From an uncultured Bacteroidales bacterium (GTDB taxonomy: Bacteria > Bacteroidota > Bacteroidia > Bacteroidales > B18-G4), in assembly GCA_963753835.1 (NCBI GenBank), contig CAVWDP010000002.1:99495-163494 (forward strand): a stretch of 64,000 nt of DNA, written 5' to 3'. The notes beneath the pieces were generated by a model. The model was not told the DNA's origin. It did no database searches and saw only the letters and a list, made by a program, of their open reading frames with translations. The number at the start of each line of letters is the position of its first letter. The stretch's first letter is position 1. Both the position numbers and the translations under genes were made by a program. Positions 1 through 64,000 of the stretch are shown piece after piece.

Positions 1-827
1 CCCCCATCCAGTGTTCTGTATAATCCCTGAGTAGTGGCGGCATATATTGTTTGGTATGCTGAATTTGGATCCATCAGCAATCGATTAACCCTCACCTTTT
101 GACTGGCAGTAAAGCTAAGGCCAGCTGTGGTCCAGGTCGCACCTCCATCAACAGACTTCATTACACCAACACTGTTATTATCATTGCTTTGCTGGCCTCC
201 AAGCGACCAGATGGATCCACCATCGCGGTCGCCGGTTGCAATATAGAGGGTATTTGGCCCTACCACAGGTTTGATCACAAGAATATCACTCACCCCCAGA
301 ACGGATAGGTCATCATTCAGCACCGTCCATGTGGAGCCATCGTTGGTTGTGTGCCAGATTCCCCCGGAAGCAGCACCTAGATAATATTCAGTTGTGCTTC
401 CTGGTACAAAGGCAACACAATTGATTCTTCCCAGGCCGGCATATCCACCAGGAGATGTACTTGGCCCCATGCTGGTCCAATTACCTGCCAGGCTCTTATT
501 ATCATCTGCTAAAGACGCATAATACTTATCAAGTTCTTTCTTATCGGGGAATTCGCCTGTTGTAGGGTCAACCCTATTCTCCCAGTACCATTCCCATCGC
601 TTGAATAATTTATAATATGGGACCTTTACCTCTTCCCCATCCTTCATGTAATACCCTTTGTCTACATTGAAAGGTTCCCAATAATCATAAAAGGCTTTTT
701 GTATTTCAAAAAAACTAAGTGTTCCACTTTCCAGTTTATCCTGAGGAAGGTCTTGTATCCATTCCTGTGAGCGGACTGTACCAAAAAGTAAAATTGAGCA
801 TAAAACCAGGAGGGTAAAATGTTTCAT
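1..827 (-). CDS. Secreted BNR/sortilin-type beta-propeller protein, N-terminal part (C-terminus lies beyond the left window edge)
   Basis: Minus-strand frame is open to the left edge. ATG (revcomp of 825-827) gives the signal peptide MKHFTLLVLCSILLFGTVRSQ. Asp-box-like motifs follow (TNDGSTWTV, SVDGGATWT). Confidence 0.7.
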   Translation of the reverse strand, partial: MKHFTLLVLCSILLFGTVRSQEWIQDLPQDKLESGTLSFFEIQKAFYDYWEPFNVDKGYYMKDGEEVKVPYYKLFKRWEWYWENRVDPTTGEFPDKKELDKYYASLADDNKSLAGNWTSMGPSTSPGGYAGLGRINCVAFVPGSTTEYYLGAASGGIWHTTNDGSTWTVLNDDLSVLGVSDILVIKPVVGPNTLYIATGDRDGGSIWSLGGQQSNDNNSVGVMKSVDGGATWTTAGLSFTASQKVRVNRLLMDPNSAYQTIYAATTQGLYRTLDG

Positions 828-1010
828 GGCTATAAAAATTTGGTCGTTTTTGGGCTGTTTAGATAACTTAAAACTATGTATACGCCTTTTCTATATATAA
901 GTTACCTTATATACAAAGTTAATATGAAAAATAGCAAAAAGCGAATTATTATTGAAAAGGGGATGTTAAAGCATGAACATCAGCATCGTACAAGCAAAAT
1001 TGTAAATAAA

Positions 1011-1039
1011 AAAAGCCCCCCGGATCGGAGGGCTTGTTT
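1011..1039 (-). terminator. Intrinsic terminator-like hairpin after the EF-G paralogue
   Basis: AAAAAAAGCCCCCCGGATCGGAGGGCTTGTTTTT: GC stem AAGCCC/GGGCTT flanked by an A-run and a T-run, directly downstream of the stop at 1040. Confidence 0.55.
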
Positions 1040-3235
1040 TTATTCTTCTTCGCTTTGTTCTTCGTAAGATTTAAGAAGCTTATCCTGTACATCAGGTGGT
1101 ACCTGTGCATATTCCGCAAAGGTCATCTCATAAGAAGCGCGTCCGCTTGTTAATGAACTCAGGGCTGTTGAATACCTGTTCATCTCTGCCAGTGGCACGC
1201 GGGCTTTGATAGAGCCTCCATCCATACCCATGATGATGGCACGACGTCCCTGCAGGTCGGTCATAACGCCACCCATTTTATCTTCGGGCACCATCACTTC
1301 CACATCATAAATTGGTTCCATGATCTTCGGGCCGGCTTCTTTAAATGCCAGGCTGAAAGCATTCCGGCCTGCCAGTTTAAAGGAAATTTCATTAGAGTCG
1401 ACAGAGTGCATCTTGCCATCATATACCATTACGCGGATATCACGGGCATAAGAGCCAGTGAGGGGACCACGCTCAATGCGTTCCATGATCCCTTTGAGAA
1501 TGGCAGGAAGGAACCTGGCATCGATGGCACCACCAACGATACAGTTGTAGAAAATAAGTTTACCGCCCCATTCGAGTTCAATTTCCTCCTTGCCCCTGAC
1601 GTTAACGGTAACCTCAGAGTCACCCTTAATGATACTGAGCGGGTTAACGGAAGACATTTTTAGCTGTTGTTTCAGTTTGAATTTTTTAGGATCTTCCATT
1701 CCTTCTGTATAGGGCTCGATGAGCATATATACTTCACCGAACTGGCCCGATCCACCAGATTGTTTTTTATGCAGGTAGTTGGCTTGAGATACCCTGGTGA
1801 TGGTTTCTCGGTAAGGGATCTTAGGTGTAAAGAATTCGATAGATATCTTATATTGATTTTCGAGGTGCCACTTCATAATATTGAGGTGCAGCTCGCCCTG
1901 TCCTTCCACGATCAACTGACGGAGTTCTTTCGAATACCCGGCAATAATGGTGGGATCAGATTTATGCATTTCGTTGAGTGCCAAACCAAGTTTCTCATCA
2001 TCAGCCTGGTTAACTGCTTTGATGGCTGCACGGAATTTAGGGTTTGGGAACTCAATTGCAGGGATTGAATCATCCCCTCCCTTGAGTGAATTAAGGGTAT
2101 TGTTGGTATGTGTATTCTTTAGTTTAATGGTAGCGAAAATATCACCAGCATATACCCTGTCAAGTTTTTCACGGTTTTTGCCACAGAAAGCAAATAATTG
2201 TGAGATCCTTTCCTTTGTCGAATTCTCGGCATTGTTCATGTCCATGCCTTCAGTGATCTCCCCACTATAGAGTTTTAAGAATGTAACCTCACCAAGATGA
2301 GATTCGATGGTTGTTTTAAAAACAAAGGCAGTTGCGGGATCAGATGTTTTACATGCAAGCTCTTTCCCACCGGTGGTTTTAATTGCCGGCATTTCATCAG
2401 GTGATGGAGCATTGTTTGTTATAAATTCAAGCAACCTGTCAACACCCATATCATGCTTCGCATTGATGCACATCACAGGGAAGAAGTTCCTTGTGGTTAG
2501 ACCGGTTTTAAGCCCGCTTCTCATTTCGTCTTCAGAAAGGGTGCCGTTTTCGAAAAAGATTTCCATGAGTGATTCGTCGCTGGCAGCAAGGTCTTCGATC
2601 ATGGCTGCCTGCATTTCTGTGGCTTTGTCTTTTTCGTTATCAGGGATGTCAAGAATTTCTGCTTTTCCACCGTCATCGGCATATTTAAACATTTTCATCT
2701 TGATCAGATCGATGAAAGAATTAAATCCGATACCGGCATTTACGGGATACTGCACAACAGTGATACCAGCACTGAAGTTTGATTTCATCTGGTTGACGGT
2801 CTCATCAAAGTTTGAGTTTTCATGTTCCAGATGATTGATCGCGAAAATGATAGGCGTACCCTGTTTGTTAGTCAGTCGCCAGACCAACTCAGTCCCCACC
2901 TCAACACCATTTTGGGCATTCACTACTACAACGGCTGTATCAACCACCTTGAGTGTTGAGACCACTTCACCCACGAAGTCATCAAAGCCAGGAGTGTCGA
3001 TGATATTGATCTTTTTATTCTGGTACAGGGTGTATAATACGGTTGAAGAAATGGAATTCTGACGTTCAAGCTCGATTTCCCTGTAGTCGGATGCAGTATT
3101 CTTATCATCTACGGATCCTCTCCGCTTGATCAGGCCACCTTCAAAGAGCATACTCTCAACGAGGGTTGTTTTACCTGATTTGGCACCGCCTAAAATAGCG
3201 ACATTCTTAATTTCATTCGTTTGATAGGCCTTCAT
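1040..3235 (-). CDS. Elongation factor G family paralogue (EF-G2-like, probably GTPase-impaired)
   Basis: 731-aa ORF with G1 GGAKSGKT, G3 DTPG and EF-G-like length and domain order. G3 reads DTPGF (catalytic His replaced by Phe) and the G4 NKxD position reads NHLE. Confidence 0.85.
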   Translation of the reverse strand: MKAYQTNEIKNVAILGGAKSGKTTLVESMLFEGGLIKRRGSVDDKNTASDYREIELERQNSISSTVLYTLYQNKKINIIDTPGFDDFVGEVVSTLKVVDTAVVVVNAQNGVEVGTELVWRLTNKQGTPIIFAINHLEHENSNFDETVNQMKSNFSAGITVVQYPVNAGIGFNSFIDLIKMKMFKYADDGGKAEILDIPDNEKDKATEMQAAMIEDLAASDESLMEIFFENGTLSEDEMRSGLKTGLTTRNFFPVMCINAKHDMGVDRLLEFITNNAPSPDEMPAIKTTGGKELACKTSDPATAFVFKTTIESHLGEVTFLKLYSGEITEGMDMNNAENSTKERISQLFAFCGKNREKLDRVYAGDIFATIKLKNTHTNNTLNSLKGGDDSIPAIEFPNPKFRAAIKAVNQADDEKLGLALNEMHKSDPTIIAGYSKELRQLIVEGQGELHLNIMKWHLENQYKISIEFFTPKIPYRETITRVSQANYLHKKQSGGSGQFGEVYMLIEPYTEGMEDPKKFKLKQQLKMSSVNPLSIIKGDSEVTVNVRGKEEIELEWGGKLIFYNCIVGGAIDARFLPAILKGIMERIERGPLTGSYARDIRVMVYDGKMHSVDSNEISFKLAGRNAFSLAFKEAGPKIMEPIYDVEVMVPEDKMGGVMTDLQGRRAIIMGMDGGSIKARVPLAEMNRYSTALSSLTSGRASYEMTFAEYAQVPPDVQDKLLKSYEEQSEEE

Positions 3236-3416
3236 ATGGATTCTGTTGTCTTAAGTTAGTTAAAGATTGCCCTAAAAGGGCTGCAAAAGTATAAAAATCT
3301 GATTAATAATAAAAACGAAAAGATGTTGGATGTTGGATTTTGGATGTTGGATTAAATTTAGATGCTAAATGCTAAATGTTAAATGCTCAATGATAAATGG
3401 AACAGACCCAAACTTC

Positions 3417-4391
3417 TTATAGATTCTCAATCATCCTAAGAGCCCTTTCCCACCCTTCCTCATCCAGCCTGGCTCCGGTGATCTCAATGATTTTTCCCGC
3501 GAGAATGCCTCCAATCATAGCACATTTGTCGAGTGGCCATTTCTGGCTAAGGCCATAAAGAAAGCCAGCAGCATAAATGTCCCCGGCCCCATTGGTGTCA
3601 ACAACATCGGCATCGATGGCGGGGATGCTGTAGATCTGATCGCCGCTCCTTACCATTGAGCCATCTTTACCAATCTTTACAACGGCAATTTCACAAATTG
3701 CAGCCAGTTCGTTCAATGCATCTTCCGGGGCTTTTCCGGTAAATGATTTTGCCTCTTCCTCATTGGCAAAAACAATGTCAACATATTCTTCAACGATGTA
3801 TTTAAGGAATTCGAGGTTTTCTTCTACCACGTTATAGCTTGCCAGATCGAGAGAAACCAGCAGCCCCTTTTCTTTGGCCAGGCGAAGTGCTTTTTCAAGC
3901 AATTCATGGTTCTGAACAAGATAGCCTTCAATGTGACAATAGTCATATCCGGAGAAATGTTCTTCAGACAGGTCTTGTGCACATAATTCTATTGCAGCAC
4001 CTAGATGAGTTGCAAAAGTGCGTTCCTTGTCGGGGCTGATCAGGGCAACTGCCCTTCCGGAATGAGTATCACTTAAAAACAACACCGGATTGATATTGCT
4101 TTTTTCAAGGTCTTCCCTGAAGATCCTGCCATAATCATCTTTTCCTGTCTTACCGATAAAGCCTGTTTCGAGCCCCAACCTGGCCAGGCCATAAATGGTG
4201 TTGGCTGCTGACCCACCGGAGGCAAAAGATGACTCAAGGTGTTCGCTGGCACTTCTCACCTTGCCTGACTTTTTAATATCTACCAGTTGCATGCTGCCTT
4301 TGGGTAATTCAAGTTCCTCCAGGAGTACATCATCTTCCAGGAATACGATGATATCCACAAGGGCATTGCCAAGACCAATTATTTTTGTCAT
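3417..4391 (-). CDS. PfkB-family carbohydrate/nucleoside kinase
   Basis: ORF 3417..4418. PfkB signature DTNGAGD near the C-terminus and N-terminal GLGNALVD. Start at MTKIIGLGN (4391) is preferred; the upstream ATG at 4418 is possible. Confidence 0.8.
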   Translation of the reverse strand: MTKIIGLGNALVDIIVFLEDDVLLEELELPKGSMQLVDIKKSGKVRSASEHLESSFASGGSAANTIYGLARLGLETGFIGKTGKDDYGRIFREDLEKSNINPVLFLSDTHSGRAVALISPDKERTFATHLGAAIELCAQDLSEEHFSGYDYCHIEGYLVQNHELLEKALRLAKEKGLLVSLDLASYNVVEENLEFLKYIVEEYVDIVFANEEEAKSFTGKAPEDALNELAAICEIAVVKIGKDGSMVRSGDQIYSIPAIDADVVDTNGAGDIYAAGFLYGLSQKWPLDKCAMIGGILAGKIIEITGARLDEEGWERALRMIENL

Positions 4392-4475
4392 AATATTTAT
4401 TCTTTTTTTGGAATTCAAGTGGCAAAAATAGATAATTACAGGATAATGAGCGTTTCCGGGTAGATTTTAACCTGG

Positions 4476-4556
4476 GTCATTTCGACCACGGGGAGAAATC
4501 TGTAGCTGAATATATTTAACAGATTTCTCCTTACGCTTTGCTACAGTCGAAATGAC
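4476..4556. repeat. Nested palindromic element (GTCATTTCGA...GAGAAATCTGT...ACAGATTTCTCC...TCGAAATGAC), copy 1
   Basis: Outer 11-bp inverted repeat GTCATTTCGAC/GTCGAAATGAC and inner 12-bp inverted repeat GGAGAAATCTGT/ACAGATTTCTCC. A second copy lies at 59126-59196. Confidence 0.8.
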
Positions 4557-4568
4557 AATGTTTTTGTA

Positions 4569-5729
4569 TTATCTGGGAATAGAGGCAATATCTTCCAGGG
4601 CCGCAATGGCGGCATCAATATGTGCTTCGGTATTAAATGGCCCAATGCTGAGCCTGACAGTGCCATGGATATCGACTGTTCCAATTCCCTCATGAACCAG
4701 GGGTGCACATTGCAGACCGGTACGGCAGGCAATATTATAATCAACATCCATCATAGTACCTACATCGCCAGAGTCAAACTTATCGATATTTATACTAAGG
4801 ACCGCATTCCTGTTGGCAGGGTCATCAGCACAATATAGTGTGATATTTCCAATGTCTTTTATCCCATTTTTGAGTTTATTCCAAAGCTTCATCTCCTGTG
4901 CATGCAAGGCTTCTATACCTTGCTCCAGCACCCATTTTGTTCCTGCGAACAGCCCAGCCACACCTATGATGTTCAGGGTTCCACACTCCATCCTGTAGGG
5001 AAACTCTGCCAGGTGTGTTTTCTGTGCCGAACGCACACCCGTACCACCAAAGCGGGTTCCTTTTATGGGCAGATTTTCTGTGATATAAGAACCCCCGATT
5101 CCTGTTGGCCCCATCAGGCACTTATGGCCGGTAAAGACAAGAGCATCTATGCCCATAGCTTTTATATCAATGGGAATGGCACCCGCACTCTGGCTTGCAT
5201 CTACCACGAAATATACACCAGCCTCTTTACAGATCTTTCCGATCTCGGTAATGGGCTGCACTGTCCCAATCACGTTGGAGCTATGGTTTACAACAACCAT
5301 TTTTGTGTTCTTACGGATGGCTTTTTTAATGTCGTCGGGATGTACATAGCCATGTTTGTCGAAAGGCACATGGGTGACCTCCGCTACTCCGTTTAATGCA
5401 AGATGATGCAAGGGTCGAAGGACAGAATTGTGTTCCAACATGGTGGTGACCACATGATCGCCTTTTTCGGCCAGGCCCATAATGATCATATTGAGGGAGT
5501 CACTTGCATTATAGCTAAAGGTCAGCCTGTTCGGATCATCTCCATTGAATATCCCGGCCAGCAATTTTCGGGCATTTTGTACAATCTCTTCAGTTTCTAT
5601 GGCTGCATCAAAGCCTGAGCGTCCGGGACTCACACCTTTTGTGCGATAAAAACTGTCCATAAATTCATAAACCACTTCTGGTTTCGGAAATGAAGTGGCC
5701 GAATTATCAAGATAGATTAAGTTGCTCAT
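4569..5729 (-). CDS. Class V aminotransferase / cysteine desulfurase (SufS/CsdA-like)
   Basis: 386 aa with PLP-lysine context FTGHKCLMGP and a C-terminal active-site loop RTGLQCAP resembling the group II RxGxHCA motif. Confidence 0.8.
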   Translation of the reverse strand: MSNLIYLDNSATSFPKPEVVYEFMDSFYRTKGVSPGRSGFDAAIETEEIVQNARKLLAGIFNGDDPNRLTFSYNASDSLNMIIMGLAEKGDHVVTTMLEHNSVLRPLHHLALNGVAEVTHVPFDKHGYVHPDDIKKAIRKNTKMVVVNHSSNVIGTVQPITEIGKICKEAGVYFVVDASQSAGAIPIDIKAMGIDALVFTGHKCLMGPTGIGGSYITENLPIKGTRFGGTGVRSAQKTHLAEFPYRMECGTLNIIGVAGLFAGTKWVLEQGIEALHAQEMKLWNKLKNGIKDIGNITLYCADDPANRNAVLSINIDKFDSGDVGTMMDVDYNIACRTGLQCAPLVHEGIGTVDIHGTVRLSIGPFNTEAHIDAAIAALEDIASIPR

Positions 5730-5751
5730 TATATTTTAGTGTTTCAGTGTT

Positions 5752-7050
5752 TCAGTGTTCCAGCACGATGGCATCTGCCACGATCTCTGCCAGGGTCTTG
5801 ATCTTCACATTAAGCTTGTATGCGGCATTGGTTTGCATAAGCTGGTCAACACAATTATGACAGGGAGTTGCCACTACGGTGACCCCTGTTGCGCTGATCT
5901 GATCGGCTTTCAATTTCGCTATACCCATCCTCCGTTCATTATACTCGCTCATGGAAAGTTGTCCGCCACCACCACCACAACAAAGGTTATCTGTTCCGGA
6001 TGGTGTCATTTCCACGAAGTTCTTCACGCATTTTTCCAGGATATACCGTTGTTCTTCATAAATACCCCCACCACGGGTGAGGTTACAGGGGTCGTGCAGG
6101 GTAACCGGCTCCTGGTTCTTTTCAGGGTCAACCTTGATTCTGCCTTCACGGATATATTCTGCAAGCAATTCTACAGAGGTAATTACATCAAAGTCAAATT
6201 CTTTTTCAAGATAGTTGGGAGCTTCCCATCGGAATGCACGTGATCCATGCCCGCACTCGGCCAGGACACAACGCTTTGATCCCAGGCTCAACATCTCATC
6301 CTCCATGCGCTTCGCAATCACCTTGCCCTCTTCAAGGCTACCTGAAAAGTAGGCATAATTGGTCACATCGTACATTTTAGTGGAGATGGTCCAGCTTTCA
6401 TCAGCGGCATAAAAAACTTTGGCCATGGCTGATATAGATAGCGGAAAGAATTTCGGTTCCCTGGGATTAAGGGTATACATGATATCCTTCCCCTTTTCGT
6501 CTAACGGGATGATGGCTTTGTCGTCGTTCACTTCAAACTGCAGGTCTTCCTCAAGCCACTTCAGGGTATCCACAAATTCTTCGGTAGCGATGCCCATATT
6601 GTTTCCGGTGGAGATGGCAGTATCGACAGTCTTTTGCAGTGTTTCTGGCACATAACCCATTTCTGCAAGCATGGAGCGACCGGTCCGGATCAGGAATTCG
6701 ATATCTACGCCAACAGAGCAATGTTTATTACAGCGTCCGCACATGGTACAGCTTCCAAAAAGCAAGTCGACCATATCCTCAATGCTGGCATCATCGAGTT
6801 TCTTTGCTCCGGTGAGCCAGGGAAAGGCTTTTCCGCTTATAGTGTTATATCTCCGGTAAACAGAGGAGACGATATCCACTTTTTTAGCTGGTACAAAATG
6901 CTCATCTGGCTTCAATCGGTAATAAATGCAACTTTCGGCACAAAGACCGCAATGCACGCAGGCGTTGACATGGGTGAGCAGCTTGCTTCCGACATCCCGC
7001 TTCAGCACCTCAAGGCCTTTCCTGATTTTCTCGTCAGTGAGCTTTTCCAT
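5752..7050 (-). CDS. Fe-S oxidoreductase of the DsrK/HdrD/GlpC type (2x[4Fe-4S] plus CCG domain)
   Basis: 432 aa with two CxxCxxCxxxC motifs (CVHCGLCAESC, CTMCGRCNKHC). C-terminal CCG-domain signature CCGGGGG ... PCHNC. Confidence 0.8.
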   Translation of the reverse strand: MEKLTDEKIRKGLEVLKRDVGSKLLTHVNACVHCGLCAESCIYYRLKPDEHFVPAKKVDIVSSVYRRYNTISGKAFPWLTGAKKLDDASIEDMVDLLFGSCTMCGRCNKHCSVGVDIEFLIRTGRSMLAEMGYVPETLQKTVDTAISTGNNMGIATEEFVDTLKWLEEDLQFEVNDDKAIIPLDEKGKDIMYTLNPREPKFFPLSISAMAKVFYAADESWTISTKMYDVTNYAYFSGSLEEGKVIAKRMEDEMLSLGSKRCVLAECGHGSRAFRWEAPNYLEKEFDFDVITSVELLAEYIREGRIKVDPEKNQEPVTLHDPCNLTRGGGIYEEQRYILEKCVKNFVEMTPSGTDNLCCGGGGGQLSMSEYNERRMGIAKLKADQISATGVTVVATPCHNCVDQLMQTNAAYKLNVKIKTLAEIVADAIVLEH

Positions 7051-7053
7051 GTC

Positions 7054-7689
7054 TTACTTTTTAATGGGCTTAGGCGGCCACACCCCTCTCCAGCCATAAA
7101 AATATCCAAGGTGATAACGGGCAGCAAAGAAGTAAACAGCATGTTTCAGTTTTCCCAGGGGAAAATATAATAGCAGCAGGGAAACAATAATATAATATGC
7201 AGGGCCAAAGTTGGCATCGATATATAAGAGCATAGTGATCAACTGAAAGTCGGTAACCAGTATATTGGAAATGTAATCGTCGGGGTTTGACAAAGCACGC
7301 AGTTCATGTTTTGTCAGCCGTTTGATCAGGATGCCGATTCCGCAGATGACAGAAATACCCATTATGGCCACCACCGCCCAATTCATCCAGCCATGCAGCC
7401 AGATGTTGAAAATGTGGAGGAAGAATAATAATATAGCCAGAAAGGTACCAATATGATAAATGATCCCGGCAATGTAGGTAGGCATGTGCATGTAAGCCGA
7501 TTCTTTCACTTTCGGACTCATGGCCCCGGTGAAAGAATAGCGAACAGCTTTTCCAATATGTCCAGCGCGCCTGGCATATTCCGGAGGATTGCCAAGGCTG
7601 ATGATCCTGTAGAAGTGATAAACACAGCTAAGCAAACAGATGAAAAAGGCAATAATTGCCACCCATTGATACCAGATCATAATAAGCAA
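7054..7689 (-). CDS. NarI/DsrM/HdrE-like polytopic membrane protein (putative di-haem b quinol-interacting subunit)
   Basis: 211 aa with about 5 hydrophobic helices and several intramembrane His (YHF, IYHIG, FLHIF, WLHGW). Starts 3 nt after the downstream gene boundary, so the two look translationally coupled. Confidence 0.6.
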   Translation of the reverse strand: MLIMIWYQWVAIIAFFICLLSCVYHFYRIISLGNPPEYARRAGHIGKAVRYSFTGAMSPKVKESAYMHMPTYIAGIIYHIGTFLAILLFFLHIFNIWLHGWMNWAVVAIMGISVICGIGILIKRLTKHELRALSNPDDYISNILVTDFQLITMLLYIDANFGPAYYIIVSLLLLYFPLGKLKHAVYFFAARYHLGYFYGWRGVWPPKPIKK

Positions 7690-7693
7690 TTAA

Positions 7694-8011
7694 TTATACA
7701 CAACCATCAGGTTTTGGTAATCCTGCAACCCTGCAGGCACCCCTTGCAGGACCGAGGGGAAAGAGCTCATAGATCTCCCTGAGCCGTATCCCTGTTTCCT
7801 GGCATATGGTCCGTACCATGGGGGCCATTCCTTTTTCTTCCCAATTCTTCCGGATAATATCTACAATAGCCCAATGCTTTTCATTCATTTCTTCGATGCC
7901 GTCGTGTTTAGCGATCAGGCGTGCAACCTCTTTGTCCCAGATCTCAGGATCAGACAGGAAGCCATCACCGTCAACATCAAATGTTCTGCCTTCAATTTCT
8001 ATTGTTGCCAT
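7694..8011 (-). CDS. dsrC: DsrC/TusE-family sulfur-relay protein, two-cysteine (DsrC-type) C-terminal arm
   Basis: 105 aa ending ...GACRVAGLPKPDGCV. It has a penultimate Cys plus a second Cys exactly 10 residues upstream, the DsrC pattern (TusE has only the last Cys). Confidence 0.8.
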   Translation of the reverse strand: MATIEIEGRTFDVDGDGFLSDPEIWDKEVARLIAKHDGIEEMNEKHWAIVDIIRKNWEEKGMAPMVRTICQETGIRLREIYELFPLGPARGACRVAGLPKPDGCV

Positions 8012-8030
8012 AAGGTTTGGTTATAAATGG

Positions 8031-8276
8031 TTATTCGTTTTCTTCTTCAAACTTATCGATGATCTCATCGAGGCTGAGGGGAGTGTTAGGAAGCACAAAA
8101 TCAGGACAAAAGCCCAGGGATTTCTTGGTATTGAATCGTGTGCAATTGCTCCACACCTCTTCATTTTTCCTGCACCACAATTCCAGGTATTCTTCCTTCT
8201 TTTTAACGTCAGGTATAACAATGCTTGTTGATACCATCCTGCAGGTATTAATATTCGGGCAAAGATTTTCAGACAT
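8031..8276 (-). CDS. Small Cys-rich acidic-tailed protein, function unknown (first gene of the DsrC operon)
   Basis: 81-aa ORF with 5 Cys (CPNINTC, WC, NC, FC) and an EEENE tail. It sits 19 nt upstream of dsrC on the same strand. No family recognised. Confidence 0.5.
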   Translation of the reverse strand: MSENLCPNINTCRMVSTSIVIPDVKKKEEYLELWCRKNEEVWSNCTRFNTKKSLGFCPDFVLPNTPLSLDEIIDKFEEENE

Positions 8277-8452
8277 AGGTTCAGTTTAAGAGGGCGAAAA
8301 TTATAAAAAATTCGCTATCTATATAGCTTAATATGTGTGGTTTTTAGTAATCTATATTGCTTTTAAATAGTAATAAGGGTACAGGGTACAGGGTTCAGGG
8401 TTTTGGAAAATCTCCTATATTTGTTTCACACATTAACCTAAAATCTACACTT

Positions 8453-9547
8453 ATGAAAAAAGTTTCCTTGTTAATCTTAAGTCTGATCATTGTGAATACG
8501 TGTTTTTCGCAGGATTATCTGGCCCGTGCCCGGGCAGATAAAGAATGGGGATATATTAATTATGAAGGTAAGTGGGTGATAAACCCTCAGTTTGCACATG
8601 TAAATGATTTCAGTGAAGGCCTTGCTGCCGTTGAGAAAGACGGTGAGTGGGGATTTGTTGATAAGGCAGGGAATTTCAAGATCAATCCCCAGTTCGATCA
8701 TGCAAGGGATTTTCATAATGGTCTTGCTGCAGTGAAGAAAGATAAAGAGTGGGGTTATGTTAACAGTGAGGGCAAGTGGGTGATCAACCCACAATTTGAA
8801 GATGCCGAGGATTTTGTTGGTGCCCTGGCTCCTGTAAATTCGGGAGGTGACTGGGGTTTTATTAATCCAAAAGGCACCTATGTTATCAATCCACAGTTCG
8901 ACAAAGTGAATCAATTTACAGAAAAGCTTGCTCCGGCACTAAAAGACAAACAGTGGGGCTATATTGACAATAAGGGAAATTGGGTGATCAATCCTCAATT
9001 TGAAAAAGCGGAGGCTTTTAATAATGGCATTGCCATGGTACGTAAAGGTGGAGAATGGGGATTTATTGATACCAAGGGAACCTATGTGATCAACCCACAA
9101 TTTGATAATGCCAGGGAATTTAGTGAGGGCCTCGCTGCAGTAAAAAAAGGGAAAGAATGGGGCTATATCGACAATAAAGGGAATTATATCATCAATCCCC
9201 AGTTCCTCAAAGCCAGGGATTTTACAGGCCAGCTGGCCGGAGTACTGAAAGGCAAGGAATGGGGTTTTATCGACGCTAAAGGCAATTATGTTGTGAACCC
9301 ACAGTTTACTGATGTGGAAGATTTCTCAAATGATAAAGCAGCTGTAAAGAAAGAGAAGGATTGGGGCTATGTGAACAGCAAGGGCGAATGGATTGTGAAC
9401 CCTCAATTTGAAAAAGCCCGCCCATTTGGGAAATCACGTGCAATGGTAAAAAAAGGTGGCGAATGGGGCTGGATCGATAATAAAGGCAAGTATGTGATCA
9501 ACCCACAATTCCCGAATGCATATCCATTTTCGAGTGTAGCCTGGTAA
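8453..9547 (+). CDS. WG-repeat (KWG-type) secreted protein
   Basis: Start at MKKVSLLILSLII (internal Met of ORF 8357..9547). Ten tandem 34-aa units of the form EWGYIDxKGxWVINPQFxxAxxFxxGLAxVKK. Confidence 0.8.
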   Translation: MKKVSLLILSLIIVNTCFSQDYLARARADKEWGYINYEGKWVINPQFAHVNDFSEGLAAVEKDGEWGFVDKAGNFKINPQFDHARDFHNGLAAVKKDKEWGYVNSEGKWVINPQFEDAEDFVGALAPVNSGGDWGFINPKGTYVINPQFDKVNQFTEKLAPALKDKQWGYIDNKGNWVINPQFEKAEAFNNGIAMVRKGGEWGFIDTKGTYVINPQFDNAREFSEGLAAVKKGKEWGYIDNKGNYIINPQFLKARDFTGQLAGVLKGKEWGFIDAKGNYVVNPQFTDVEDFSNDKAAVKKEKDWGYVNSKGEWIVNPQFEKARPFGKSRAMVKKGGEWGWIDNKGKYVINPQFPNAYPFSSVAW

Positions 9548-9702
9548 TATAGATGTTGGATTATGGATTATGGATCCTTCGACTACGCTCAGGACAGGTT
9601 GTTGGATGAAAATTTAATTATTCACTTCACCATTCTTATTCTTATTCCTTGCTTTGCAACCCGAAGTCTGAAAGACGAAGGGGTGTTCCTCTGTTCTCTA
9701 TT

Positions 9703-10029
9703 CTACTGGATACCTTTAAAAATATCCTGAATAAAGTTTCCTATCAGGGGTACGGGTTTGGTCTCTCCCTGGGCTGCAGAGATAAGTCCCATGATCCAGA
9801 GCACAAAAAGAAAAATGGCTGCCAGCCAGCCTATGATCGGGATCCAGAAGATCACCCATCCGATAATCCCAATGATATTTATTCCGAGCGACTGACGGAG
9901 GTGGTAAACGGCAAGCTCCGACTTGTCGTTTTGATACAAAACAAATGCAATGATCCAGCCGATAAGGGAAAGATAGCTTACTATGGCGATCAGTTGGCCA
10001 TTTGCTGAGGGTTGTTGTTGTTGTTCCAT
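9703..10029 (-). CDS. Small integral membrane protein (DUF4870-like topology)
   Basis: 108 aa with three hydrophobic segments. The overlapping plus-strand ORF 9649..10008 looks non-coding (charged, low complexity). Confidence 0.55.
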   Translation of the reverse strand: MEQQQQPSANGQLIAIVSYLSLIGWIIAFVLYQNDKSELAVYHLRQSLGINIIGIIGWVIFWIPIIGWLAAIFLFVLWIMGLISAAQGETKPVPLIGNFIQDIFKGIQ

Positions 10030-10101
10030 GGGTTTTGGTTTATTGTTAATATCGTTAATACGAAGATATTAAAAATTCACCCAACACTCAACACCTAACA
10101 C

Positions 10102-10866
10102 CTAAAACCTTAATGATAAACAGCTCAGCCCTCCATCCAGCTTCCTGAACTCAGACATGTCAAGAACAATAGTTTCATAACCGGCCGACACTATGTTTTT
10201 TAATGTTACAGGATATCCATCAGGTACAAGTACCGTCCCATTCAACCAAAGAGAATTGGCCGCATAAGATTCATTGTCAGGTACTGGAATGATGTCGAAA
10301 TGATGGAAAGCAGGATGTTTATCTAAGGCATCCACGGCAAGCAATATATTGTTTTCAAGGTATGAAACCCCTGACTTAAGATGCAACATGCCCGATATTT
10401 CAACAATCACAGCTGTCATACCATTTTTTTCAAGGATACTGATCAATTGTTCAGCTCCTTCAATATTTGTCCGATCAGAGAGCCCGATAAAAAAATGATC
10501 CCCACACATCATCACATCTCCGGCCTCCAGTGTTCCTGGTGAACGGATGTATTCAATATTATTATAAAACCTTTTAATGCTTGTCTCCATGCCATATACT
10601 TCTCCTCTGCGTGATGGGGCGCCCGGATTTGTAATTACCGCAACACTTTTACATAGTAATGCAGTGTCTTCAACAAAGGTGCTGTCGGGGTATTCAATAT
10701 CCGGAGGAAGAAGCGTAACATCAAGTTTGCAAGCCTGAAGTGCGTTCACATATTGTTCGTGTTGCAACAAGGCAAGATAAAAGTCCGGGATCCCCAAACC
10801 TGAAGAACTTAGCCCCTCGCTTATATTTTCACAGGGGGTGCGTACAATGGCATTGGTAAAATGCAT
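10102..10866 (-). CDS. Dimethylarginine dimethylaminohydrolase / amidinotransferase-fold enzyme
   Basis: 254 aa starting [11 protein letters not shown], with [13 protein letters not shown] and a C-terminal catalytic-Cys context [11 protein letters not shown] typical of the DDAH/arginine deiminase fold. Confidence 0.75.
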
Positions 10867-10916
10867 GAGGTAAAGTTAATAAATATAGGCGTTGGGCATT
10901 GGGCGTTGGGCAATGT

Positions 10917-10974
<58 letters not shown>

Positions 10975-11127
10975 GAAAATGACCAACAAATTTAAAGAAC
11001 TTTTTAAGCGAATAATTCATCCAGCATCCAACACTCAACATACAACCCTGCCTGCCGGCAGGCAGGACCCAACACCCAACATCTTCATGGTTTTGCATTC
11101 ATCGGCATATTATTGTATATTTATTCC

Positions 11128-12135
11128 ATGGCGCAGGTACCCGATTTCCAGAAAACACTTTTTGAAGAGATACGAGAACGTCTACCAACAGATGCTTCTT
11201 TTGTTCATGAGATCGCCGAATTGCTTGGCATTAGCTACGATAGTGCCTACCGACGTATTCGTGGAGAAAAAGCACTGGATATCCAGGATCTTTATATCCT
11301 TGCTGACTCATATAGCCTTTCGATCGACACCCTTTTCAAACGCCATGGAAATAAAATAGTTTTTGATTATTTCACCCTTGAGCCGGAAAAACTTGGGATG
11401 AAAGAATGGCTGGGCCTCATCCTGGCAGATACAAAAGAAACTGCACAGGCTTCCAATAAGCAGATTGTTTATGCTGCCAAAGATCCGCCAGTGTTTCATA
11501 ATTTTCAGATCCCTGAACTTGCAGCATTCAAGCTCTTTTTCTGGCAAAAGACCCTCTGCCAGTTCCCTGAATTTAAAGACAAGAAACTGCGCCTGGATGA
11601 TGCTGATATGAAGATCATCAATATGGGAAGGCAACTTTTATCTGTTTCCAACAAGATCCCAACCATTGAGATCTGGAACGAAGACACCTTTAACATTACA
11701 CTCAGGCAGATAGAGTATTATAAGGTATCAGGCTATTTTGAGAAAGAAGATGATGTTATAAATCTATGTGATAAACTTGAAAAATGGGTAGAGCATATCA
11801 GAAAGCAGGCCGAGTGCGGTTTTAAGTTTCTCTATGGTGAACCGGCTGAAGGCCTGGAAAATACTTTCAGTATGTATGAAAATGAAGTAGTGCTGAACGA
11901 CAATACAATTCTGGTTAGGAGGGATGAAACCACAACAGTGTATCTCACTTTCAATACACTGAGTCTTTTAATTACCAAGAGCCCCGCATTTTGCCTGAAC
12001 GTAGATAACTATTTTAACCAGCTTATCAGAAAATCCAACCAGATCAGTGTGTCCGGATCCAAGGAAAGAAATCGTTTCTTTAATAAACTCCTTCATACTA
12101 TTGAAGGATTCAGGAAAAGGATGGAGCAGCAATAG
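11128..12135 (+). CDS. Helix-turn-helix transcriptional regulator (BetR-like N-terminal HTH, uncharacterised C-terminal domain)
   Basis: ATG at 11128 (MAQVPDFQKTL); the tracked ORF start at 11113 is TTG. The N-terminal segment IAELLGISYDSAYRRIRGE is a classic HTH. Confidence 0.65.
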   Translation: MAQVPDFQKTLFEEIRERLPTDASFVHEIAELLGISYDSAYRRIRGEKALDIQDLYILADSYSLSIDTLFKRHGNKIVFDYFTLEPEKLGMKEWLGLILADTKETAQASNKQIVYAAKDPPVFHNFQIPELAAFKLFFWQKTLCQFPEFKDKKLRLDDADMKIINMGRQLLSVSNKIPTIEIWNEDTFNITLRQIEYYKVSGYFEKEDDVINLCDKLEKWVEHIRKQAECGFKFLYGEPAEGLENTFSMYENEVVLNDNTILVRRDETTTVYLTFNTLSLLITKSPAFCLNVDNYFNQLIRKSNQISVSGSKERNRFFNKLLHTIEGFRKRMEQQ

Positions 12136-12381
12136 TATTCCTTTATTTATTTTTTGAATAATTTCCCAGAGCAGGCAAATTAAGCCCTCCGATTAGTAAA
12201 TTTTGCAATTCATCATACCGAGGATACTTCCGGATTTGCAAAAACTGCAAATTTCAAGACTTCCCTCCCGCAAATCAATTTTGTTTGACATGCGTACCCC
12301 ATTAATTTTGAGGCATTAAGGCAAACCAAACGCATAACATTAATCTGGCTCGAGAAGATTTAAGAATCAAATTCAGCACAG

Positions 12382-13449
12382 ATGAAAACGCGAATCCTTA
12401 CACTGATCATCCTGCTTTTTGGGATGACTCTTCGGGCACAAGACCTCAGCCATTGTATCTCAGATACACTGTGGATGAAGTCAGGCGAAGTGATCGCCTG
12501 TAAGATCTCAACGATAGACGAAAAGAATAAGCTGATTACAATCCAACAATGCGATACCAGTGGTGTTTTGAACTATACTCCAATAGACTTATACCTTGTC
12601 AAGGACTATACTTCTGGTCAGGTGATCCAGGCCGAAGATGAACAAGGACAAAAATACAAAGTTGAATTGCTGGATGGTACCAGGCTAACCGGAACGATCA
12701 TATCTGAGAACGACTCCATCATTGTAATGGATTTGCCTGACCTGGGTGAACTCAGTATCCGCAGAGATAAGATCGACAAAATGATCTCTTCCGATGCATC
12801 AGCAGATGTAAAGAAATCACTGTGGTTTAAAAATCCCAATGCCACCCGTTTATTGTTTGCGCCCACCGCCATTCCCTTAAAGAAAGGAGAGGGATATTAT
12901 CAGAATATCTATATCGTAGCCAACATGTTTAACTATGGTGTTCTGGATAATTTATCCATCGGTGGAGGATTTGATTTTATCAGCATGTTTGCAAACTTCG
13001 GTGATGGTTGGAGCCCCATCCTGAATTTTAATGCCAAGACCGGCTTCAAAGTACATGACTATGTGCATGTTGGGGCAGGAGGAATATATGCGACCCAGAT
13101 CAATAACTTCTCTGCAGGAATAGTTTATGGACTGGGCACTTTTGGGACTTATAACAGCAATTTTACGTGCGGCCTGGGATGGGGCTTTGTAGATGGGAGC
13201 TTTGAAGAAAAACCCTTCATTATGCTTGGGGGGATGGTCAGGTGTTCTGAGAAAATCTGGTTCGTGTCAGAAAACTGGCTGGCCCCTCTTGATACAGACA
13301 ATAAATATTATTTAGCCGTTTCCTACGGGGTTAGATTCTCCGGTAAAAGGATGAGTGTAGACCTGGGATTTATCAATAGCAAAGATATTGTGGAGGTGCT
13401 CTTCATCGGCATCCCCTATGTTGATTTTGTAATAAAATTTGGAAAATAA
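12382..13449 (+). CDS. Hypothetical secreted/outer-membrane protein
   Basis: 355-aa ORF with signal peptide MKTRILTLIILLFGMTLRAQ. The C-terminal half is rich in G/F/Y, beta-barrel-like. No family recognised. Confidence 0.5.
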   Translation: MKTRILTLIILLFGMTLRAQDLSHCISDTLWMKSGEVIACKISTIDEKNKLITIQQCDTSGVLNYTPIDLYLVKDYTSGQVIQAEDEQGQKYKVELLDGTRLTGTIISENDSIIVMDLPDLGELSIRRDKIDKMISSDASADVKKSLWFKNPNATRLLFAPTAIPLKKGEGYYQNIYIVANMFNYGVLDNLSIGGGFDFISMFANFGDGWSPILNFNAKTGFKVHDYVHVGAGGIYATQINNFSAGIVYGLGTFGTYNSNFTCGLGWGFVDGSFEEKPFIMLGGMVRCSEKIWFVSENWLAPLDTDNKYYLAVSYGVRFSGKRMSVDLGFINSKDIVEVLFIGIPYVDFVIKFGK

Positions 13450-13478
13450 CACATGAGCGCATCATTTAACTATGAATC

Positions 13479-14399
13479 ATGGAAACAAAAATTATTAAAG
13501 ACATTGCCCTGAAGGATCAGATCCTGGGGTATGTTTCATCTGAGATCGCCAGATTAGAAAAGGAACATGATAAAAAGCCCGGAATTGCTTTTATAGGTTT
13601 TATGGGTGTTCCGCTGGGGAAATACAATATCCCCTTTCATATAAATTTAGCCCAGCAAATAGGGTTTAAAGTATTTAACGAAACCCAGCCGGACGATATC
13701 ACTGAAGAGGAATTATTTCAACGAATAGATGAGCTGAACAAAAACAATGAGGTTCACGCCATCGTATTGCTCCAGCCCCTGCCATCACATCTTATCCCTG
13801 TGAGGATCATGAACAGGATTAATCCGGAAAAAGAGGTTGAAGGTTTTCATCCGCAGAATATGCTCAAGACCCTGATGCCGGATATAGCTGAGGATCTCTA
13901 TCCCATGTGCCTGCCAACAGCCTTATATGAGCTGTTCAGAAGCAACGAGATCGAAGTCAAAAAAGATGATGAATGGGTGCTTTTGCTGGATGAGGAATTT
14001 TTTTCAAATCAGCTGGTAAATATGGTTACCCGATCAGCTTTTATCAAGGCAGTGCCCGATGATTGCATTTTAACAATCGTCAATAGAAAATCACAAAAAC
14101 TAATAGAGTATTGTTCAAGAGCCGACTTCCTGGTGGTGGTAACCAAAGAACCAGAATATGTGCAGGCCAGCTGGTTAAAAGAAGGTGTCTGCATCATTGA
14201 TATTTACTCAAACCTGGTTAAAGAGGTTCCATCAAAAAAAGAACCCGAGCGAATGGTGCCGATAGTCAGGGGAGGGGTGAATGTGGAGTCTGTTCAAAAT
14301 AAGGCAAAAGCCATTCTTCCCATACCCGGAGGATTGATGACGGTAGTCCTTGCGATCCTGTTTCGTAATGCATTGAGCGCATTTATGAAAACTATATAA
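13479..14399 (+). CDS. FolD-like (methylene-THF dehydrogenase/cyclohydrolase fold) protein, probably catalytically degenerate
   Basis: 306 aa with FolD landmarks LLQPLP, EVEGFHP and PIPGG. The Rossmann GxSxxxG loop region reads LLLDEEFFSNQL, and the catalytic Lys position appears substituted (alignment by eye). Confidence 0.6.
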   Translation: METKIIKDIALKDQILGYVSSEIARLEKEHDKKPGIAFIGFMGVPLGKYNIPFHINLAQQIGFKVFNETQPDDITEEELFQRIDELNKNNEVHAIVLLQPLPSHLIPVRIMNRINPEKEVEGFHPQNMLKTLMPDIAEDLYPMCLPTALYELFRSNEIEVKKDDEWVLLLDEEFFSNQLVNMVTRSAFIKAVPDDCILTIVNRKSQKLIEYCSRADFLVVVTKEPEYVQASWLKEGVCIIDIYSNLVKEVPSKKEPERMVPIVRGGVNVESVQNKAKAILPIPGGLMTVVLAILFRNALSAFMKTI

Positions 14400-14470
14400 A
14401 ATCCCGGTTACAGTGCGTAACCATAAGAAAAGAAAAACCTAATTAACAAATTTTAATGGAGGAAAGAACT

Positions 14471-15599
14471 ATGAAAAAAACAGAATTGAAAAAGAAACCA
14501 ATCATGCTCAGTATGATGCTGCTTGGCTGCATAAGCTTATCGGTATTTGTTCTGAGCTGCACAGCCTTGACAGGCTGACAACGAAGTGATGGCTGCCTAT
14601 GAAGTCCGGATGAGCGGACATGCTGACTCAGCAATTGCCATGCTGGATGAATTTATCCTGGCACATCCTGACAATGCAATGGCATATTATGAGCGGGCCA
14701 GGGCCATAAAGCATTTCAGCGAGGGTAGTAAGCTTGTCAGTGGGCCTGAGGACGTCGTAAAGGCGATCCAGGATGTAGTAGCCGATGCAAAAATAGCTAC
14801 CGAGTTGGATCCTGAAAACATGATCTATGCATCTTACTATGCGCGCAGTAAATTCTTAGCTGTATATATTGCTCTGATGATGGGTCAGGAAGACATTGGG
14901 GAGATGCTCAATGAAGCATTCATAGCCTATGAGAAAACACTGGAACTGGATCCATGTTTTGTGCCAACCCTGGTCAGCTTATCAGAAATATATTCTATGT
15001 TACCTGAAGAAATGGGCGGAGATCTTGCTGAAGCTGAATATTTTGCTAAAGTCCTGGAAGAATGTGACCCTGTGCAAGGTTTAAGGGCACAGGCCATGTT
15101 TATAGATGAGTATGCCGATTTTAGACTGTTCTGGCAGAAAGCATATGAATCTAATGGTGCCAACGCCATTATTTCTGAAGAACTGGGTCGGGCTTACCTG
15201 CTCGAAGGAGACATTGATAATGGCAAAAAATATATTGATGAAGCTGTTTCATTGAATCCCGAGAATAGCATTATCATTATTGATCTTGCAAGAGCATGCA
15301 TGATGAGTGCGATGGAAAAACAAGACAAAAGCCTGGGTCAGGAAGCAATAGATGAATCCAAGCGATACCTTGAACTGAATCCGGATGCACCTGGGCCAAT
15401 AAAAGCCTATGTCTACAATATGATGGGAATGATCAGTGGAAGGATTCTTGGAGATCAGCCGCTTGCTGAAGAGTATATGGAGAAAAAGAAAGAACTTGAT
15501 CGTTTCTGTTCAAGGGCATCTGGATCTCCTGGTATGGGATTATATGCTCCGCCAGACGTATTGGTGGCTGATGTTAGATATTATTCCAGGCCATTCTAA
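14471..15599 (+). pseudogene. TPR-repeat lipoprotein, frame break between signal peptide and TPR body
   Basis: ATG at 14471 encodes MKKTELKKKPIMLSMMLLGCISLSVFVLSC...TG then TGA at 14576. The TPR ORF (14586..15599) is open from 14571 in another frame. One indel near 14571-14576 joins them. Confidence 0.55.
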
Positions 15600-15632
15600 T
15601 TTCTCTCATTATTAAACTTTAATTATAAAAAC

Positions 15633-15956
15633 ATGGAAAAGAAATCTAAAGCCCCACTCATATACGGTTATGCCGTATGCCTTGTAGCGGTAATCACATT
15701 TCTGATTGCCATTGCCGGGATTATTTTTGCTGTGATGGACCTGGGCGATCCATTATATGCCGGCAATAATTACAATAAGGAAAGTATAGCCTCATTTGAA
15801 AACTATAAAATGGATATGTTAAAATCCCAGGGTGATAAGGAGACATGGTCTCCTGATGACGCAACCCTGAAAGCCATGTATGAGGCTGAAAAGGATGACC
15901 GTATACGCAGGGTAAACATAATTCAATGCGCAGTATATACATTCATGGCATATTGA
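15633..15956 (+). CDS. Small membrane protein, function unknown (C-terminus possibly frame-shifted)
   Basis: 107-aa ORF with an N-terminal TM helix. Just past the stop, another frame encodes a hydrophobic stretch plus HWSWMRRLGKKAERINN, which suggests a lost C-terminal TM. Confidence 0.45.
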   Translation: MEKKSKAPLIYGYAVCLVAVITFLIAIAGIIFAVMDLGDPLYAGNNYNKESIASFENYKMDMLKSQGDKETWSPDDATLKAMYEAEKDDRIRRVNIIQCAVYTFMAY

Positions 15957-16118
15957 TCATTATCTGTCTGTATCTTATTCTTTACGCACTGGAGCTGGAT
16001 GCGCAGACTTGGCAAGAAGGCGGAGCGTATTAATAATTAATATTCTTAATGAACACAAGGCAGGCTTTCATTGTTTATGTATAACTTTATAATACCGCGA
16101 AACCGGAACCATTATAAC

Positions 16119-16638
16119 ATGAGAAACATGAAAGCCAGCCTTTTCATTTTGTATTTACTTTTAGTTATACCAGCTTCATTTTCTCAGGAAGCGGCTGAAG
16201 AACATGATCATAATCATGATCATATAAGCCATGGACACTTTGAAATGAAAAATGAAGTTGGTGGAGCCATTGGTGCGGTTTTTATGTTGGAAGAGCAGGG
16301 GACGTCTTTGGGATTTCATTTACATTATTATCGGAGACTGCCCGGTAAAATGAAGCGTTTTGGTATTTCGCCTGGTCGTTGCATTCGTTTTTGGTGATCA
16401 CAGGCATTATACACTACATTTAATGATGGTGTATAGCCCTATCCATGGATGGTGGGTCAGTGCCGGTCCGGGCCTTACTTATATAGATCATGATAGTGAA
16501 TTTGTGGGATCTGCCCATATTGAAACAGGCTATGAGTTTGATCTTGGAAAGTTGCATTTAGGGCCGGTCGTGGAGTATTCCTGGGCAAAAGAAGGGCAGC
16601 ATATTATGCTTGGCCTGCACCTGGGAGTGCCTTTTTAA
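16119..16638 (+). pseudogene. His-rich secreted/outer-membrane small protein, single frame break
   Basis: ORFs 16071..16397 and 16360..16638 overlap in different frames. The signal peptide is MRNMKASLFILYLLLVIPASFSQ, followed by a HDHNHDH tract. The second part ends in the beta-strand-like LGLHLGVPF. Confidence 0.5.
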
Positions 16639-16697
16639 CAAAATACATGTCCACAGCACCTTTATGCTTGGCTTCGATCTTCCCCCTGTGGACACAT

Positions 16698-18602
16698 TCA
16701 AACTGTCTTCCTGACCAGATTATAGGTAGTACCCGAGATATTCACTTCTCCGATTTCCCCACTTGATTCCATTCTAGAGGCGATGTTCACGGTATCTCCC
16801 CAAATATCATACTGGAATTTTTTAATCCCAACGATCCCCGCAACAACAGGTCCTGTATTTATGCCGATCCTGATCTCAAAGTAAGGAAGGCCCTTGCTGG
16901 TCCTGTTTTCCTTTAGCGCAAGCATAAAATCACGAATTTCCATGGCTGCGCGTACTACATCAGAAGGGTTTGTTTTGTTGGGGATTGGCAATCCTCCTGC
17001 ACACATATAGGCATCACCGATGGTTTTGATCTTTTCTATATTGTAATTGGCAATGATGTTGTCAAAAGCTTTAAAGCAATGATCGATCTCTGCCACCAGT
17101 TCATCAGGGCTCAGCACCTCTGCCATCTTTGTGAAACCTGCGAAATCAGTGAACAAAACAGTCACCATCTCAAAGCTCCTTGCTTTGGAGCTCCCTTTTT
17201 CTTTAAGCTCCTCAGCAGTTTCTTCAGGGAGAATATTGAGCAGCAGCTTATCCGACTTCTCCTTTTCATCCTGGATGATCACATTCTTTTCTGCCAATGT
17301 ATTCCTTGTCCTTCGCACGTATCGGTAGCGGTGCAAGAGTAAGAGAGCTAACAGGAGAATTCCCCCACCCAGTCCTGCCACAGAATTTCTGATGATCTTT
17401 TGTCGCCTGATCATGAGGTCCTGTATCTTCGCGTCTTTATTGAGCAGGTCGATCTCTGCCTTCACCTGTTCATCTTCAAATTCATTGATTTTTTCCAGGG
17501 CCTTGTTTTTTTCCGTATCAAGGAGGCTCAGGCGCTCTTCATTATATTTTTCCTTGTACAAGTAGGCATTTTCAAAGTCACCAAGCCTGAAATATATATC
17601 CGCTAGTCCATCGTAAATTTCCAATTGATTTTGCCTGGCACCAAGACTGTTAGCCATGCTTTCAGCAAGCAGGTAATTTTTAAGTGATTTTTTATAAAAT
17701 TCCTGGTCTCTGTAAATTTCGGCAGTGGTAATAAAATAAACAAGCTTGCCTATCTCATCATTGGTCTGCAGGGCAAGCGTATATGATTGCTCGGCAAATG
17801 AAAGGGCCAGGCCGAATTTTTGCATATTTTTGTAGGTGATTGCCATATTTGACAGGGTGATCGACATGTCAACCTTATTATCCAGGTCTTTTTGTATCAT
17901 AAAAGCCTTGGTATAATATTCCAGGGCCTTTTCGTGCTCATCAAGCTCAGAGTAAACAGTTCCGATATTTCCATAGTTCTTCACCAGCCGACTGTGATCT
18001 TCATTTTTTTCATTGATGATGATGGCCTGTTCATAGTAGTATATGGCCTGATCATTCATTCCCATCTCTGAGTACCTGGACCCAAGGCTGTTGTAAACTT
18101 TGGCCATGCTCAATGAATCTTCTGTCTGGATAAAAATTTCAAGGGCCTTCATTAAGTATTCCAGGGAGAGCTCCAGCTGTCCCATGATGGAATAAACGAT
18201 CCCGTAATTATTATAGATGTTGCCCTGATCTTCCTTCAGGTCATATTTTATTGCCATCGACAGGGCAGAATCATACATCATGATGGCAGAATCATATTGT
18301 CCGTTCAGGTCATGACTGATGCCCTGGTACATGATCATTCGTGGGACTACCCTGTGATATGAAGAAGAAAGGGCGATATCCAATACACGCTTTGCATCCT
18401 CCATCGACTGATCGGGATCATTATACAGATCGTTATTAATACAGTGGCATAATTCAAAGAAGGTGTTGGTATCAATATTTCCACCCTCCAGTTCCCTGAA
18501 CAGGCTATCACTGAAATGCCGGTTCTGGGCACTTAGGGTACCGGCCAGACAAAAAAGTGAAAAACCGATAAAGAAAATTGAAAAAAACCTCAACATCTGC
18601 AA
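16698..18602 (-). CDS. Class III adenylate/guanylate cyclase with N-terminal TPR sensor region and one TM helix
   Basis: 634 aa with TPR-like repeats, a TM segment (GLGGGILLLALLLL), and a CYC domain (VLFTDFAGFT, IKTIGDAYM, GINTGPVVAGIVG, YDIWGDTVNIASRMES). Confidence 0.85.
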   Translation of the reverse strand: MQMLRFFSIFFIGFSLFCLAGTLSAQNRHFSDSLFRELEGGNIDTNTFFELCHCINNDLYNDPDQSMEDAKRVLDIALSSSYHRVVPRMIMYQGISHDLNGQYDSAIMMYDSALSMAIKYDLKEDQGNIYNNYGIVYSIMGQLELSLEYLMKALEIFIQTEDSLSMAKVYNSLGSRYSEMGMNDQAIYYYEQAIIINEKNEDHSRLVKNYGNIGTVYSELDEHEKALEYYTKAFMIQKDLDNKVDMSITLSNMAITYKNMQKFGLALSFAEQSYTLALQTNDEIGKLVYFITTAEIYRDQEFYKKSLKNYLLAESMANSLGARQNQLEIYDGLADIYFRLGDFENAYLYKEKYNEERLSLLDTEKNKALEKINEFEDEQVKAEIDLLNKDAKIQDLMIRRQKIIRNSVAGLGGGILLLALLLLHRYRYVRRTRNTLAEKNVIIQDEKEKSDKLLLNILPEETAEELKEKGSSKARSFEMVTVLFTDFAGFTKMAEVLSPDELVAEIDHCFKAFDNIIANYNIEKIKTIGDAYMCAGGLPIPNKTNPSDVVRAAMEIRDFMLALKENRTSKGLPYFEIRIGINTGPVVAGIVGIKKFQYDIWGDTVNIASRMESSGEIGEVNISGTTYNLVRKTV

Positions 18603-18818
18603 GAATTATTTATGCTGTTATTTCAAAAGTAAGTATTAAACATACAACACATTCATTTTGATCATTTGTACGAATATTTTGCCTCATAGTTATGATAAGA
18701 TGAACAAATAAATTTTGCTATCGTTTATTAAACAGCAAAACAACAGCCAATAGCTCATTTGCTTTGACTGGATGCATTTGTTATATTTGATTAATATTCA
18801 TATTAAACCCGGGAACCA

Positions 18819-19451
18819 ATGAAAAACCTATTTAGAGTATTCAGTTTATTTGCAATGGTATTTTTGACTGGAATTAGTGTATACGGACAGGAATATGACT
18901 GTAATACTGAAAACAACCAATTTAGAACCAAGAAAAACCAATGGATCATTAAGAATCCAGACAAGCCCTTTTCTGCATCTGATATTTCAGCCTTCAATGG
19001 TTTGTTTTATTACCCAACCGACTGTAAGTATGTATATAAAGGAAAATTGACACGCAATGAGCCCATGAAAATTGTCAATGTAGCAACAAGCAAAGGCGGA
19101 ACAATGCAGCTTTATGATTATGGTACGGTAAGTTGTCAGATTGGGCAGGAAGAATATAATCTGACTGTATATAAAAACATTGATATGCCGGAGTTCAGCA
19201 ATTCCCCGGAAACATTATTTATTCCATTTATGGACGAAACCTCAGGCCCACCGCCCAAAACTACTTTTGCTTCCGGGCGTTACCTTATCGTTCAGGCTCC
19301 TGCCAGTGGAAACAAGCTTGTACTGGACTTTAACAGGGCAACAAACCCTTTCGAAAACTATAACAGCAATTATCCCACTTTGGTGGTTCCCGATCCAAAT
19401 GTTATCCGTGTTCCCCTGGATACTGGTGAGAGAAAGTATGAAGACCGGTAA
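18819..19451 (+). CDS. DUF1684-like secreted protein
   Basis: 210-aa ORF with a signal peptide. The FNGLFYYPTD...YVYKGKL pattern is recalled from DUF1684 proteins. Assignment is from memory only. Confidence 0.5.
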   Translation: MKNLFRVFSLFAMVFLTGISVYGQEYDCNTENNQFRTKKNQWIIKNPDKPFSASDISAFNGLFYYPTDCKYVYKGKLTRNEPMKIVNVATSKGGTMQLYDYGTVSCQIGQEEYNLTVYKNIDMPEFSNSPETLFIPFMDETSGPPPKTTFASGRYLIVQAPASGNKLVLDFNRATNPFENYNSNYPTLVVPDPNVIRVPLDTGERKYEDR

Positions 19452-19495
19452 ATTGTAAAATATTTGGTACTTTGTCAGCAGAAAAACGGAAACAA

Positions 19496-20033
19496 ATGAA
19501 GCGTTTTCTCACAATTATAGTATTTCTGATTCTGCTCACTTCATGTGATCATGTGATCTTTTTGGAGCCTCAACCCCGAAAAGTCAAGACCATTAAAAGA
19601 AATACCTACCTCACTTCAGGGGATATATCTGGATGGTGATGGAGATACGCTATATGTTCATGAGCACTCATTTGCCTATAGTTCTGATGAATTTCATTCC
19701 CCGGATAAGATGCATCTTTCTGATTCTTCAGTATTGAAGGAATATTATGACCATTATTTTTATAGTACACCGCTGTTCCTTGAAGAGGGGAAGTTCTGGG
19801 TCAGTTATATCCTACGCTTAAATGAAGATGGTGCTGGCTTTGAACTATATGCTATGGATCCGGGTGATGTTGTTAAGCTGGCTAAACTTCAGGAGATCAC
19901 TTCCAAGATACGTGATATAGAGGGAGATAATCAAAGTTATTATCTCTTCAATCCTAAAAAGAAACACTATAAAAAGATCATATCCGATACTATTTTCTCG
20001 AAGATGATCTCTTTTAGGAAAATAGGGAATTAG
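19496..20033 (+). pseudogene. Lipoprotein, function unknown, frame break in an A4 run
   Basis: ATG at 19496 gives MKRFLTIIVFLILLTSC (lipobox) and terminates at TGA near 19637. The frame of ORF 19710..20033 is open back to the A-run at 19595-19598 (ATTAAAAGAAAT). One extra A would join the two. Confidence 0.55.
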
Positions 20034-20121
20034 GAAATAATAAGCCCCATGGGGTGAAATTCTAAATTCTAATAACTAAATTCTAAATAAATTTCAAATT
20101 CTAAATCTCAAAATTTAAAAA

Positions 20122-20145
20122 CCCCCTCGCCAACAGGAGAGGGGG
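20122..20145. terminator. Bidirectional terminator-like hairpin between convergent genes
   Basis: CCCCCTC-GCCAACAGGA-GAGGGGG, a 7-bp GC stem preceded by an A-run. The same module occurs inverted at 23575-23598. Confidence 0.5.
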
Positions 20146-20190
20146 TGAGGTGCATTTAGATTTATTTCAGAATAGTTCCCAGAGCATGAA

Positions 20191-21808
20191 TTATTTCTGC
20201 ACTGGTTCTGTAAGCGGATCTTTTTCCTTTACTGGAGTTCCTTTATAAGAAATTCGTTCAGCACGTGGAACGCCTGTTTTGAATCCCAGATCACTAGATT
20301 TTCCATAAAGTTCAGGATGCAGGTAGAGTCCTTTTTCGTGAGCGGGTTTATCCTCTACAGGCTTGATACGATGCTCTTGAGCATATGGATCATTCCTGAC
20401 CCCGGTGACCTGCCAGCTGACTTTAATATTCGGTTTGTTGGTCTGTATAGTAAACTCGTTACCGGAGATCTCTTCTTTCACAATAGCCTGTGCGAATTCA
20501 CCCAAAACAGTAAGTTGATACCTGAAATCAATATTCACAGCATTGAAATACGAAGGCAAGGCAACAGTAGCCATACCGTCAACATCTGTTACAACATTAC
20601 CATTATAGATATTCATCATATCAGGGCTTTCAACAAAGCTGTGTATGAGGAATTTATTTGCCGGATCTTGCGGGTGGTCGATCTTAAAGCTACCTGCAGC
20701 CTTTCCGAGTGTACCACTTACATAGACATCACCTGAAAACCAACCGGCATAATTATTTGCAGCTGCCCCCATGTCATCACCGTATACCGCCATACTATAA
20801 GTAGAACCTGATTGCCCCATGCCAGCAAAATAGCCACCGTAGTTATTATTGGTACCGCCACCACCTTCACCAAATACTCCTTCATTAAACATTGAACCGG
20901 TAGAGTATGCATGACCAAGAACTCCATAGGAAATATCAGAGGTATTGTTTTCTGACCAGCCAAATAAGGCAGGTGCGAGATTTTGTGTTGGGCTGTACAT
21001 CACACCCAGATCTGTTCCATTAGCACCAGCTGAGTTTTGTTCAACCACATGGGTCTTAACCAGGGGATCAATTACCCCGATACCGACCTTGTTGCCTTTC
21101 CATGCCATGGTCTGGTTACCGTTTTCATAAAGGAACACAGCCTGGGAGGCGGGGATTCCAGTAAAGCCATGCAACATTGCGCTGCCTGTTTCAGTGCATG
21201 GCAGAGACCACGTATTGGTTCCCGACCATCAGCCGATCGTAAAGTATGCATGAGATAGAGCATTCAAGTTTGTATGCGTCTCCGCGGACATTAATAACGT
21301 CCAAAGTGCTGGCAGGGCTATCTGTACCGATGGCCTACAAATCCGGTGTTAAAATAGATATCTCGGACCATTTGATAGCCAGGGGCTGCTTCCGCCACCA
21401 CCTGAACTGCGCTGCATACATGGCAAAGGGCACTGTGGCCAGTTTGCTCATACCCATGTCGATGAAGGTATTTCCTCCATTAGGGTCAATCTCGGTTTTG
21501 ATATAAAAATCGCCGGTGGCCCAGGGGATGGTTAGAAAATTCCCTGACAATACTGCTCCATCACCGATCATGAAGTGGAACAAACCGTAAGAGTTTGTTA
21601 ATGGTGTGTGTTTTTCTGAATAGATCATTGTTCCCGGAAGTGGACCCTGGTAAACTGACATTCGGGCACTGATCATTGTGTTGGCGATGGGAGTTCCAGC
21701 GCCGTCGCGGGCCATGCCCTGGTAGTCGATCATCTGCGGTACCTGGCCGCTTGCAATCATAGCAAAGCTAACTGCTGCTATAAACATTAATAGTCTAATC
21801 TTTTTCAT
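20191..21808 (-). pseudogene. Bacteroidota cell-surface protein (VPQMIDYQG N-terminal repeat family, Gly-rich middle, conserved C-terminal domain), at least 3 frame breaks
   Basis: ORFs 21335..21808 (signal peptide plus N-domain) and 20191..21177 (C-terminal KIDHPQDPANKFLIHSFVESPDMMNIYNG...). The gap at 21178-21420 encodes GGGGSSPWLSNG, DIYFNTGFVG and GIGTDSPASTLDV in three different frames. Confidence 0.65.
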
Positions 21809-21825
21809 AGGTTTATTTTTTTTGG

Positions 21826-22332
21826 TTACATCCTGATTAATTTGATTGATTTAAATTGTTTGTCAGTGCCGGAGGCTGTAATAATCATCAGGTTATACAT
21901 TCCCGGCGGTAAATTACTCAGGTCGATGACCTCCTGATAGGAGTTTTCTCCTGACAACTTTTCACTGATCAATGCCTTTCCGCTGAAATCATACAGCGTA
22001 TAGCTGACCCCTGTAGGCAGTTCAAATGTTGCATTTAGCTGAACATAATCACTGCATGGGTTGGGATAAACAAGGAATTCACCTTCCTCATTTATTTCCG
22101 TAACGCTTACCGGCAGGTCGTCGAGTTGTTGAAATCCCGAACTGAGGATAATCGCTGGATGGTAGGTTGTTGCCAGAGGACCTGCCTGGCCGATAGTCCA
22201 GGAAGCCTCAATGACAGCCGTTTCGTAATAGCCGCCTCCTGCACTGAACACATGTCTGGGCAGCTCCTGGGAGAACCCTGTGAAGGCAAGAGAAACAGCA
22301 ATTACCACGAGTAATGGTTTTAAGTGTTTCAT
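21826..22332 (-). CDS. Small secreted protein with T9SS C-terminal sorting domain
   Basis: 168 aa with a signal peptide. C-terminal LVYPNPCSDYVQL...LPPGMYNLMI...KLIRM is the T9SS type A CTD pattern. Confidence 0.7.
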   Translation of the reverse strand: MKHLKPLLVVIAVSLAFTGFSQELPRHVFSAGGGYYETAVIEASWTIGQAGPLATTYHPAIILSSGFQQLDDLPVSVTEINEEGEFLVYPNPCSDYVQLNATFELPTGVSYTLYDFSGKALISEKLSGENSYQEVIDLSNLPPGMYNLMIITASGTDKQFKSIKLIRM

Positions 22333-22622
22333 ATAATGAATGGTTTTAAAGGATCAAGTTGTGATCTGGCAGGAACTCAAAATAGTAAGACCCGTCAACC
22401 TTATTATAATGAGATAGGGTAAATGTACAAAATAAGTATATGGGATGCAAATAATTATAATACCGGGTACTACGTATTTGGTATTAGGTATTACGACGGA
22501 TATCGATTAGAGTAATGATAAAAATTTGAAGGTTTATATATTGAGGGGAATATATTTTCGTAATACGTAGTTCCTGATACCTAATACGATAATAACTATC
22601 TTTATCCGGCAATCAAGCTGAT

Positions 22623-23208
22623 TTGACAGCAGAAGATAACCATAAGCCCAATCTGGATCCATCACGCTGGCTCAGCGAGCATGGAGATTACCTTTTTTCG
22701 TATGCTTTTTCAAGGATCAGCAAACGGGAACAGGCCGAGGACATCGTACAGGAAACCCTTTTATCGGCTTACCAGGCCCGTGATAATTTCCGGGGAGGCA
22801 GTTCAGAAAGGACCTGGCTGGTCTCCATCCTGAAAAGAAAGGTGATCGATTATTATCGTAAGCAGTCGAGGAATCCGGAATCACTCACCAGAATCATTTG
22901 AGATGCCTTTTCATCAGGGAGGCATGCATGACGGTACCTGGCTCAGCGATCATGCCCCTTCCCCATGGGATGATGATGCTTTGAAAGATGATGATGGTGT
23001 CCTGATGGAGGTGATACAATACTGCATATCACTTTTAGGCGCAAAGATGGCCGCCACCTTCAGCATGAAAACACTGGAAGATATTTCAAGTGAAGAAATT
23101 TGTAAGGAATTAGGAATATCGGAGTCCAACTTATGGGTGCTCTTGCACAGGGCAAGGCTTCAGCTTCGCGAATGTGTTGAAAATAAATGGTTTAAAGAAT
23201 TGAAATGA
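22623..23208 (+). pseudogene. ECF-type sigma-70 factor, single frame break between regions 2 and 4
   Basis: ORF 22623..22901 (AEDIVQETLLSAY...SSERTWL, region 2) and ORF 22903..23208 (region 4 HTH ICKELGISESNLWVLLHRARLQLR) are in different frames. The second frame is open from 22846. Confidence 0.65.
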
Positions 23209-23489
23209 TAGAGAAGGCAAAAATATGGATGAACAATGCGATGCATCGCCTGATGCTCTCGTGCGATAGAGCGACTTTCTTAATAACCAAAAAGGAATAT
23301 CAAAAACTTACCTGCAAGGAAAATGCCCAGCTTAAACTGCACCTGATGGGATGCAAATTTTGTCGTGCATTCAAGGACCAGAATGCGATCTTATCTGATC
23401 AGCTCAGAACCCTTGTGGAAAATCCATCCAGGGCTGAACTTTCTGAAGAAAAGAAAAAAGAGATCGCGGAAACATTAAATGCTCAGTAG
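23205..23489 (+). CDS. Putative anti-sigma factor (small, Cys/His motif)
   Basis: 94 aa with an ATGA start/stop overlap with the sigma gene. HLMGCKFCRAF resembles a zf-HC2-type motif. Confidence 0.45.
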   Translation: MIEKAKIWMNNAMHRLMLSCDRATFLITKKEYQKLTCKENAQLKLHLMGCKFCRAFKDQNAILSDQLRTLVENPSRAELSEEKKKEIAETLNAQ

Positions 23490-23875
23490 TTGCACAAGGG
23501 TAAAATTCTAAACTCTAAGCCCTAAACTCTAAACAAACTTCAAATTACAAATTTCAATGCACCTCACCCCCAAACCCCCTCTCCTGAAGGCGAGGGGGCT
23601 TTATTATGTTGAGAATTGGATTTTGAAGTTTGGAGTTTGGGCTACCTGGCCTTAAGAATGAAATAATCATTTCCATTCTCCTGATGATTGCTGTCCTTAT
23701 CGCAATCTTTTCAGCTGCTTCCCGGCCCTTTATATCCACACCCTGCAGAAATGCGGGGTTTTTTTCATTGTGTTAAAGATATGTTAAAAACCAGTAAGCC
23801 AGCGTATTAAGAATTACTTTCACAGCGTCATGTCACGATTAAATTCTAAAAGGGATGAACTAAAACAAAAATAAG

Positions 23876-25265
23876 ATGGTACCAAATGCAGAAAATACCT
23901 CAGGATTAAATTCAGCCATTTCCGGAAATGTGATCCTTCCCGGTGATGGCAACTATGATGAAACACGGAAGATATGGAACGGGATGTTTGACAAAAAGCC
24001 GGGCATAATTGTACAATGCAAGAGCGCATCAGATGTGGTAAGGGCTGTAAATTTTGCAAGAGAGAATGGCCTTCTGATGGCCATTAAGGTGAGGGCACAA
24101 TTCGGCAGGAACCGCTTCATGTGATGATGGCATGATGCTCGACCTTTCATTGATGCAGCGTGTGGAGGTAAACACAAACAACAATACAGCAAAAGCTGAA
24201 GGTGGTTGCCTGCTGGGAGCCGTTGACAAAGCAACACAGGAACATGGGCTTGCTGTTTCATCAGGTATCATTTCACACACCGGAGTTGGCGGATTGACCC
24301 TTGGTGGCGGGATGGGATGGATCAGCCGCAAGCATGGGTTTTCAGTAGACAATCTTTTATCGGCAGAGGTAGTGACTGCCAATGGTGATATTGTTCATGC
24401 GAGCAAAGATGAAAACACTGATTTGTTTTGGGCTATTCGAGGAGGAGGAGGCAACTTTGGTGTTGTTACCAATTTTGAATTTCAATGTGCTGATATTGGA
24501 ACAGAGGTTTATTCCGGTCCGATCGTCAAGCGATTCGAAGATGCAAAGGAATATATCAGGTTTCACAGGGAATTTGTGAAAACAATGCCTGATGAGATGA
24601 CCGTATGGCTGGTAATCAGGCATGCTCCACCATTACCATTTATTCCTGAGCAATATCATGGGAAAATGGTTGTGCTTGTCCCCTTTGTATACCTGGGTGA
24701 TGACGAAAAAGGGAAAGGACTGATGCAGCCTGTTCGTGATTTTGGAGAAACATTGGGTGATGGTTCTGCCATGCATCCATGGGTGGGCTGGCAATCTGCT
24801 TTTGATGGCCTGGTTGATCATGGGGCAAGAAACTATTGGAAATCGCATCATTTAAAGAATTTATCGGATGATTGTACTGATGTAATAGTCGATTATGCAT
24901 CCAAAATGCCTTCCGGCGAGTGCGAAGTGTTTATCCCACATATGGAGGGAGTTCCTTCCAGGGTGAGTGCTGATGAAACAGCATTTTCGCACCGAAGCAC
25001 CCCTTTCGTCATGAATATTCATACCAGGTGGCGTGAAGCTGCAGACGATGAAAAATGCATGAAATGGGCAAAGGGTTTCTTTGACGAAACAAAGGCTTTC
25101 AGCCAGGGAGTGTATGTGAACTTCATAAGCGATGAAGGGGAGAACAGGACAAAAGAGGCATATACCCCGGAGGTATGGGAAAGACTTGTAAAAGTTAAAA
25201 ACACATGGGATCCCGGAAACCTGTTCAGGGTGAACCAGAATATTAAACCAAACGGATCATCATAA
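23876..25265 (+). pseudogene. FAD-linked oxidase (FAD_binding_4 plus BBE-like C-terminus), single frame break
   Basis: ORF 23876..24124 ends ...LLMAIKVRAQ. The next frame reads GHNSAGTASCDDGMMLDLS and continues as ORF 24132..25265 (GGGGNFGVVT, ...WDPGNLFRVNQNI). The break lies near 24088-24095 inside the expected GGGH motif. Confidence 0.7.
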
Positions 25266-25269
25266 GGGA

Positions 25270-26184
25270 TTATTCCTTAAAGATCTTCAGATTTACATTA
25301 CCTTCATAAACCTTAATGAGGATAACCTGTCCGGCTTTCCAGTTGTGGGTCATCCTATAATCTTCATCTATATACATTCTCTCGGTTCTGCGATCTTCAG
25401 GACCCTGAACATTGTCAGGTAATTCAATACCATCTTGATATATGTGGTAGATAAATTTTGCAGGGGTGTCGCCGGTGTTTTTCACGATGAATTTATGGTA
25501 TACCGTTTCAACGATCGGCACACTGATTTCCATTCCCCGGCTTGCTATCATATCGACAGGCACAGCCACCTCTTTGCTCATCCATTCTTTTGGTGGATCA
25601 GGTTCTGGAATCACGGGATTCAGGTTCTCATCTACTTCGATATAGTCGCCAGGAACCTCAAAGAATGAAGGGTCAACTTTCCACTTTTCTATATTTTCAA
25701 GCTGCACGAGACCAATCTCTTCCCCAAGGTTCTGTTCCAATTTTACCGGAAAGTTCAGCTCTTCAGAAAACCATTGAGTATATAATACCTTTCCATCATA
25801 GTATATAGCCTTCTTGATGCAGTCATAACCTGATATATTTTCTTCACCAAGGATCTTTTCTTCGCCATATATTTTAGTTGCGTTATAAGCCTGCACGGGA
25901 TCGTTCATAGCGCTCATCATGCCATCACTTTTAGTATAGTGTACTTTCTTTTCACCAACCAGCATGACGGCTGTAACATTGGTAGATGGATTTGTGATCA
26001 CAACCCCATCCATCCCGTCTTGATTGAATTCATAGCGGTACTGGACAAGGTCGGAATAAACTTTGTACTGATCTCCGGGGGCGGCACTGCTGGCCATGTT
26101 CATATCGGCCTGCCATTGGCCAAGGCTCACAGAGGGTATGATCAATAGCACGATGATGCAAAGGAAGAATTTTCTCTTTTTCAT
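25270..26184 (-). CDS. Hypothetical secreted protein
   Basis: 304-aa ORF with signal peptide MKKRKFFLCIIVLLIIPSVSLGQ. No family recognised with confidence. Confidence 0.5.
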   Translation of the reverse strand: MKKRKFFLCIIVLLIIPSVSLGQWQADMNMASSAAPGDQYKVYSDLVQYRYEFNQDGMDGVVITNPSTNVTAVMLVGEKKVHYTKSDGMMSAMNDPVQAYNATKIYGEEKILGEENISGYDCIKKAIYYDGKVLYTQWFSEELNFPVKLEQNLGEEIGLVQLENIEKWKVDPSFFEVPGDYIEVDENLNPVIPEPDPPKEWMSKEVAVPVDMIASRGMEISVPIVETVYHKFIVKNTGDTPAKFIYHIYQDGIELPDNVQGPEDRRTERMYIDEDYRMTHNWKAGQVILIKVYEGNVNLKIFKE

Positions 26185-26362
26185 GGGATTGGTTTTTGGG
26201 TTAACATCTGTAGTATGCCTTTCATAATCAGATCAGCACTATTAACTCAAAGATAATACAAATTTGACGTTCAAAGACAGACATCATTAATGATTCAAGA
26301 TGAATAATTGTTGTACTTTTGGCCACGTTAACAGAATGAGCTGATTTTATTACTTTATAAAA

Positions 26363-27061
26363 ATGAAGCAGGAAAATAGTGGCCCTGTTCGCAGCACCAA
26401 CACTTTTACTGATTTTAAGTACTATCTTTTTCACAAGCCACCTTTCAAGACATTGGTAGAACAGACTAATTCTGATGCCAGGGTTAGTCTGGGCAAAAGT
26501 ATCCTACAACGAACCGGTATAGATGTAGAAAGTTACAAGATGCTCAATCTTCACAGGGTAGGCATAGAAACTCCCGCCAGCTATGTATTTGATGAGTTGT
26601 TGGCATGGAGCGGTAACTCCATTTGTTGGCCTAACCATATTGCAAGGGTAGATTTGCAGGACAACAAACTGGAACAGATAAAAATATACCTTTTCGGGGT
26701 TACGAAACGATTTTTGGGTACAAACCTGTTTCACCTATTTGACTTGAGTGCCATACGCATACAAAAGGTTCCGGCAGACTCAGATTTTGATAATGCCAGG
26801 TATCTGCTTTATGAGTGCAAGGGAGGATACCCGATTGGTGTCTTTTCTATATACGTTAGGTCGTCTATTCCCGATAGGGGAGAAACAGAAATGTCGCAAC
26901 TTTTCATGATGGTGAGCTTTAACTTTTATGGTAAGAAAAGAAAAAGACGAACCCTCTTTAACCGGATATGGGAAAGAATCCATAACAGGGTAACATCCAA
27001 TGTTCTTTATCGTTTCAAGCGATTATGTGAATGGAAGTTCGAAAATTTTGTTAACGAATAG
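26363..27061 (+). CDS. Hypothetical protein
   Basis: 232-aa ORF with ordinary amino-acid composition. No motif recognised. Confidence 0.45.
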   Translation: MKQENSGPVRSTNTFTDFKYYLFHKPPFKTLVEQTNSDARVSLGKSILQRTGIDVESYKMLNLHRVGIETPASYVFDELLAWSGNSICWPNHIARVDLQDNKLEQIKIYLFGVTKRFLGTNLFHLFDLSAIRIQKVPADSDFDNARYLLYECKGGYPIGVFSIYVRSSIPDRGETEMSQLFMMVSFNFYGKKRKRRTLFNRIWERIHNRVTSNVLYRFKRLCEWKFENFVNE

Positions 27062-27138
27062 CGGATAACAAGCTCGCTTTATATTGTACTATTAAGCTCA
27101 GGATCATAGCTCGGAGCTGACAAGATATTTTAAAAAAC

Positions 27139-27170
27139 TATTGATTTTTTAAGGATAATATTTATCTTTG
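27139..27170 (+). promoter_or_regulatory. Bacteroidota sigma-A type promoter for tRNA-Asn (-33 TTG / -7 TATCTTTG)
   Basis: TTG at 27141-27143 and TATCTTTG at 27163-27170 (TAnnTTTG consensus), 19-nt spacer, 22 nt upstream of the tRNA. Confidence 0.45.
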
Positions 27171-27192
27171 CACTCGCTTTTAAAGCAAACCT

Positions 27193-27266
27193 TCCTCTTT
27201 AGCTCAGTTGGTTAGAGCATCTGACTGTTAATCAGAGGGTCCTTGGTTCGAGTCCAAGAAGAGGAG
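27193..27266 (+). tRNA. tRNA-Asn (anticodon GTT)
   Basis: Cloverleaf read by hand: acceptor TCCTCTT/AAGAGGA, D-arm GCTC..GAGC, anticodon stem TCTGA/TCAGA with loop CTGTTAA, T-arm CTTGG-TTCGAGT-CCAAG, discriminator G. No encoded CCA. Confidence 0.9.
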
Positions 27267-27690
27267 CGGTAAAAAAGGGGCGCACGTTGTGCAGCCCCTT
27301 TTTTGATATGTGAAATCTGAACTCTGATATTTGAAGTTTGAAGTTTCTGCTCCGCCAGTTGAGTGCACCTGTCATCCTGCATCGCCCGCTGTAGCTTTAG
27401 CGAAAGCGGGAGAGTTGCGGAGCGAGCGTAGCAAGTGACGAGGGACCCCCATCAATTAAGCTCCAAGCCGTCAAAAGCCAAATTTCAATAAAACTCCAAA
27501 CTGTCAAGTTCCAAATTCATCCAACACTCAACACTCAACATCCAACACCTTTATGTATCAAGGCTTTCGGGAGCTGCAACTCTTCATTTAAAAAAATCGG
27601 TGATTTTGGGGGGAGTTGCAGCTTTTTTATGTACCGATCCCTCCCCTGTTTTTAGACCCCCAAACAATCGTTCCATTATTTGGTCCCCAA
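27267..27690 (+). repeat. Modular intergenic repeat, copy 1 (T-A-B-C-F plus extra hairpins)
   Basis: Terminator hairpin, then a GATAT/GAAGTTT tract, then CTGCTCCGCCAGTTGAGTGCACCT and GTCATCCTGCATCGCCCGCT..AGCGGG..GAGGGACCCCCATCA. An AAACTCCAAACTGTCAAG tract follows, then the GAGCTGCAACTC..GAGTTGCAGC hairpin. Confidence 0.85.
27271..27306 (+). terminator. Terminator hairpin after tRNA-Asn (T module of the repeat family)
   Basis: AAAAAA-GGGGCGCAC-GTT-GTGCAGCCCC-TTTTTTTT. Confidence 0.65.
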
Positions 27691-27710
27691 CCCATAGTTG
27701 ACTTCCCCTC

Positions 27711-27769
27711 CCACTTTTCGTATTTTTATAAAAATCAATAAACCGCGCCATAGCAGCGGCCGTTATCGG
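27711..27769 (+). repeat. Upstream module J (gene-oriented), copy in front of 27789 CDS
   Basis: CTTTTCGTATTTTTATAAAAATCAATAAACCGCGCCATAGCAGCGGCCGTTATCGG matches the reverse complement of the left part of 45151-45285. It ends 20 nt before the ATG. Confidence 0.65.
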
Positions 27770-27788
27770 TTAGTGCTAAAAATCTACT

Positions 27789-28769
27789 ATGAGAATTTTC
27801 TTTTTATTTCTATTCATCAATCTATACCTGGCTGCTTCTAGTCAGGTTATAAAGGGAACCATTTTTGAGAAGAAAACAAACAATATCATTTGCTTTGCAA
27901 CAATCTATTTTAATGGAACCTTTGTTGGTACTTTATCAGATCAAAATGGAAATTTCGAGTTGTATATCTCGAAAGAAAATAGATCAATGCCATTAACAGT
28001 AAGTTGTATAGGTTACTATTCTGTTACTCTTACTGATTTTTCTATTACTGAACCGTTGATAATTTATTTGGAACCCCAGTTATATGAATTAAAAGATGTT
28101 ATTATTAGTGGTAAATCTCTGGAAAGGAAGAGAAGAAGAAATTTAAGATTGTTTAGAAAAGAATTTATTGGCACTACTGCCAATGCGCATGGATGTAATA
28201 TATTGAATGAAAATGATATTACCTTCAACTATGATTCTGATGATGATACGGTGAAGGCATATGCGTTGAAACCAATTTTGATTGAGAATACGGCATTAGG
28301 ATACAAAATCACTTATTTCCTAGATAGATTTGAATATTATAAAAAAACTCAAGCTACTTTTTTTAGTGGGAATTTTATATTCATTAAGGATCTTAATGAT
28401 GATGAAGCACAGACTCAATTTTATAAAAGCAGAAGAGAACACACCTATTTAGGATCAAGAATGCACTTTTTCAGAGTACTTTGGTCTGGGCAGTTAGATT
28501 CTTCAGGATTTATAGTTAGAAGTCCATCGTATGACACTCTCAATCTTGACACAATCGTATTTCAAGATGATAAACAAAATAAATTTCTTGGATTCACCTC
28601 TAACATATTAATAGAATATAACAACAGTAAAAGCACTATTGAATTTGTTCAGGAGTTTGTTTATTTTGATGAATCGGGATTATTCAGTCCCGGGATTAAA
28701 TGGAGTGGTGAGATGGCTCGACAGCGAATTGCAGACTGGCTTCCATATGAATATTCAATCGAGCAGTAA
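27789..28769 (+). CDS. CarboxypepD_reg-like domain secreted protein
   Basis: 326 aa with a signal peptide. N-terminal VIKGTIFEKKTNNIICFATIYFNGTFVGTLSDQNGNFEL is typical of the carboxypeptidase-regulatory-like fold. Visibly AT-rich. Confidence 0.6.
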   Translation: MRIFFLFLFINLYLAASSQVIKGTIFEKKTNNIICFATIYFNGTFVGTLSDQNGNFELYISKENRSMPLTVSCIGYYSVTLTDFSITEPLIIYLEPQLYELKDVIISGKSLERKRRRNLRLFRKEFIGTTANAHGCNILNENDITFNYDSDDDTVKAYALKPILIENTALGYKITYFLDRFEYYKKTQATFFSGNFIFIKDLNDDEAQTQFYKSRREHTYLGSRMHFFRVLWSGQLDSSGFIVRSPSYDTLNLDTIVFQDDKQNKFLGFTSNILIEYNNSKSTIEFVQEFVYFDESGLFSPGIKWSGEMARQRIADWLPYEYSIEQ

Positions 28770-28973
28770 CAACCCAAACAATAAATAAAAACCATACGCC
28801 TCTTATTCAGACAGTTGTGCGTTTTTTTTAGAAATACCATTTTTTTCAGACCTTATGTAATATGTATTGAAAGTATTTTTATAAAGTTGAAGAACCTAGA
28901 CATAATAGAAGACAAAAGCAGTTATTGTATTAGATATAGTATTCCTCTGTTCTCTTATTATCTTTTAAGACCT

Positions 28974-29003
28974 GACCTCACAGGTTCAAGAACCTGTGAG
29001 GTC
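28974..29003. terminator. Perfect 11-bp hairpin (possible terminator)
   Basis: GACCTCACAGG-TTCAAGAA-CCTGTGAGGTC. The T-run is weak. It is followed by further GC hairpin modules up to 29190 (GCCATAGCTTCAGCG / CGCTAAAGCTATGGC inverted pair). Confidence 0.4.
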
Positions 29004-29192
29004 TCTTTGGCTGCAACTTCCGCCCCACCTTCGTCCCGAGTGCTCGGAACTCCGGCGGGTAAAAAAGAAACCACCTCCGCCAACCGCGTGTCGCCATAGC
29101 TTCAGCGGTGGCACAGGCTACGGCGGTTGTAAAGGGAGCAACAAAAAAGGGCCACCCCACCGTCGCTAAAGCTATGGCGGGCAAAGGCGAGT

Positions 29193-29495
29193 CCCTTTTT
29201 TGATACTCGATACTTGATACTTGATATTTGAAGTTTTCTGATCAGCCAGTTAAGTACTACCGGTCATCCTGCATCGCCCGCCGAAACCTTGGTGGAGGCG
29301 GGAGAGCAGCATCGCGAAGCGATGCAAAGGAAGGGACCTGTTGGCGGCTAGCACCTCCCTATCAAAAAGCACCCCTTCTATTAAACTCCAAACTGTCAAA
29401 CACCAAATTTCAAAAAAACTCCAAACTGTCAAATTGCAAATTCCAAACTAATCCAACACTATATTCCCCATCCATTATCCATAAATCATCATTCG
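29193..29495 (+). repeat. Modular intergenic repeat, copy 2 (A-B-C-E-F)
   Basis: CCCTTTTTT, then the GATACTCGATACTTGATACTTGATATTTGAAGTTT tract, then TCTGATCAGCCAGTTAAGTACTACCG and GTCATCCTGCATCGCCCGCCGAAACCTTGGTGGAGGCGGG. GCATCGCGAAGCGATGC, GGGACC, CTGTTGGCGG and the AAACTCC.. tract follow. Confidence 0.9.
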
Positions 29496-29616
29496 TAGTT
29501 TTTCTACGTTAGGCGGTAAAATCCCGTTGGTTTTAAAATCGATTGTTATTTAATTTTATACTGTTATAAATTGTTCCGGGTAAGCTTTTTGCTTTCGCAA
29601 GGATATAAAATTAAAT

Positions 29617-30948
29617 ATGATGAAAAAGCTATTCGTGCTTTCGATCATTAGCCTTATGATGATCTCTGTGAATTTTGGTCAGAAGCCTTCGATAGACCTC
29701 TCGTTTACTTCTGTTAATGATACTGCCTGGATTCAGATGGACAGTATCAGGTTGGTCAACCGCACCCTGGGAGGTGATACCGTGTTGTATTATCCCGATA
29801 CAGTGCTGTCTGTAAATTATGTCGGTATTTCTGAAATTTCAAATAAGATGAAAGGATTTCAGGTTTTCCAGAACTATCCCAACCCCGTTACAAACCAGAC
29901 CAAGATTACCATGTTCGTGCCTGAAAAGGACAACATTAGCGTGATTGTTGCAGACATGTTGGGAAGGATTATATTAAAATCTAGCAGGACTCTAGATAAA
30001 GGGATGCATGCCTTCAGATTCACACCCGGAGGTGGAAATCTATATTTTTTCACGGCACAATGGAGGGGAAACAATAGCAGTATTAAGATCCTGCAGGCAG
30101 GGGGTAATCCAGGAGGCTCGAAATCACTTGAATACATAGGCGGTGAGTACACATCTCCACAGACAATGATAAAGAAAACTATTCAGGGATTTGTTTTCAA
30201 CCCCGGTGATGAACTGCTGTACATCGGTTATGCCGGTGGTTTGCAGTCCGGCTTTCTTGACAAGCCGGAGGAAAGCCATGCTTATGCCTTCCAATTTGCC
30301 ACAAATATCCCCTGCCCGGGAACACCCTTGGTGGAATACGAAGGGAAGGTGTATAATACCATTCAAATTTTCAGCCAATGCTGGCTGAAAGAAAACCTGA
30401 ATGTTGGAATAATGATTAATGGAATGGTAGAAATGACGGACAATGGAATTATAGAGAAATACTGTTATTATAATGATACAAACAGATGTAATCAATACGG
30501 CGGTCTTTACCAGTGGGATGAGATGATGACATATTCCACACAATCAGGAGCCCAGGGAATTTGCCCCCCTGACTGGCATTTGCCTTCGGATGAGGAATGG
30601 AAGGTGTTGGAGGGGGCAGTAGACAGTCTATATGAAATTGGAGATCCAATATGGAACCTTTATGGGCTCAGGGGTTTTAATGCAGGAACTAATCTTAAGT
30701 CAACGACCGGATGGTCAGGTATTGGCAATGGTTCCGGTCTGTTTATGTTTGCAGGTCTGCCAGGAGGTTATCGTTACAGCGATGGTTATTTCTATTATAC
30801 CAACCTTCATGCTCTATGGTGGTCATCAACTGATGGTAATGCAACGAGCGCATGGAATCGTTATCTCAGCTATAATAATCCGATAGTGGATCGTGACTTT
30901 GGCAACAACAAGGGATTCGGTTTCAGTGTCCGCTGTATCAAAGATTGA
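29617..30948 (+). CDS. Secreted protein with internal T9SS-sorting-like domain and C-terminal FISUMP (Fibrobacter succinogenes major paralogous) domain
   Basis: 443 aa. Residues around 83-160 read FQNYPNPVTNQTKITMF...GMHAFRF...NLYFFTA...SIKIL (CTD-like). The C-terminal part reads CWLKENLNVG...YGGLYQWDEMM...CPPDWHLPSDEEW...GFGFSVRCIKD. Confidence 0.7.
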   Translation: MMKKLFVLSIISLMMISVNFGQKPSIDLSFTSVNDTAWIQMDSIRLVNRTLGGDTVLYYPDTVLSVNYVGISEISNKMKGFQVFQNYPNPVTNQTKITMFVPEKDNISVIVADMLGRIILKSSRTLDKGMHAFRFTPGGGNLYFFTAQWRGNNSSIKILQAGGNPGGSKSLEYIGGEYTSPQTMIKKTIQGFVFNPGDELLYIGYAGGLQSGFLDKPEESHAYAFQFATNIPCPGTPLVEYEGKVYNTIQIFSQCWLKENLNVGIMINGMVEMTDNGIIEKYCYYNDTNRCNQYGGLYQWDEMMTYSTQSGAQGICPPDWHLPSDEEWKVLEGAVDSLYEIGDPIWNLYGLRGFNAGTNLKSTTGWSGIGNGSGLFMFAGLPGGYRYSDGYFYYTNLHALWWSSTDGNATSAWNRYLSYNNPIVDRDFGNNKGFGFSVRCIKD

Positions 30949-31035
30949 TATCAAATCTTTACACTTGCTCTGTCGCCACCATATTAATTTAGTTATTTAT
31001 TTCTGGTTTAAATATGACATAAGTATAGTGCGAGG

Positions 31036-31355
31036 CCCTTTTTTGATATCTGATACTCGATACTTGATACTTGATATTTGAAGTTTTCTGATCAGCCAGT
31101 TAAGTACTACCGGTCATCCTGCATCGCCCGCCGAAACCTTGGTGGAGGCGGGAGAGCCGCAGCGCGAAGCGATGCAAAGGAGGGAACTGTTGGCGGTTAG
31201 CACCTCCCTATCATAAAGCACCCCTTCACTAAACTCCAAACTGTCAAACTCCAAATTAATCCAACACTCACTTCGTCCGCCGAAGTTTTAACGAAGGCGG
31301 AACACCCAACACTTTCCCGCGAATGCGGGAAAAACGGTGGTTTATTTGGTCAAGG
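31036..31355 (+). repeat. Modular intergenic repeat, copy 3 (A-B-C-E-F-G)
   Basis: Near-identical to copy 2 through A-B-C-E. It then has hairpins TCCGCCGAAGTTTTAACGAAGGCGGA and TTCCCGCGAATGCGGGAA, followed by GGTGGTTTATTTGGTCA. Confidence 0.9.
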
Positions 31356-31501
31356 GGTGAAATCTTATTCAGTTTAACGTTTGGTGTAAGAAGAGTAGCC
31401 GAAAGCGGAAGTAAAAACTTTCAGTTTACTGCAAATTTTATGCGGGCTGCAATGTTCATATTTAATACAATCTCGGCTATTATTTTTATACTTTGTTGTG
31501 C

Positions 31502-32570
31502 TTAGTACTTGTTCAATTTTTTGTCCTTTTTGTAATTTTTTATCATTTTCCCAAAATCCTTGTCTTTCTTACGTTTTTCAGCAACAGTCGATTCAAAATG
31601 TTCTTTTTCCCGTTCCATTTTCAAGTAGTTTTCATAGGACGATTTATCTATTTCTCCACTTTCTACGCTTGCTATAACTGCACAGTCAATTTCTGTTGTA
31701 TGTGTGCAATCTTTAAATTTGCAATCTTTGGATAGTTCTACTATTGTTTCAAATGTAATTTCTAATCCATCTGTTGAATCTGCAATCCCAACTTCTCTCA
31801 TTCCAGGATTGTCAATTAAAATCCCTCCATTTTCGAGAACCAACAATTCACGGTGACTTGTAACGTGTCGTCCTTTGTTTGTACTTGTACTAATTGTGTT
31901 TGTTTTCATAAATTGTTTACCTGAAAGATTGTTCACAAGAGTTGATTTTCCTACTCCTGATGAACCTAACAAGCAGTAAGTTTTACCTTTTATGATACTT
32001 ATCTTTTAGTCTATCGATTCCTATTAGGGTTTCATTGCTTATAGTAATTACAGGTACTTGCTTAATTCTATCTTGAACATTAGCAATCAACTTTGTTAAT
32101 TCTCTATCTTCTATCAGGTCAATCTTGTTGAGAATGATAATTGGTTTTACGTTGGATGTATTGCAAATAGTCAGGTACCTTTCTATTCGGTTGATGTTAA
32201 AATCCCTGTCAACTGCTTGTACAATAAAAGCAAAGTCAATATTTGTTGCTATAATTTGTTTTTCGCCTTGTTTGCCAACTGCTTGTCTTTCAATGATGGT
32301 ATTTCTTGGAAAAATGGAATGAATAAGTACTTTATCTTCATCATATTCAGAAATTGCAACCCAGTCACCAACAGCAGGGAAATCAGACCTTTTATGTGCC
32401 GAAAATCTTAAATTTCCGATTATTTCAGCATCATATTCATTTTCGGTAGTTTTTACAACGTATCTTTCCTTGTGTTCGGAAATAACTCGTCCCACTCCAA
32501 ATGAATCAAGATTTTGGTCCTTTCGGTAATTTTCCAATTCTATATTATATCCTAAATCTTCAAGTGTCAT
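31502..32570 (-). pseudogene. rsgA: Ribosome small-subunit-dependent GTPase A, frame break in an A4 run
   Basis: ORF 31983..32570 (OB-fold N-terminus and circularly permuted G4 NKIDL) and ORF 31502..31972 (GSSGVGKST, DNPG, C-terminal Cys cluster CKFKDCTH..C). The frame carrying GKTYCLLGSSGVGKS is reached by one A fewer/more at 31988-31991. AT-rich. Confidence 0.8.
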
Positions 32571-32593
32571 TTCTTTTCTCCTGTATTAAGCAC

Positions 32594-33238
32594 AACTTGT
32601 TTATTGATTCACCTTTATTATCATTATATGTCTAAATTGGGGTTGTAATGGTAATGATATGTGCTATTATGTTTCAAAATCCTCTATTGGGGTTTTGACT
32701 TAATTAAACAGCTTATCAGTAAAGATAAAAAATATTGGTGCTGCAACTTCCACCAAAAAAGAGGAGCGGTAAAAAAGGGGCGCACGTTGTGCAGCCCCTT
32801 TTTTGATATCTGATATCTGATATTTGAAGTTTGAAGTTTCTGCTCCGCCAGTTGAGCGCACCTGTCATCCTGCATCGCCCGCTGTAGCTTTAGCGAAAGC
32901 GGGAGAGTTGCGGAGCGAGCGTAGCAAGTGACGAGGGACCCCCATCAGTTTTGCACCTCGCTATCATGCAGCACCTCTTCTATTAAACTCCAAACTGTCA
33001 AACACAAAATTTCAAAAAAATACCAAACTGTCAAACTCCAAATTCCAAATTAATCCATCACTATATTCCCCATCCATCATCCACTGTGTCCTCTGTAGCT
33101 ATCCGCGAGCGCAGAAGCTACTCAGCGGAGGCGCTAGCGAAAGAGGATAATTCATCATCCATAATTATTTCCGCGAATGCGGAAATCCCGCCCCGGTTGC
33201 CTGGGACCGGAATAAAATCGTTCCTTTATTTGGTCACG
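32594..33238 (+). repeat. Modular intergenic repeat, copy 4 (165-bp AT-rich leader, tRNA 3-prime-like fragment, T-A-B-C-E-F, extra multi-stem module, G)
   Basis: 32594-32870 and 32933-33062 are identical to 37751-38027 and 38048-38177. 32759-32935 is nearly identical to 27259-27455. Extra module TCCTCTGTAGCT..AGCTAC..AGAGGA at 33089-33147. Confidence 0.9.
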
Positions 33239-33371
33239 TTTTGAAATCTAATTCTGTTTTAACGGTCGAGGGTATGTGACGTAAGGGATTGCGGAGCAGT
33301 TTCCTGTCCGCTGATACAAAAGTTTGAGTGGGCTACAATCCTTGAAATAATTGCTATCACAGCTATTATTT

Positions 33372-34459
33372 TTATACATTGTTAGGTGGAGTTTTTTCTT
33401 CGTCTTGTGTATTTAATCTGTCGATTATATTATATTTCGCCTGTCTTTTCTTCCACCTATCCCTTGCATATTTTTGCATGTCAACTATGGTATCGGTTTC
33501 ATCAATTATTTCAAGACCTAGCAAAGTTTCAATAATATCTTCCATTGTTACAATTCCGTCAAAACCACCATATTCATCTACAATTAATGCAATATGTTCT
33601 TTTTTTTCCAATAGTTTTTCCCACAAAGCAAAAAGTTCTATACTATATGGAACAATAACTATCTCTCGTTTAATATCTTTCAGTTTTAATTCATGTTGGT
33701 CTTCGGCTAGTTTTTCAAAAACTTCCTGCCTAAAAACATATCCTGTTATGTTTTCTTCATTTTCTGAATATATAGGAATACGTGAAAATTTTAGATAATC
33801 TTTATTCTTAAAAAAATCTTTTAAGGATAATTTCTCATCGGCAACAGCAACAACAACTCTTGGGGTCATAATTTCTGCTACTTTCACATTTTTGAGCCGA
33901 AGTAAATTTTGAATTATTTTATGTTCATTATTTGAAAAAACACCTTCATCTGCTCCTATATTTGCTAATGCTGCAATTTCCTCTCGGCTAGTAGTTTGCT
34001 CTTGTCTGTTTTTTGAATAAGTTTCGTAATGACTGCTGACATTACAACCAATGGATAGGTAATAATTATCATACCTTGTATAATTCGAGAAGAAATCATG
34101 GCTAGATTTCGCCAATATCTGGCTCCAATTGTTTTTGGAATAATTTCGGTAATTACTAGAATTAAAATTGTTAAAATAGCTGATATAATTCCAAAAGAAG
34201 CTTCACCAAATACTTTAACTGCTTGTGCTCCAACTCCAGCGGCACCAACTGTATGTGCTACGGTATTTAATGATAAAATTGCAGATAAAGGCTTGTCAAT
34301 ATTGGTTTTTAAATCAACAAATGATTTTGCCCAGGTATTTCCTTCTTCATGCTTAACAATCAAGAAGGATTGTGGTGTTGAAAGAAGCACGGCTTCCATT
34401 ATAGAACAAAGAAATGAAACAACAAGAGCAAGAAATAAATAGAATAAAAGTAATATCAT
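33372..34459 (-). pseudogene. CNNM/CorC-HlyC family protein (DUF21 TM domain plus CBS pair), frame break in a 6-nt homopolymer
   Basis: ORF 33965..34459 (DUF21-like TM helices) and ORF 33372..34115 (SREEIAAL...IMTPR, CBS pair, DEYGG..GIVTMEDIIE). The frames join at the T6 run at 34009-34014. The last about 8 codons and the stop lie in sequence shared with the rsgA 3-prime flank. Confidence 0.75.
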
Positions 34460-34661
34460 GTATTTTCTTTCAAAATTACGACAGTATGAATTAATTTAGG
34501 ATGATGTCTTCGTTAAAATACCACCTAGCGGTTCTAATATGGGGCGTTGGGCATTTTGAAACACCTACCTATCAAACCGCAATATGTTTTATTAAATGTT
34601 CTCATTTTCAATTTTGCCAATCCGCCCAATGACCTATATTTATTGTTATCAACAGAATGTG

Positions 34662-35816
34662 CTATTTCTGTTGATTTAACCAAATTTCATTAGAGTATTC
34701 ATTGGAACCACCATCAAAATTTGAAATAAAAACATCATTAATCCCATCATTATTAAGATCTTTAATTATAGGACGCTGAAAAAGATTTTTGCTTCCGATT
34801 ATAGAATCACTCTCTGTAAAATTCCCATTTCCATCATTATACCAGATTCTGTTTGCTTCGCCTAAACTTGTAATAAATAGATCTAATGAGCCATCACCAT
34901 TTAAATCTCCTATCCCAATTCTTCCAAAAATAGCAGGAGATAGTTTTTGTTCACTATAAGTAAATATCCCTTTTCCATTGTTTAATAATATTTTCGAGGG
35001 AGTACTAAAATTACGGGTGCCATTTGTTAATATGATATCCAAATCGTTATCATTATCTATATCTCCGGATACAAAAGAACCATAAATTATTGTAGTGTCT
35101 TTCATAGTCCAATATTTCATAAAGTTCCCCCCATCATTAATTAGAGATTCGAAACCACTTCCTACTTGTCTGGAGAATATATCCATATCCCCATCATTAT
35201 CCACATCAAGAAGCAGTGGATTTTTAGGAATTGTAACGTCACTTTTGGTGAATTCTCCATTTCCATTATTCAAATACAAAATATTTGCTGCCGAATTGTA
35301 TTCTATTATGGCGTCAATATCTCCATCGGAATCCATATCAGCTAATTGTATTGCATTACCACTAAACTTTTCATCGCCAAGGTTTTGCTTGCTATCATAA
35401 AACTGCCCCTTACCGTTGTTAAAATAAATTTTGCTAGGGATTTCATTATATTTTTCTTCATTTTCGCTTTTATAACCCGCACATACAATAAATATATCAG
35501 GACTGCCATCACCATTTAAGTCATCAATACCAACACCATGACCCTGTTGAGTGAGTTTTTGACCGGAATCTGTAAAGTTACCATTCCCATCATTGAACAA
35601 TATTTGACTATGATTATATCCCATATTGGCGCACACGGCATCTAAATCCCCATCCATATCCAAATCCTCAAGTCCAATTTGATAGGTGCTTTTCTTATGT
35701 GAATATTGGTTGTTTTTTTTGAGATTAACAATGGTCTTTTGGGCATAAATACTATTCAAACAACTGCATGCCATAATAGAATAAATCAATAGATTTTTAA
35801 GTGAATTTACTACCAT
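34662..35816 (-). CDS. FG-GAP/VCBS repeat (CRTAC1/ASPIC-like) secreted protein
   Basis: 384 aa with at least 7 repeats carrying DxDxDGDxD calcium-binding loops (DLDMDGDLDAV, DDLNGDGSPDIF, ADMDSDGDIDAI, GDLNGDGSLDLF...). AT-rich. Confidence 0.8.
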   Translation of the reverse strand: MVVNSLKNLLIYSIMACSCLNSIYAQKTIVNLKKNNQYSHKKSTYQIGLEDLDMDGDLDAVCANMGYNHSQILFNDGNGNFTDSGQKLTQQGHGVGIDDLNGDGSPDIFIVCAGYKSENEEKYNEIPSKIYFNNGKGQFYDSKQNLGDEKFSGNAIQLADMDSDGDIDAIIEYNSAANILYLNNGNGEFTKSDVTIPKNPLLLDVDNDGDMDIFSRQVGSGFESLINDGGNFMKYWTMKDTTIIYGSFVSGDIDNDNDLDIILTNGTRNFSTPSKILLNNGKGIFTYSEQKLSPAIFGRIGIGDLNGDGSLDLFITSLGEANRIWYNDGNGNFTESDSIIGSKNLFQRPIIKDLNNDGINDVFISNFDGGSNEYSNEIWLNQQK

Positions 35817-35838
35817 GTTTATTTCCTTTTATTTTGTT

Positions 35839-35858
35839 GATAACGGATGGGGCTATGA
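35839..35858 (-). promoter_or_regulatory. CATAGC-N6-CCGTTATC motif upstream of FG-GAP gene
   Basis: The minus strand reads TCATAGCCCCATCCGTTATCAAC, 22 nt upstream of the ATG at 35816. Related to GCCATAGCAGCGGCCGTTATCGG (27747) and GCCATAGCAGCGGCCGTTGGC (revcomp of 45151). Confidence 0.4.
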
Positions 35859-36134
35859 AGCGTCCCGAGTCCTCGGGATGCGATATTAGCCTGTGTTATG
35901 TTTAGTATTTATTCTAAATTCCCTTTTAATCAAACTTCATTTTATTTATTTCAAATAAATAGGTAGTCTGTAAATTTACTCACTTATTCTTTTTACTACA
36001 GACGAATTCAATGTATTTTTATGGTTTTATATCAATCTCCAGCTGATATAATGCCGTAAGAAGAATGACAGGAAGGCCCCGATTGATTTAGACTGTGATT
36101 CCTGAAATGCTTTTAAGTCAACAATAAATGGGTT

Positions 36135-37119
36135 TTACCTGATTACAAACTGTGAGGTCAGTACACCATCATCAGTGTAGAATACAACTGTGTACACACC
36201 ACTTTTCAAGTCAGATGTATTTATCGTTACGTTAAAGTTGCTTATCTCAATAGCTTCGACTAGTTTTCCGGTGACATCGATTATCTCAATCCTGTTAACA
36301 TCAGATAATTCATTTATATTCAACTTGTCCGCTTGCGGGGTTCGGATAAATAACATATTCAGCCCTTGTTTTGGATTCAAAAATACCGGGAATACAGTAC
36401 ACCCCAGACATCATTCACTGTCATCCATGTTGTATCAATAACAGTTATCATGCGATTTCCACTAACAAGTTCTTCACCATTGTCCCAGCTGGGTTCATTG
36501 TTAATAATACGGTAATATTTATATTCATAATCACCTTGATATAAATACAGACCGTGGGTATAAATATAGTCATCGACTTCACCAAATGGAGCCATCTTGT
36601 ATTGGGGGATAGTACCTGGCATAGCCCAATTATTGGCCAGGCTTCCTGCAATATATAGAAATTCTATCGCCGGATTGAAACCCTCCACTTCCATCAAATC
36701 AATCCAAAAATATACTGCTACAGGTTTATCACTCCAGTAATCACTATAAATTGATTTCTTCCGTAAGGATGATGTCTACGGTTGGGGTCACCCTCCCATT
36801 CATCATTATCCCAACTTGCTTCGCCGTTGATAACACGAAAATATTTATACAAGATCTCCCCAGAATCCACTTCCACGCGTAAGTTCATAAACATTTAGGT
36901 CCAATCCGAGTATTAATTTATAGGTCGGATCATCGCCGGGTTTCTCCCAATCAGTAAATGTACCAGAGATATATACTTCATCTGTTGTCGGATTAAATTC
37001 TTCGGATTCACTCATGTCGACTTTAAAAGTGACTGTAAAATTAGTTTGTCCAAATGCAACAGATCCCAGTAAGCAAAACAGACAAAAGTGTAAAAATAGT
37101 TAACGTAGTATGTTTTCAT
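36135..37119 (-). pseudogene. Degraded T9SS cargo gene (tandem carbohydrate-binding-like domains plus CTD), multiple frame breaks/stops
   Basis: ATG at 37119 gives an N-terminal hydrophobic stretch. Fragments 36377..36697 (YEYKYYRIINNEPSWDNGE) and 36135..36380 (CTD ...LKSGVYTVVFYTDDGVLTSQFVIR) are in different frames. 36700-37100 has a second copy of the domain broken by stops. Confidence 0.65.
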
Positions 37120-37384
37120 AATGCATAGTTTTTACTCCATAAAGATAATCAAGAAAAATGCAAAATGTACCATAGTAAGTAATCAAATAATGAGACTATT
37201 TCGAACTATCCCATTAAACAGGGTTGTCAGGTAAATTCTTTTATTGAAATACGTTATGATTTGTGGTAACTTTTTAAACCAATCACAACAGTTTTTATGA
37301 TTGGAATATCTTACTGAATATCTATAAACTATTCTCCAGCCTGTGAATACATCCCAATTCTATTATGTAAATAGGCATATTAAA

Positions 37385-37531
37385 CATAACGTTTGGCGGC
37401 TATGCAGCGTGCGGCCATTTTCGGCCGCATTGCTAAAATTACGAAAATATCTGGCGCATGCGGTATGAGGAGCTGTTATGGAAGCGTAGGACCGCCTGCG
37501 GGCCATGCGCCAAGGTATTGGCGCAGAATTT
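37385..37531 (-). repeat. Upstream module J, copy (about 265 nt upstream of the degraded gene start at 37119)
   Basis: Shares AAAATTACGAAAATATCT, GTTATGGAAGCGTAGGACCGCC and GCGCCAAGGTATTGGCGCAGAATTT with 45151-45285. The left end CATAACGTTTGGCGGCTATGC carries the CATAGC..GTTAT motif. Confidence 0.7.
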
Positions 37532-37750
37532 GACCTCTCGCCCCCATGGGCGAAATGCCTCTCCGCAGACTTGAAATTGGCACAACATTTCGCCCTAAAT
37601 TCTGTGCCAATACCGGGTAGGATCAGCTTTGGGATTATTGGCTTGCACGATGGCACGATTGTGCGATATTCGATTTCCGAAGGAATCAAAAACCTGCTAC
37701 AATTATTTGCAAAGGAAGATTTGGAATGTTAGGGTGGGGCTATGTTCTAT

Positions 37751-38275
37751 AACTTGTTTATTGATTCACCTTTATTATCATTATATGTCTAAATTGGGGT
37801 TGTAATGGTAATGATATGTGCTATTATGTTTCAAAATCCTCTATTGGGGTTTTGACTTAATTAAACAGCTTATCAGTAAAGATAAAAAATATTGGTGCTG
37901 CAACTTCCACCAAAAAAGAGGAGCGGTAAAAAAGGGGCGCACGTTGTGCAGCCCCTTTTTTGATATCTGATATCTGATATTTGAAGTTTGAAGTTTCTGC
38001 TCCGCCAGTTGAGCGCACCTGTCATCCCGAACCCCGAGTACTCGGGGGAGGGACCCCCATCAGTTTTGCACCTCGCTATCATGCAGCACCTCTTCTATTA
38101 AACTCCAAACTGTCAAACACAAAATTTCAAAAAAATACCAAACTGTCAAACTCCAAATTCCAAATTAATCCATCACTCACTTCGTCCGCCGAAGTTTTAA
38201 CGAAGGCGGAACACCCAACACCTTTTTCCGCTATGGCGGGGAAAACCGGTGGTTTATTCGGTAAGGGCTGGGGGC
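37751..38275 (+). repeat. Modular intergenic repeat, copy 5 (leader, tRNA 3-prime-like fragment, T-A-B-short C-E-F-G)
   Basis: Perfect duplicate of copy 4, except that the 62-nt C insert is replaced by the 20-nt CGAACCCCGAGTACTCGGGG and the sequence diverges after TAATCCATCACT. Confidence 0.9.
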
Positions 38276-38355
38276 TTTATTCTGTTTAATGGTTTTGTGG
38301 ATACCAGATATAATTGGCTTTACGTATTGTTTGGTGCAGTTTATTTTCTTTCAAA

Positions 38356-38814
38356 TCAATTTCTTAATAATATGAAAGCATTCAATGATGTAGCAATCAT
38401 TAACCAAATGACATACGGGAGAATCAATATAGATTTTAATTTTAACTCTGGCCAATAATAGAATAGAAAGAATCCAACAAGTAGGGTTAGTCCTGCTATT
38501 ATGAAGAGCCCAGCTGAAACATTGTGGTAATAAAAGAAAGTTGGGTTCCATCCTACATTCAATATCCATTGAGCTGCATATAAACCAACCAGGAGTTTTT
38601 TGTTCTCAATGACTGGCCACGCATACGCCATGTAAATACCAAAAAGAATCATGATTGTAGTCCATGCAGCTCCAAAGACCCATCCTGGAGGAGTCCATGG
38701 AGCTTTAGCCAAACTTATATACCATTCGGACGGGACTCCTTTTCCTGTAAATACCCCCCCTATTGCAAGTGCACCAAAATTGAGTGCTAAGAATATGATA
38801 AGCCTATAAATCAT
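38356..38814 (-). CDS. tspO: TspO/MBR family tryptophan-rich sensory protein
   Basis: 152 aa with five TM helices and Trp-rich motifs (APWTPPGWVFGAAWTTIM, WNPTFF). Confidence 0.85.
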   Translation of the reverse strand: MIYRLIIFLALNFGALAIGGVFTGKGVPSEWYISLAKAPWTPPGWVFGAAWTTIMILFGIYMAYAWPVIENKKLLVGLYAAQWILNVGWNPTFFYYHNVSAGLFIIAGLTLLVGFFLFYYWPELKLKSILILPYVIWLMIATSLNAFILLRN

Positions 38815-38852
38815 TCCGTTTTATGTGTTTAATCTTGGATAATATTTCTTCC

Positions 38853-39047
38853 TTACTTTTTTAGATTTCTCGGTAGAATCAATTCATATTCTTCAAATCG
38901 ATGCCTTCTAATAGGTCTGATCGTGGGATCTGTAGAAAAATATAAAAGCAGACAAGGGCTTATTGATTTGTATTCATCCACATATTCATACCCGATTAGT
39001 TCATTGTTTTTAATTCGTTGCTTAATTTTATTGTGATATGGATACAT
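38853..39047 (-). CDS. Small conserved hypothetical protein
   Basis: 64-aa ORF MYPYHNKIKQRIKNNELIGYEYVD...RPIRRHRFEEY. The pattern is recalled from small conserved bacterial proteins of unknown function. Confidence 0.45.
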   Translation of the reverse strand: MYPYHNKIKQRIKNNELIGYEYVDEYKSISPCLLLYFSTDPTIRPIRRHRFEEYELILPRNLKK

Positions 39048-39134
39048 TGAGTGTAGTGCTTAATTATATCTAATGTGTTTATATGTACCCCATTGGTAAC
39101 CATACATACCAATATAGGCTGGATAAAAACACGT

Positions 39135-39440
39135 TTATTAGTAAAGATATAAAATTTCTATTCTGCAACTTCCACCCCCAAAGGGGCTGCACAAGGTGCG
39201 CCCCTTTTTTGATATTTGAAATCTGATCCTTCGACTTCGCTCAGGACAGGTTATCTGATATTTGAAGTTTGAAGTTTCTGTTCCGCCAGTTAATTGCACT
39301 TGTCATCCCGATCCTGAGTACTCGGGAGAGGGACCTGCTGGCGTTTGCACCTCCCCATTAAAAAGCACCATTTCCCCGTCCCTTGCCCCTCGTACCCCGC
39401 ACCCCATCCATCATCCATAATTCATAATCCATAATTATTT
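39135..39440 (+). repeat. Modular intergenic repeat, copy 6 (T hairpin inverted, A with CCTTCGACTTCGCTCAGGACAGG insert, B, short C, E)
   Basis: CTGCAACTTCCACC is followed by GGGGCTGCACAAGGTGCGCCCC, which is the reverse complement of the copy 1 hairpin. Then TTTTTTGATATTTG..., GTCATCCCGATCCTGAGTACTCGGGAGAGGGACC and CTGCTGGCGTTTGCACCTCC. Confidence 0.85.
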
Positions 39441-39498
39441 TTAATCTTGACAATGGCTGGAATATCAATTGCCATTATAGTACTGGCAAACGGATTTA

Positions 39499-40237
39499 CT
39501 ATTTTATTTGAAAAAATATTTTTTTAAACCTTTGAGGAAGTTCATCTTTTAGATGGACTATTTCATTTGTAAACGGATGTATAAATTTTAAAGAATAGGC
39601 ATGTAAATACAATCCTTTTCCGTTTAAAATTAAATTTTCAATTCCATATTCTTTATCTCCCAATATCGGATTTCCGATACGTGACAGATGTATGCGTAAC
39701 TGATGTCTTCTCCCGGTTTTAGGTTTTAATTTCACCAGGTTGAGTTTGCCGAATTTTTTTGAGGGAACGGTTTTGATTAGTGTATAATTCTGATCGTGAT
39801 TTCTTGCCGTCGATTGTTGAAATGATTTTTCCCCGATGTTCCATTTCACCAATAGTAATGGCATAATAGGTTTTCTTAATCTCATTGTCTTCAAACATTT
39901 TATTTAAAGCACGAATGCTACTCCTCGTTTTCCCAACCAATAAAATACCTGTGGTTGGATAATCTAATCGGTGAACAGCTTGTGGTGTTGTAGCATCAGG
40001 AAGATTACTTTGTTTGATGTTTTGAGCCAAGGCATTGGCAATGGTTTTAAAACTATTTCCGCTCACCAAAATACCTGCAGGTTTATGAATCACGGCTAAG
40101 TGATTGTCTTCAAATAATACTTCAAGTGGAAAGACCAGTTTTTTCTTAGGACTGACCTCTTCTGGAATGGATAAGCTAATGGTTTCACCACCATTTATAA
40201 AAGTAGCGGAAGTAGCAATAACATTATTAACCGTCAC
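39499..40237 (-). pseudogene. RluA-family pseudouridine synthase with S4-like N-terminus, frame break and no usable start codon
   Basis: ORF 39719..40237 (HRLDYPTTGILLVGKT) and ORF 39499..39894 (TGRRHQLRIHL) are in different frames, joining near 39800. The N-terminal S4-like frame is open to 40385 without ATG, GTG or TTG. Confidence 0.7.
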
Positions 40238-40432
40238 ATACTGTTTCTTTAATACTTTCTTTAAGGCTGATTTGGTTAAAGCGGCATTAAAAATACCTAC
40301 ACCATACTCTTGAAGTCGAATAGGAGTAGTTAGTTTTGGAACAATATGGGTTTCACTTGCGTTGATGACGTTTTTTCTATATATGCCAACTTGTTTAAAT
40401 GTGATTCACTCAAATATACAAAAGTTTAATTG

Positions 40433-40676
40433 GTCCTTTTTGAAATCTGAAATCTGATATTTGAAATTTGATATTTGAAGTTTTCTGCTCCGCTGGTTAA
40501 GATCTACCGGTCATCTTGCCTCGCCCGCCGAAACCTTGGTGAAGGCGGGAGAGCCGTAGAGCTTTTCCACCTTCGCTAACGCCTCCGCTGAGTAGCTTCA
40601 GCGCTCGCGGAAAGCTACGGTGGATGATAGATGCGGAGGAAGGACCTCCTGGCGATTCGCAGAGCATCAGTTTAAT
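40433..40676 (+). repeat. Modular intergenic repeat, copy 7 (A-B-C, inverted multi-stem module, E)
   Basis: GAAATCTGAAATCTGATATTTG..., CTGCTCCGCTGGTTAAGATCTACCG and GTCATCTTGCCTCGCCCGCCGAAACC. 40566-40624 is the reverse complement of the module at 33089-33147 (about 52/59 by eye). Confidence 0.85.
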
Positions 40677-40743
40677 GTACTTCCAGCGTATTGCAGAACC
40701 TTGGCAGAAAGTCCACCATTAGTATAATATCACAGGAATAATT

Positions 40744-42315
40744 CTATTCAAGAAATACTTTAGTAGGTGTGCCGGACCATGAGCGTCTCTGGAACATGGT
40801 CATCTCATAAGGCACTAAGCCCTCTTGAACTACCCTGTCCTGAAATTCCAGAATGTCATTGAAGTTGATCTCACAATAATGCCTGTGCCAGTCCTGTATC
40901 ATGCAAACTAACTGAAACAGGTAATTTTTGTTGCCAAAGTCTTCGTATTTGTTTTTAAGATCAGGATGCTCCCGCAGCATGCTGTTTGCCTTGGAGCCAG
41001 GAAAAGGGATCAGGGTTCCCCACTCAAACCTGTCAAAGTTGTCAAATTCTGTAAGTTTCTTTAGAAATCCAATTGTTCTTTCCAGGCTTTCTTTGCTTTC
41101 ACCCTGTACCCCGACTACAACACCAGCTATCACACCAATCCTGTATTTCTGCAACAACTTCATGGCTCTTAGATTATCCTCGATCTTTGCTCTTTTATTC
41201 ATGCTTTCCAGCATTTTAGGATCGCCTGATTCCATACCAACAAAGACACTGACACATCCAGACTCAGCAAGTAAGCTGGCAGTTTCCTCATCTATGTTTT
41301 CGGCATCAACATAATTGGTGTAAGGGATATTTAATCGCTTTGGTTTTGCCGCACAGAAAGCCTTGAACCACTCTTTGTCTCCTACAAGGTTATCAGACGG
41401 ATCCCAGATGAAATCTGCCTGGTATTTCTCGACCAGGGATGAAATCTCATCCCAGACCAGCTTAGGCTTCCTAAGCCGCAGATCATAATAAGGAACTGAG
41501 CAGAATACACAGCCGCCTTCTTCCTGTGAGCGCCACATGCATCCTTTCTGGGAATAAATGTTCATGGGTCTCTTAAATGGATCACAGATCGGATATGCAG
41601 GATCTTTACTGTTCTTAAAATACACTTCCATATCCAGGAGATCCCTGTCTGGTGGTGGAAGCTTGTCAAGACATGGCAGCTTTACAGGATTTTCCCTGAT
41701 CTCATGATTGTCGCGATAAACAAGATTCTCTATTGAACCTAATGGTTCATCGGCAACATACTTTGAAAAAGCTATCTCGCCATCATATCTGATCACAGCA
41801 TCTACAAAGTCATAGTATTTTAAGATCTCCTTTGCAAGTGGAGTGGCAGCAGCTCCTCCCAGGATTACCCTTGCACCTTTTTGCTTTGCAATTTCAGCCA
41901 CTTTAATAGCATGATCATAACCACCGGCTGTTGTTGAAATACCCACAACATCAGCATCAAGCTTGTCAATCACCTGATCTAGGGTGAGAACATTGTTTCC
42001 ATCAAGAATCTCTACCTCAACACCAGGATTATTCTGCCTGATGTAAGTCCCTACAGATACAATGCCCAGCGGCTGAGGCCATCGTGCAAATTTGGCTATA
42101 TATTTATCTTGTTTCTCAGGCTGATGCGGAATCAGACCATTAAGCATAGTGGCAAACATGTCACTGGATACAGCCCTCTCAGCCAGCCAGAAGATAAATT
42201 CCCGGGCATAGCGAGCAAAAGGCTGAGGCAATGTTGCAAATTTGGTAGTAATCGTATCTGGCCTTCTGGGAGGAGGAAGAACCAACTGGACCTTTTCTAT
42301 ATTCTTGTATCTCAT
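40744..42315 (-). CDS. B12-binding-domain radical SAM protein (class B), orphan
   Basis: 523 aa with a Rossmann-like cobalamin-binding region (VVGISTTAGGYDHAIKVAEIAK..ILGG) followed by a radical SAM core. The Cys triad is spaced GCMWRSQEEGGCVFC (CX9CX2C rather than CX3CX2C). Host-like composition. Confidence 0.7.
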   Translation of the reverse strand: MRYKNIEKVQLVLPPPRRPDTITTKFATLPQPFARYAREFIFWLAERAVSSDMFATMLNGLIPHQPEKQDKYIAKFARWPQPLGIVSVGTYIRQNNPGVEVEILDGNNVLTLDQVIDKLDADVVGISTTAGGYDHAIKVAEIAKQKGARVILGGAAATPLAKEILKYYDFVDAVIRYDGEIAFSKYVADEPLGSIENLVYRDNHEIRENPVKLPCLDKLPPPDRDLLDMEVYFKNSKDPAYPICDPFKRPMNIYSQKGCMWRSQEEGGCVFCSVPYYDLRLRKPKLVWDEISSLVEKYQADFIWDPSDNLVGDKEWFKAFCAAKPKRLNIPYTNYVDAENIDEETASLLAESGCVSVFVGMESGDPKMLESMNKRAKIEDNLRAMKLLQKYRIGVIAGVVVGVQGESKESLERTIGFLKKLTEFDNFDRFEWGTLIPFPGSKANSMLREHPDLKNKYEDFGNKNYLFQLVCMIQDWHRHYCEINFNDILEFQDRVVQEGLVPYEMTMFQRRSWSGTPTKVFLE

Positions 42316-42348
42316 TTGCTCTAAGAGAATATACTAGATTCTAGAAAC

Positions 42349-42655
42349 TTTTTTTTGATATCTGATATTTGATATCTGATATTTGAAGTCAGAAGTTTTC
42401 TGATCCGCCAGTTAAGTACTACCGGTCATCCTGCATCGCCCGCCGAAACCTTGGTGGAGGCGGGAGAGCAGCAGCGCGAAGCGATGCAAAGGAGGGACCC
42501 CCATCAATTAAACTCCAAACTGTCAAACACCAAATTTCAAACAAATACCATACTGTCAAATTGAAAATTCCAAATTAATCCAACACCCAACACTCAACAC
42601 TTTTTCCGCATTCGCGGAAAAACCGCCCTGGCGATTTGCACCCAAGCATCAAAGT
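42349..42655 (+). repeat. Modular intergenic repeat, copy 8 (A-B-C-F-G with inverted small hairpin)
   Basis: Fills the whole gap between the PIG-L stop and the radical SAM start. The hairpin TTCCGCATTCGCGGAA (42604-42619) is the inverted form of TTCCCGCGAATGCGGGAA. Confidence 0.9.
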
Positions 42656-42683
42656 ACAAATATTTTTTGACAGTGGTTTGGTA

Positions 42684-43568
42684 TTATTTTTCGATAACTC
42701 TAAAAAACTCCCGATCCCAAACGGAGAAGTAAGTTTCAGCGTCAAACTCTTCATAGTAGATTAGAAATTTTCTAAGGTTCTTTCTAACACTTTCCGGGTA
42801 TGCCCTTAAGTAGGTCATTTTTGTTTCTGCCTGGTCTGTGATATTAATTTGAACGTCTGCTTCAGGCATTCCGTCAATACCATATAATGCGTTAGCAGCC
42901 GGACTTGCCTGTGGATAACCCCATTTTTCCATTTTAGGTGTCATCAATTTATCTATCTCTGCTTCTGTGTGTTTTGTTAAAACACTCTGATAAATCCATT
43001 GCGCATTAATTTTACCTTCATTGAATAAATCTAAAACCAGTTGACTTAAAAAAATATGATCCGGATGACCATACCCTCCTTTTATGTTATCAAGCGTGAA
43101 CAGTACAGAAGGATTAAATTCATTTATTTGTGTTATTAAAGCATTCGCCACTTTTTCATGAAGAAACTGTTTTTTAATCTCTTCATAGGGTATCGGCATA
43201 TAAGGGTATTTTACCGTGTCTTTCCCCGGGCGATAAAGCCCGTCGTCCAATATTTTTTCGGAACCCTCGCAAATAATATGTGCAGGATTTCTATCCCCTC
43301 CGGGCATATTATGCGTCTCAAAGCATAGCTGTTTGATTGTCCAGCCATTTGCTGTTAGTTTAGCTATTGTGCCTGACATCATGCAGTCATCGTCATCATG
43401 GGCAACAATTATCAAAGCTTTTTTATTGGTTATCGTATCTAAATTCGAATCTTCCGAATAAGATTCTGTAGCTGCAAATATTTGAAGTTCTTCAATTGTC
43501 GGTTTGTTTGAACAAGAAATTATACTTAAAGTTAAAATTGCGAAAATTGTCATTTTAAACTTTTCCAT
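42684..43568 (-). CDS. PIG-L/LmbE-family deacetylase lipoprotein
   Basis: 294 aa with signal/lipobox ...LSIISC. Motifs VAHDDDD and GHPDH of the LmbE zinc-deacetylase fold. AT-rich. Confidence 0.7.
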   Translation of the reverse strand: MEKFKMTIFAILTLSIISCSNKPTIEELQIFAATESYSEDSNLDTITNKKALIIVAHDDDDCMMSGTIAKLTANGWTIKQLCFETHNMPGGDRNPAHIICEGSEKILDDGLYRPGKDTVKYPYMPIPYEEIKKQFLHEKVANALITQINEFNPSVLFTLDNIKGGYGHPDHIFLSQLVLDLFNEGKINAQWIYQSVLTKHTEAEIDKLMTPKMEKWGYPQASPAANALYGIDGMPEADVQINITDQAETKMTYLRAYPESVRKNLRKFLIYYEEFDAETYFSVWDREFFRVIEK

Positions 43569-43698
43569 AATATATTTTGCTTTAAAAGTCTCTATTGTCT
43601 GCTAGCTTGATTAGATGATCGCTTTTTTAATCATCTATATACGAACGATATATAATGGTTTCATATTATAATTTTACATTATATCATTTAGAAAAAAG

Positions 43699-44012
43699 TT
43701 TTTTGAAATATGAAATCTGAAATCCGATATTTGAAGTTTGAAGTTTTTCTGCTTCGCCAGTTAAGCACTACCGGTCATCCTGCTTCGCACGCCGAAGCTT
43801 TTTATCCTTTGCCAAGGCTCGGATGATGAAAAGCGAAGGTGGGAGAAAAGTTGAGGGTGTGACGAGGGATCTCCTGGCACTGTGCACCTCACTTCCAAAA
43901 GCACTAAATCCTAATTCCTAAATCCGAAACAAATCTCAAATCCCCAATTAACTCAACACTCAATACTAAACACTCATCCCGCGAATGCGGGAAAACAAGT
44001 GGTTATTTGTTG
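43699..44012 (+). repeat. Modular intergenic repeat, copy 9 (A-B-variant C-E-F-G)
   Basis: GAAATATGAAATCTGAAATCCGATATTTGAAGTTTGAAGTTT, CTGCTTCGCCAGTTAAGCACTACCG, GTCATCCTGCTTCGCACGCC..GAGGGATC, CTCCTGGCACTGTGCACCTC and CATCCCGCGAATGCGGGAA. Confidence 0.85.
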
Positions 44013-44022
44013 TTAGCATACG

Positions 44023-45123
44023 TTATTTAATGACCAATTTTGTGGTTATAATTCTATTTGTGCGTACGCTTTTAATAATGAAGATGTATAAGCCTTTAGG
44101 AAGGTCCGAGATGTCAATTTGTTTATTGGCTGATGTTTTTAGTAAATCCCCTTGCAAATTATAAATTTTCGCAATTGATAAATCCTTATTTCTAATATGA
44201 ACTGTGTTCGTAGCAGGGTTGGGATAAATAAGATCATTCCTTTCTTCAAGATCTTCAAAACCCAATGCATAATTAGTATTAAGCCTATAAAGAGTTGGAT
44301 CCCCGGTAGGGCTTTCCTCTGCTGTTAGATAATATTGATTTTGATTCAGGAACGAGATGCTTTCTATTTGAATGGAAGAACCAGTTGGTGGATCAAGCAA
44401 ATATCGTTCAACTGTTCCGCCAGAAAACTGACCAGGCGTAAAACCACTTATTTCTATTGAGAAAGGCGAAATGATCGTATACCCTGTCAGCAGAATGGTA
44501 TTTATTGCAGAATTATAAGTGGCAGCTGTCACAAGACCTTGGGCGTTAATACTGTCGATCTTTTCAATTTGATAAGTTCCTGGTGTTTTTGGCAGCGCAT
44601 AAATATTTGTCCAATAATTACCCCAGTTTTTAGTAAAAATATATAAGCTGTCATTACAGGAGATTAAAGCTTCAGCATCGAAATTCGTCGTGAATGGACC
44701 CGGAGAAAAATTCGTTTGATCTGAATAACTGAAATTTATCGTATCAACGGTAACGGTATCATTGGTGCTCATTAAATAATCTGAAATTGGCAGGCGATAT
44801 ATTTTCAGATCTGTTCTTGATCCATTATTATTTCCAAAATCAGCGATGTATATGTATGTGCTATCATAACACAAATCTTCCCAGTCAATATTGGTGGCGT
44901 TGCTAATAAAAACCGCACGGGAAACATGTCCCGAAATACTATCAAATTCATACAATATAGGCTCTCCTCCAGAGTCATTGTGCGTGATAAGCTTTTGGTT
45001 CAGGTAAATTAAGCCGGAGGTTTCATTTATTGAATCATGAAGAGTAGTTACATATATAATTTGTTGACCATGAACTAATAGTGGGAAAATGATCACAAGA
45101 AACGATATATAAATTAATTTCAT
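44023..45123 (-). CDS. Secreted beta-propeller-like protein with T9SS C-terminal sorting domain
   Basis: 366 aa with a signal peptide. ETSGLIYLNQKLITHNDSGG and IADFGNNNGSRTDLKIYRL motifs. CTD LIYPNPATNTVHI...LPKGLYIFII...KLVIK. AT-rich. Confidence 0.65.
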   Translation of the reverse strand: MKLIYISFLVIIFPLLVHGQQIIYVTTLHDSINETSGLIYLNQKLITHNDSGGEPILYEFDSISGHVSRAVFISNATNIDWEDLCYDSTYIYIADFGNNNGSRTDLKIYRLPISDYLMSTNDTVTVDTINFSYSDQTNFSPGPFTTNFDAEALISCNDSLYIFTKNWGNYWTNIYALPKTPGTYQIEKIDSINAQGLVTAATYNSAINTILLTGYTIISPFSIEISGFTPGQFSGGTVERYLLDPPTGSSIQIESISFLNQNQYYLTAEESPTGDPTLYRLNTNYALGFEDLEERNDLIYPNPATNTVHIRNKDLSIAKIYNLQGDLLKTSANKQIDISDLPKGLYIFIIKSVRTNRIITTKLVIK

Positions 45124-45150
45124 GATGAATATATTCTGTCTATTTTGGAT

Positions 45151-45285
45151 GCCAACGGCCGCTGCTATGGCACGTGATCTTATTGGTTTGTATAAAATTA
45201 CGAAAATATCTTGTGCGCTATAGCTTGTGTTATAGAAGCGTAGGCCCGCCAGGGTGATGCGGCCAAGGTATTGGAGCAGAATTTT
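45151..45285 (-). repeat. Upstream module J, copy directly in front of the 45123 start
   Basis: The minus strand reads ...AGATATTTTCGTAATTTTATACAAACCAATAAGATCACGTGCCATAGCAGCGGCCGTTGGC, then 27 nt, then ATG. Confidence 0.7.
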
Positions 45286-45467
45286 CTTTTTTTATGTCCT
45301 TTCTTTAGAAGAAAGGACGAAAGAATCAAAGTCTTCAAAGGCAATTTTTATCCTCGTTTTCTCGGACAAAACCGCTGACATTTTTTCGCTTCATGCACTG
45401 TCCCACCTTCGGCGGGACGCAATTCCGCTCAAAATGCAGCTATTGCTACTGAAGACTTTCCAACAAA

Positions 45468-45589
45468 GCCGCCAGCTTTGTTTATCATGCAGTGTTACTT
45501 CTACCGGTCATCCTGCATCGCCCGCCGAAACCTTGGTGGAGGCGGGAGAGCAGCAGCGCGAAGCGATGCAAAGGAAGTACCCCCATCAT
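45468..45589 (+). repeat. Modular intergenic repeat, copy 10 (partial: B-like, C)
   Basis: GCCGCCAG...CTACCG-GTCATCCTGCATCGCCCGCCGAAACCTTGGTGGAGGCGGGAGAGCAGCAGCGCGAAGCGATGCAAAGGAAGTACCCCCATCA. The terminal CATCA overlaps the NUDIX stop codon. Confidence 0.85.
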
Positions 45590-46185
45590 TTAATATAATA
45601 ATCAAATGCAATTTTAGTCCAGGTTTCCATCCCTTCATAAAATTCAGCTAGATCAGCTTTATCAATCCAGTCTGCTGTCATTTTATCCGTTTCATTAATA
45701 TCAACATCTTTATTTGATATATGGATGATAAATAATAGCCCTATATGAACGCGGCCAACCGGAATTGTATCATCATTAATAAAGCCAATAAATGCTATAT
45801 CCTCTATTAAACATGTATTTAATAGATTGACCTCCTCAAACAACTCTCTTTTTAATTCATTGATCAGATACTTTTCTTTTGATTCCTTTGAGTTGCCAGG
45901 GTTCATATGCCCACCTATTCCTAAAGAGAATTTATTGTGTAACCTTTTTTCTGTTTGCCCGGATGTTCTATTAAATAAGTAAAATGATTCTTGATTGGAA
46001 ATAACTGCATACGGAATAATTTGCTTAAAGGAAGGGTCTTCTTCCAATTCACTCCTTTTGCGGAACAGACCATTTTGAATAACCACTTTCAACACATCAC
46101 TATTTTCTTTTATTAACCCTTTCTCTTTATAGGTTAATAATTTCCATAGCTCATCTGTTGGTAAAGCAAATACTAATTCTTCCAA
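45586..46185 (-). CDS. NUDIX-fold hydrolase (YmaB-like)
   Basis: 199 aa with NUDIX box GIGGHMNPG...ELKRELFEEVNL. Recalled similarity to YmaB-type proteins linked to dNTP metabolism. 12 nt downstream of the ThyA-like gene. Confidence 0.65.
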   Translation of the reverse strand: MEELVFALPTDELWKLLTYKEKGLIKENSDVLKVVIQNGLFRKRSELEEDPSFKQIIPYAVISNQESFYLFNRTSGQTEKRLHNKFSLGIGGHMNPGNSKESKEKYLINELKRELFEEVNLLNTCLIEDIAFIGFINDDTIPVGRVHIGLLFIIHISNKDVDINETDKMTADWIDKADLAEFYEGMETWTKIAFDYYIK

Positions 46186-46197
46186 AATACTTGTTGG

Positions 46198-47289
46198 TTA
46201 AACAGCCATACTCCTTCTGATTGGAGGATGAGGGTCATAATCTTCTACAATAAAGTCATCAATAGTTAGCTGATCAAAAGGTTTTTTTGCAATTTGTAAT
46301 TTAGGTAAAGGCCTGGGTTCTCTTGATAATTGTTCAAGAATTGCGGTTACATGATCATATTTTTCTTCATTGCCGTCACCGGGAGCATTTTTATTAATCC
46401 ATTCAACTACTTCTAAATATCCTTCTCTTGCAGAAACATTCCGTATTCTTTTTTGTAAATTCTTGAAATTATCTCCGTGCCATTGGGTTCTCTTTCCAAT
46501 ACCGGCATAAAAATGCGAATCACCGAAGGTGTGGATAAATGTTTTCGGGACCATCCCTGCTTCTTGAGCAATTATCTGGGTAAGAGCAGCATAACTGGCT
46601 ATATTAAAAGGAACACCTAAAAACTGATCACAACTTCTCTGGTAAAGTTGTAATTCTAATTCGCCTTGTTCATTAGCAGTGGCTTGATAAAGAACATGAC
46701 AAGGCGGTAAGGACATGTTAGGGGTGTCTCCGGGATTCCATGAATCAACAATGTGTTTTTTTCCAGTAGGTTTCTTTTTTAAACCATTTATTAGTTTCTC
46801 TAGTTGATCAATTTCAACAAAGCTCCCTTTGTCGTGATCAAAATATTCCCATCTTCTCCATTGTTTCCCATAAATCGGACCAGCATCGCCCCATCTTTCT
46901 GCAAAATCAGGATCTTCTTTTATTCTCTGACCATATTCTTTCATTGCTTTGTCCCAATCAGGTGAATACTTTACAAGACTTTCAGGAAAAAGTCCTTCTT
47001 TTTGCATTCCGGAAAGATTGCCCTGAAAAGCATCAGGCCTCCAGATAGGGCAGTTATAGTCTTCAAGGTATTTAATATTTGTATCTCCCCTTAAGAACCA
47101 TATTGTTTCATGAAACATAGATTTTGTAGCCATCTTTTTAGTAGTCAATAATGGATACCCTTCTCTAAGATCATATTCGTTTTGATACCCGAATAAAGAG
47201 ATAATCCCCGAACCTTTGCTTCCTCCTTTAAAATTTGAACGATCAGAAGTTAAAATTGCTTTTGAATGATCTAAATATTGTTGCGCCAT
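46198..47289 (-). CDS. Thymidylate synthase (ThyA) family protein, long divergent form
   Basis: 363 aa with LPPCH catalytic Cys, LYQRSCDQFLGVPFNIASYA and LSREPRPLPKL. It has an L. casei-type insert after IW and a second insert of roughly 45-50 aa between HFY and LSREP. The positions of E. coli R21, R126 and R127 are not Arg (by eye). Confidence 0.75.
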   Translation of the reverse strand: MAQQYLDHSKAILTSDRSNFKGGSKGSGIISLFGYQNEYDLREGYPLLTTKKMATKSMFHETIWFLRGDTNIKYLEDYNCPIWRPDAFQGNLSGMQKEGLFPESLVKYSPDWDKAMKEYGQRIKEDPDFAERWGDAGPIYGKQWRRWEYFDHDKGSFVEIDQLEKLINGLKKKPTGKKHIVDSWNPGDTPNMSLPPCHVLYQATANEQGELELQLYQRSCDQFLGVPFNIASYAALTQIIAQEAGMVPKTFIHTFGDSHFYAGIGKRTQWHGDNFKNLQKRIRNVSAREGYLEVVEWINKNAPGDGNEEKYDHVTAILEQLSREPRPLPKLQIAKKPFDQLTIDDFIVEDYDPHPPIRRSMAV

Positions 47290-47395
47290 TTTTTATTCTG
47301 TTATAGATTATTTTGTGATCAAAAGTAGTTTTTATTTCGGTTCTTTTTCGAACTACGATGTCTACAATTTGGGGGAAATTATTAACAAAAGATAG

Positions 47396-47488
47396 GATAT
47401 CTGATCCTTCGACTTCGCTCAGGACAGGTTATCTGATATTTGAAGTTTGATATTTGAACTTCTCTGCTCCGCCAGTCAAGCACTACCG
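47396..47488 (+). repeat. Modular intergenic repeat, copy 11 (A with CCTTCGACTTCGCTCAGGACAGG insert, B; truncated)
   Basis: GGATATCTGATCCTTCGACTTCGCTCAGGACAGGTTATCTGATATTTGAAGTTTGATATTTGAAC..CTGCTCCGCCAGTCAAGCACTACCG, then unrelated sequence. Confidence 0.8.
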
Positions 47489-47510
47489 CTCCTTCTGAGG
47501 TGAAAGCATA

Positions 47511-47545
47511 AAAAAAGCCACCACCTCCGGTGATGGCTTTTTACA
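47511..47545 (-). terminator. Intrinsic terminator after the degraded T9SS gene
   Basis: AAAAAAAGCCACCACCTCCGGTGATGGCTTTTT: 8/9-bp stem GCCACCACC/GGTGATGGC with A-run and T-run, 16 nt below the stop at 47561. Confidence 0.6.
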
Positions 47546-47560
47546 TAATATATCAAGTGA

Positions 47561-49636
47561 TTATTTTACTATCATTTTTTTTGAAACGCGTTCGTTTGCA
47601 ATAGTAACCGTGTAGAGATATACACCTGCTTCAAGATTGCTTACGTCAATGTTAACGCTCATGTTTCCGTTAATGATACCGGCATCTATTGTGCAAACAG
47701 TTTGTCCGATAATATTTGAAATCTTCAACAGTAACCGAAGCAACAGTTTCACTGCTAATCTCGATGGTTGTGATTAGCTGTAGCCGGATTTGGCAGGTTT
47801 TGAGAAACACTGATGTTTGATGGTCCTGAAAATTCATCTACACCAACAGGAATTGGTACAATTGCATCGAATGTTATACCAGTCTACATATTGAACATGA
47901 ATAGCATCCGCAGAGGCAACTAGTGTTAGTATAAAAATCATCAATATTAACAGCATTCACCATAGGAACAGTAAAAGTTTCATCATCAGCATTATAATAG
48001 GCATATTCAGCTGCCTGGATATACCAGTAATATTCAAAAGGAAATGTTGTACCGCAAGTAAAGCAAACAGCATCTGTATGTTCGCCAGTAGTTAAATTAT
48101 AAGACCAACCCTTTAAATCAGGCTTATAATTCTCCACTAACACGATCTCCTTCCGGTGAATCGGTCCATGTTACAAAGAATTCTTCTGAGCGTTCATCTT
48201 TAGTAAGTTGCAGTCTGTGCAGCCAGCCATCTGTGCCACAATACAATGAGTCATTTGGTTCCACTAGTAAGGGATTGAGCGGCATTTGACATCAATGAAT
48301 CAACCAACATAATATCAATTAATTCATCTCCAATGGTGAATTTAAACAGATACTACCAGCGCGATTATATCTGGAACCAATATTTTCGTTGTTAAATTCA
48401 TAATTATCCCAGTCATTAAGAAAGTCATGATAGTGGCTTGTCACATCACCAAATAATTGCAAATTCCCATCAGCATCAACTGCACCTGCAGTAGCATTGA
48501 ACCATGGAATAGCAAAATCTGTGAATTCTTCACATAGTATCTCTGACAGGGGAAAATTAACCAATCTGTGGGCTCTTCTGCGCCATGTTTAAAAGAACTT
48601 CCTGCCAATCATCATCCTAGGAAGTCAAGTTCAAGTTATCCCAATTACCTCCGCCATCAGTGGTTTTAAAAACAATTGGTTGGTAACCGGTTTCCGCATT
48701 TTCATAGTTGCACCAGCCATCCATGCATATCCAATCATGCCATCATCTGACCAAACAATACCTGCTGCCTACATCAGAAAAGGTCCATTTACCAGCCCAC
48801 ACGGCATCATCACCAGATTAAGATCAAAAGGCATATCGTATAGACAGAATCTTCCAGTAACCCAGTCAAATCCGGTACCATTGTAATTTCCTGTGATATC
48901 TTCCAATTTAAATTGATGTAAAAGCAGCCCAGTCCTCCTGCAGTCATAAGTATTAAAGCACTTTATGATATCTTCTTTTTGGGTTAATCCAAAGTGATTG
49001 TAATATCCATCATATATCATGCGTGTTTTCAAAATATTCGGTAAAATAATTAGCACCACCAAAGGTACTTGCATCCGAACGCCTGGTTGTCCCAATCTGC
49101 CAGGTGCCTAGGATTATCAGGAGCAACACCCTGGTACACACCATAAGCATTTGCTACAACGGCATTGCCGCTTGGGTTATAAATAATACCTGTTAAGTAA
49201 TAATTACGCAATTCTCAGCGCTTAAATCTGAAAGAAGTACAGGTCCGGTCCATGTCAGGCCATGATCCTCGGAATAGAAGATTCCAACAGATCCGTCACT
49301 TAAAGCAATACCTGGATAAGTTTCTTCATCCAGGATAAAAGACATAGCTTATCAAATCCAGATCTTTATTATAAGATAATAACTCTATATCCTTCACGAC
49401 GAAAAGATCTTTGGCTATGCGCTATTCCAACAGGAACTTTCACAATGTCACCTGCCACTTGCTTTATAATCATTAGTATAATTGGAGGCATTGTTCTGCA
49501 TGGTGGAATTGGCTCTTTGATATTCACTTTCAAGAACTTTCAATTGAGCATCCACTTGAACTCTTGCAGTAGCATTTTGGGCATGTGCACCCATAATAAA
49601 GAATGCTGCCACTAATAATAGTAATAGTTTTTTCAT
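47561..49636 (-). pseudogene. Heavily degraded gene for a large secreted T9SS cargo protein (at least 4 frame changes)
   Basis: The signal peptide ORF 49448..49636 (MKKLLLLLVAAFFIMGAHAQ), fragments 48769..49095, 48319..48564 and 47874..48143, and the CTD fragment 47561..47752 (LEAGVYLYTVTIANERVSKKMIVK) fall in different frames with gaps between them. Confidence 0.7.
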
Positions 49637-49796
49637 GTGTTTAATTTTAAGTAGTTAGAATGATATCAAAGATAGGAAATTTCTATCCAATTAAACGTCA
49701 GGCAAATTGATACACCTTGAAATTCATGATGGAGGACTTCAAAATGCTTAAAAATTTAAATTACCAAAAGTTGTTATTAAGATCAACGATTGCCAA

Positions 49797-50042
49797 CCCA
49801 CTTTTTGATATTTGATATTTGATATCTGATACCTGATATTTGAAGTTTTTCTGCTTCGCCAGTAAAGCACTACCGGTCATCCTGCATCGCCCGCTGAAGC
49901 TTTAGCGTAGGCGGGAGAGTCGCGGAGCTTTTCCACCTTCGCTAATGCTACAGTGGATGATTGAAGCGGTGGAAGGACCTCCTGGCTGTGTGCCACTCGC
50001 TATTATAGAGCACCAAACAATAAAGCCCCAAGTTCCAAACAG
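49797..50042 (+). repeat. Modular intergenic repeat, copy 12 (A-B-C-short multi-stem-E)
   Basis: CTTTTTGATATTTGATATTTGATATCTGATACCTGATATTTGAAGTTT, CTGCTTCGCCAGTAAAGCACTACCG, GTCATCCTGCATCGCCCGCTGAAGCTTTAGCGTAGGCGGG, TTCCACCTTCGCTAATGCTACAGTGGA, GAAGGACC and CTCCTGGCTGTGTGCCACTCGC. Confidence 0.85.
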
Positions 50043-50243
50043 AAAATTCTGCATGCTCAATTAAAATTTTTAGTAGTTTTGCAAACGGCTGATCTTGAGG
50101 GAAGCGCCCAGTCAGCCAAACCTAAACCTACCTACCCTTAATTCCAAGTGAATTTAATTTTAGATTTGGAAACCAGATCTATTATTGTATAATTATATCT
50201 GGTAAAGAATCAGACAAGACCGGATTAATAAATATTCAAAACA

Positions 50244-51383
50244 ATGAAAAACATTACACTTAGCATCCTGATCGTTCTGACCCAAACACTTCTTTTTGCG
50301 CAATGCCCACCAGGAGATCTGATCATCTTTTCATCGCAGGCCCAGATCAATGAGTTTCAAACCTATTACCCCAATTGTACTGAGTTAGATGCAGATGTGG
50401 TAATCAGTGGTGGCAGCATTGTTAATTTATATGGATTGAATAAGATCACGTCTATCACAGGCAATCTTAGCTTCCTTTACAACCAGACACTTTATAACTT
50501 GCAGGGATTGGAAAGCCTGACTTCGGTCGGGGGCAACCTGGTATTTCTGGAGAACTATGTCATGTTAAACCTAACAGGACTTCAAAGTGTTTCCTCCGTA
50601 GGAGGGGATCTTGTCATCAGCACGAATAATTTGCTGAACAGCCTTAATGGGCTGAATAACCTGACCACAATAGGAGGTGATTTCTATGTAGGCTATAATG
50701 CCAAGGTGGATAATTTTACAGGATTTGATAACCTGGTCTCTGTAGGAAATAGTCTTCAAGTTGAACATTGTTCAGTCCTGTCCAGCCTGATGGGGCTTGA
50801 AAGTCTTGTTTCTGTAGGGGGCTCTCTTTTAATTGAATATAACGATACTCTGGCCTCACTGACGGCTCTGGAAGCCTTAACTTCTATCGGGGGAGACCTT
50901 TCCATCAGAAGCAATTATGCCCTGAATAGCCTGTCCGGATTGGATAATATTGATGCGGCTTCAATCAACAACTTATCCTTTTATTCCAACACCTCATTGA
51001 GCAGCTGTGAAGTCATTAGCGTATGCACTTATCTGGCTGATCCCAATGGCGGTATCACCATTCTTAATAATGCCACAGGTTGTAAAAACAAAGCGGAGGT
51101 TGAAGCGGCTTGCGAGCTGGTATCCGTATATGAGCAGAAACAGAGAAACAGCTTATCCATCTACCCAAATCCTGCATATTCCATCATTACAATTGATCTG
51201 GCAAACACGCCATCTCAAAATGCTTTTCTGACAATTTCAAACACCAGTGGGCAGCAGCTCATTACACAAATTGTATCGGATTCCAAGACCCAAATCGACA
51301 TCAGTCGATTGCCAAAAGGCATTTATATTGTCAAAATGCAGCTTGGAAAAGACCTGCTTAATAGGAAGCTGGTTGTGAATTAA
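50244..51383 (+). CDS. Leucine-rich-repeat (receptor L-domain/BspA-like) protein with T9SS C-terminal sorting domain
   Basis: 379 aa with a signal peptide. About 10 repeats LxxLxSIGGxLxIxxNxxLxSLxGL. CTD SIYPNPAYSIITI...LPKGIYIVKM...KLVVN. Confidence 0.75.
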   Translation: MKNITLSILIVLTQTLLFAQCPPGDLIIFSSQAQINEFQTYYPNCTELDADVVISGGSIVNLYGLNKITSITGNLSFLYNQTLYNLQGLESLTSVGGNLVFLENYVMLNLTGLQSVSSVGGDLVISTNNLLNSLNGLNNLTTIGGDFYVGYNAKVDNFTGFDNLVSVGNSLQVEHCSVLSSLMGLESLVSVGGSLLIEYNDTLASLTALEALTSIGGDLSIRSNYALNSLSGLDNIDAASINNLSFYSNTSLSSCEVISVCTYLADPNGGITILNNATGCKNKAEVEAACELVSVYEQKQRNSLSIYPNPAYSIITIDLANTPSQNAFLTISNTSGQQLITQIVSDSKTQIDISRLPKGIYIVKMQLGKDLLNRKLVVN

Positions 51384-51395
51384 GAGAACAGCATT

Positions 51396-51483
51396 AAAGG
51401 GGCGTACCTAGTGCAGCCCCTTCTTGATATTTGATATCTGATATTTGAAGTTTGAAGCTTCTGCTCCGCCAGTGAAGTACTAA
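51396..51483 (+). repeat. Modular intergenic repeat, copy 13 (T-A-B only; ends at the stop of the next gene)
   Basis: AAAGGGGCGTACCTAGTGCAGCCCCTTCTTGATATTTGATATCTGATATTTGAAGTTTGAAGCTTCTGCTCCGCCAGTGAAGTACTAA. It may also act as the terminator for 50244..51383. Confidence 0.85.
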
Positions 51484-53808
51484 TTATAAGTTGCCTTGCA
51501 TTGATTCCTCCAACTGTCTTGCATAGCCTAAAAAGGTCTCGGTATCCATTTCTTTATAAAAGACCAATCCATGAGCAGCCCGCAGCCGGGGGTTGTCATT
51601 CTCATAAAAATAGTTTTTCCCAAGCAGCAGCTGGATGTGTTTCATCTGTTCGATCCATATCCGCTGCGAAAGCGTGCTGAATTTCCCATCAAAGCGGTAG
51701 CTTGGAAAAGAAGCATCCACCTGGCTCAGATAGCAATCGGCAAAGGCATCTTCCAGAATAGCCAGGGAGTTTAAGGAAACCGGCACGATCACATCTGCTT
51801 CAGCAGGGTGGAACTGGTACCAGACATTCCGGTATCCAAGAATACGCAGATCATTTACTCCTTCTTCATCCTGCCACATGCGGATGGCTTCTGCCACTAC
51901 CTGCAGCACCTTATAATGTGTGTCGGGCCCGCTGCCTTCCGGATCAAGTGCTACACTGATAATCGTCGGCTTGATCTTCTTCAGCATATTCAGTACAGGC
52001 ATGACATCACGTTCCGGCACAGGCTGTTCAGTGAAGATGTCGCCGGTGTAAAATCCCAGCCTCAGATGATGCACATTTTTCACCTGAACGCCAAAGTGAG
52101 CCCATACCAGCTCTTCTTCAAATTCGCGCAGCATTCCTTTTAACTGTTGGATCTCGGAAGAGTTTTTTTCACCGTCATAGGCATCCTTAAGTTCCTTGAT
52201 CACTCCCTTTACTTTCTTTCTGAGGGAGGCAACATCCTGCACCTGATAAATATCAACAATAGCCCTGACCATACGATGACTCAAGCCCCGTCTTCTTTCA
52301 TGGGGTTCTCCTGATGCCACCTTGTCGAGATAATGGTACACATCTTTATCCCACTTTAGCTTATAACCCGTTTCAAAAAAGTCGGGATAGTTGAGCATTT
52401 GTATCTTACCCTCACCCATGAACTGTAGAATATCAGTAAGGGCATGGATGATGAACTTATTGGTAATGGCAGTAAAGCCTGAGGTGAGGATGGTAAAGTC
52501 AAAAGTATTGGATGCCTGGCGCAGCTGTTGTGCCACAGAAGGCAAGATCCCGAGCATGATATCGTCGTGGTGGGGACCAGTATGGAAATACCGCTGCTCT
52601 TTTTCTTTGATCATTCCCCGCCTGATCTTCTCCTTGAACCTTCCGATTACATCATCAATGGTGTTTTTATTAATCCCCGGGATCAGTCTGCAATACTCAT
52701 CGTATTTCAGGTCATTGAGGGTGAGATGATGGCCATACTTATCAATTTTTTTCACCAGGTCCAGCACTGCTCGTTCGGTTTTTACCTGAGTCCATTCACC
52801 GTCCCTGTAATATGCATCAATACTGTCGGTGAGTTTGACCGAGGCTCCTTTCGTGAGGTAAAAACGCGCATTCTTGAGCTTATGTAAGGCCGTGGCCGGA
52901 TAGGCAATGCTTGCTTCTTCTTCCATGGCATGCTGAATAACATCTGCCTTTGCTTCCCCGGCTGCAATGATGATTGCCACAGCATCAGCTTTGTAGGTGA
53001 TCGTACGAAGCCCAATGGTGATCACCAGCCTGTTTCGGGCTATTTCTATCCCCCCAAGGTCACCGGCAGCAACAGCCTGTGTTTCAAAATTTGTTTCCGT
53101 TAATCGGGTAGTTGAATAGTGATCAGATCCACGGATGTTAAAAGCAATATGGCCGTCGGGCCCAATGCCACCAAGGAAAAAACCAATACCACCTTTTTCC
53201 CTGATCTTTTGCTCATAGGATGCGCACCAATCATCGATCATCAGGATTGATTGCTTCTGAATTTCCTCAAAGGTACTGGCGGCTTCACGATATCTTAATG
53301 ACAGGTCGACACATTGATCAGGGAATACATCCCGGTATGAGCGACCCTCATAAAGTGGAATCTCATCGGTATTGATCATAAGGGCTTTGTCAGGGTCCAA
53401 CCCGAAACCCTTAATATAATATTCGCTGATATAATAGGAGAAACTGTTGTGCTGTGTTGGATCAATGGGATAAAATTCATCGATCTGTACAAAGTGTAAT
53501 CCTCCCAGACCAGGTTTGCTGATATCTCCTAAACCATATTTTTTGCGGATGGATTTCCCTTTTTCATCATCCCAGTGATCCAGTAGGAACCTAACCCATC
53601 GTATGAAGTATTCCGGTGTTTTTCCTGTGGGCAGACTGATAATCCCATCAGGGTTTTCTGACACCCATTCCAGGAATCGCAATGCAGTTAAAAAGCCTAA
53701 CTGTGGGAAATTTTCAACAACAATATAAGGGATAAAGACCCTACTGCCTGAAATTTTGCTTTTTTCATAAAAGTGTTGCTCAACGGAGGAAAAATGTTGG
53801 GTTTCCAT
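51484..53808 (-). CDS. Glucosamine-6-phosphate deaminase (NagB)-like domain fused to LmbE/PIG-L-like domain and C-terminal extension
   Basis: 774 aa. The N-terminus has ISLPTGKTPEYF and GGIGPDGHIAFN (NagB/6-phosphogluconolactonase fold). The middle has HTGPHHDDIMLG (PIG-L motif). Long forms of this fusion are recalled from Bacteroidota. Confidence 0.7.
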   Translation of the reverse strand: METQHFSSVEQHFYEKSKISGSRVFIPYIVVENFPQLGFLTALRFLEWVSENPDGIISLPTGKTPEYFIRWVRFLLDHWDDEKGKSIRKKYGLGDISKPGLGGLHFVQIDEFYPIDPTQHNSFSYYISEYYIKGFGLDPDKALMINTDEIPLYEGRSYRDVFPDQCVDLSLRYREAASTFEEIQKQSILMIDDWCASYEQKIREKGGIGFFLGGIGPDGHIAFNIRGSDHYSTTRLTETNFETQAVAAGDLGGIEIARNRLVITIGLRTITYKADAVAIIIAAGEAKADVIQHAMEEEASIAYPATALHKLKNARFYLTKGASVKLTDSIDAYYRDGEWTQVKTERAVLDLVKKIDKYGHHLTLNDLKYDEYCRLIPGINKNTIDDVIGRFKEKIRRGMIKEKEQRYFHTGPHHDDIMLGILPSVAQQLRQASNTFDFTILTSGFTAITNKFIIHALTDILQFMGEGKIQMLNYPDFFETGYKLKWDKDVYHYLDKVASGEPHERRRGLSHRMVRAIVDIYQVQDVASLRKKVKGVIKELKDAYDGEKNSSEIQQLKGMLREFEEELVWAHFGVQVKNVHHLRLGFYTGDIFTEQPVPERDVMPVLNMLKKIKPTIISVALDPEGSGPDTHYKVLQVVAEAIRMWQDEEGVNDLRILGYRNVWYQFHPAEADVIVPVSLNSLAILEDAFADCYLSQVDASFPSYRFDGKFSTLSQRIWIEQMKHIQLLLGKNYFYENDNPRLRAAHGLVFYKEMDTETFLGYARQLEESMQGNL

Positions 53809-53947
53809 GGCCTAAGGGTGAAGTTGATCCTACAATATGTGTGCATGCGTTTAGGGAGAATAAAGATAGGGATAATTCGCATGTAAAGCCTGCTTGGACC
53901 GGAATTTGAAAGGTTTTAATTTTTGTAACTTTGCCTGCATACATCAT

Positions 53948-55210
53948 ATGACGAACAAAGGAATAATAGCGCTGTTTTTCTTTATTTTAGTTTCCGGAGG
54001 ATTTACCACATCCCATGCCCAGGGAAGCTGGGAAGTTGTTGATTTACCTACGGAGCAACACCTTCGATCGGTATATTTTACCGATAGTCTTTATGGTTGG
54101 GCCGTGGGGGATACAGGCACTATTGTTCATACTAATGATGGAGGAGAAAGCTGGACAGTACAGGATGCAGGAACTGCAAACAAGATCGTTCATGTTTTTT
54201 TTCTTGACCGGCAAACTGGCTGGGCATCTTCATGGAACTATACAGGCTTTTTTGGCACCTTACTACTTAAAACCACCAATGGCGGAGCAACATGGATTGC
54301 AGAGCCTTATCCTGAAGACAATATCTTTATGAATTGCATCCTTTTCCTGGATTCCCTGACGGGATGGATGGGCGGAAGTCCGCATGCCCTGGTAAAAACA
54401 ATTGATGGAGGACAAAGCTGGATCCAGGCATCTATTGACACCAGTGCCCTGGCATTTTTCCCTGTGTTGAATGTGTATTTTTATGATGAAGATCATGGCT
54501 ATGCCTGTGGGGGGATGTTCGATATTGCCGGTGTTACCTGGAGCACATCCAACGGTGGAGAAATCTGGTATCCCATCAATAATGAAGATGCCCCTGCCGA
54601 TGAAGTGCATGGGATGCATTTGTTTGGCCCGCTCAATGTTCAGGGTGCGGGAGGCGATCCGGATCAGGGCTATGGTGTAGCCATGATACGAACAAGTAAT
54701 GGTGGTGTCGATTGGGATTATGAAGAGTTGTCGATGCCGGGAAATGCCTTCGACATTGATTTCAGGAATAATACAGAGGCCTGGGCACCCTTAGGGCCCC
54801 AGCAAAACCTGATCTACAGCCTGGATGCAGGCATCAGCTGGACTCAGATCCCATGTCCGGAAAATGTTTCCATTTTTGATATGATTTTTCCGGATAGCCT
54901 CCATGGATATGCTGTGGGCTATCACGGAGCATTTATTAAATATAAACCCCAGGGAGTGGGAGTTGAGGAACATGATGGATTGGATATTGGAATGAGGATC
55001 TTTCCCAATCCTGCATATCAACAGCTTGTAGTTCAGTTTGACCTGAGAACTGGAGAGGGGGAGAACTGGAGAGGGGGAGAGATAAAATTCATTGACAACT
55101 ACGGGAGGATTGTAAAGAAGATTATTCTGAATGATCTTTCAGGTGGAGAAACCCTGGTCAGTGTAGATGTTTCCGGTCTTCCTGCGAGGGGTATACATTT
55201 GCAAGCTTGA
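53948..55210 (+). CDS. Ycf48/BNR-like beta-propeller protein with T9SS CTD (CTD tail appears frame-damaged)
   Basis: Start at MTNKGIIALFFFILV. Repeats TNDGGESWTV, TTNGGATWIA, TIDGGQSWIQ, TSNGGEIWYP, SLDAGISWTQ. The CTD begins RIFPNPAYQQLVVQF. After 55185 the expected GVYICKLDT...HKKLILR is split over other frames. Confidence 0.7.
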   Translation: MTNKGIIALFFFILVSGGFTTSHAQGSWEVVDLPTEQHLRSVYFTDSLYGWAVGDTGTIVHTNDGGESWTVQDAGTANKIVHVFFLDRQTGWASSWNYTGFFGTLLLKTTNGGATWIAEPYPEDNIFMNCILFLDSLTGWMGGSPHALVKTIDGGQSWIQASIDTSALAFFPVLNVYFYDEDHGYACGGMFDIAGVTWSTSNGGEIWYPINNEDAPADEVHGMHLFGPLNVQGAGGDPDQGYGVAMIRTSNGGVDWDYEELSMPGNAFDIDFRNNTEAWAPLGPQQNLIYSLDAGISWTQIPCPENVSIFDMIFPDSLHGYAVGYHGAFIKYKPQGVGVEEHDGLDIGMRIFPNPAYQQLVVQFDLRTGEGENWRGGEIKFIDNYGRIVKKIILNDLSGGETLVSVDVSGLPARGIHLQA

Positions 55211-55298
55211 CACTTAGAGATAGTCAGGGAACAAGTTTTTGGCTTCACAAAAACTGATTTTAAGGTAAGAATACCATTTTGCAGCTTTGAAGTGGCCG

Positions 55299-56886
55299 TC
55301 AACACTCAGGGAACAGATATATATACCGGGCTTTATCCCCATAAGCTTCCTGCATCAAAATGAGTTTCATACTTCCCCGCCCGGGAAGTATCCATCTACC
55401 AGTAACCTTAATCTCTTTTCCCCACTGGTCATATACGCTCAATATAATTTGTGCAGCCTCCTTAAGCAAATACCTGATGCTTGTGCGTCCATTGAAAGGG
55501 TTGGGCCTGTTTTGCAGTAATTCAAACGAAGACTCTTTTTGTATCGTTTCTCTCAGGGAGTTCAGGGAGGAGAAGTCGATGGGCACAGTCCATATCTGGT
55601 ATACACCACTTGAGTTGTCCATCCACACCGGACAGAGCTTGCTGTCGGTGGAGGTGATGTCGATATTATCGCCCTGGTATCCCTGGCCAAGCCCGCCAAT
55701 GGGTTCGGGTTTGTAGTTATGGTCACTGATCTCATATTCTATCCAGCTATCCCCACCATCAGTGGAACGTGCAAGAGATACTCCTGCCGAGTCGGATGTA
55801 GTATTTCTGTCATCATAAAAGATGATATCCAATGCACCGAAACGGTCGACATGTGCTGCAGGGGAAAATTGTGTTTTGCCGTTATCAGGAATGTCCTGGT
55901 TTACCCTGATTGCATCCGACCAGTAATGCCTCCATCTTCCGATCGGTTGAGGATGATATCAGGGTCGGTACCTGCAGGAGGCAGGTTTTTTTGCCCCGTT
56001 ACGAATATAGATCCACCCCTGTCTTTCGCCGGAAGTAGTATCAACAGTTATTCCAGGCAGGCCATTCACCCTGATATTTCCTTTTTCGGGCAGCAGGCCG
56101 GTAATGCCATTCATACTAAAAGCATTTTCTTTTATATTCCAGTCGGCCCCGCCATTTGCTGAGGATGCAAAGCCAACATGGATTTCCTTAAAGGGGGAAA
56201 CATCACTAACTCCTGCCCAACAAACATAAACCTCACCATTCGGCCCTATACAGATATCGCCTCCGGCACTTCTGTTGGGAGGGTTGTTGATCTGTTTAGG
56301 ATCAGTCCAGCTTATGCCACCGTCATCTGTATAAGCCATCATCATGGGGAAAGGCGGTGCGAACTTTACCCAAACAGCATAGGTTCTTCCATAATAAGGG
56401 CTTGAAGGGAAATAATCCGTGGCCACAGAGGCCCTTTCCAGGTCGTCAGTAGAGATTACCTGTTGTGCCGACCATGTCAATCCCTGGTCAGTTGAGAAGT
56501 GAGAATACAATCCTGAAAATGGTGACCTGCCCAATCGGGTAAGGATAAATGTTCCATTCTTATCGATGGCAATACCCGGATCGCCCCCATGAAATGCTTG
56601 TGGTTCACCGGTACAGGTATCATTGCCCTGCCAGGAGCCCCCCCATCCATTGAAACATATATGCCCTCACTCACAAAGAATGGGATAAATGAAAGGGTGT
56701 TGCAGGAAGAAAAAGAATATTGTGATCCTGTGGGTTATTCACAATAAATACCTCTGTCTGGTTTACACTCCCTGGATGTAACCTGAAATTTTCCTCTGGT
56801 TCAAAGCTCAAATGATCGACCTGGGCCATCATGGTAAAGCATGACAGGAATAATACTATGTTGATATAAATATGCGGTTTCCTCAT
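55299..56886 (-). pseudogene. Degraded BNR/sialidase-like T9SS cargo gene (at least 3 frame changes)
   Basis: N-terminal signal ORF 56671..56886, then fragments 56477..56674, 55959..56534 (TDQGLTWSA, TDDGGISWTD, SSANGGADWN) and 55299..55832 (STDGGDSWIE plus CTD LLQNRPNPFNGRTSIRY) in different frames. Confidence 0.7.
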
Positions 56887-56889
56887 TGT

Positions 56890-59043
56890 TTAAAAGCGAT
56901 ACCCCAGGCTAAGGGATGCAAAATAGTTTCTCGGTTCTCCAGCTTCGTAGAACCTCCTGTCGGCTGAGTTGGTGTTGGTAAAGCCAACATAAACCACATC
57001 CAGCATGTTGTTCATGCTTCCCGACAGCAAGATGTTTAGCTTCCCGAATTCCATGTCGAGGCCCAACACTCCATTTAATAAATTATATGCCTTTGTTTTA
57101 TCGGAATTGGCATCATCTACCCAAAGACCGCTTACACCTGTATAGCTGAATTTTATAAATCCACTCACATTCCTGTGGAACGGATAGGCATATGAAAGTG
57201 CAAGGTAGAGATTGTTCTCAGGAACACTGGGGACAATGTTCCCGGCAAAATCATTTTCTTCTTCCTCAATATTTCCTTCATCGTCGACCTCTATGGTTTT
57301 GGCATTGTATTCCTGGTAAACGAAGTTGGAGTAAGTATATGCCAGGGTGAAGTTCAGGTCTTTGACAATCTCAAGGCTGGATCCAAGTTCAATTCCGCGA
57401 CGATTTGTTTTGGCAGCATTCCGAAAAAACACATCCCCGAAAACCTCAAAGGGGATGATCTCATTACTGATCCATATGTCGAATAGTGTTAATTCAAATA
57501 GGATTTTTCGGAAGAAATATCGCTCGTATTTGTACAAAAATCCTTTGATACCCAATTCCAGATTTTTTGATTCCTGTGCCTCCAGCTCATGATTGTACAG
57601 CATTGTAGGATCAAGGCTCTCCAGTTCATTTTTCGCCGGGCTGTCGAAACTCAAACCAAATGATGTATACAAGGAAATCCATGTGGCCAGCTTATAATTA
57701 AAGGCCAGCTTCGGAGTGAATGCAGCAAAGTTCCTGTTGTCGGTACGTGAAGGGAGGGTTTCTTCGCTGAGTTTGTAGGTTACATTATCATACCTTCCGG
57801 TCAGCAAAACAAAAAACTTGTCTTTTAGGATCTCAAAATTGTCTGAGATATAAAAGCCGGTATTGCCGATTTTTTCATTCGTCAGCTGCAGGATCTGGTC
57901 CCCCTTTTGTCCGCTGATATTGTCATAATATTCAGTCCTTGCAGGCTGAAATAGCAAATCGCCTCCGACTGAAAATTCATTTGATGACCTTCCGATTCGG
58001 CCTTTATTAGTATACCTGGCTGTCAGCCCAAACCCCTGCCTATTGATGATTCTGTACTGTCGTGAAGTCCTTTCAAAGTACTTCATGGTGGCGTAGGTGG
58101 TGATCTCAATTTCATTATTCAGCGTCTTTCCAAAGCTGGCGTTATAACGTATTCCCAACCTGCCTTTGGTCGATAGGCGTTTAAGGTCACGATCTACAGC
58201 ACGGGGATCGGCCTGGAAAGGATCCTGCTCAAACTCTTCTTTAGTGAGGGAGCCGGGAAGCCGGATCATGCCATCCACGAAATAGAATAGGATTTTGAGC
58301 GATGTGTTTTCTGAGGGTTTCGTTTCAAGCACCGTATTCAGAATATGCCAGTGCTCACTATTATGCTCGCGGAAACCATCGTACTGCTGGTAACTGTAGG
58401 TATTCAAAAAAGCATATTTATCGGTCCTGATGCCGAACTTGAGCCCATTTCTCATCAGGCCGAACGAACCGAATTGATTAAACTGTTTAAGGAATGAAGT
58501 GGGGAAATCAATATCATTTATAAAGTTAACCACGCCACCTGGCGCATTGGTGTAAAGGGAAGAAGAATTTCCCTTTGCGATCTCGATCCTGCCAATAGAG
58601 TTGAAGTCGATCGCCTCGATCCGGGTTTGCCCATCCGGCTCTGATTCCGGAATATCATCCAGCAATATCCGTACCCCCCTGATGCCCGAATTGGATTTAC
58701 TGCCGAATCCCCTGATGGAGATCCTTACATCGTGGTTCCCATATCGTGATTGAATGAACATTCCGGGAACTGCGGGGAGAACATCATTCACACCTGCACT
58801 CTTGTCGTAGCGGTAACTCATGTTATTTATCCTTACCACTGAATAGGGGATGTCGATGATCCTTTTTGAAACCCTCGTTCCAGTGATCACAACTTCATCC
58901 AGCTCATTAAATAAGGAGTCGTAAGGAGCGTAAACAATAATTGTATCGGGTGATACTTTCTCCTGGGAAAACACCCAACTATTGCCGCCAATGATGAGAA
59001 ACAACAAAATGATGACAGAAAAAATGATCCTGGGACTATTCAC
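56890..59043 (-). CDS. TonB-dependent outer-membrane receptor
   Basis: 717 aa with a signal peptide, plug region (VVITGTRVSKRIIDIPYSV...NDVLPAVPGMF...IRGFG) and a beta-barrel ending in ...SLSLGYRF (terminal aromatic). Confidence 0.85.
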   Translation of the reverse strand: MNSPRIIFSVIILLFLIIGGNSWVFSQEKVSPDTIIVYAPYDSLFNELDEVVITGTRVSKRIIDIPYSVVRINNMSYRYDKSAGVNDVLPAVPGMFIQSRYGNHDVRISIRGFGSKSNSGIRGVRILLDDIPESEPDGQTRIEAIDFNSIGRIEIAKGNSSSLYTNAPGGVVNFINDIDFPTSFLKQFNQFGSFGLMRNGLKFGIRTDKYAFLNTYSYQQYDGFREHNSEHWHILNTVLETKPSENTSLKILFYFVDGMIRLPGSLTKEEFEQDPFQADPRAVDRDLKRLSTKGRLGIRYNASFGKTLNNEIEITTYATMKYFERTSRQYRIINRQGFGLTARYTNKGRIGRSSNEFSVGGDLLFQPARTEYYDNISGQKGDQILQLTNEKIGNTGFYISDNFEILKDKFFVLLTGRYDNVTYKLSEETLPSRTDNRNFAAFTPKLAFNYKLATWISLYTSFGLSFDSPAKNELESLDPTMLYNHELEAQESKNLELGIKGFLYKYERYFFRKILFELTLFDIWISNEIIPFEVFGDVFFRNAAKTNRRGIELGSSLEIVKDLNFTLAYTYSNFVYQEYNAKTIEVDDEGNIEEEENDFAGNIVPSVPENNLYLALSYAYPFHRNVSGFIKFSYTGVSGLWVDDANSDKTKAYNLLNGVLGLDMEFGKLNILLSGSMNNMLDVVYVGFTNTNSADRRFYEAGEPRNYFASLSLGYRF

Positions 59044-59125
59044 TTCACCTCCTGTATTACCTTCAAAATTACGAAGATATTTTGGCTTTCTTGCTTATAA
59101 AGTTTTCTTGGATAGAAACAAAAAA

Positions 59126-59196
59126 GTCATTTCGAGTAAAGCGAGAAATCTGTACCCAGGTATGAAAGACAGATTTCTCCCTTTGGTCGAAATGAC
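59126..59196. repeat. Nested palindromic element, copy 2
   Basis: GTCATTTCGAGTAAAGCGAGAAATCTGTACCCAGGTATGAAAGACAGATTTCTCCCTTTGGTCGAAATGAC has the same outer and inner inverted repeats as 4476-4556. Confidence 0.8.
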
Positions 59197-59223
59197 CTGA
59201 TGGATCAAATTAGTGATCCGGAT

Positions 59224-62142
59224 TTATTTTCGAATAATAAGCTTTTCAATCCACCTGCCCTGCTTATTATACACTGTTACCATGTATATGCCGGACGGCT
59301 GGGATGTAAGGTCTATGTTTACAAGCCCTGAATTATCAATGCGGAGGTCTTGCTCTTCATATACGGCAACACCCCTGTTGTTATACACCTTAATGTTCAG
59401 GTCGAGGGACTTTTTAGTATTGATCTGCAAAGAGAATTCTCCCTGGCCGGGATTTGGATACAGATTAATATCCTCTATGCCTGCCAGCTCACCAATACCA
59501 GTACAATCCTGGAATTCAACCATTACGGTATCGGATCCACGACAAATATTGCCATCAGTTACATAAACAATGAACATATGGGTTCCAAGGCCATAACCAG
59601 CTGTGTCGACGGTTATAGAAGCCGTGGTTTCTCCACCGGGATACCACTCATAGGCAGTAGCGCCGACGGTGGTAGCATCAAGGATGACCGACTCATCAGA
59701 GCAAACAGAATAGTCAGGACCCAGGTCGGGATGTGGATAGTCATTGACCGTAATGGTCTGGCTGTCTGAATTAGTACAAGTATTGCCATCAGTATATTCA
59801 TACATCAGGGTATGGGTTCCAAGACCTGCTACCACAGGATCAAACATGCCACCGCTGACACCTGGCCCGGAATATGTTCCCCCGCTTGGTAATCCACCAC
59901 TAAGGGCAAATGCCGCATCATTCAGACAGACATCAGGAATGGGTGTGAATGCAACAGAAGGAAGGTTGTGTATCGTCAGGGTCACCATGGTGGCCAGGCT
60001 TTCACAGCCTCCGCCTGTTTGGGTCACATAGTAAAAATATATACCAGGACCGGTTTCTCCGGTTGAAAATGTATCTCCTGCATGGACCAGGACAAGCAGA
60101 TCCGGATCACTATACCATTGTATCATAGTTCCTGTTGCAATCAAGTCGGGGACAGTATCTCCAACACAAACCTCCTGGTCTGAACTTACAGGGGCTGGTG
60201 GCGATACCATTACTTCAATATAATCAAGCTTTGTATGACTATTACTGCCAACACTGTTGGTAGCCTCTAAGGTAACATCATACATACCAGGAGTGAAATA
60301 AACAATACCAAGTGGATTCTGATCTGTTGATGTTGATGGAGTGCCACCATCAAAAGTCCACAACCAGGATGTTGGAGCTTCACTTGACAGATCTGTAAAG
60401 TCTGTAGATTTTCCAGCACAAAATATTGTTTCGCTGGCTTCAAAATCTGCAGTTGGTGCTGACCCAGCAACTACGTTCACAATGGCTGTCCTGATATGTA
60501 CAGGTGTGCCATTGGGTCCTGTTCCTGTGAGGGTTAAATCATACATTTGCTCCGGAACACCTCCCACAACACTAATTTCGATTGGGAGACTTCCCGGGAA
60601 ACTTGATAGGGTGGCTCCATTTGGGAAATCAATATTGAAAGATCCTGATGCAGGTGTTTCTACAATTACACTAAAAGTAATATCCTCCGTCCATCCTTTA
60701 ATGGAAGGTACTTCGGCTGTAAAGCTAGCTGTGCCACCACTGGTTGTGCCTATTGCAGGCAAAATCTCCATGGCATAGTCAGGAAAATAAGCAGTCAATG
60801 ATTTAAAGTTGCCGTCTCTGAAATCTGCCCATGTAGACATAGAGGTAACCTCATTAGATACAATGGCATTATAGTCGCCCAGGTATCTTGGAGTTCCCCC
60901 GCCCCCACAAGTATTACAGTTGATCTTCATCTTTTCATTGGAGATCGCATGATTTTCTACAAAAGTTTGTCCTCCATCATCAGAATAGGAAGCATAGATC
61001 AATGCGCTGTCGGTTGTTGGCACATCACGTGTGTCCATCCATTGAACATAAAGGCGGCCAGTTTCGTAATCACACCAGGTGGCTGGATGCCACTGTGCAT
61101 GATCCTCTGAATCAGGATCGTCATTTACGGTAATATCTGATGACCAGGTAGTTCCGCCATCGTCAGAATATCGGCAAAATATATCAGGGTTGTTTCCATT
61201 GCCGGCCGGTTCATTAGAAGCATAGATGAGGTAAAGCCTGCCACGATAAGTACCATTGCTGTTGTCGGCAGTGATAAAGGGATAGGGCCGGGTACGCATA
61301 TTTGAAACAGAGTTCCTGTTATTCACATTGGAACCGACATAGTTTGCAAAACTTTGCTGCGATTTAAGTGAAAAGGTTGCTCCACCATCAAGTGATTGAT
61401 AAAAAGAATATGTCGAGGCGAATGCACTTCCTGAGTTGGTAACAACATATACTGCTCCGCCATCGGTTGCGTTCCATGCTCCAACGCACACCATCATGCC
61501 AGGCAGAGATTGTGTTCCGGGCTGGAAAGTAGTTGTAAATGAGTCACCCTGGTCGGTGCTTCGGGCAAAATTGCCACCACCACTCCTGGTCATGGTAGTA
61601 TAAACGTAATCAGCATAAGGTCCGTCAGTTTGATCGGCAGCCAACCAGTTTTTATCGACACCGGAAATGGCGACCACCGAACTGGACCATGTTTGTCCGT
61701 TGTCAGTTGATTTTACAATCACACAACCCGAAGGTGAACCATACATGCTTTCATAATAAAGGTTGCCATCACCGTCATAGGCAGTTACAGGGTCTCCCCG
61801 TATGGTGTATCCCCCCCAGGCAACATTGGAATCAAACCAATCGTAGCCATCCGTCGTGTAATGGGGCTCGTCGATGTTAAATGCAGTAAAATATTCACCG
61901 GGAGCAAGCGGGTTTTCACTGATATGACCTTCGGCAAAATCAATGCCGAGATAATAATTATCATAGCCATCAATTGTATATACCGTACTTAGCATCGGAC
62001 TTCTGTTCTCCTGGTGAAGAAGGAAGTCTTCAGGAATTCTGTCAAGGTTAGGATCGTCAACCTGGCTAAAAAGCGTGATTGACCCTCCAATAATGAGTAG
62101 TCCTGACAGCATTAGGCGAAAAGCGGAGTTAAGTTTTTTCAT
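59224..62142 (-). CDS. Large secreted BNR/sialidase-like propeller - PKD - Ig-like repeats - T9SS CTD protein
   Basis: 972 aa with a signal peptide. Asp-boxes STDNGQTWSS, SDDGGTTWSS, SDDGGQTF. PKD domain (ADFEAS...WLWTFDGGTPSTSTDQNP...YDVTLEATN). CTD INLYPNPGQGEFSL...PSGIYMVTVYNKQGRWIEKLIIRK. Confidence 0.8.
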   Translation of the reverse strand: MKKLNSAFRLMLSGLLIIGGSITLFSQVDDPNLDRIPEDFLLHQENRSPMLSTVYTIDGYDNYYLGIDFAEGHISENPLAPGEYFTAFNIDEPHYTTDGYDWFDSNVAWGGYTIRGDPVTAYDGDGNLYYESMYGSPSGCVIVKSTDNGQTWSSSVVAISGVDKNWLAADQTDGPYADYVYTTMTRSGGGNFARSTDQGDSFTTTFQPGTQSLPGMMVCVGAWNATDGGAVYVVTNSGSAFASTYSFYQSLDGGATFSLKSQQSFANYVGSNVNNRNSVSNMRTRPYPFITADNSNGTYRGRLYLIYASNEPAGNGNNPDIFCRYSDDGGTTWSSDITVNDDPDSEDHAQWHPATWCDYETGRLYVQWMDTRDVPTTDSALIYASYSDDGGQTFVENHAISNEKMKINCNTCGGGGTPRYLGDYNAIVSNEVTSMSTWADFRDGNFKSLTAYFPDYAMEILPAIGTTSGGTASFTAEVPSIKGWTEDITFSVIVETPASGSFNIDFPNGATLSSFPGSLPIEISVVGGVPEQMYDLTLTGTGPNGTPVHIRTAIVNVVAGSAPTADFEASETIFCAGKSTDFTDLSSEAPTSWLWTFDGGTPSTSTDQNPLGIVYFTPGMYDVTLEATNSVGSNSHTKLDYIEVMVSPPAPVSSDQEVCVGDTVPDLIATGTMIQWYSDPDLLVLVHAGDTFSTGETGPGIYFYYVTQTGGGCESLATMVTLTIHNLPSVAFTPIPDVCLNDAAFALSGGLPSGGTYSGPGVSGGMFDPVVAGLGTHTLMYEYTDGNTCTNSDSQTITVNDYPHPDLGPDYSVCSDESVILDATTVGATAYEWYPGGETTASITVDTAGYGLGTHMFIVYVTDGNICRGSDTVMVEFQDCTGIGELAGIEDINLYPNPGQGEFSLQINTKKSLDLNIKVYNNRGVAVYEEQDLRIDNSGLVNIDLTSQPSGIYMVTVYNKQGRWIEKLIIRK

Positions 62143-62413
62143 AGATCTGTTTTTGATTAAAAAAATTCAGCAGATTAATAGTTAATATAGTATTAACACA
62201 TAAGTTCAATAAAAGATCAATAATTTTTTTAAAAAAATAATAACGGCGAAGTTAGCAAAATTTATTCTGGGAACTTATTTGGCGAATAGTAGTTTACAAA
62301 AATAAGATTTTAGTATACTCCTGGAGAGCATCCCCGATCTGTTAATGATAAGAAAATATACTGGCAAGGCTTAAATCATAGCTTGCTTCAGACGGTAAGG
62401 TGGGGCTATTATA

Positions 62414-62542
62414 TCAGCAGGCACAGATTACGAAGAGGAATATGAGAGATCCCAGCGAGGTGAGTATCATGGCCCCAAGGCATCCATAAATCAAATACAT
62501 ACCGCAGCAGCCAAAGCGGCGAACAGTTTTTTCAGTTTCCAT
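62414..62542 (-). CDS. Candidate 42-aa Cys-rich membrane micro-protein
   Basis: Hand translation gives METEKTVRRFGCCGMYLIYGCLGAMILTSLGSLIFLFVICAC*. It is below the ORF-track size cutoff, has one TM helix and six Cys, and has no homology support. Confidence 0.3.
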   Translation of the reverse strand: METEKTVRRFGCCGMYLIYGCLGAMILTSLGSLIFLFVICAC

Positions 62543-62686
62543 AACTTATTTTGTTTGGTTGTAAGTACGCACTTTTAAAACCGTTAAACAAAAAAATACC
62601 TGTTTGATTGTTTTCGAAACAATGTGAATTATCTTTCATTTTTTTGTGACATATTAAACTATTTTATATATTAGCCAGGATTAAAT

Positions 62687-63406
62687 ATGATAAGGCTGCC
62701 AGGCATGACAGAGAAGTATAACAATAAGCCGAACAGTTGTAAAGATTGTGCAGTTAAATCAAGTTCTGTATTCAATCTTAACGATGAAGAAATGGAAATT
62801 CTGTGCAGCAATAGCACAGAGATCCAATTCCGGAAGCATGAAAACATCATTAAACAAGGTACGTTCACGCAGAACATTGTGTTTATTAAGTCCGGGATTT
62901 TTAAGATCCATCTGACAGGAAGCCATGGCAAGGATGAGATCCTCAAAATTGACAAGGCTCCTCTTTTTGTAGGTGTTTCAGATGTTTTTGCCAATAAGAT
63001 CCATAGCTATGCAGTAACAACGCTGAGCGATACTGTTGCCTGTTTTATTGATTACAGCGGATATAAGTTTCTGATTGAAAATAACGGACGATTTGCGCTT
63101 GAGGTGATGAAGACACTCAGTACAGATATTGTTGAACACTACCATATTTTCGTTGATAAGATCCACAAGCAGCTGAATGCCCGCTTCGCTGATGCACTGA
63201 TCTATTTCTCTAAACATATTTATGGCAATAATATTATTGAGATTCCCCTGACCAGAACAGAGCTTGGTGCTTACATTGGCACATCTCGTGAGACGGTCAC
63301 CAAGATCATTCATGACTTTTCGGAAGATGGCATCATTGAGGTGGATGGGAAAATGATCAAGCTACTGAAAATGGATCTCCTTCATAAGATCAGCCAGGCC
63401 GGTTGA
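62687..63406 (+). CDS. Crp/Fnr-family transcriptional regulator
   Basis: 239 aa with a cNMP-binding-like beta-roll (IIKQGTFTQNIVFIKSGIFKI) and a C-terminal HTH (RTELGAYIGTSRETVTKIIHDF). N-terminal CKDC pair. An alternative start is Met7 (62705). Confidence 0.8.
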   Translation: MIRLPGMTEKYNNKPNSCKDCAVKSSSVFNLNDEEMEILCSNSTEIQFRKHENIIKQGTFTQNIVFIKSGIFKIHLTGSHGKDEILKIDKAPLFVGVSDVFANKIHSYAVTTLSDTVACFIDYSGYKFLIENNGRFALEVMKTLSTDIVEHYHIFVDKIHKQLNARFADALIYFSKHIYGNNIIEIPLTRTELGAYIGTSRETVTKIIHDFSEDGIIEVDGKMIKLLKMDLLHKISQAG

Positions 63407-63450
63407 TTTATTTTCGTACCTTTCACTTGTATCCCTAAACCTTTAACAAT

Positions 63451-64000
63451 ATGAGTTACAAAGCACTTATTGCCGTCATTATATTACTGTGTTTTATTAC
63501 GACATGCTTTTCTCAACATGAGCAAGAGCAACGTATAAGTAAAGGTCCTGAAAACGGGCACCTGGTGATTGTTGGTGGTAGCCTGAGTGACCCCGCCATA
63601 TATGCAAAATTCCTTGATCTGGCCGGGGGGCCGGATGCTGAGATTATCATCATTCCTACTGCAGGTAGTGATGAATACCTGCTTGATGCAAAGGGTATGG
63701 AGATGATCGAAAAAAGGTTCTGGGAGAATGGAATTAAGAACATCACATTTCTACATACGCGTGATCCGGAGGAAGCCAACACAGATGAATTTGTAAAACC
63801 AATAAAAGAAGCTGATGGCCTCTGGTTTACGGGCGGTCGACAATGGCGCCTGGCTGACTCATATCTGAATACCCTTACACATAAAGAAATACTGAATCTC
63901 CTTGATCGAGGAGGTGTTGTAGGGGGGAGCTCAGCCGGGGCTTCTATCATGGGTTCATTCCTGGTAAGGGGCGATACCAAAACAAATGTGGTGATGATGG
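63451..64000 (+). CDS. Cyanophycinase-like S51 peptidase, N-terminal part (runs off the right edge)
   Basis: ATG at 63451 gives MSYKALIAVIILLCFITTCFSQ (signal peptide), then GHLVIVGG, IIIIPTAG, GLWFTGGRQ and the nucleophile context GGSSAGASIMG. The opposing ORF 63513..63980 is rejected. Confidence 0.7.
   Translation, partial: MSYKALIAVIILLCFITTCFSQHEQEQRISKGPENGHLVIVGGSLSDPAIYAKFLDLAGGPDAEIIIIPTAGSDEYLLDAKGMEMIEKRFWENGIKNITFLHTRDPEEANTDEFVKPIKEADGLWFTGGRQWRLADSYLNTLTHKEILNLLDRGGVVGGSSAGASIMGSFLVRGDTKTNVVMM

Follow-up and report, generated by a model that had tools for sequence, protein, structure and literature searches.

Directly downstream of a tRNA-Asn gene, in the genome of an uncultured Bacteroidales bacterium, lies an array of 24 kb in which foreign-looking genes alternate with non-coding modules that all point in the same direction. 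The array has a defined modular anatomy, is anchored at the tRNA and turns over in gene content among relatives. Within the DNA examined, a 64-kb window of this genome, the interval 27.2-51.5 kb looks like a gene-capture hotspot; related loci are labelled L001, L002 and so on. Our reading, offered tentatively and at somewhat less than even odds, is that this is a tRNA-Asn-anchored island built through direct-repeat recombination at a tRNA-derived core, with the modules also supplying terminators and promoters. We infer the recombination mechanism, because no recombinase is present.

Anatomy of the array

The 13 co-oriented repeat copies that the first-pass annotation had described after tRNA-Asn were recovered, with their coordinates, by repeat and pattern searches. 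An nhmmer profile built on the A-end/B/GTCATCC segment and run on the window matched the A-B-C core at 12 sites, with E-values of 1e-11 to 1e-20 (27314, 29204, 31054, 32807, 37964, 39249, 40451, 42366, 43715, 47431, 49816 and 51428); copy 10, which has a variant B and was detected by BLAST only, makes 13. Every one is on the + strand, in the interval 27.3-51.5 kb, and the described absence of the B-C core from 1-27 kb and 51.5-64 kb is borne out by zero nhmmer matches in either part. The number of core patterns expected by chance is 0.00 (100 shuffles). Taken alone, the shared direction of all 13 copies has p ~2e-4, and it is repeated in each other locus with more than one copy; this evidence on orientation and clustering is on the scale of the locus (the 64-kb window and related loci), and a replication-linked orientation is possible. 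The impression of a copy in almost every gap holds for 13 of 17 gaps, but four, within 34.4-37.4 kb and at 46186-46197, are empty. Within the window the core is confined to the array, but other heptamer-tract and hairpin repeats are also present outside it.

Array features, in order:
27193-27267, +, tRNA-Asn (GTT): array anchor (ARAGORN; Rfam, 72 bits); its last ~13 nt and trailer recur in the array
27268-27745, +, copy 1: T (A-run, hairpin 27277-27298, T-run; bidirectional terminator-like), heptamer tract A, B-C core, F tract; at the right end a GCTGCAACTC..GAGTTGCAGC hairpin, then a TTTCGTATTTTTA module that resembles a + strand promoter and precedes the + strand gene at 27789; these right-hand modules are also present in L002, L004 and L006
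28975-29495, +, copy 2: hairpin H, 11-mer CTGCAACTTCC (29011-29021), nested GC hairpins invading the T hairpin, then A, B, C, E, F
31027-31500, +, copy 3: half T hairpin, A, B, C, E, F and full G (GGTGGTTTATTTGGTCAAGG..GTTTAACG); the conserved trailer adjoins the rsgA stop codon
32594-33383, +, copy 4: leader and promoter 32594-32740 (read on the - strand), 11-mer 32741-32751, tRNA-derived core 32755-32776, T hairpin 32777-32798, then A, B, C, F, G
33372-37689, -, lowest-GC gene block: CNNM/CBS, FG-GAP, T9SS fragment, orf108
37751-38290, +, copy 5: leader, 11-mer (37898-37908), core, T, A and B identical to copy 4, a short C hairpin that differs from it, then F, G
39135-39440, +, copy 6: leader fragment, 11-mer 39163-39173, flipped T hairpin 39183-39204, A with a GATCCTTCGACTTCGCTCAGGACAGG unit inserted, then B, C, E
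40433-40676, +, copy 7: T-run remnant, A, B, C with an extra nested hairpin, E; on the - strand, TATATTTG, a consensus Bacteroidetes -7 box, precedes RluA to the left of this copy
42349-42655, +, copy 8: T-run, A, B, C, F, partial G
43699-44012, +, copy 9: A-run and T-run without hairpin, A, B, C (interrupted by an insertion), E, F, partial G; in L009 the orthologous site upstream of PIG-L has a decayed copy
45468-45589, +, copy 10: variant B and C, ending at the orf199 stop codon
47396-47488, +, copy 11: just A and B
49797-50042, +, copy 12: T remnant, A, B, C with a nested hairpin, E
51396-51483, +, copy 13: degenerate core, T hairpin 51398-51419, A, B; it stops at the stop codon of a conserved 774-aa gene, the distal end of the array

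The module order T-A-B-C-(E)-F-(G) agrees with the sequence as first read, but the set is not shared by every copy: E, F or G may be lacking, and copies 10, 11 and 13 are cut short. Two components had been overlooked, namely a promoter/leader module left of T in copies 2, 4, 5 and 6 and, in full copies, the invariant 11-mer CTGCAACTTCC and, after it, a copy of the tRNA-Asn end (the last ~13 nt) together with the A-rich trailer and terminator hairpin of that gene. Read along the + strand, a full module begins with a promoter and 5' leader that point leftwards into the adjacent - strand gene and end in the 11-mer. Then comes a ~25-nt core, CAAGAAG(A/G)GGAGCGG(C/T)AAAAAAGGG, a copy of the tRNA-Asn end and trailer, and an A-run/hairpin/T-run predicted to be a bidirectional terminator. 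A 7-nt repeat tract leads to a nested, REP-like hairpin between the invariant flanks GGTCATCC...GGA(A/G)GGACC, and an optional second heptamer tract with small hairpins reaches the stop codon of the right-hand gene. The 11-mer, core or full T is kept only in copies 1, 2, 4, 5, 6 and 13 of the 13, and the same 11-mer and core are fused to at least three unrelated terminator types.

Anchoring at tRNA-Asn and turnover of genes

The repeat family is also found, clustered and co-oriented, in related uncultured Bacteroidales assemblies. Wherever a tRNA-Asn gene is present the array starts there, at its 3' end in the window and at the orthologous genes of L002 and L009, and it comes after a tRNA-Asn pseudogene in L016 and L017. 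Together the 11-mer and tRNA-like core occur ~20 times at 8 loci, co-oriented throughout, and no core copies were found in more than 100 kb of sequence flanking the arrays in the window and its relatives. In L004, 44 of the 46 positions of the core and terminator are the same as in the tRNA end, trailer and hairpin of the window, and a window-specific T in GGAGCGGTAAAAAA is common to the tRNA trailer and copies 4 and 5. The lowest-GC block, of 5.1 kb, lies between these two copies, which share direct repeats 277 nt and 130 nt long at 100% identity. The near-identical strains L016 and L017 share ~99% identity over more than 300 nt up to ...GGAGCGGCAAAAAAGGG and are unrelated beyond, parting company exactly after the tRNA-derived core.

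The genes between the copies are mostly of foreign composition. GC3 is 0.25-0.37 for most array genes, which are interleaved with host-like ones, compared with 0.38-0.55 for flank genes, and the same contrast is seen in L009, L002, L006 and L001; blocks between cores are of mixed composition. Gene content varies among close relatives. RluA and PIG-L are ~30 nt apart in L009, and in the window copy 7, an rSAM gene and copy 8 lie between them. The rSAM gene of L004 is 96% identical to that of the window, but its neighbours and flanks differ. The flanking modules have not travelled with the gene, and the L009 gap that lacks rSAM has no element either; a simple one-site Campbell insertion therefore fails for rSAM. 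No transposase, integrase, RT or cas gene is present among the domain-tested ORFs, in keeping with the first reading, and the 64-kb window and ~180 kb of related loci hold no integrase, transposase or other recombinase save for one unrelated IS (rve) in L018.

Why do all copies share the orientation of the tRNA? According to the island reading that we prefer, AT-rich genes or small gene blocks would have been acquired horizontally, with co-oriented composite modules between them, and the array would have grown and been reshuffled by recombination of direct repeats at or beside the tRNA-derived core. Circular gene blocks may have been inserted and excised in Campbell fashion; this would take either a site-specific recombinase encoded at an unlinked locus or homologous recombination over 100-300 bp of shared sequence. 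The breakpoint between L016 and L017, the unrelated terminator types joined to one core and the identical repeats around the lowest-GC block all speak for recombination at the core. With a Campbell-type mechanism all copies would automatically share the tRNA orientation; direct-repeat recombination anchored at this core, given a putative enzyme, can account for the co-orientation, which the first reading could assign to no element class that it could name. The modules would insulate and express the captured genes, providing the terminator of the upstream gene and the promoter/leader of the next. Several points weigh against this reading: the tRNA-like 13-mer could be the fossil of one founding duplication, a copy in L017 lies on the opposite side of the tRNA, fewer than half of the 13 copies retain the 11-mer, core or full T, and the blocks between cores are mixed in composition.

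The earlier impression of a cassette array stands with respect to foreign composition, content that varies between relatives and the start at tRNA-Asn, but an attC-type array does not. That the repeats are attC sites of an integron-type array or CALIN is highly improbable: intI is absent, the repeats are 250-650 bp long, compared with 57-141 bp for attC, and cassettes here have their own promoters and terminators. Co-oriented repeats do lie between unrelated, mostly co-directional single genes, and B on the gene strand often matches RYYYAAC, but copies 11, 12 and 13, one L006 copy (position 384) and both L009 copies do not match, and the GTTRRRY partner is absent at attC distance. We give equally little credence to chimeric assembly joins at the repeats. 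Short-read contigs of relatives end at the tRNA-Asn 3' end or within elements (L010, L011, L019), so repeats do confuse assemblers; the window, however, lies in a 1.47-Mb contig with repeats of at most 650 bp, the copies differ in detail among themselves, and the same architecture appears in independent assemblies of different projects (L002, L006, L009, L016, L017).

The suggestion of a non-autonomous element family was fair in so far as the repeat is modular, non-coding and BIME-like in its mosaicism, with REP-like nested hairpins and invariant flanks, optional modules and heptamer tracts. The MITE version of it fails because terminal inverted repeats are absent. An unlikely variant is that an HUH enzyme (RAYT or IS200/IS605-type) encoded at an unlinked locus mobilised REP/BIME-like repeats in the form of single-stranded DNA hairpins. 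Co-orientation would then reflect insertion into one replication strand, and IS200/IS605 insertions show replication-linked strand bias, but a second hairpin family in the window has copies in either direction. Local hopping would account for the clustering; yet the >100 kb of neighbouring sequence without copies is unlike a dispersed family, and the exact core pattern is confined to one stretch per representative genome. The tRNA fragment would be a passenger. The co-oriented copies on both sides of the tRNA in L017 fit the HUH reading, but it explains neither why the genes between copies are foreign in composition nor why strains diverge at the tRNA-derived core. The B-C core, a nested hairpin with asymmetric invariant flanks and variable interior, is of the expected kind, as are the lack of target duplications and terminal inverted repeats, the start of every copy directly after a T-run, and the small GC hairpins inside loops of other hairpins, even the anticodon and T loops of tRNA-Asn in L016 and L017. 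No HUH gene was seen, however.

Local structure and expression signals

The compensated change noticed in the first C hairpin, CCCGCC/GGCGGG to CCCGCT/AGCGGG, is confirmed; copy 12 carries a G.T intermediate, and the L006 hairpin (TTCGCC/GGCGAA) adds two more compensated pairs. The T hairpins preserve their shape over at least six different stem sequences, each flanked by an A-run and a T-run. Compensated changes are found only in these two local hairpins. The closing stem is invariant across copies, the A and F heptamer tracts are not complementary in L006 and whole-element folding z-scores are just -0.3 to -3.6, which argues against the proposal of one large structured RNA. An Rfam search gave no family match for the element, and identity as any Rfam family was rejected.

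Starts on the - strand are preceded, at a distance of 40-200 nt, by promoter-like boxes (TTG..TATCTTTAC or TATATTTG), and the leader at 32594-32760 is identical to 37751-37917 and 84% identical to the region upstream of KatG in L001. The boxes and the preserved T hairpins fit the role in expression that the island reading gives to the modules. An alternative that we consider rather improbable is a non-mobile, cis-acting expression cassette (structured 3' UTR, terminator and promoter/leader) homogenised by gene conversion among neighbouring gaps. Its orientation would follow the mostly - strand genes. Ten of the 13 copies are indeed at the 3' end of a - strand gene, and along the - strand the gene is followed by hairpins, a single-stranded heptamer tract, the terminator, the promoter and then the next gene; but copies 1, 2 and 12 stay + despite + strand genes alongside, as do those in L001, L002 and L003, and there is no inverted copy beside any + strand gene. 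G-U pairs in the A/F heptamer tracts of the window favour the - strand, yet the tracts have no complementarity in L006. The compensated hairpins fit, but structure of the element as a whole is weak. Homogenisation would be consistent with the greater similarity of copies within than between genomes, and portable promoter regions before unrelated genes are documented (PMC3488235). The tRNA anchor and the restriction to AT-rich islands are left unexplained.

Comparison with known systems

Integrative elements are known to accrete in tandem at tRNA/tmRNA genes, for example in Klebsiella Asn-tDNA islands (PMC4891358) and Dehalococcoides ssrA islands (PMC3146451). As in those islands, a tRNA gene anchors the array by its 3' end, which recurs in the direct repeats between blocks, and the cargo is foreign in composition and strain-variable. 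The array differs in having no integrase in any block or nearby, in its mostly single-gene blocks of 1-2 kb, in keeping the tRNA-derived core in only about half of the copies, and in its 250-650 bp composite repeat (terminator, heptamer tract, REP-like hairpin, promoter), compared with a bare 15-60 bp att core. CIMEs in streptococci are a further example of such accretion.

Mosaic intergenic repeats include BIME of Escherichia coli, NIME of Neisseria and BOX of pneumococcus, which are dispersed genome-wide and not uniform in orientation. The array repeats are likewise modular and non-coding, with optional and reiterated sub-units and GC-rich palindromic units, are restricted to intergenic gaps and, by general analogy, may be partly transcribed. 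Unlike them, the array family forms clusters anchored at a tRNA, strictly in one orientation, is associated with foreign genes and includes promoters and terminators among its modules.

Integron cassette arrays may also occur with no integrase linked to them, as CALINs (PMC4889954). There too co-oriented structured repeats punctuate unrelated, mostly co-directional genes, but the repeats described here lack attC anatomy, are 3-5 times as long, are anchored at a tRNA gene rather than attI/intI, and give each unit its own promoter and terminator.

Heptamer tandem repeats are known as cyanobacterial STRR and as TAACTGA repeats in Beggiatoaceae, Cyanobacteria and a few Bacteroidetes (PMC4679880). 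Those of the array are similar as intergenic tracts of 2 to ~8 tandem 7-nt units that vary in sequence between genomes, often with other heptamers mixed in. They are, however, fixed sub-modules after the terminator T-run and again after the hairpin core, not free-standing arrays beside start codons. In IS26 translocatable units and pseudo-compound arrays, a circle with one repeat copy recombines with a resident copy. Directly oriented repeats alternate with cargo genes there as well, but IS26 encodes its own transposase, whereas the array repeats are non-coding.

Finally, putative mobile promoters are near-identical promoter/leader regions before unrelated genes (PMC3488235), and the leader shared by copies 4 and 5 and, at 84%, by KatG in L001 resembles them, except that the promoter in the array forms part of a larger co-oriented repeat linked with a tRNA-derived core. 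The nearest analogues of this arrangement are tRNA-linked island accretion and mosaic repeats of the BIME/NIME type.

Repeat copies and the genes between them

The repeat families read by eye from 27.2 to 51.5 kb, directly downstream of tRNA-Asn, are recovered by direct-repeat detection and pattern searches, with a chance expectation near zero. A nhmmer profile built from the last heptamers, module B and the GTCATCC of 20 copies finds 12 sites in the window, all of them on the + strand between 27314 and 51482, so that the rest of the window is indeed free of the B-C core, as the first-pass annotation had it. Copy 10, which has a variant B, is detected by BLAST only, and a search with a 94-aa ORF that spans copy 2 finds no further copies. 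Reading of the gaps bears out the module order, namely the T-run, heptamer tract A, B, hairpin core C (closed by GGTCATCC...GGA(A/G)GGACC), an optional E, a second heptamer tract F and the optional small hairpins G. The repeats are 250-650 bp long, with copies 10, 11 and 13 cut short at gene ends. The suggestion of one copy per gap is correct for 13 of the 17 gaps in this stretch; the remaining gaps are without a copy.

The heptamer tracts, GATATCT/GATATTT/GAAGTTT in A and AAACTCC/AAACTGT in F, are tandem intergenic 7-nt units, as in STRRs, and STRR-like heptamers are abundant in the genome at large. Tandem short-unit tracts are found in ordinary gaps of the window also (GATGTTG/GATTATG, TGCTAAA, (GGCAGTA)n and CACTCAA-type units, at 3236-3416, 9548-9648, 10009-10101 and 10867-11112). 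Outside the array there is a second repeat family, at 20034-20190 and 23480-23660, in which GCACCTCAC and a CCCCCTC..GAGGGGG hairpin accompany an AAATTCT/AAACTCT heptamer tract; the hairpin parts of the two copies point in opposite directions. A long palindrome, GTCATTTCGA..AGAAATCTGT...ACAGATTTCT..TCGAAATGAC, likewise has two intergenic copies, at 4440-4560 and 59125-59205.

The genes between the copies are unrelated (CarboxypepD_reg-like, Fib_succ/T9SS, RsgA, CNNM-CBS, FG-GAP, TspO, RluA, B12-radical SAM, PIG-L, T9SS proteins and a long ThyA), and 10 of the 13 are on the - strand. Their composition is foreign: most have a GC3 of 0.25-0.37, with a few host-like genes interleaved, whereas the flank genes have 0.38-0.55. 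Core-to-core blocks were rejected as uniform cassettes, GC3 being mixed within them. Single frameshifts in rsgA, CNNM and RluA may be (long-)read errors, since they are present also in the flank genes for BBE, the sigma factor and BNR. The T9SS-tail gene at ~47560-49640 on the - strand is truly degraded, with more than 10 frame breaks, and a match to the T9SS sorting domain survives at its C-terminus; the idea of a recombinase hidden in this 47.5-49.6 kb region was accordingly dropped. The earlier statement that integrase, transposase, RT and Cas domains are absent holds for the window ORFs tested. The thymidylate synthase (46198-47289; GC3 0.25) has 363 aa for a Pfam profile of 266 positions, implying an insertion of ~100 aa, and the ORF that comes next, where DHFR might be expected, encodes 199 aa and is without a Pfam match.

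The tRNA-derived core and its adjoining terminator and promoter

Left of T in copies 2, 4, 5 and 6 is an invariant 11-mer, CTGCAACTTCC, which the first-pass annotation missed. In copies 4 and 5 this is followed by AAAAAAGAGGAGCGGTAAAAAA and then by the hairpin GGGGCGCACGTTGTGCAGCCCC, which together reproduce the final ~13 nt of tRNA-Asn, its trailer and its terminator. The resulting core motif reads ...GGAGCGG(C/T)AAAAAAGGG.

tRNA-Asn and the tRNA-derived core repeats in the window
27193-27267, + strand: tRNA-Asn
27268: start of the array
32755-32776: tRNA-derived core repeat
37912-37933: tRNA-derived core repeat
51384-51397: tRNA-derived core repeat, degenerate

There are about 20 occurrences of the 11-mer/core motif over eight loci, co-oriented throughout. 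In L004, a related Bacteroidales locus, 44 of 46 positions of the motif agree with the tRNA end, trailer and hairpin of the window. Terminators of at least three unrelated types are attached to this one 11-mer/core. Copies 4 and 5 also flank the 5.1-kb block of lowest GC with 100%-identical direct repeats, 277 nt and 130 nt long.

Module T is predicted to behave as a bidirectional intrinsic terminator. It has at least six different stem sequences with the A-run/hairpin/T-run shape kept, and its stems show compensated changes (TTCGC/GCGAG to TTCAC/GTGAG and GGTA/TACC to GACA/TGTC). On the other side of the 11-mer the - strand reads TTG, ~16 nt and then TATCTTTAC, or elsewhere the consensus box TATATTTG in its place, and so looks like a Bacteroidetes promoter; a scan with sigma-70 and terminator consensus is uninformative for this phylum. 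Next comes a conserved leader, whose terminal ATAAACAAGTTGT lies some 25-60 nt ahead of the - strand gene's start codon. The rsgA and orf108 genes have 100%-identical promoter/leaders upstream of them (32594-32760 and 37751-37917), and that of an unrelated KatG gene in another genome (L001, 7189-7354) is 84% identical to the window version. The limits of the apparently portable promoter and 5' leader are GCACAACTTGTTTAT towards the gene and GTGCTGCAACTTCC towards the core, with CAACTT in both ends.

Might the copies then be cis-acting expression cassettes and nothing else, kept alike by gene conversion? The location of 10 of the 13 copies at the 3' ends of - strand genes would suit this explanation; the copies beside + strand genes nevertheless retain their orientation, and we think it unlikely.

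Related loci and breakpoints at the core

The repeat family is rare. The exact core pattern occurs in two species-representative genomes and six metagenome contigs, all from uncultured Bacteroidales, and BLAST and pattern scans of viral, phage and plasmid records gave no match, so that an origin from such elements was rejected. Orthologous loci were fetched through the conserved DUF4412 gene that adjoins tRNA-Asn. In two of them, L009 (75% amino acid identity) and L002 (54-61%), tRNA-Asn is followed directly by T-A-..., AT-rich genes and more co-oriented copies, and GC3 is 0.24-0.38 on the array side versus 0.42-0.54 on the other. L016 and L017 (72%) are similarly arranged, with tRNA-Asn a pseudogene. 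L006 carries six promoter/core motifs in 12 kb, with all nine genes on the - strand and a GC3 of 0.20-0.32. Every locus with more than one copy shows co-orientation, and the non-array flanks, which total more than 100 kb across the window and L009-L019, contain no core copies; the family is clustered, not dispersed. Three short-read contigs (L010, L011 and L019) end in the 3' half of tRNA-Asn or inside an element, as would be expected if that sequence is repeated in those genomes. That the array is an artefact of assembly is highly improbable.

The tRNA-Asn pseudogene (L016 8745-8890 and L017 ~120-265, in two independent assemblies) has lost its anticodon loop and 3' stem to a 15-nt GC hairpin, TCCGCCTTAGGCGGA, and its T-loop carries a GC-rich insert of 20 nt; it is no longer called as a gene by ARAGORN.

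The gene sets downstream of tRNA-Asn differ among the window, L002, L009 and L016. RluA and PIG-L are ~30 nt apart in L009, and in the window have copy 7, the rSAM gene and copy 8 between them. The rSAM gene of L004 is 96% identical to that of the window, with homology that stops 33 nt upstream of the start and ~10 nt past the stop, and its neighbours are unlike the window's; the neighbour of RluA in L003 differs also. L009 has a decayed copy upstream of PIG-L, in the orthologous position, with B still in its ancestral form, and its two tRNA-proximal copies have a common derived B, implying that some copies are old and positionally stable and that the proximal ones are young or homogenised. 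A further breakpoint is that between L016 and L017, which agree at ~99% over more than 300 nt, as far as ...GGAGCGGCAAAAAAGGG, and have nothing in common beyond it.

Two further arrangements were seen. In L018, a 59% relative, the terminator-core-promoter module is inverted beside DUF4412 (2100-3060); tRNA-Asn is missing there, and next to the module is an IS that encodes an rve transposase. This suggests an inversion with its breakpoint in the palindromic terminator. In L017 a B-C-E-F-G copy (1332-1692) is joined to the final ~30 codons of a gene for a BBE-type oxidase. The copy is on the far side of DUF4412 from the tRNA and is still co-oriented; at the corresponding place the window has a BBE gene of intact length and L009 has none.

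Our preferred reading, held with rather less than even confidence, is that the array is a tRNA-Asn-anchored island which grew, and is rearranged, as its direct repeats recombine with one another at the tRNA-derived core or next to it. The exchange could be site-specific or homologous, and its enzyme is only postulated. Such recombination would account for the anchoring at the tRNA, for co-orientation with the tRNA regardless of gene direction, for the repeated tRNA 3' end and the strain-level breakpoint between L016 and L017, for identical direct repeats on both sides of a foreign block, and for the foreign gene composition and its turnover between relatives. Insertion at a tRNA 3' end with direct repeats, atypical composition and variable content are all as in known tRNA islands; an island-encoded integrase is found neither in the window nor in any related locus. 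Four features weigh against an island of this kind: only about half of the copies keep the core, composition is mixed in the blocks that separate cores, the rSAM case is unlike simple one-site insertion, and one L017 copy is on the other side of the tRNA.

Local hairpins and comparison with known systems

The first-pass annotation offered a structured RNA as one possible identity. Whole elements fold only slightly better than their shuffles (z -0.3 to -3.6, weak on both strands), and with A/F pairing unconserved and nothing in Rfam, one large structured RNA is not supported. In the window the A/F heptamer stem relies on G-U pairs on the - strand, and it was rejected as a conserved structure on the GATTGTC and CACCTAA tracts of L006, which are incapable of pairing. 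B/E pairing (GCCAG/CTGGC) is frequent, with one-sided changes only. The closing stem of C is invariant and hence uninformative on structure; its asymmetry is conserved at the sequence level. The compensated change first noticed in the first inner C hairpin extends to at least three compensated pairs, with a 6-bp stem, 3x3 loop, 2 bp and tetraloop kept through different sequences. Retention of this shape shows that the local hairpins are under selection, whether as DNA or as RNA. Among Rfam families, including group II intron domains and OMEGA/IS605 RNAs, only tRNA passes the gathering thresholds, and at E<=1 there are two further matches, at chance level.

Small GC hairpins of one shape family (e.g. 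CCACCTTCGC..GCTACGGTGG) are nested in the loops of terminator hairpins at 29143-29201 in the window, at 2800-2885 in L004 and at 7110-7180 in L016, which suggests insertion into hairpin loops. An HUH/RAYT-type single-stranded DNA element, its orientation biased by replication, would be expected to give such nested hairpins, invading even tRNA loops as in L016 and L017, and an element boundary right after the T-run. The clustering of the copies and their island context speak against it; a RAYT (Y1 HUH) gene was not found within the 64-kb window, and we regard this origin as improbable. Neither of the element families proposed earlier describes the repeats fully. A MITE does not fit, there being no terminal inverted repeats and no duplicated flanks at copy boundaries; the heptamer tracts give low-complexity matches only, of ~70% complementarity, and none in L006. 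In REP and BIME sequences the palindromic units are of 20-40 bp, are scattered over the genome in many copies and often alternate in orientation. The analogy with these is good for the nested GC hairpins of conserved shape, which here are embedded, however, in a larger module that is co-oriented and clustered. Class C group II introns insert after terminators and have ribozyme domains V/VI and an RT ORF; the left boundary of the repeat after a hairpin and T-run is the sole likeness, and they were rejected for want of an Rfam intron match and an RT domain.

Integrons are defined by an intI tyrosine recombinase adjoining the array, and CALINs by at least two attC sites, in which R''(RYYYAAC)-L''...L'-R'(GTTRRRY) form imperfect inverted repeats. 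On the gene strand many copies have an RYYYAAC-like word in B, which is absent from copies 11-13, from one L006 copy and from both L009 copies. The repeats are 250-650 bp long compared with 57-141 bp for attC, no GTTRRRY partner lies at attC distance, and the ORFs tested across the window contain no Phage_integrase or other recombinase domain; lacking both intI and attC anatomy, an integron or CALIN is hardly credible. A looser, integron-like platform for gene capture in Bacteroidota, with the tRNA-Asn 3' end as primary attachment site and self-contained expression modules, seems to us doubtful, and decidedly so. Each captured gene would bring a 300-600 bp module with the core (CTGCAACTTCC plus the tRNA-derived 25-mer), terminator and promoter, and an unlinked putative recombinase would act, possibly, on the conserved bulged hairpin beside the core.

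If the direct repeats are recombination substrates, the array would represent a compact, integrase-less stacking of single foreign genes at a tRNA gene, each insulated by a terminator and supplied with a promoter, and would stand functionally between genomic-island accretion and integrons. To our knowledge chromosomal integrons are hardly known in the phylum Bacteroidota. The array could then help to explain how accessory genes are acquired by uncultured Bacteroidales of soil and sediment, and could provide a portable promoter/terminator module for their engineering. On the dullest reading it is a new lineage-specific mosaic repeat family, which breaks short-read assemblies at tRNA-Asn and whose small hairpins can invade tRNA loops.

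In function, the closest known counterpart is the tandem accretion of islands at tRNA and tmRNA genes (PMC4891358, PMC3146451), and in appearance the BIME/NIME mosaic repeats, with heptamer tracts that are STRR-like (PMC4679880) and a promoter/leader that resembles a portable promoter (PMC3488235).

Follow-up and report, generated by a model that had tools for sequence, protein, structure and literature searches.

Perfect repeat blocks in a co-oriented mosaic repeat array beside a tRNA-Asn gene of an uncultured Bacteroidales bacterium

Two long, perfectly matching direct repeats in the DNA of an uncultured Bacteroidales bacterium proved to belong to an array of composite intergenic units with at least 13 members, of which they are copies 4 and 5. 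All units lie on the positive strand between 27.25 and 51.5 kb of the analyzed stretch, and the array begins in the 3' end of a tRNA-Asn gene. This stretch of 64,000 nt, hereafter the window, corresponds to positions 99,495-163,494 of the forward strand of contig CAVWDP010000002.1 (assembly GCA_963753835.1; GTDB lineage Bacteria; Bacteroidota; Bacteroidia; Bacteroidales; B18-G4). We read the units as a lineage-specific mosaic family of intergenic repeats in which copies 4 and 5 would stem from a very recent copying of a whole unit, followed by patchwise recombination, and give this reading a probability of roughly 0.55.

The perfect pair and the array of units

Direct reading, a repeat finder and BLAST of the window against itself all agreed with an earlier note on this DNA that positions 32594-32870 are 100% identical to 37751-38027 (277 nt) and positions 32933-33062 to 38048-38177 (130 nt); perfect matches of these lengths cannot be chance. 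As also described there, copy 4 carries between the two blocks a stretch of 62 nt (TGCATCGCCCGCTGTAGC...GCAAGTGAC) and copy 5 an unrelated 20-nt palindrome (CGAACCCCGAGTACTCGGGG), both bounded exactly by GTCATCC and GAGGGACC. The first ~165 nt of the left block are the upstream region of a split rsgA gene starting at 32570. That no gene follows the second copy of this region was borne out by the ORF list and the family search: 37120-37750, left of copy 5, showed no credible gene start and only a 108-aa TTG ORF without family match. Copies 4 and 5 were the most alike pair of the family (100% against 75-96% for other pairs in BLAST) and were the only ones to have the AT-rich 112 nt at 32594-32705, absent elsewhere in the window and from any related locus; this doubling of otherwise unique DNA and the higher identity are in line with the very recent duplication or recombination proposed before. 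The tails of the two copies differ, each copy borders on unique DNA to its left and right, and no homology was found between the DNA left of 37751 and anything left of 32594. The left edge of the duplicated unit is the left-end motif of the family, AACTTGTTTA.

The units are 0.4-0.8 kb long and consist of short modules in a fixed order, any of which may be missing: the left-end motif; an AT-rich stretch; a motif of 27-28 nt (consensus GCTGCAACTTCCGGCAAGAAGGGGAGC) whose final 13 nt are a copy of the tRNA-Asn 3' end; a hairpin flanked by a preceding A-run and a following T-run, which makes it resemble a terminator on either strand; heptamer repeats; a scaffold with a short stem (TCCY/RGGA) that bears the slot for a variable GC-rich hairpin; AAACTCC repeats; further GC hairpins; and the right-end motif TTATACWTTGTT. 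The pattern GATATTTGAAGT..CTGNTNNGCCAGT occurred 11 times on the positive strand of the window and never on the negative strand (expected, 0), and eight of eight diagnostic words were found on the positive strand only, within 27-52 kb. Nearly every intergenic gap of this 24-kb stretch is occupied by a unit. The features are as follows (window positions, strand).

27193-27267, +: tRNA-Asn (GTT) (ARAGORN, Rfam)
27251-27770, +: copy 1, at the putative founding position; tRNA 3' end, terminator hairpin, heptamers, AAACTCC repeats, tail modules, and a scaffold whose 62-nt filling is identical to that of copy 4
28968-29530, +: copy 2; conserved hairpin and CTGCAACTTCC motif, additional hairpins inserted, slot filling of 60 nt in the scaffold
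31030-31497, +: copy 3; 209 nt shared with copy 2 at 96% identity, tail about 90% identical to that of copy 5
31502-32570, -: rsgA as two ORFs (195 and 156 aa), both with Pfam RsgA_GTPase; frame shift near an A-run at ~31975
32594-32870, +: copy 4, left perfect block of 277 nt with the left-end motif (repeat finder, BLAST)
32594-32705, +: copy 4, AT-rich stretch; unique to copies 4 and 5
32740-32767, +: copy 4, motif GCTGCAACTTCCACCAAAAAAGAGGAGC
32771-32805, +: copy 4, terminator hairpin
32805-32839, +: copy 4, heptamers
32840-32870, +: copy 4, 5' half of the scaffold
32871-32932, +: copy 4, slot filling of 62 nt, GC-rich nested hairpins
32933-33062, +: copy 4, right perfect block of 130 nt; 3' half of the scaffold, AAACTCC/AAACTGTC repeats
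33063-33383, +: copy 4, tail; start resembling the copy 2 tail, right-end motif TTATACATTGTT at the corC stop
33372-34459, -: CorC/CNNM-CBS gene, two overlapping ORFs (Pfam CNNM, CBS), inside the enclosed block
34662-35816, -: FG-GAP repeat protein, 384 aa (Pfam), inside the enclosed block
36135-37119, -: T9SS cargo gene, degraded, its frame changing several times (ORF list)
36135-36380, -: T9SS C-terminal sorting domain (Pfam Por_Secre_tail)
37120-37750, no strand: non-coding stretch left of copy 5 (BLAST, ORF list); 37434-37531 is 80% like 45193-45284, upstream of another T9SS gene
37751-38027, +: copy 5, left perfect block of 277 nt
38028-38047, +: copy 5, slot filling, a 20-nt palindrome; 16 nt match the 19-nt filling found in copy 6, and the changes preserve the stem
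38048-38177, +: copy 5, right perfect block of 130 nt
38178-38355, +: copy 5, tail; resembles that of copy 3 at 84-90% and ends at the TspO stop
38356-38814, -: TspO
39127-39440, +: copy 6; terminator hairpin the reverse complement of that of copies 1, 4 and 5, short slot filling
40387-40700, +: copy 7; 122-nt slot filling made of two known hairpin modules
42351-42660, +: copy 8; without the motif-plus-terminator module
43699-44010, +: copy 9; terminator hairpin deleted, A-run joined to T-run
45480-45593, +: partial copy 10; scaffold rearranged
47396-47492, +: partial copy 11; shares a stretch of 52 nt with copy 6 (39221-39272) at 100% identity
49802-50060, +: copy 12; 89-nt slot filling
51396-51482, +: truncated copy 13, with which the array ends on the right; wedged in between convergent genes on either side

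Exchange of modules and the link to tRNA-Asn

The slot is located at the tip of a stem, rather than in a gap between two inert words, and holds at least ten different fillings when the inserts of the window and of related metagenome contigs are catalogued; the related contigs carry further fillings at the same slot. The suggestion that hairpins are exchangeable units in a scaffold agrees with the identical flanks and unrelated fillings of copies 4 and 5, and the converse was also seen: fillings 98-100% identical are shared by copies that match each other at only about 60-80% over their left 100 nt (60/60 nt in copies 8 and 10, 59/60 in copies 2 and 8, 62/62 in copies 1 and 4). Since near-identical fillings sit in such diverged scaffolds, modules reassort between copies. 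The scaffold, which had been called fixed, is itself a mosaic, with two types of right half and optional modules. A 62-nt hairpin is present in opposite orientations in the tail of copy 4 (33089-33150) and in the slot of copy 7 (40563-40624), copies 6 and 11 have a perfect 52-nt patch in common, and the motif-plus-terminator module missing from copy 8 is present at the orthologous site in contig L011. The slot is empty in one relative (L021), and several fillings of 24-27 nt barely fold (dG -1 to -4 kcal/mol), looking like deletion derivatives of longer ones.

Copy 1 lies directly 3' of tRNA-Asn, and the array begins inside the 3' end of this gene. BLAST homology of other units to copy 1 starts at 27254/27255, 12-13 nt before the tRNA end, as seen for copies 4 and 5 and for relatives L011, L017 and L019 (starts spanning 27254-27259). 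Complete units open with the 27-28-nt motif and contain 12-13 of the last 13 tRNA nucleotides, always attached to the upstream word GCTGCAACTTCCGG; the tRNA 3' end has been copied together with the terminator of the tRNA. The motif is an imperfect 11-6-10 dyad (GCTGCAACTTC / CGGCAA / GAAGGGGAGC), nearly invariant while the hairpin after it changes, and about half of the units in the window are without it. In relatives L023 and L024 (78-84% protein identity) tRNA-Asn is followed at once by terminator and scaffold. The conserved protein adjoining the tRNA has a START/Bet v1 fold.

The region is variable. GC content was 0.33-0.42 within the array against 0.41-0.47 outside, and the 24-kb stretch had no gene order in common with relatives whereas both flanks did, the left one with L023 and L024 and the right one with L027. 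Each relative has different genes next to the radical-SAM gene, even at 96% nucleotide identity. The array contains accessory-type genes or pseudogenes, together with the housekeeping-type rsgA and an rluA-like gene. Relative L019 presents a second array, with seven co-oriented motif copies in 12 kb between ten small accessory genes. The clustering of units beside tRNA-Asn and their absence elsewhere were observed in a small sample, 64 kb and a few short related contigs, on which this picture is therefore based.

Origin of the units and of the identical pair

In the mosaic repeat reading, the unit directly 3' of tRNA-Asn would be the founding copy, derived from the tRNA 3' end and the region downstream. 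Copies 4 and 5 would be identical because one unit was very recently copied whole from the other, including the 112 nt of otherwise unique DNA, with a new left joint made at the unit's own left end; we infer both the direction and the recency of this copying. Plain gene conversion cannot make the left joint, given the lack of homology left of 37751 to the DNA left of 32594, so at least two kinds of event are needed. The copies would differ in slot and tail because these modules were replaced patchwise by recombination with other family members, probably through templated patch replacement (gene conversion or template switching). No enzyme or mechanism for copying or swapping was observed. The strong conservation of fillings could alternatively reflect selection instead of recent exchange. 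With the co-oriented units as substrates, the gene blocks between them may be gained, lost and shuffled, and deletion or amplification of the enclosed 5.2-kb block, as the earlier note suggested, is plausible through RecA recombination between the direct repeats.

An unlikely alternative is an accretion or integron-like platform for site-specific cassettes, in which a tyrosine recombinase encoded elsewhere would cross over at the 27-28-nt motif, and gene blocks with one attP-like unit each would integrate successively at the tRNA-Asn 3' end and stay integrase-less, copies 1, 4 and 5 being the att junctions of the two latest insertions of 5.2-5.5 kb. The exact start of the array in the tRNA, the near-invariant, dyad-shaped and co-oriented motif with its attached upstream word, and the variable, low-GC, accessory-type gene content all fit, as do the spacing of copies 1 to 4 (5500 nt) and 4 to 5 (5157 nt) and the terminator that these three share. 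Decayed elements have been documented to accrete in tandem at the 3' ends of tRNA genes (PMC5704250), and Bacteroidales elements with 13-bp att repeats and without their own integrase are known (PMC3091885). However, no integrase or other recombinase was found in the 64 kb (Pfam, NCBIfam, PHROGs) or in L019, and the protein next to the tRNA has the fold given above. The motif is missing from about half of the units, homology between copies extends 200-400 nt beyond the core, and the breakpoints between window and relatives around the radical-SAM gene fall close to the gene itself instead of at the motif. In its right half copy 4 is more similar to copy 5 than to copy 1, whereas simple accretion would predict the reverse, and housekeeping-type genes lie within the array.

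Rather improbable, to our mind, is a movement of REP- or MITE-like GC hairpins by a transposase encoded elsewhere, for instance of the RAYT or IS200/IS605 type, which would act on single-stranded hairpins with the slot as preferred target, so that the swap would be an excision plus an insertion and not recombination between copies. The fillings are discrete GC-rich nested palindromes conserved across diverged scaffolds, and the same modules are found in either orientation and at more than one position within a unit; the slot can be empty; and both strands fold equally well, as DNA palindromes should. Uniform orientation would also fit replication-coupled single-strand transposition, as in IS200/IS605 biology. 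Yet searches of the window with Pfam, NCBIfam and PHROGs revealed no transposase, whether Y1 or other, the slot edges showed no target duplication or conserved cleavage word, several fillings of 24-27 nt look deletion-derived, no remnant of a replaced hairpin was seen, and the elements had no match in viral, phage and plasmid collections. We find it highly improbable that the scaffold represents conserved non-coding RNA or a cis-regulatory element, in which an expansion stem would vary and selection on RNA structure would maintain the fillings. Copies 4 and 5 do fold better than shuffled sequences (z = -3.8 and -3.0), the pair closing the slot is C:G in 4 cases, T:A in 6, T:G in 5 and C:A in 0, and some copies retain an outer stem, CCGCCAG/CTGGCGG, that shows a few wobble or compensatory changes. 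This stem is lacking, though, in copies 1, 4, 5 and 8; the covariation signal is weak (about p = 0.09), folding energy is without strand bias (positive strand favoured in 5/16), the unit had no Rfam match even at E <= 5, and the 13 copies are antisense to most flanking genes, with no obvious RNA role.

Frame changes in several genes of the window suggest a long-read assembly with residual errors, and polishing with multi-mapped reads could artificially homogenize repeat copies. It is nevertheless quite improbable that the two copies are not truly identical, or that the 5.2-kb block was misplaced, through collapse, mis-join or such homogenization. Many genes are frame-shifted, some at homopolymers (rsgA, and the ECF sigma gene relative to L023), and short-read contigs of the lineage end within the repeats (L011, L012, L020, L022 and L023). 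Against this, fillings and tails differ between the copies, each with unique DNA joined on both sides; related contigs from independent samples have the same unit architecture with fillings of their own; and several long ORFs (972, 774, 731 and 523 aa) are intact.

Comparison with known systems

The array resembles integron cassette arrays and CALINs in having co-oriented structured repeats between one to few, mostly accessory, genes, a variable terminal hairpin at each site, and a gene content that differs in close relatives (PMC4889954, PMC11551772). The units are not attC sites: they have no paired R''/R' box, are 4-8 times larger and come without IntI, and, unlike in integron arrays, some genes are oppositely oriented and housekeeping-type genes lie inside. 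Tandem accretion of decayed integrative elements (CIMEs) likewise yields a series of integrase-less blocks downstream of a tRNA gene, delimited by direct repeats of its 3' end, with atypical GC content and presence varying between genomes (PMC5704250), but the blocks here are only 1-5 kb, with 13 junctions whose similarity runs hundreds of nt past the tRNA-derived core, and without remnants of integration or transfer genes. The motif is an imperfect dyad similar in size to the sites of Acinetobacter pdif modules and Xer-dependent elements, including Bacteroidales microvirus proviruses. To our knowledge it has no evident likeness to the dif consensus. pdif sites, unlike the units here, alternate in orientation and are on plasmids. 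Those elements are small gene modules with a 28-bp-type site that use a host recombinase instead of their own (PMC6449649, PMC3091885).

In our reading the family is closest to BIMEs and NIMEs. It differs from the BIMEs of Enterobacteria and Pseudomonas, clusters of REP palindromes that have conserved linker motifs, in its much longer unit (0.4-0.8 kb), which opens with a duplicate of a tRNA 3' end and keeps its modules in a fixed order, in the co-oriented clustering beside a tRNA gene, and in that no RAYT was seen. NIMEs, with 20-bp inverted-repeat bounds, and the pneumococcal BOX elements, with an A-B(n)-C plan, have no sequence relation to the unit and are neither tRNA-derived nor one-direction arrays separating single genes. 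As in NIMEs and pneumococcal BOX and SPRITE, the repeats are modular and intergenic, and their sub-units vary in number and kind; NIMEs have been implicated in recombination near variable genes, and SPRITE resembles a terminator (PMC3184786). As in BIMEs, short GC-rich imperfect palindromes and conserved motifs form an extragenic mosaic, in combinations that vary by locus and are linked to terminators and recombination (PMC3184786).

Co-oriented mosaic units beside tRNA-Asn

A family of composite intergenic units is described here, on the basis of 64 kb of one genome plus a few related metagenome contigs, all of them short. The units, numbered copies 1 to 13 from left to right, were found with BLAST in the window as follows.

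~27.3, 29.2, 31.0, 32.8, 38.0, 39.25, 40.4, 42.35, 43.7, 45.5, 47.4, 49.8 and 51.4 kb, positive strand: related intergenic units (at least 13)

Window-vs-window BLAST alignments showed that the units were pairwise 75-96% identical, copies 4 and 5 apart. All 13 were on the positive strand with a spacing of 1.2-5.2 kb, and every diagnostic word checked in the window lay on that strand and within 27-52 kb. The combined unit pattern gave 11 matches on the positive strand, none on the negative strand and none in shuffled sequences. Two of the genes between units are on the positive strand (27.8-31 kb) and the others on the negative strand. Co-oriented sites parting one to a few genes are also a feature of integron and CALIN arrays. 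The related 12-kb metagenome contig L019 had seven copies, all on the positive strand, of a 27-28-nt word ending in 13 nt copied from the tRNA-Asn 3' end (hereafter the motif); they part ten accessory genes of small size, every one encoded on the other strand, and a recombinase was looked for in this contig and not found. Short-read contigs of this Bacteroidales lineage often stop within units.

Side-by-side reading of the window copies and their relatives revealed one common order of modules, any of which is optional:

Module 1: left-end motif (C)AACTTGTTTA, at 19-50 nt from where a leftward gene has its start codon
Module 2: AT-rich stretch following the left-end motif
Module 3: the motif GCTGCAACTTCCGGCAAGAAGGGGAGC, which takes the form GCTGCAACTTCCACCAAAAAAGAGGAGC in copies 4 and 5
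Module 4: GC hairpin with an A-run before and a T-run after it, with a terminator-like score
Module 5: heptamer repeats GATATCT and GAAGTTT
Module 6: scaffold CTGnTCCGCCAGTTRAG..ACCGGTCATCC, then a slot for a variable GC-rich hairpin (its filling), then GARGGACC
Module 7: right half of the scaffold, of two kinds, CTGGCGG..GCACCTC.. or CCCATCA...
Module 8: AAACTCC/AAACTGTC repeats
Module 9: more small GC hairpins after the AAACTCC/AAACTGTC repeats
Module 10: right-end motif TTATACWTTGTT, adjoining the next gene

Pairing of the scaffold halves CCGCCAG and CTGGCGG is possible in part of the copies; copies 1, 4, 5 and 8 do not allow it. The left and right low-complexity arms of the unit are imperfect inverted repeats of each other. 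Outside the array, at 20050-20146 and 23490-23640, ordinary terminator hairpins were flanked by low-complexity inverted arms of the same style (AAACTCTAAAC... and ...TTTGAAGTTTGGAGTTT), so that such arms seem to be a general habit of the intergenic DNA of this genome.

Copy 1 is located directly 3' of the tRNA-Asn(GTT) gene, which occupies 27193-27267. Copies 4 and 5, as well as units from independent metagenome contigs, are homologous to this region from 27254/27255 onwards, a point 12-13 nt before the end of the tRNA, and the homology runs on through the terminator. Copies 4 and 5, along with four related contigs (L011, L017, L018 and L019), contain the tRNA-Asn sequence CAAGAAGAGGAGC with one or two changes. 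Since the homology begins inside the tRNA gene, the dispersed units carry a copy of its 3' end, always fused to the upstream word GCTGCAACTTCCGG. In two relatives (L023 and L024, with 78% and 84% protein identity) the conserved neighbour gene precedes tRNA-Asn, and immediately after the tRNA come a terminator and a scaffold that has a filling of its own; the position of a unit beside tRNA-Asn is hence ancestral.

The gene next to tRNA-Asn (26363-27061) encodes a protein of 232 aa without a Pfam family but with more than 1000 homologues in Bacteroidota, and it adjoins tRNA-Asn in close relatives too. Its structural model, a confident one (pLDDT 82.6), has a START/Bet v1 helix-grip fold, and this predicted fold led us to discard it as a hidden recombinase. 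In contig L026 (1380-4463, 70-77% identity) the homologues of the genes flanking the array, of 232 and 774 aa, are direct neighbours on one strand with a gap of 58 bp that contains no tRNA; orientation and junction differ from those of the window, and this locus was rejected as a clean empty site.

The perfect pair and the exchange of modules

Copies 4 (~32594-33383) and 5 (~37751-38355) share an identity far above the norm of the family. The perfect direct repeats reported in the earlier note were exact by direct reading, repeat finder and window-vs-window BLAST alike: 32594-32870 equals 37751-38027 (277 nt, 100%) and 32933-33062 equals 38048-38177 (130 nt, 100%). The swap that it had placed between GTCATCC and GAGGGACC also held, with a 62-nt GC-rich filling in copy 4 and an unrelated 20-nt palindrome in copy 5. 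A search of the window and the related contigs found the first 112 nt of the 277-nt block nowhere else, which argues that unique DNA was copied and that this was not mere homogenisation of older repeats. The left joint of copy 5 is new, since the DNA left of 37751 is unlike anything left of 32594, and it coincides exactly with the left-end motif of the unit family. The right edge of the identity (33062/38177) is a module border; beyond it, the tail of copy 4 starts like the tail of copy 2, and the tail of copy 5 resembles that of copy 3.

The simplest reading of the identity is a very recent copying of the whole unit, from its defined left end, into intergenic DNA upstream of TspO. Slot and tail would afterwards have been swapped by patchwise recombination with other units, or kept from a pre-existing unit. 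A single gene-conversion tract was rejected as unable to make the left joint of copy 5, and simple accretion of copies 1, 4 and 5 predicted the wrong similarity pattern. Under whole-unit copying, copy 4 is the likelier source of copy 5 because the AT-rich stretch correctly adjoins rsgA at copy 4 and adjoins nothing at copy 5. The 5.2-kb block enclosed by the pair (a corC-like gene, an FG-GAP gene and a dead T9SS gene) is expected to be unstable, as it lies between 277-nt and 130-nt perfect direct repeats.

The slot held at least ten kinds of filling, of 19-122 nt, between GTCATCC and GARGGAYC in the window and its relatives, and in one copy it was empty. Filling and flank are decoupled both ways. 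In copies 4 and 5, identical flanks enclose unrelated fillings; the fillings of copies 8 and 10 are identical (60/60) while their left flanks align with 61 matches, 25 mismatches and 28 gaps; those of copies 2 and 8 agree in 59 of 60 positions; and copies 1 and 4 share a filling (62/62) next to a left 100 nt with 3 mismatches and 14 gaps. The slot is a natural system, with same flanks and different hairpins as well as same hairpins and diverged flanks, that offers a clean start for studying palindrome exchange in bacteria. Among distinct types, the base at the start of the filling and R in GARGGA were C:G in 4, T:A in 6, T:G in 5 and C:A in none (p about 0.09), and with so few independent cases a closing pair between these two positions is only suggestive.

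Hairpins also occurred at other places and in inverted form. The 62-nt hairpin module in the tail of copy 4 (33089-33150) is 87% identical to the reverse complement of 40563-40624, a stretch within the copy 7 slot, and a third copy, inverted, was seen in L019 (11312-11356). The terminator hairpin of copy 6 (39188-39209, GGGGCTGCACAAGGTGCGCCCC) is, with one change, the reverse complement of GGGGCGCACGTTGTGCAGCCCC, a hairpin located as follows.

27277-27298: GGGGCGCACGTTGTGCAGCCCC in copy 1
32777-32798: GGGGCGCACGTTGTGCAGCCCC in copy 4
37934-37955: GGGGCGCACGTTGTGCAGCCCC in copy 5

In copy 6, the terminator palindrome has been flipped in place. A second perfect patch joined copies 6 and 11 (39221-39272 equals 47399-47450, 52 nt, 100%) and comprised the hairpin CCTTCGACTTCGCTCAGGACAGG and heptamer repeats. 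In contig L011, a module of motif plus terminator was present upstream of the radical-SAM gene and is missing at that site in the window. Outside the array, a hairpin related to CCTTCGACTTCGCTCAGGACAGG was noted at 9575-9600, and another palindromic element of ~75 nt, GTCATTTCGA...TCGAAATGAC, at 4476-4560 and 59126-59200. Of the two sites of the latter element, the one downstream of the PKD/T9SS gene has a counterpart at the matching site of contig L027 (4586-4655), an 85% relative.

Genomic setting of the array

The GC content was 0.33-0.42 in the array and 0.41-0.47 on both sides, about 5 points lower inside. The 8 kb left of tRNA-Asn have the same gene order as L023 and L024, and the genes past 51.5 kb are ordered as in L027, where this conserved right-flank block is closely followed by a unit whose relative orientation is likewise the same. 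No synteny with the relatives compared was found for the array interior; its radical-SAM gene (40744-42315) has relatives at 96, 92, 88 and 80% identity, with different neighbours in each. Atypical composition and variable presence between conserved flanks are features that the array shares with tRNA-linked integrative islands. A turn in GC skew near 31 kb was discarded as a replication terminus, the skew being weak and tracking gene orientation.

The organism is an uncultured member of the Bacteroidales: homologues carry Bacteroidales or Bacteroidota names, T9SS sorting domains are common in the window, and two window proteins match recorded proteins of a 1.47-Mb contig at 100% identity. Two T9SS cargo genes inside the array, 47561-49636 and 36135-37119, had many frame changes (at least 8 in the 2.1 kb of the former), with the signal peptide and the C-terminal sorting domain still recognisable. 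ORFs of 500-970 aa elsewhere in the window are intact, and from this difference in damage both cargo genes are probably true pseudogenes. Other genes were split over two frames: rsgA (31975), the corC-like gene (34100-34115), an rluA-like gene (39720-39890) and an ECF sigma factor gene (22890). The change in rsgA lies at an A-run and the ECF sigma factor gene is intact in L023; these frame changes could be residual long-read indel error, real decay, or both.

Further features of the region were recorded. In L010, L011, L012 and L017 a conserved non-coding segment of ~330 nt lies ~330 nt downstream of the radical-SAM gene, with a promoter-like TTTCGTATATTTA directed at the 3' end of that gene; it is common to all relatives of 96% identity and absent at the matching place in the window. 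The thyA gene (region 45586-47289) is unusually long, 363 aa vs a Pfam model of 266 positions, and an adjoining 199-aa ORF matched phrog_8902 and phage NUDIX or deoxynucleotide-synthesis genes at 30-42% identity; the two may be an acquired nucleotide-metabolism pair. The gene at 8357-9547, with a strict DNA periodicity of 102 bp, encodes ten WG-containing beta repeats; it is a repeat-protein gene of the ordinary sort and has no relation to the units.

Possible recombination function and comparison with known systems

The units may serve recombination in a gene-cassette platform of Bacteroidales that has not been described before, as its sites, with entry at the tRNA-Asn 3' end, crossover at the motif and the intervening blocks as cassettes; we consider this doubtful, with a probability of about 0.15. 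A recombinase encoded elsewhere would make its crossovers at the imperfect 27-28-nt dyad that has the tRNA-derived 13-mer at its end, and the gene blocks of 1-5 kb would be cassettes captured, stockpiled, shuffled and left to decay. In function such a platform would be an analogue of the integron that uses a tRNA att site as its base and has giant mosaic units in an 'attC-like' role. If the units were recombination substrates, this would explain why gene order after tRNA-Asn differs among genomes 96% identical in their genes, why pseudogenes build up downstream of it, and why short-read assemblies break there at almost every gene. Were the tRNA-derived motif truly the crossover site, the array would represent a novel type of chromosomal gene-cassette array, in a phylum from which integrons have seldom been reported.

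In the 64-kb window, none of the ORFs of at least 120 aa had a tyrosine recombinase domain, and L019 had none either; the sizeable ORFs of both revealed no integrase, transposase or RAYT. The attC site of integrons is an imperfect palindrome of 57-141 nt whose 5' RYYYAAC pairs with a 3' GTTRRRY. The unit, in contrast, is 400-800 nt long, and its GTTRRRY-like heptamer (GTTAAGY/GTTGAGY) sits 5' of the slot without a complementary RYYYAAC partner; with the box order wrong and IntI absent from the window, an attC identity was rejected. Xer/dif-type sites are 28 bp long, with two recombinase arms of ~11 bp around a 6-bp spacer, and resemble the dif of the host; the motif reads as GCTGCAACTTC-CGGCAA-GAAGGGGAGC, with 8 symmetric positions. 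Like decayed elements accreted at tRNA genes (CIMEs), the array repeats the tRNA 3' end in direct orientation at junctions farther away, but in CIME accretion the similarity is confined to the att core, whereas the units are alike for 200-400 nt downstream of it; integration or transfer genes, or their remnants, were not found in the window.

Miniature transposons (MITEs) were rejected because both terminal inverted repeats and target duplication are absent: the two ends of the unit, AACTTGTTTA... and ...TTATACATTGTT, do not form inverted repeats, and no target-site duplication was found at 37750/37751 or at the unit right ends. The absence of DNA matches in viral contigs, phages and plasmids led us to reject a phage or plasmid origin. 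A known RNA family or tRNA-like gene was likewise rejected, as Rfam and ARAGORN yielded only the real tRNA; Rfam 15 gave only the tRNA at gathering score and nothing credible at E <= 5 over 27-52 kb, and folding of both strands showed no bias towards an RNA strand. REP/BIME elements resemble the units in being GC-rich imperfect palindromes, extragenic and in mosaics with other motifs (the unit hairpin families are of 12-62 nt, some of them inverted); no RAYT (Y1 transposase) gene was found in the 64-kb window.

In their tRNA-derived module, strict co-orientation and variable gene content, the units and their array are also reminiscent of decayed-element accretion at tRNA 3' ends (PMC5704250) and of modules served by a recombinase in trans, namely pdif (PMC6449649) and the Bacteroidales proviruses that depend on Xer and have att repeats of 13 bp (PMC3091885). 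Of the kinds already known, mosaic intergenic repeats such as BIME, NIME, BOX and SPRITE (PMC3184786) come closest. Since the unit departs from the defining features of each family compared, we filed it with the mosaic repeats, as a member of no named family.
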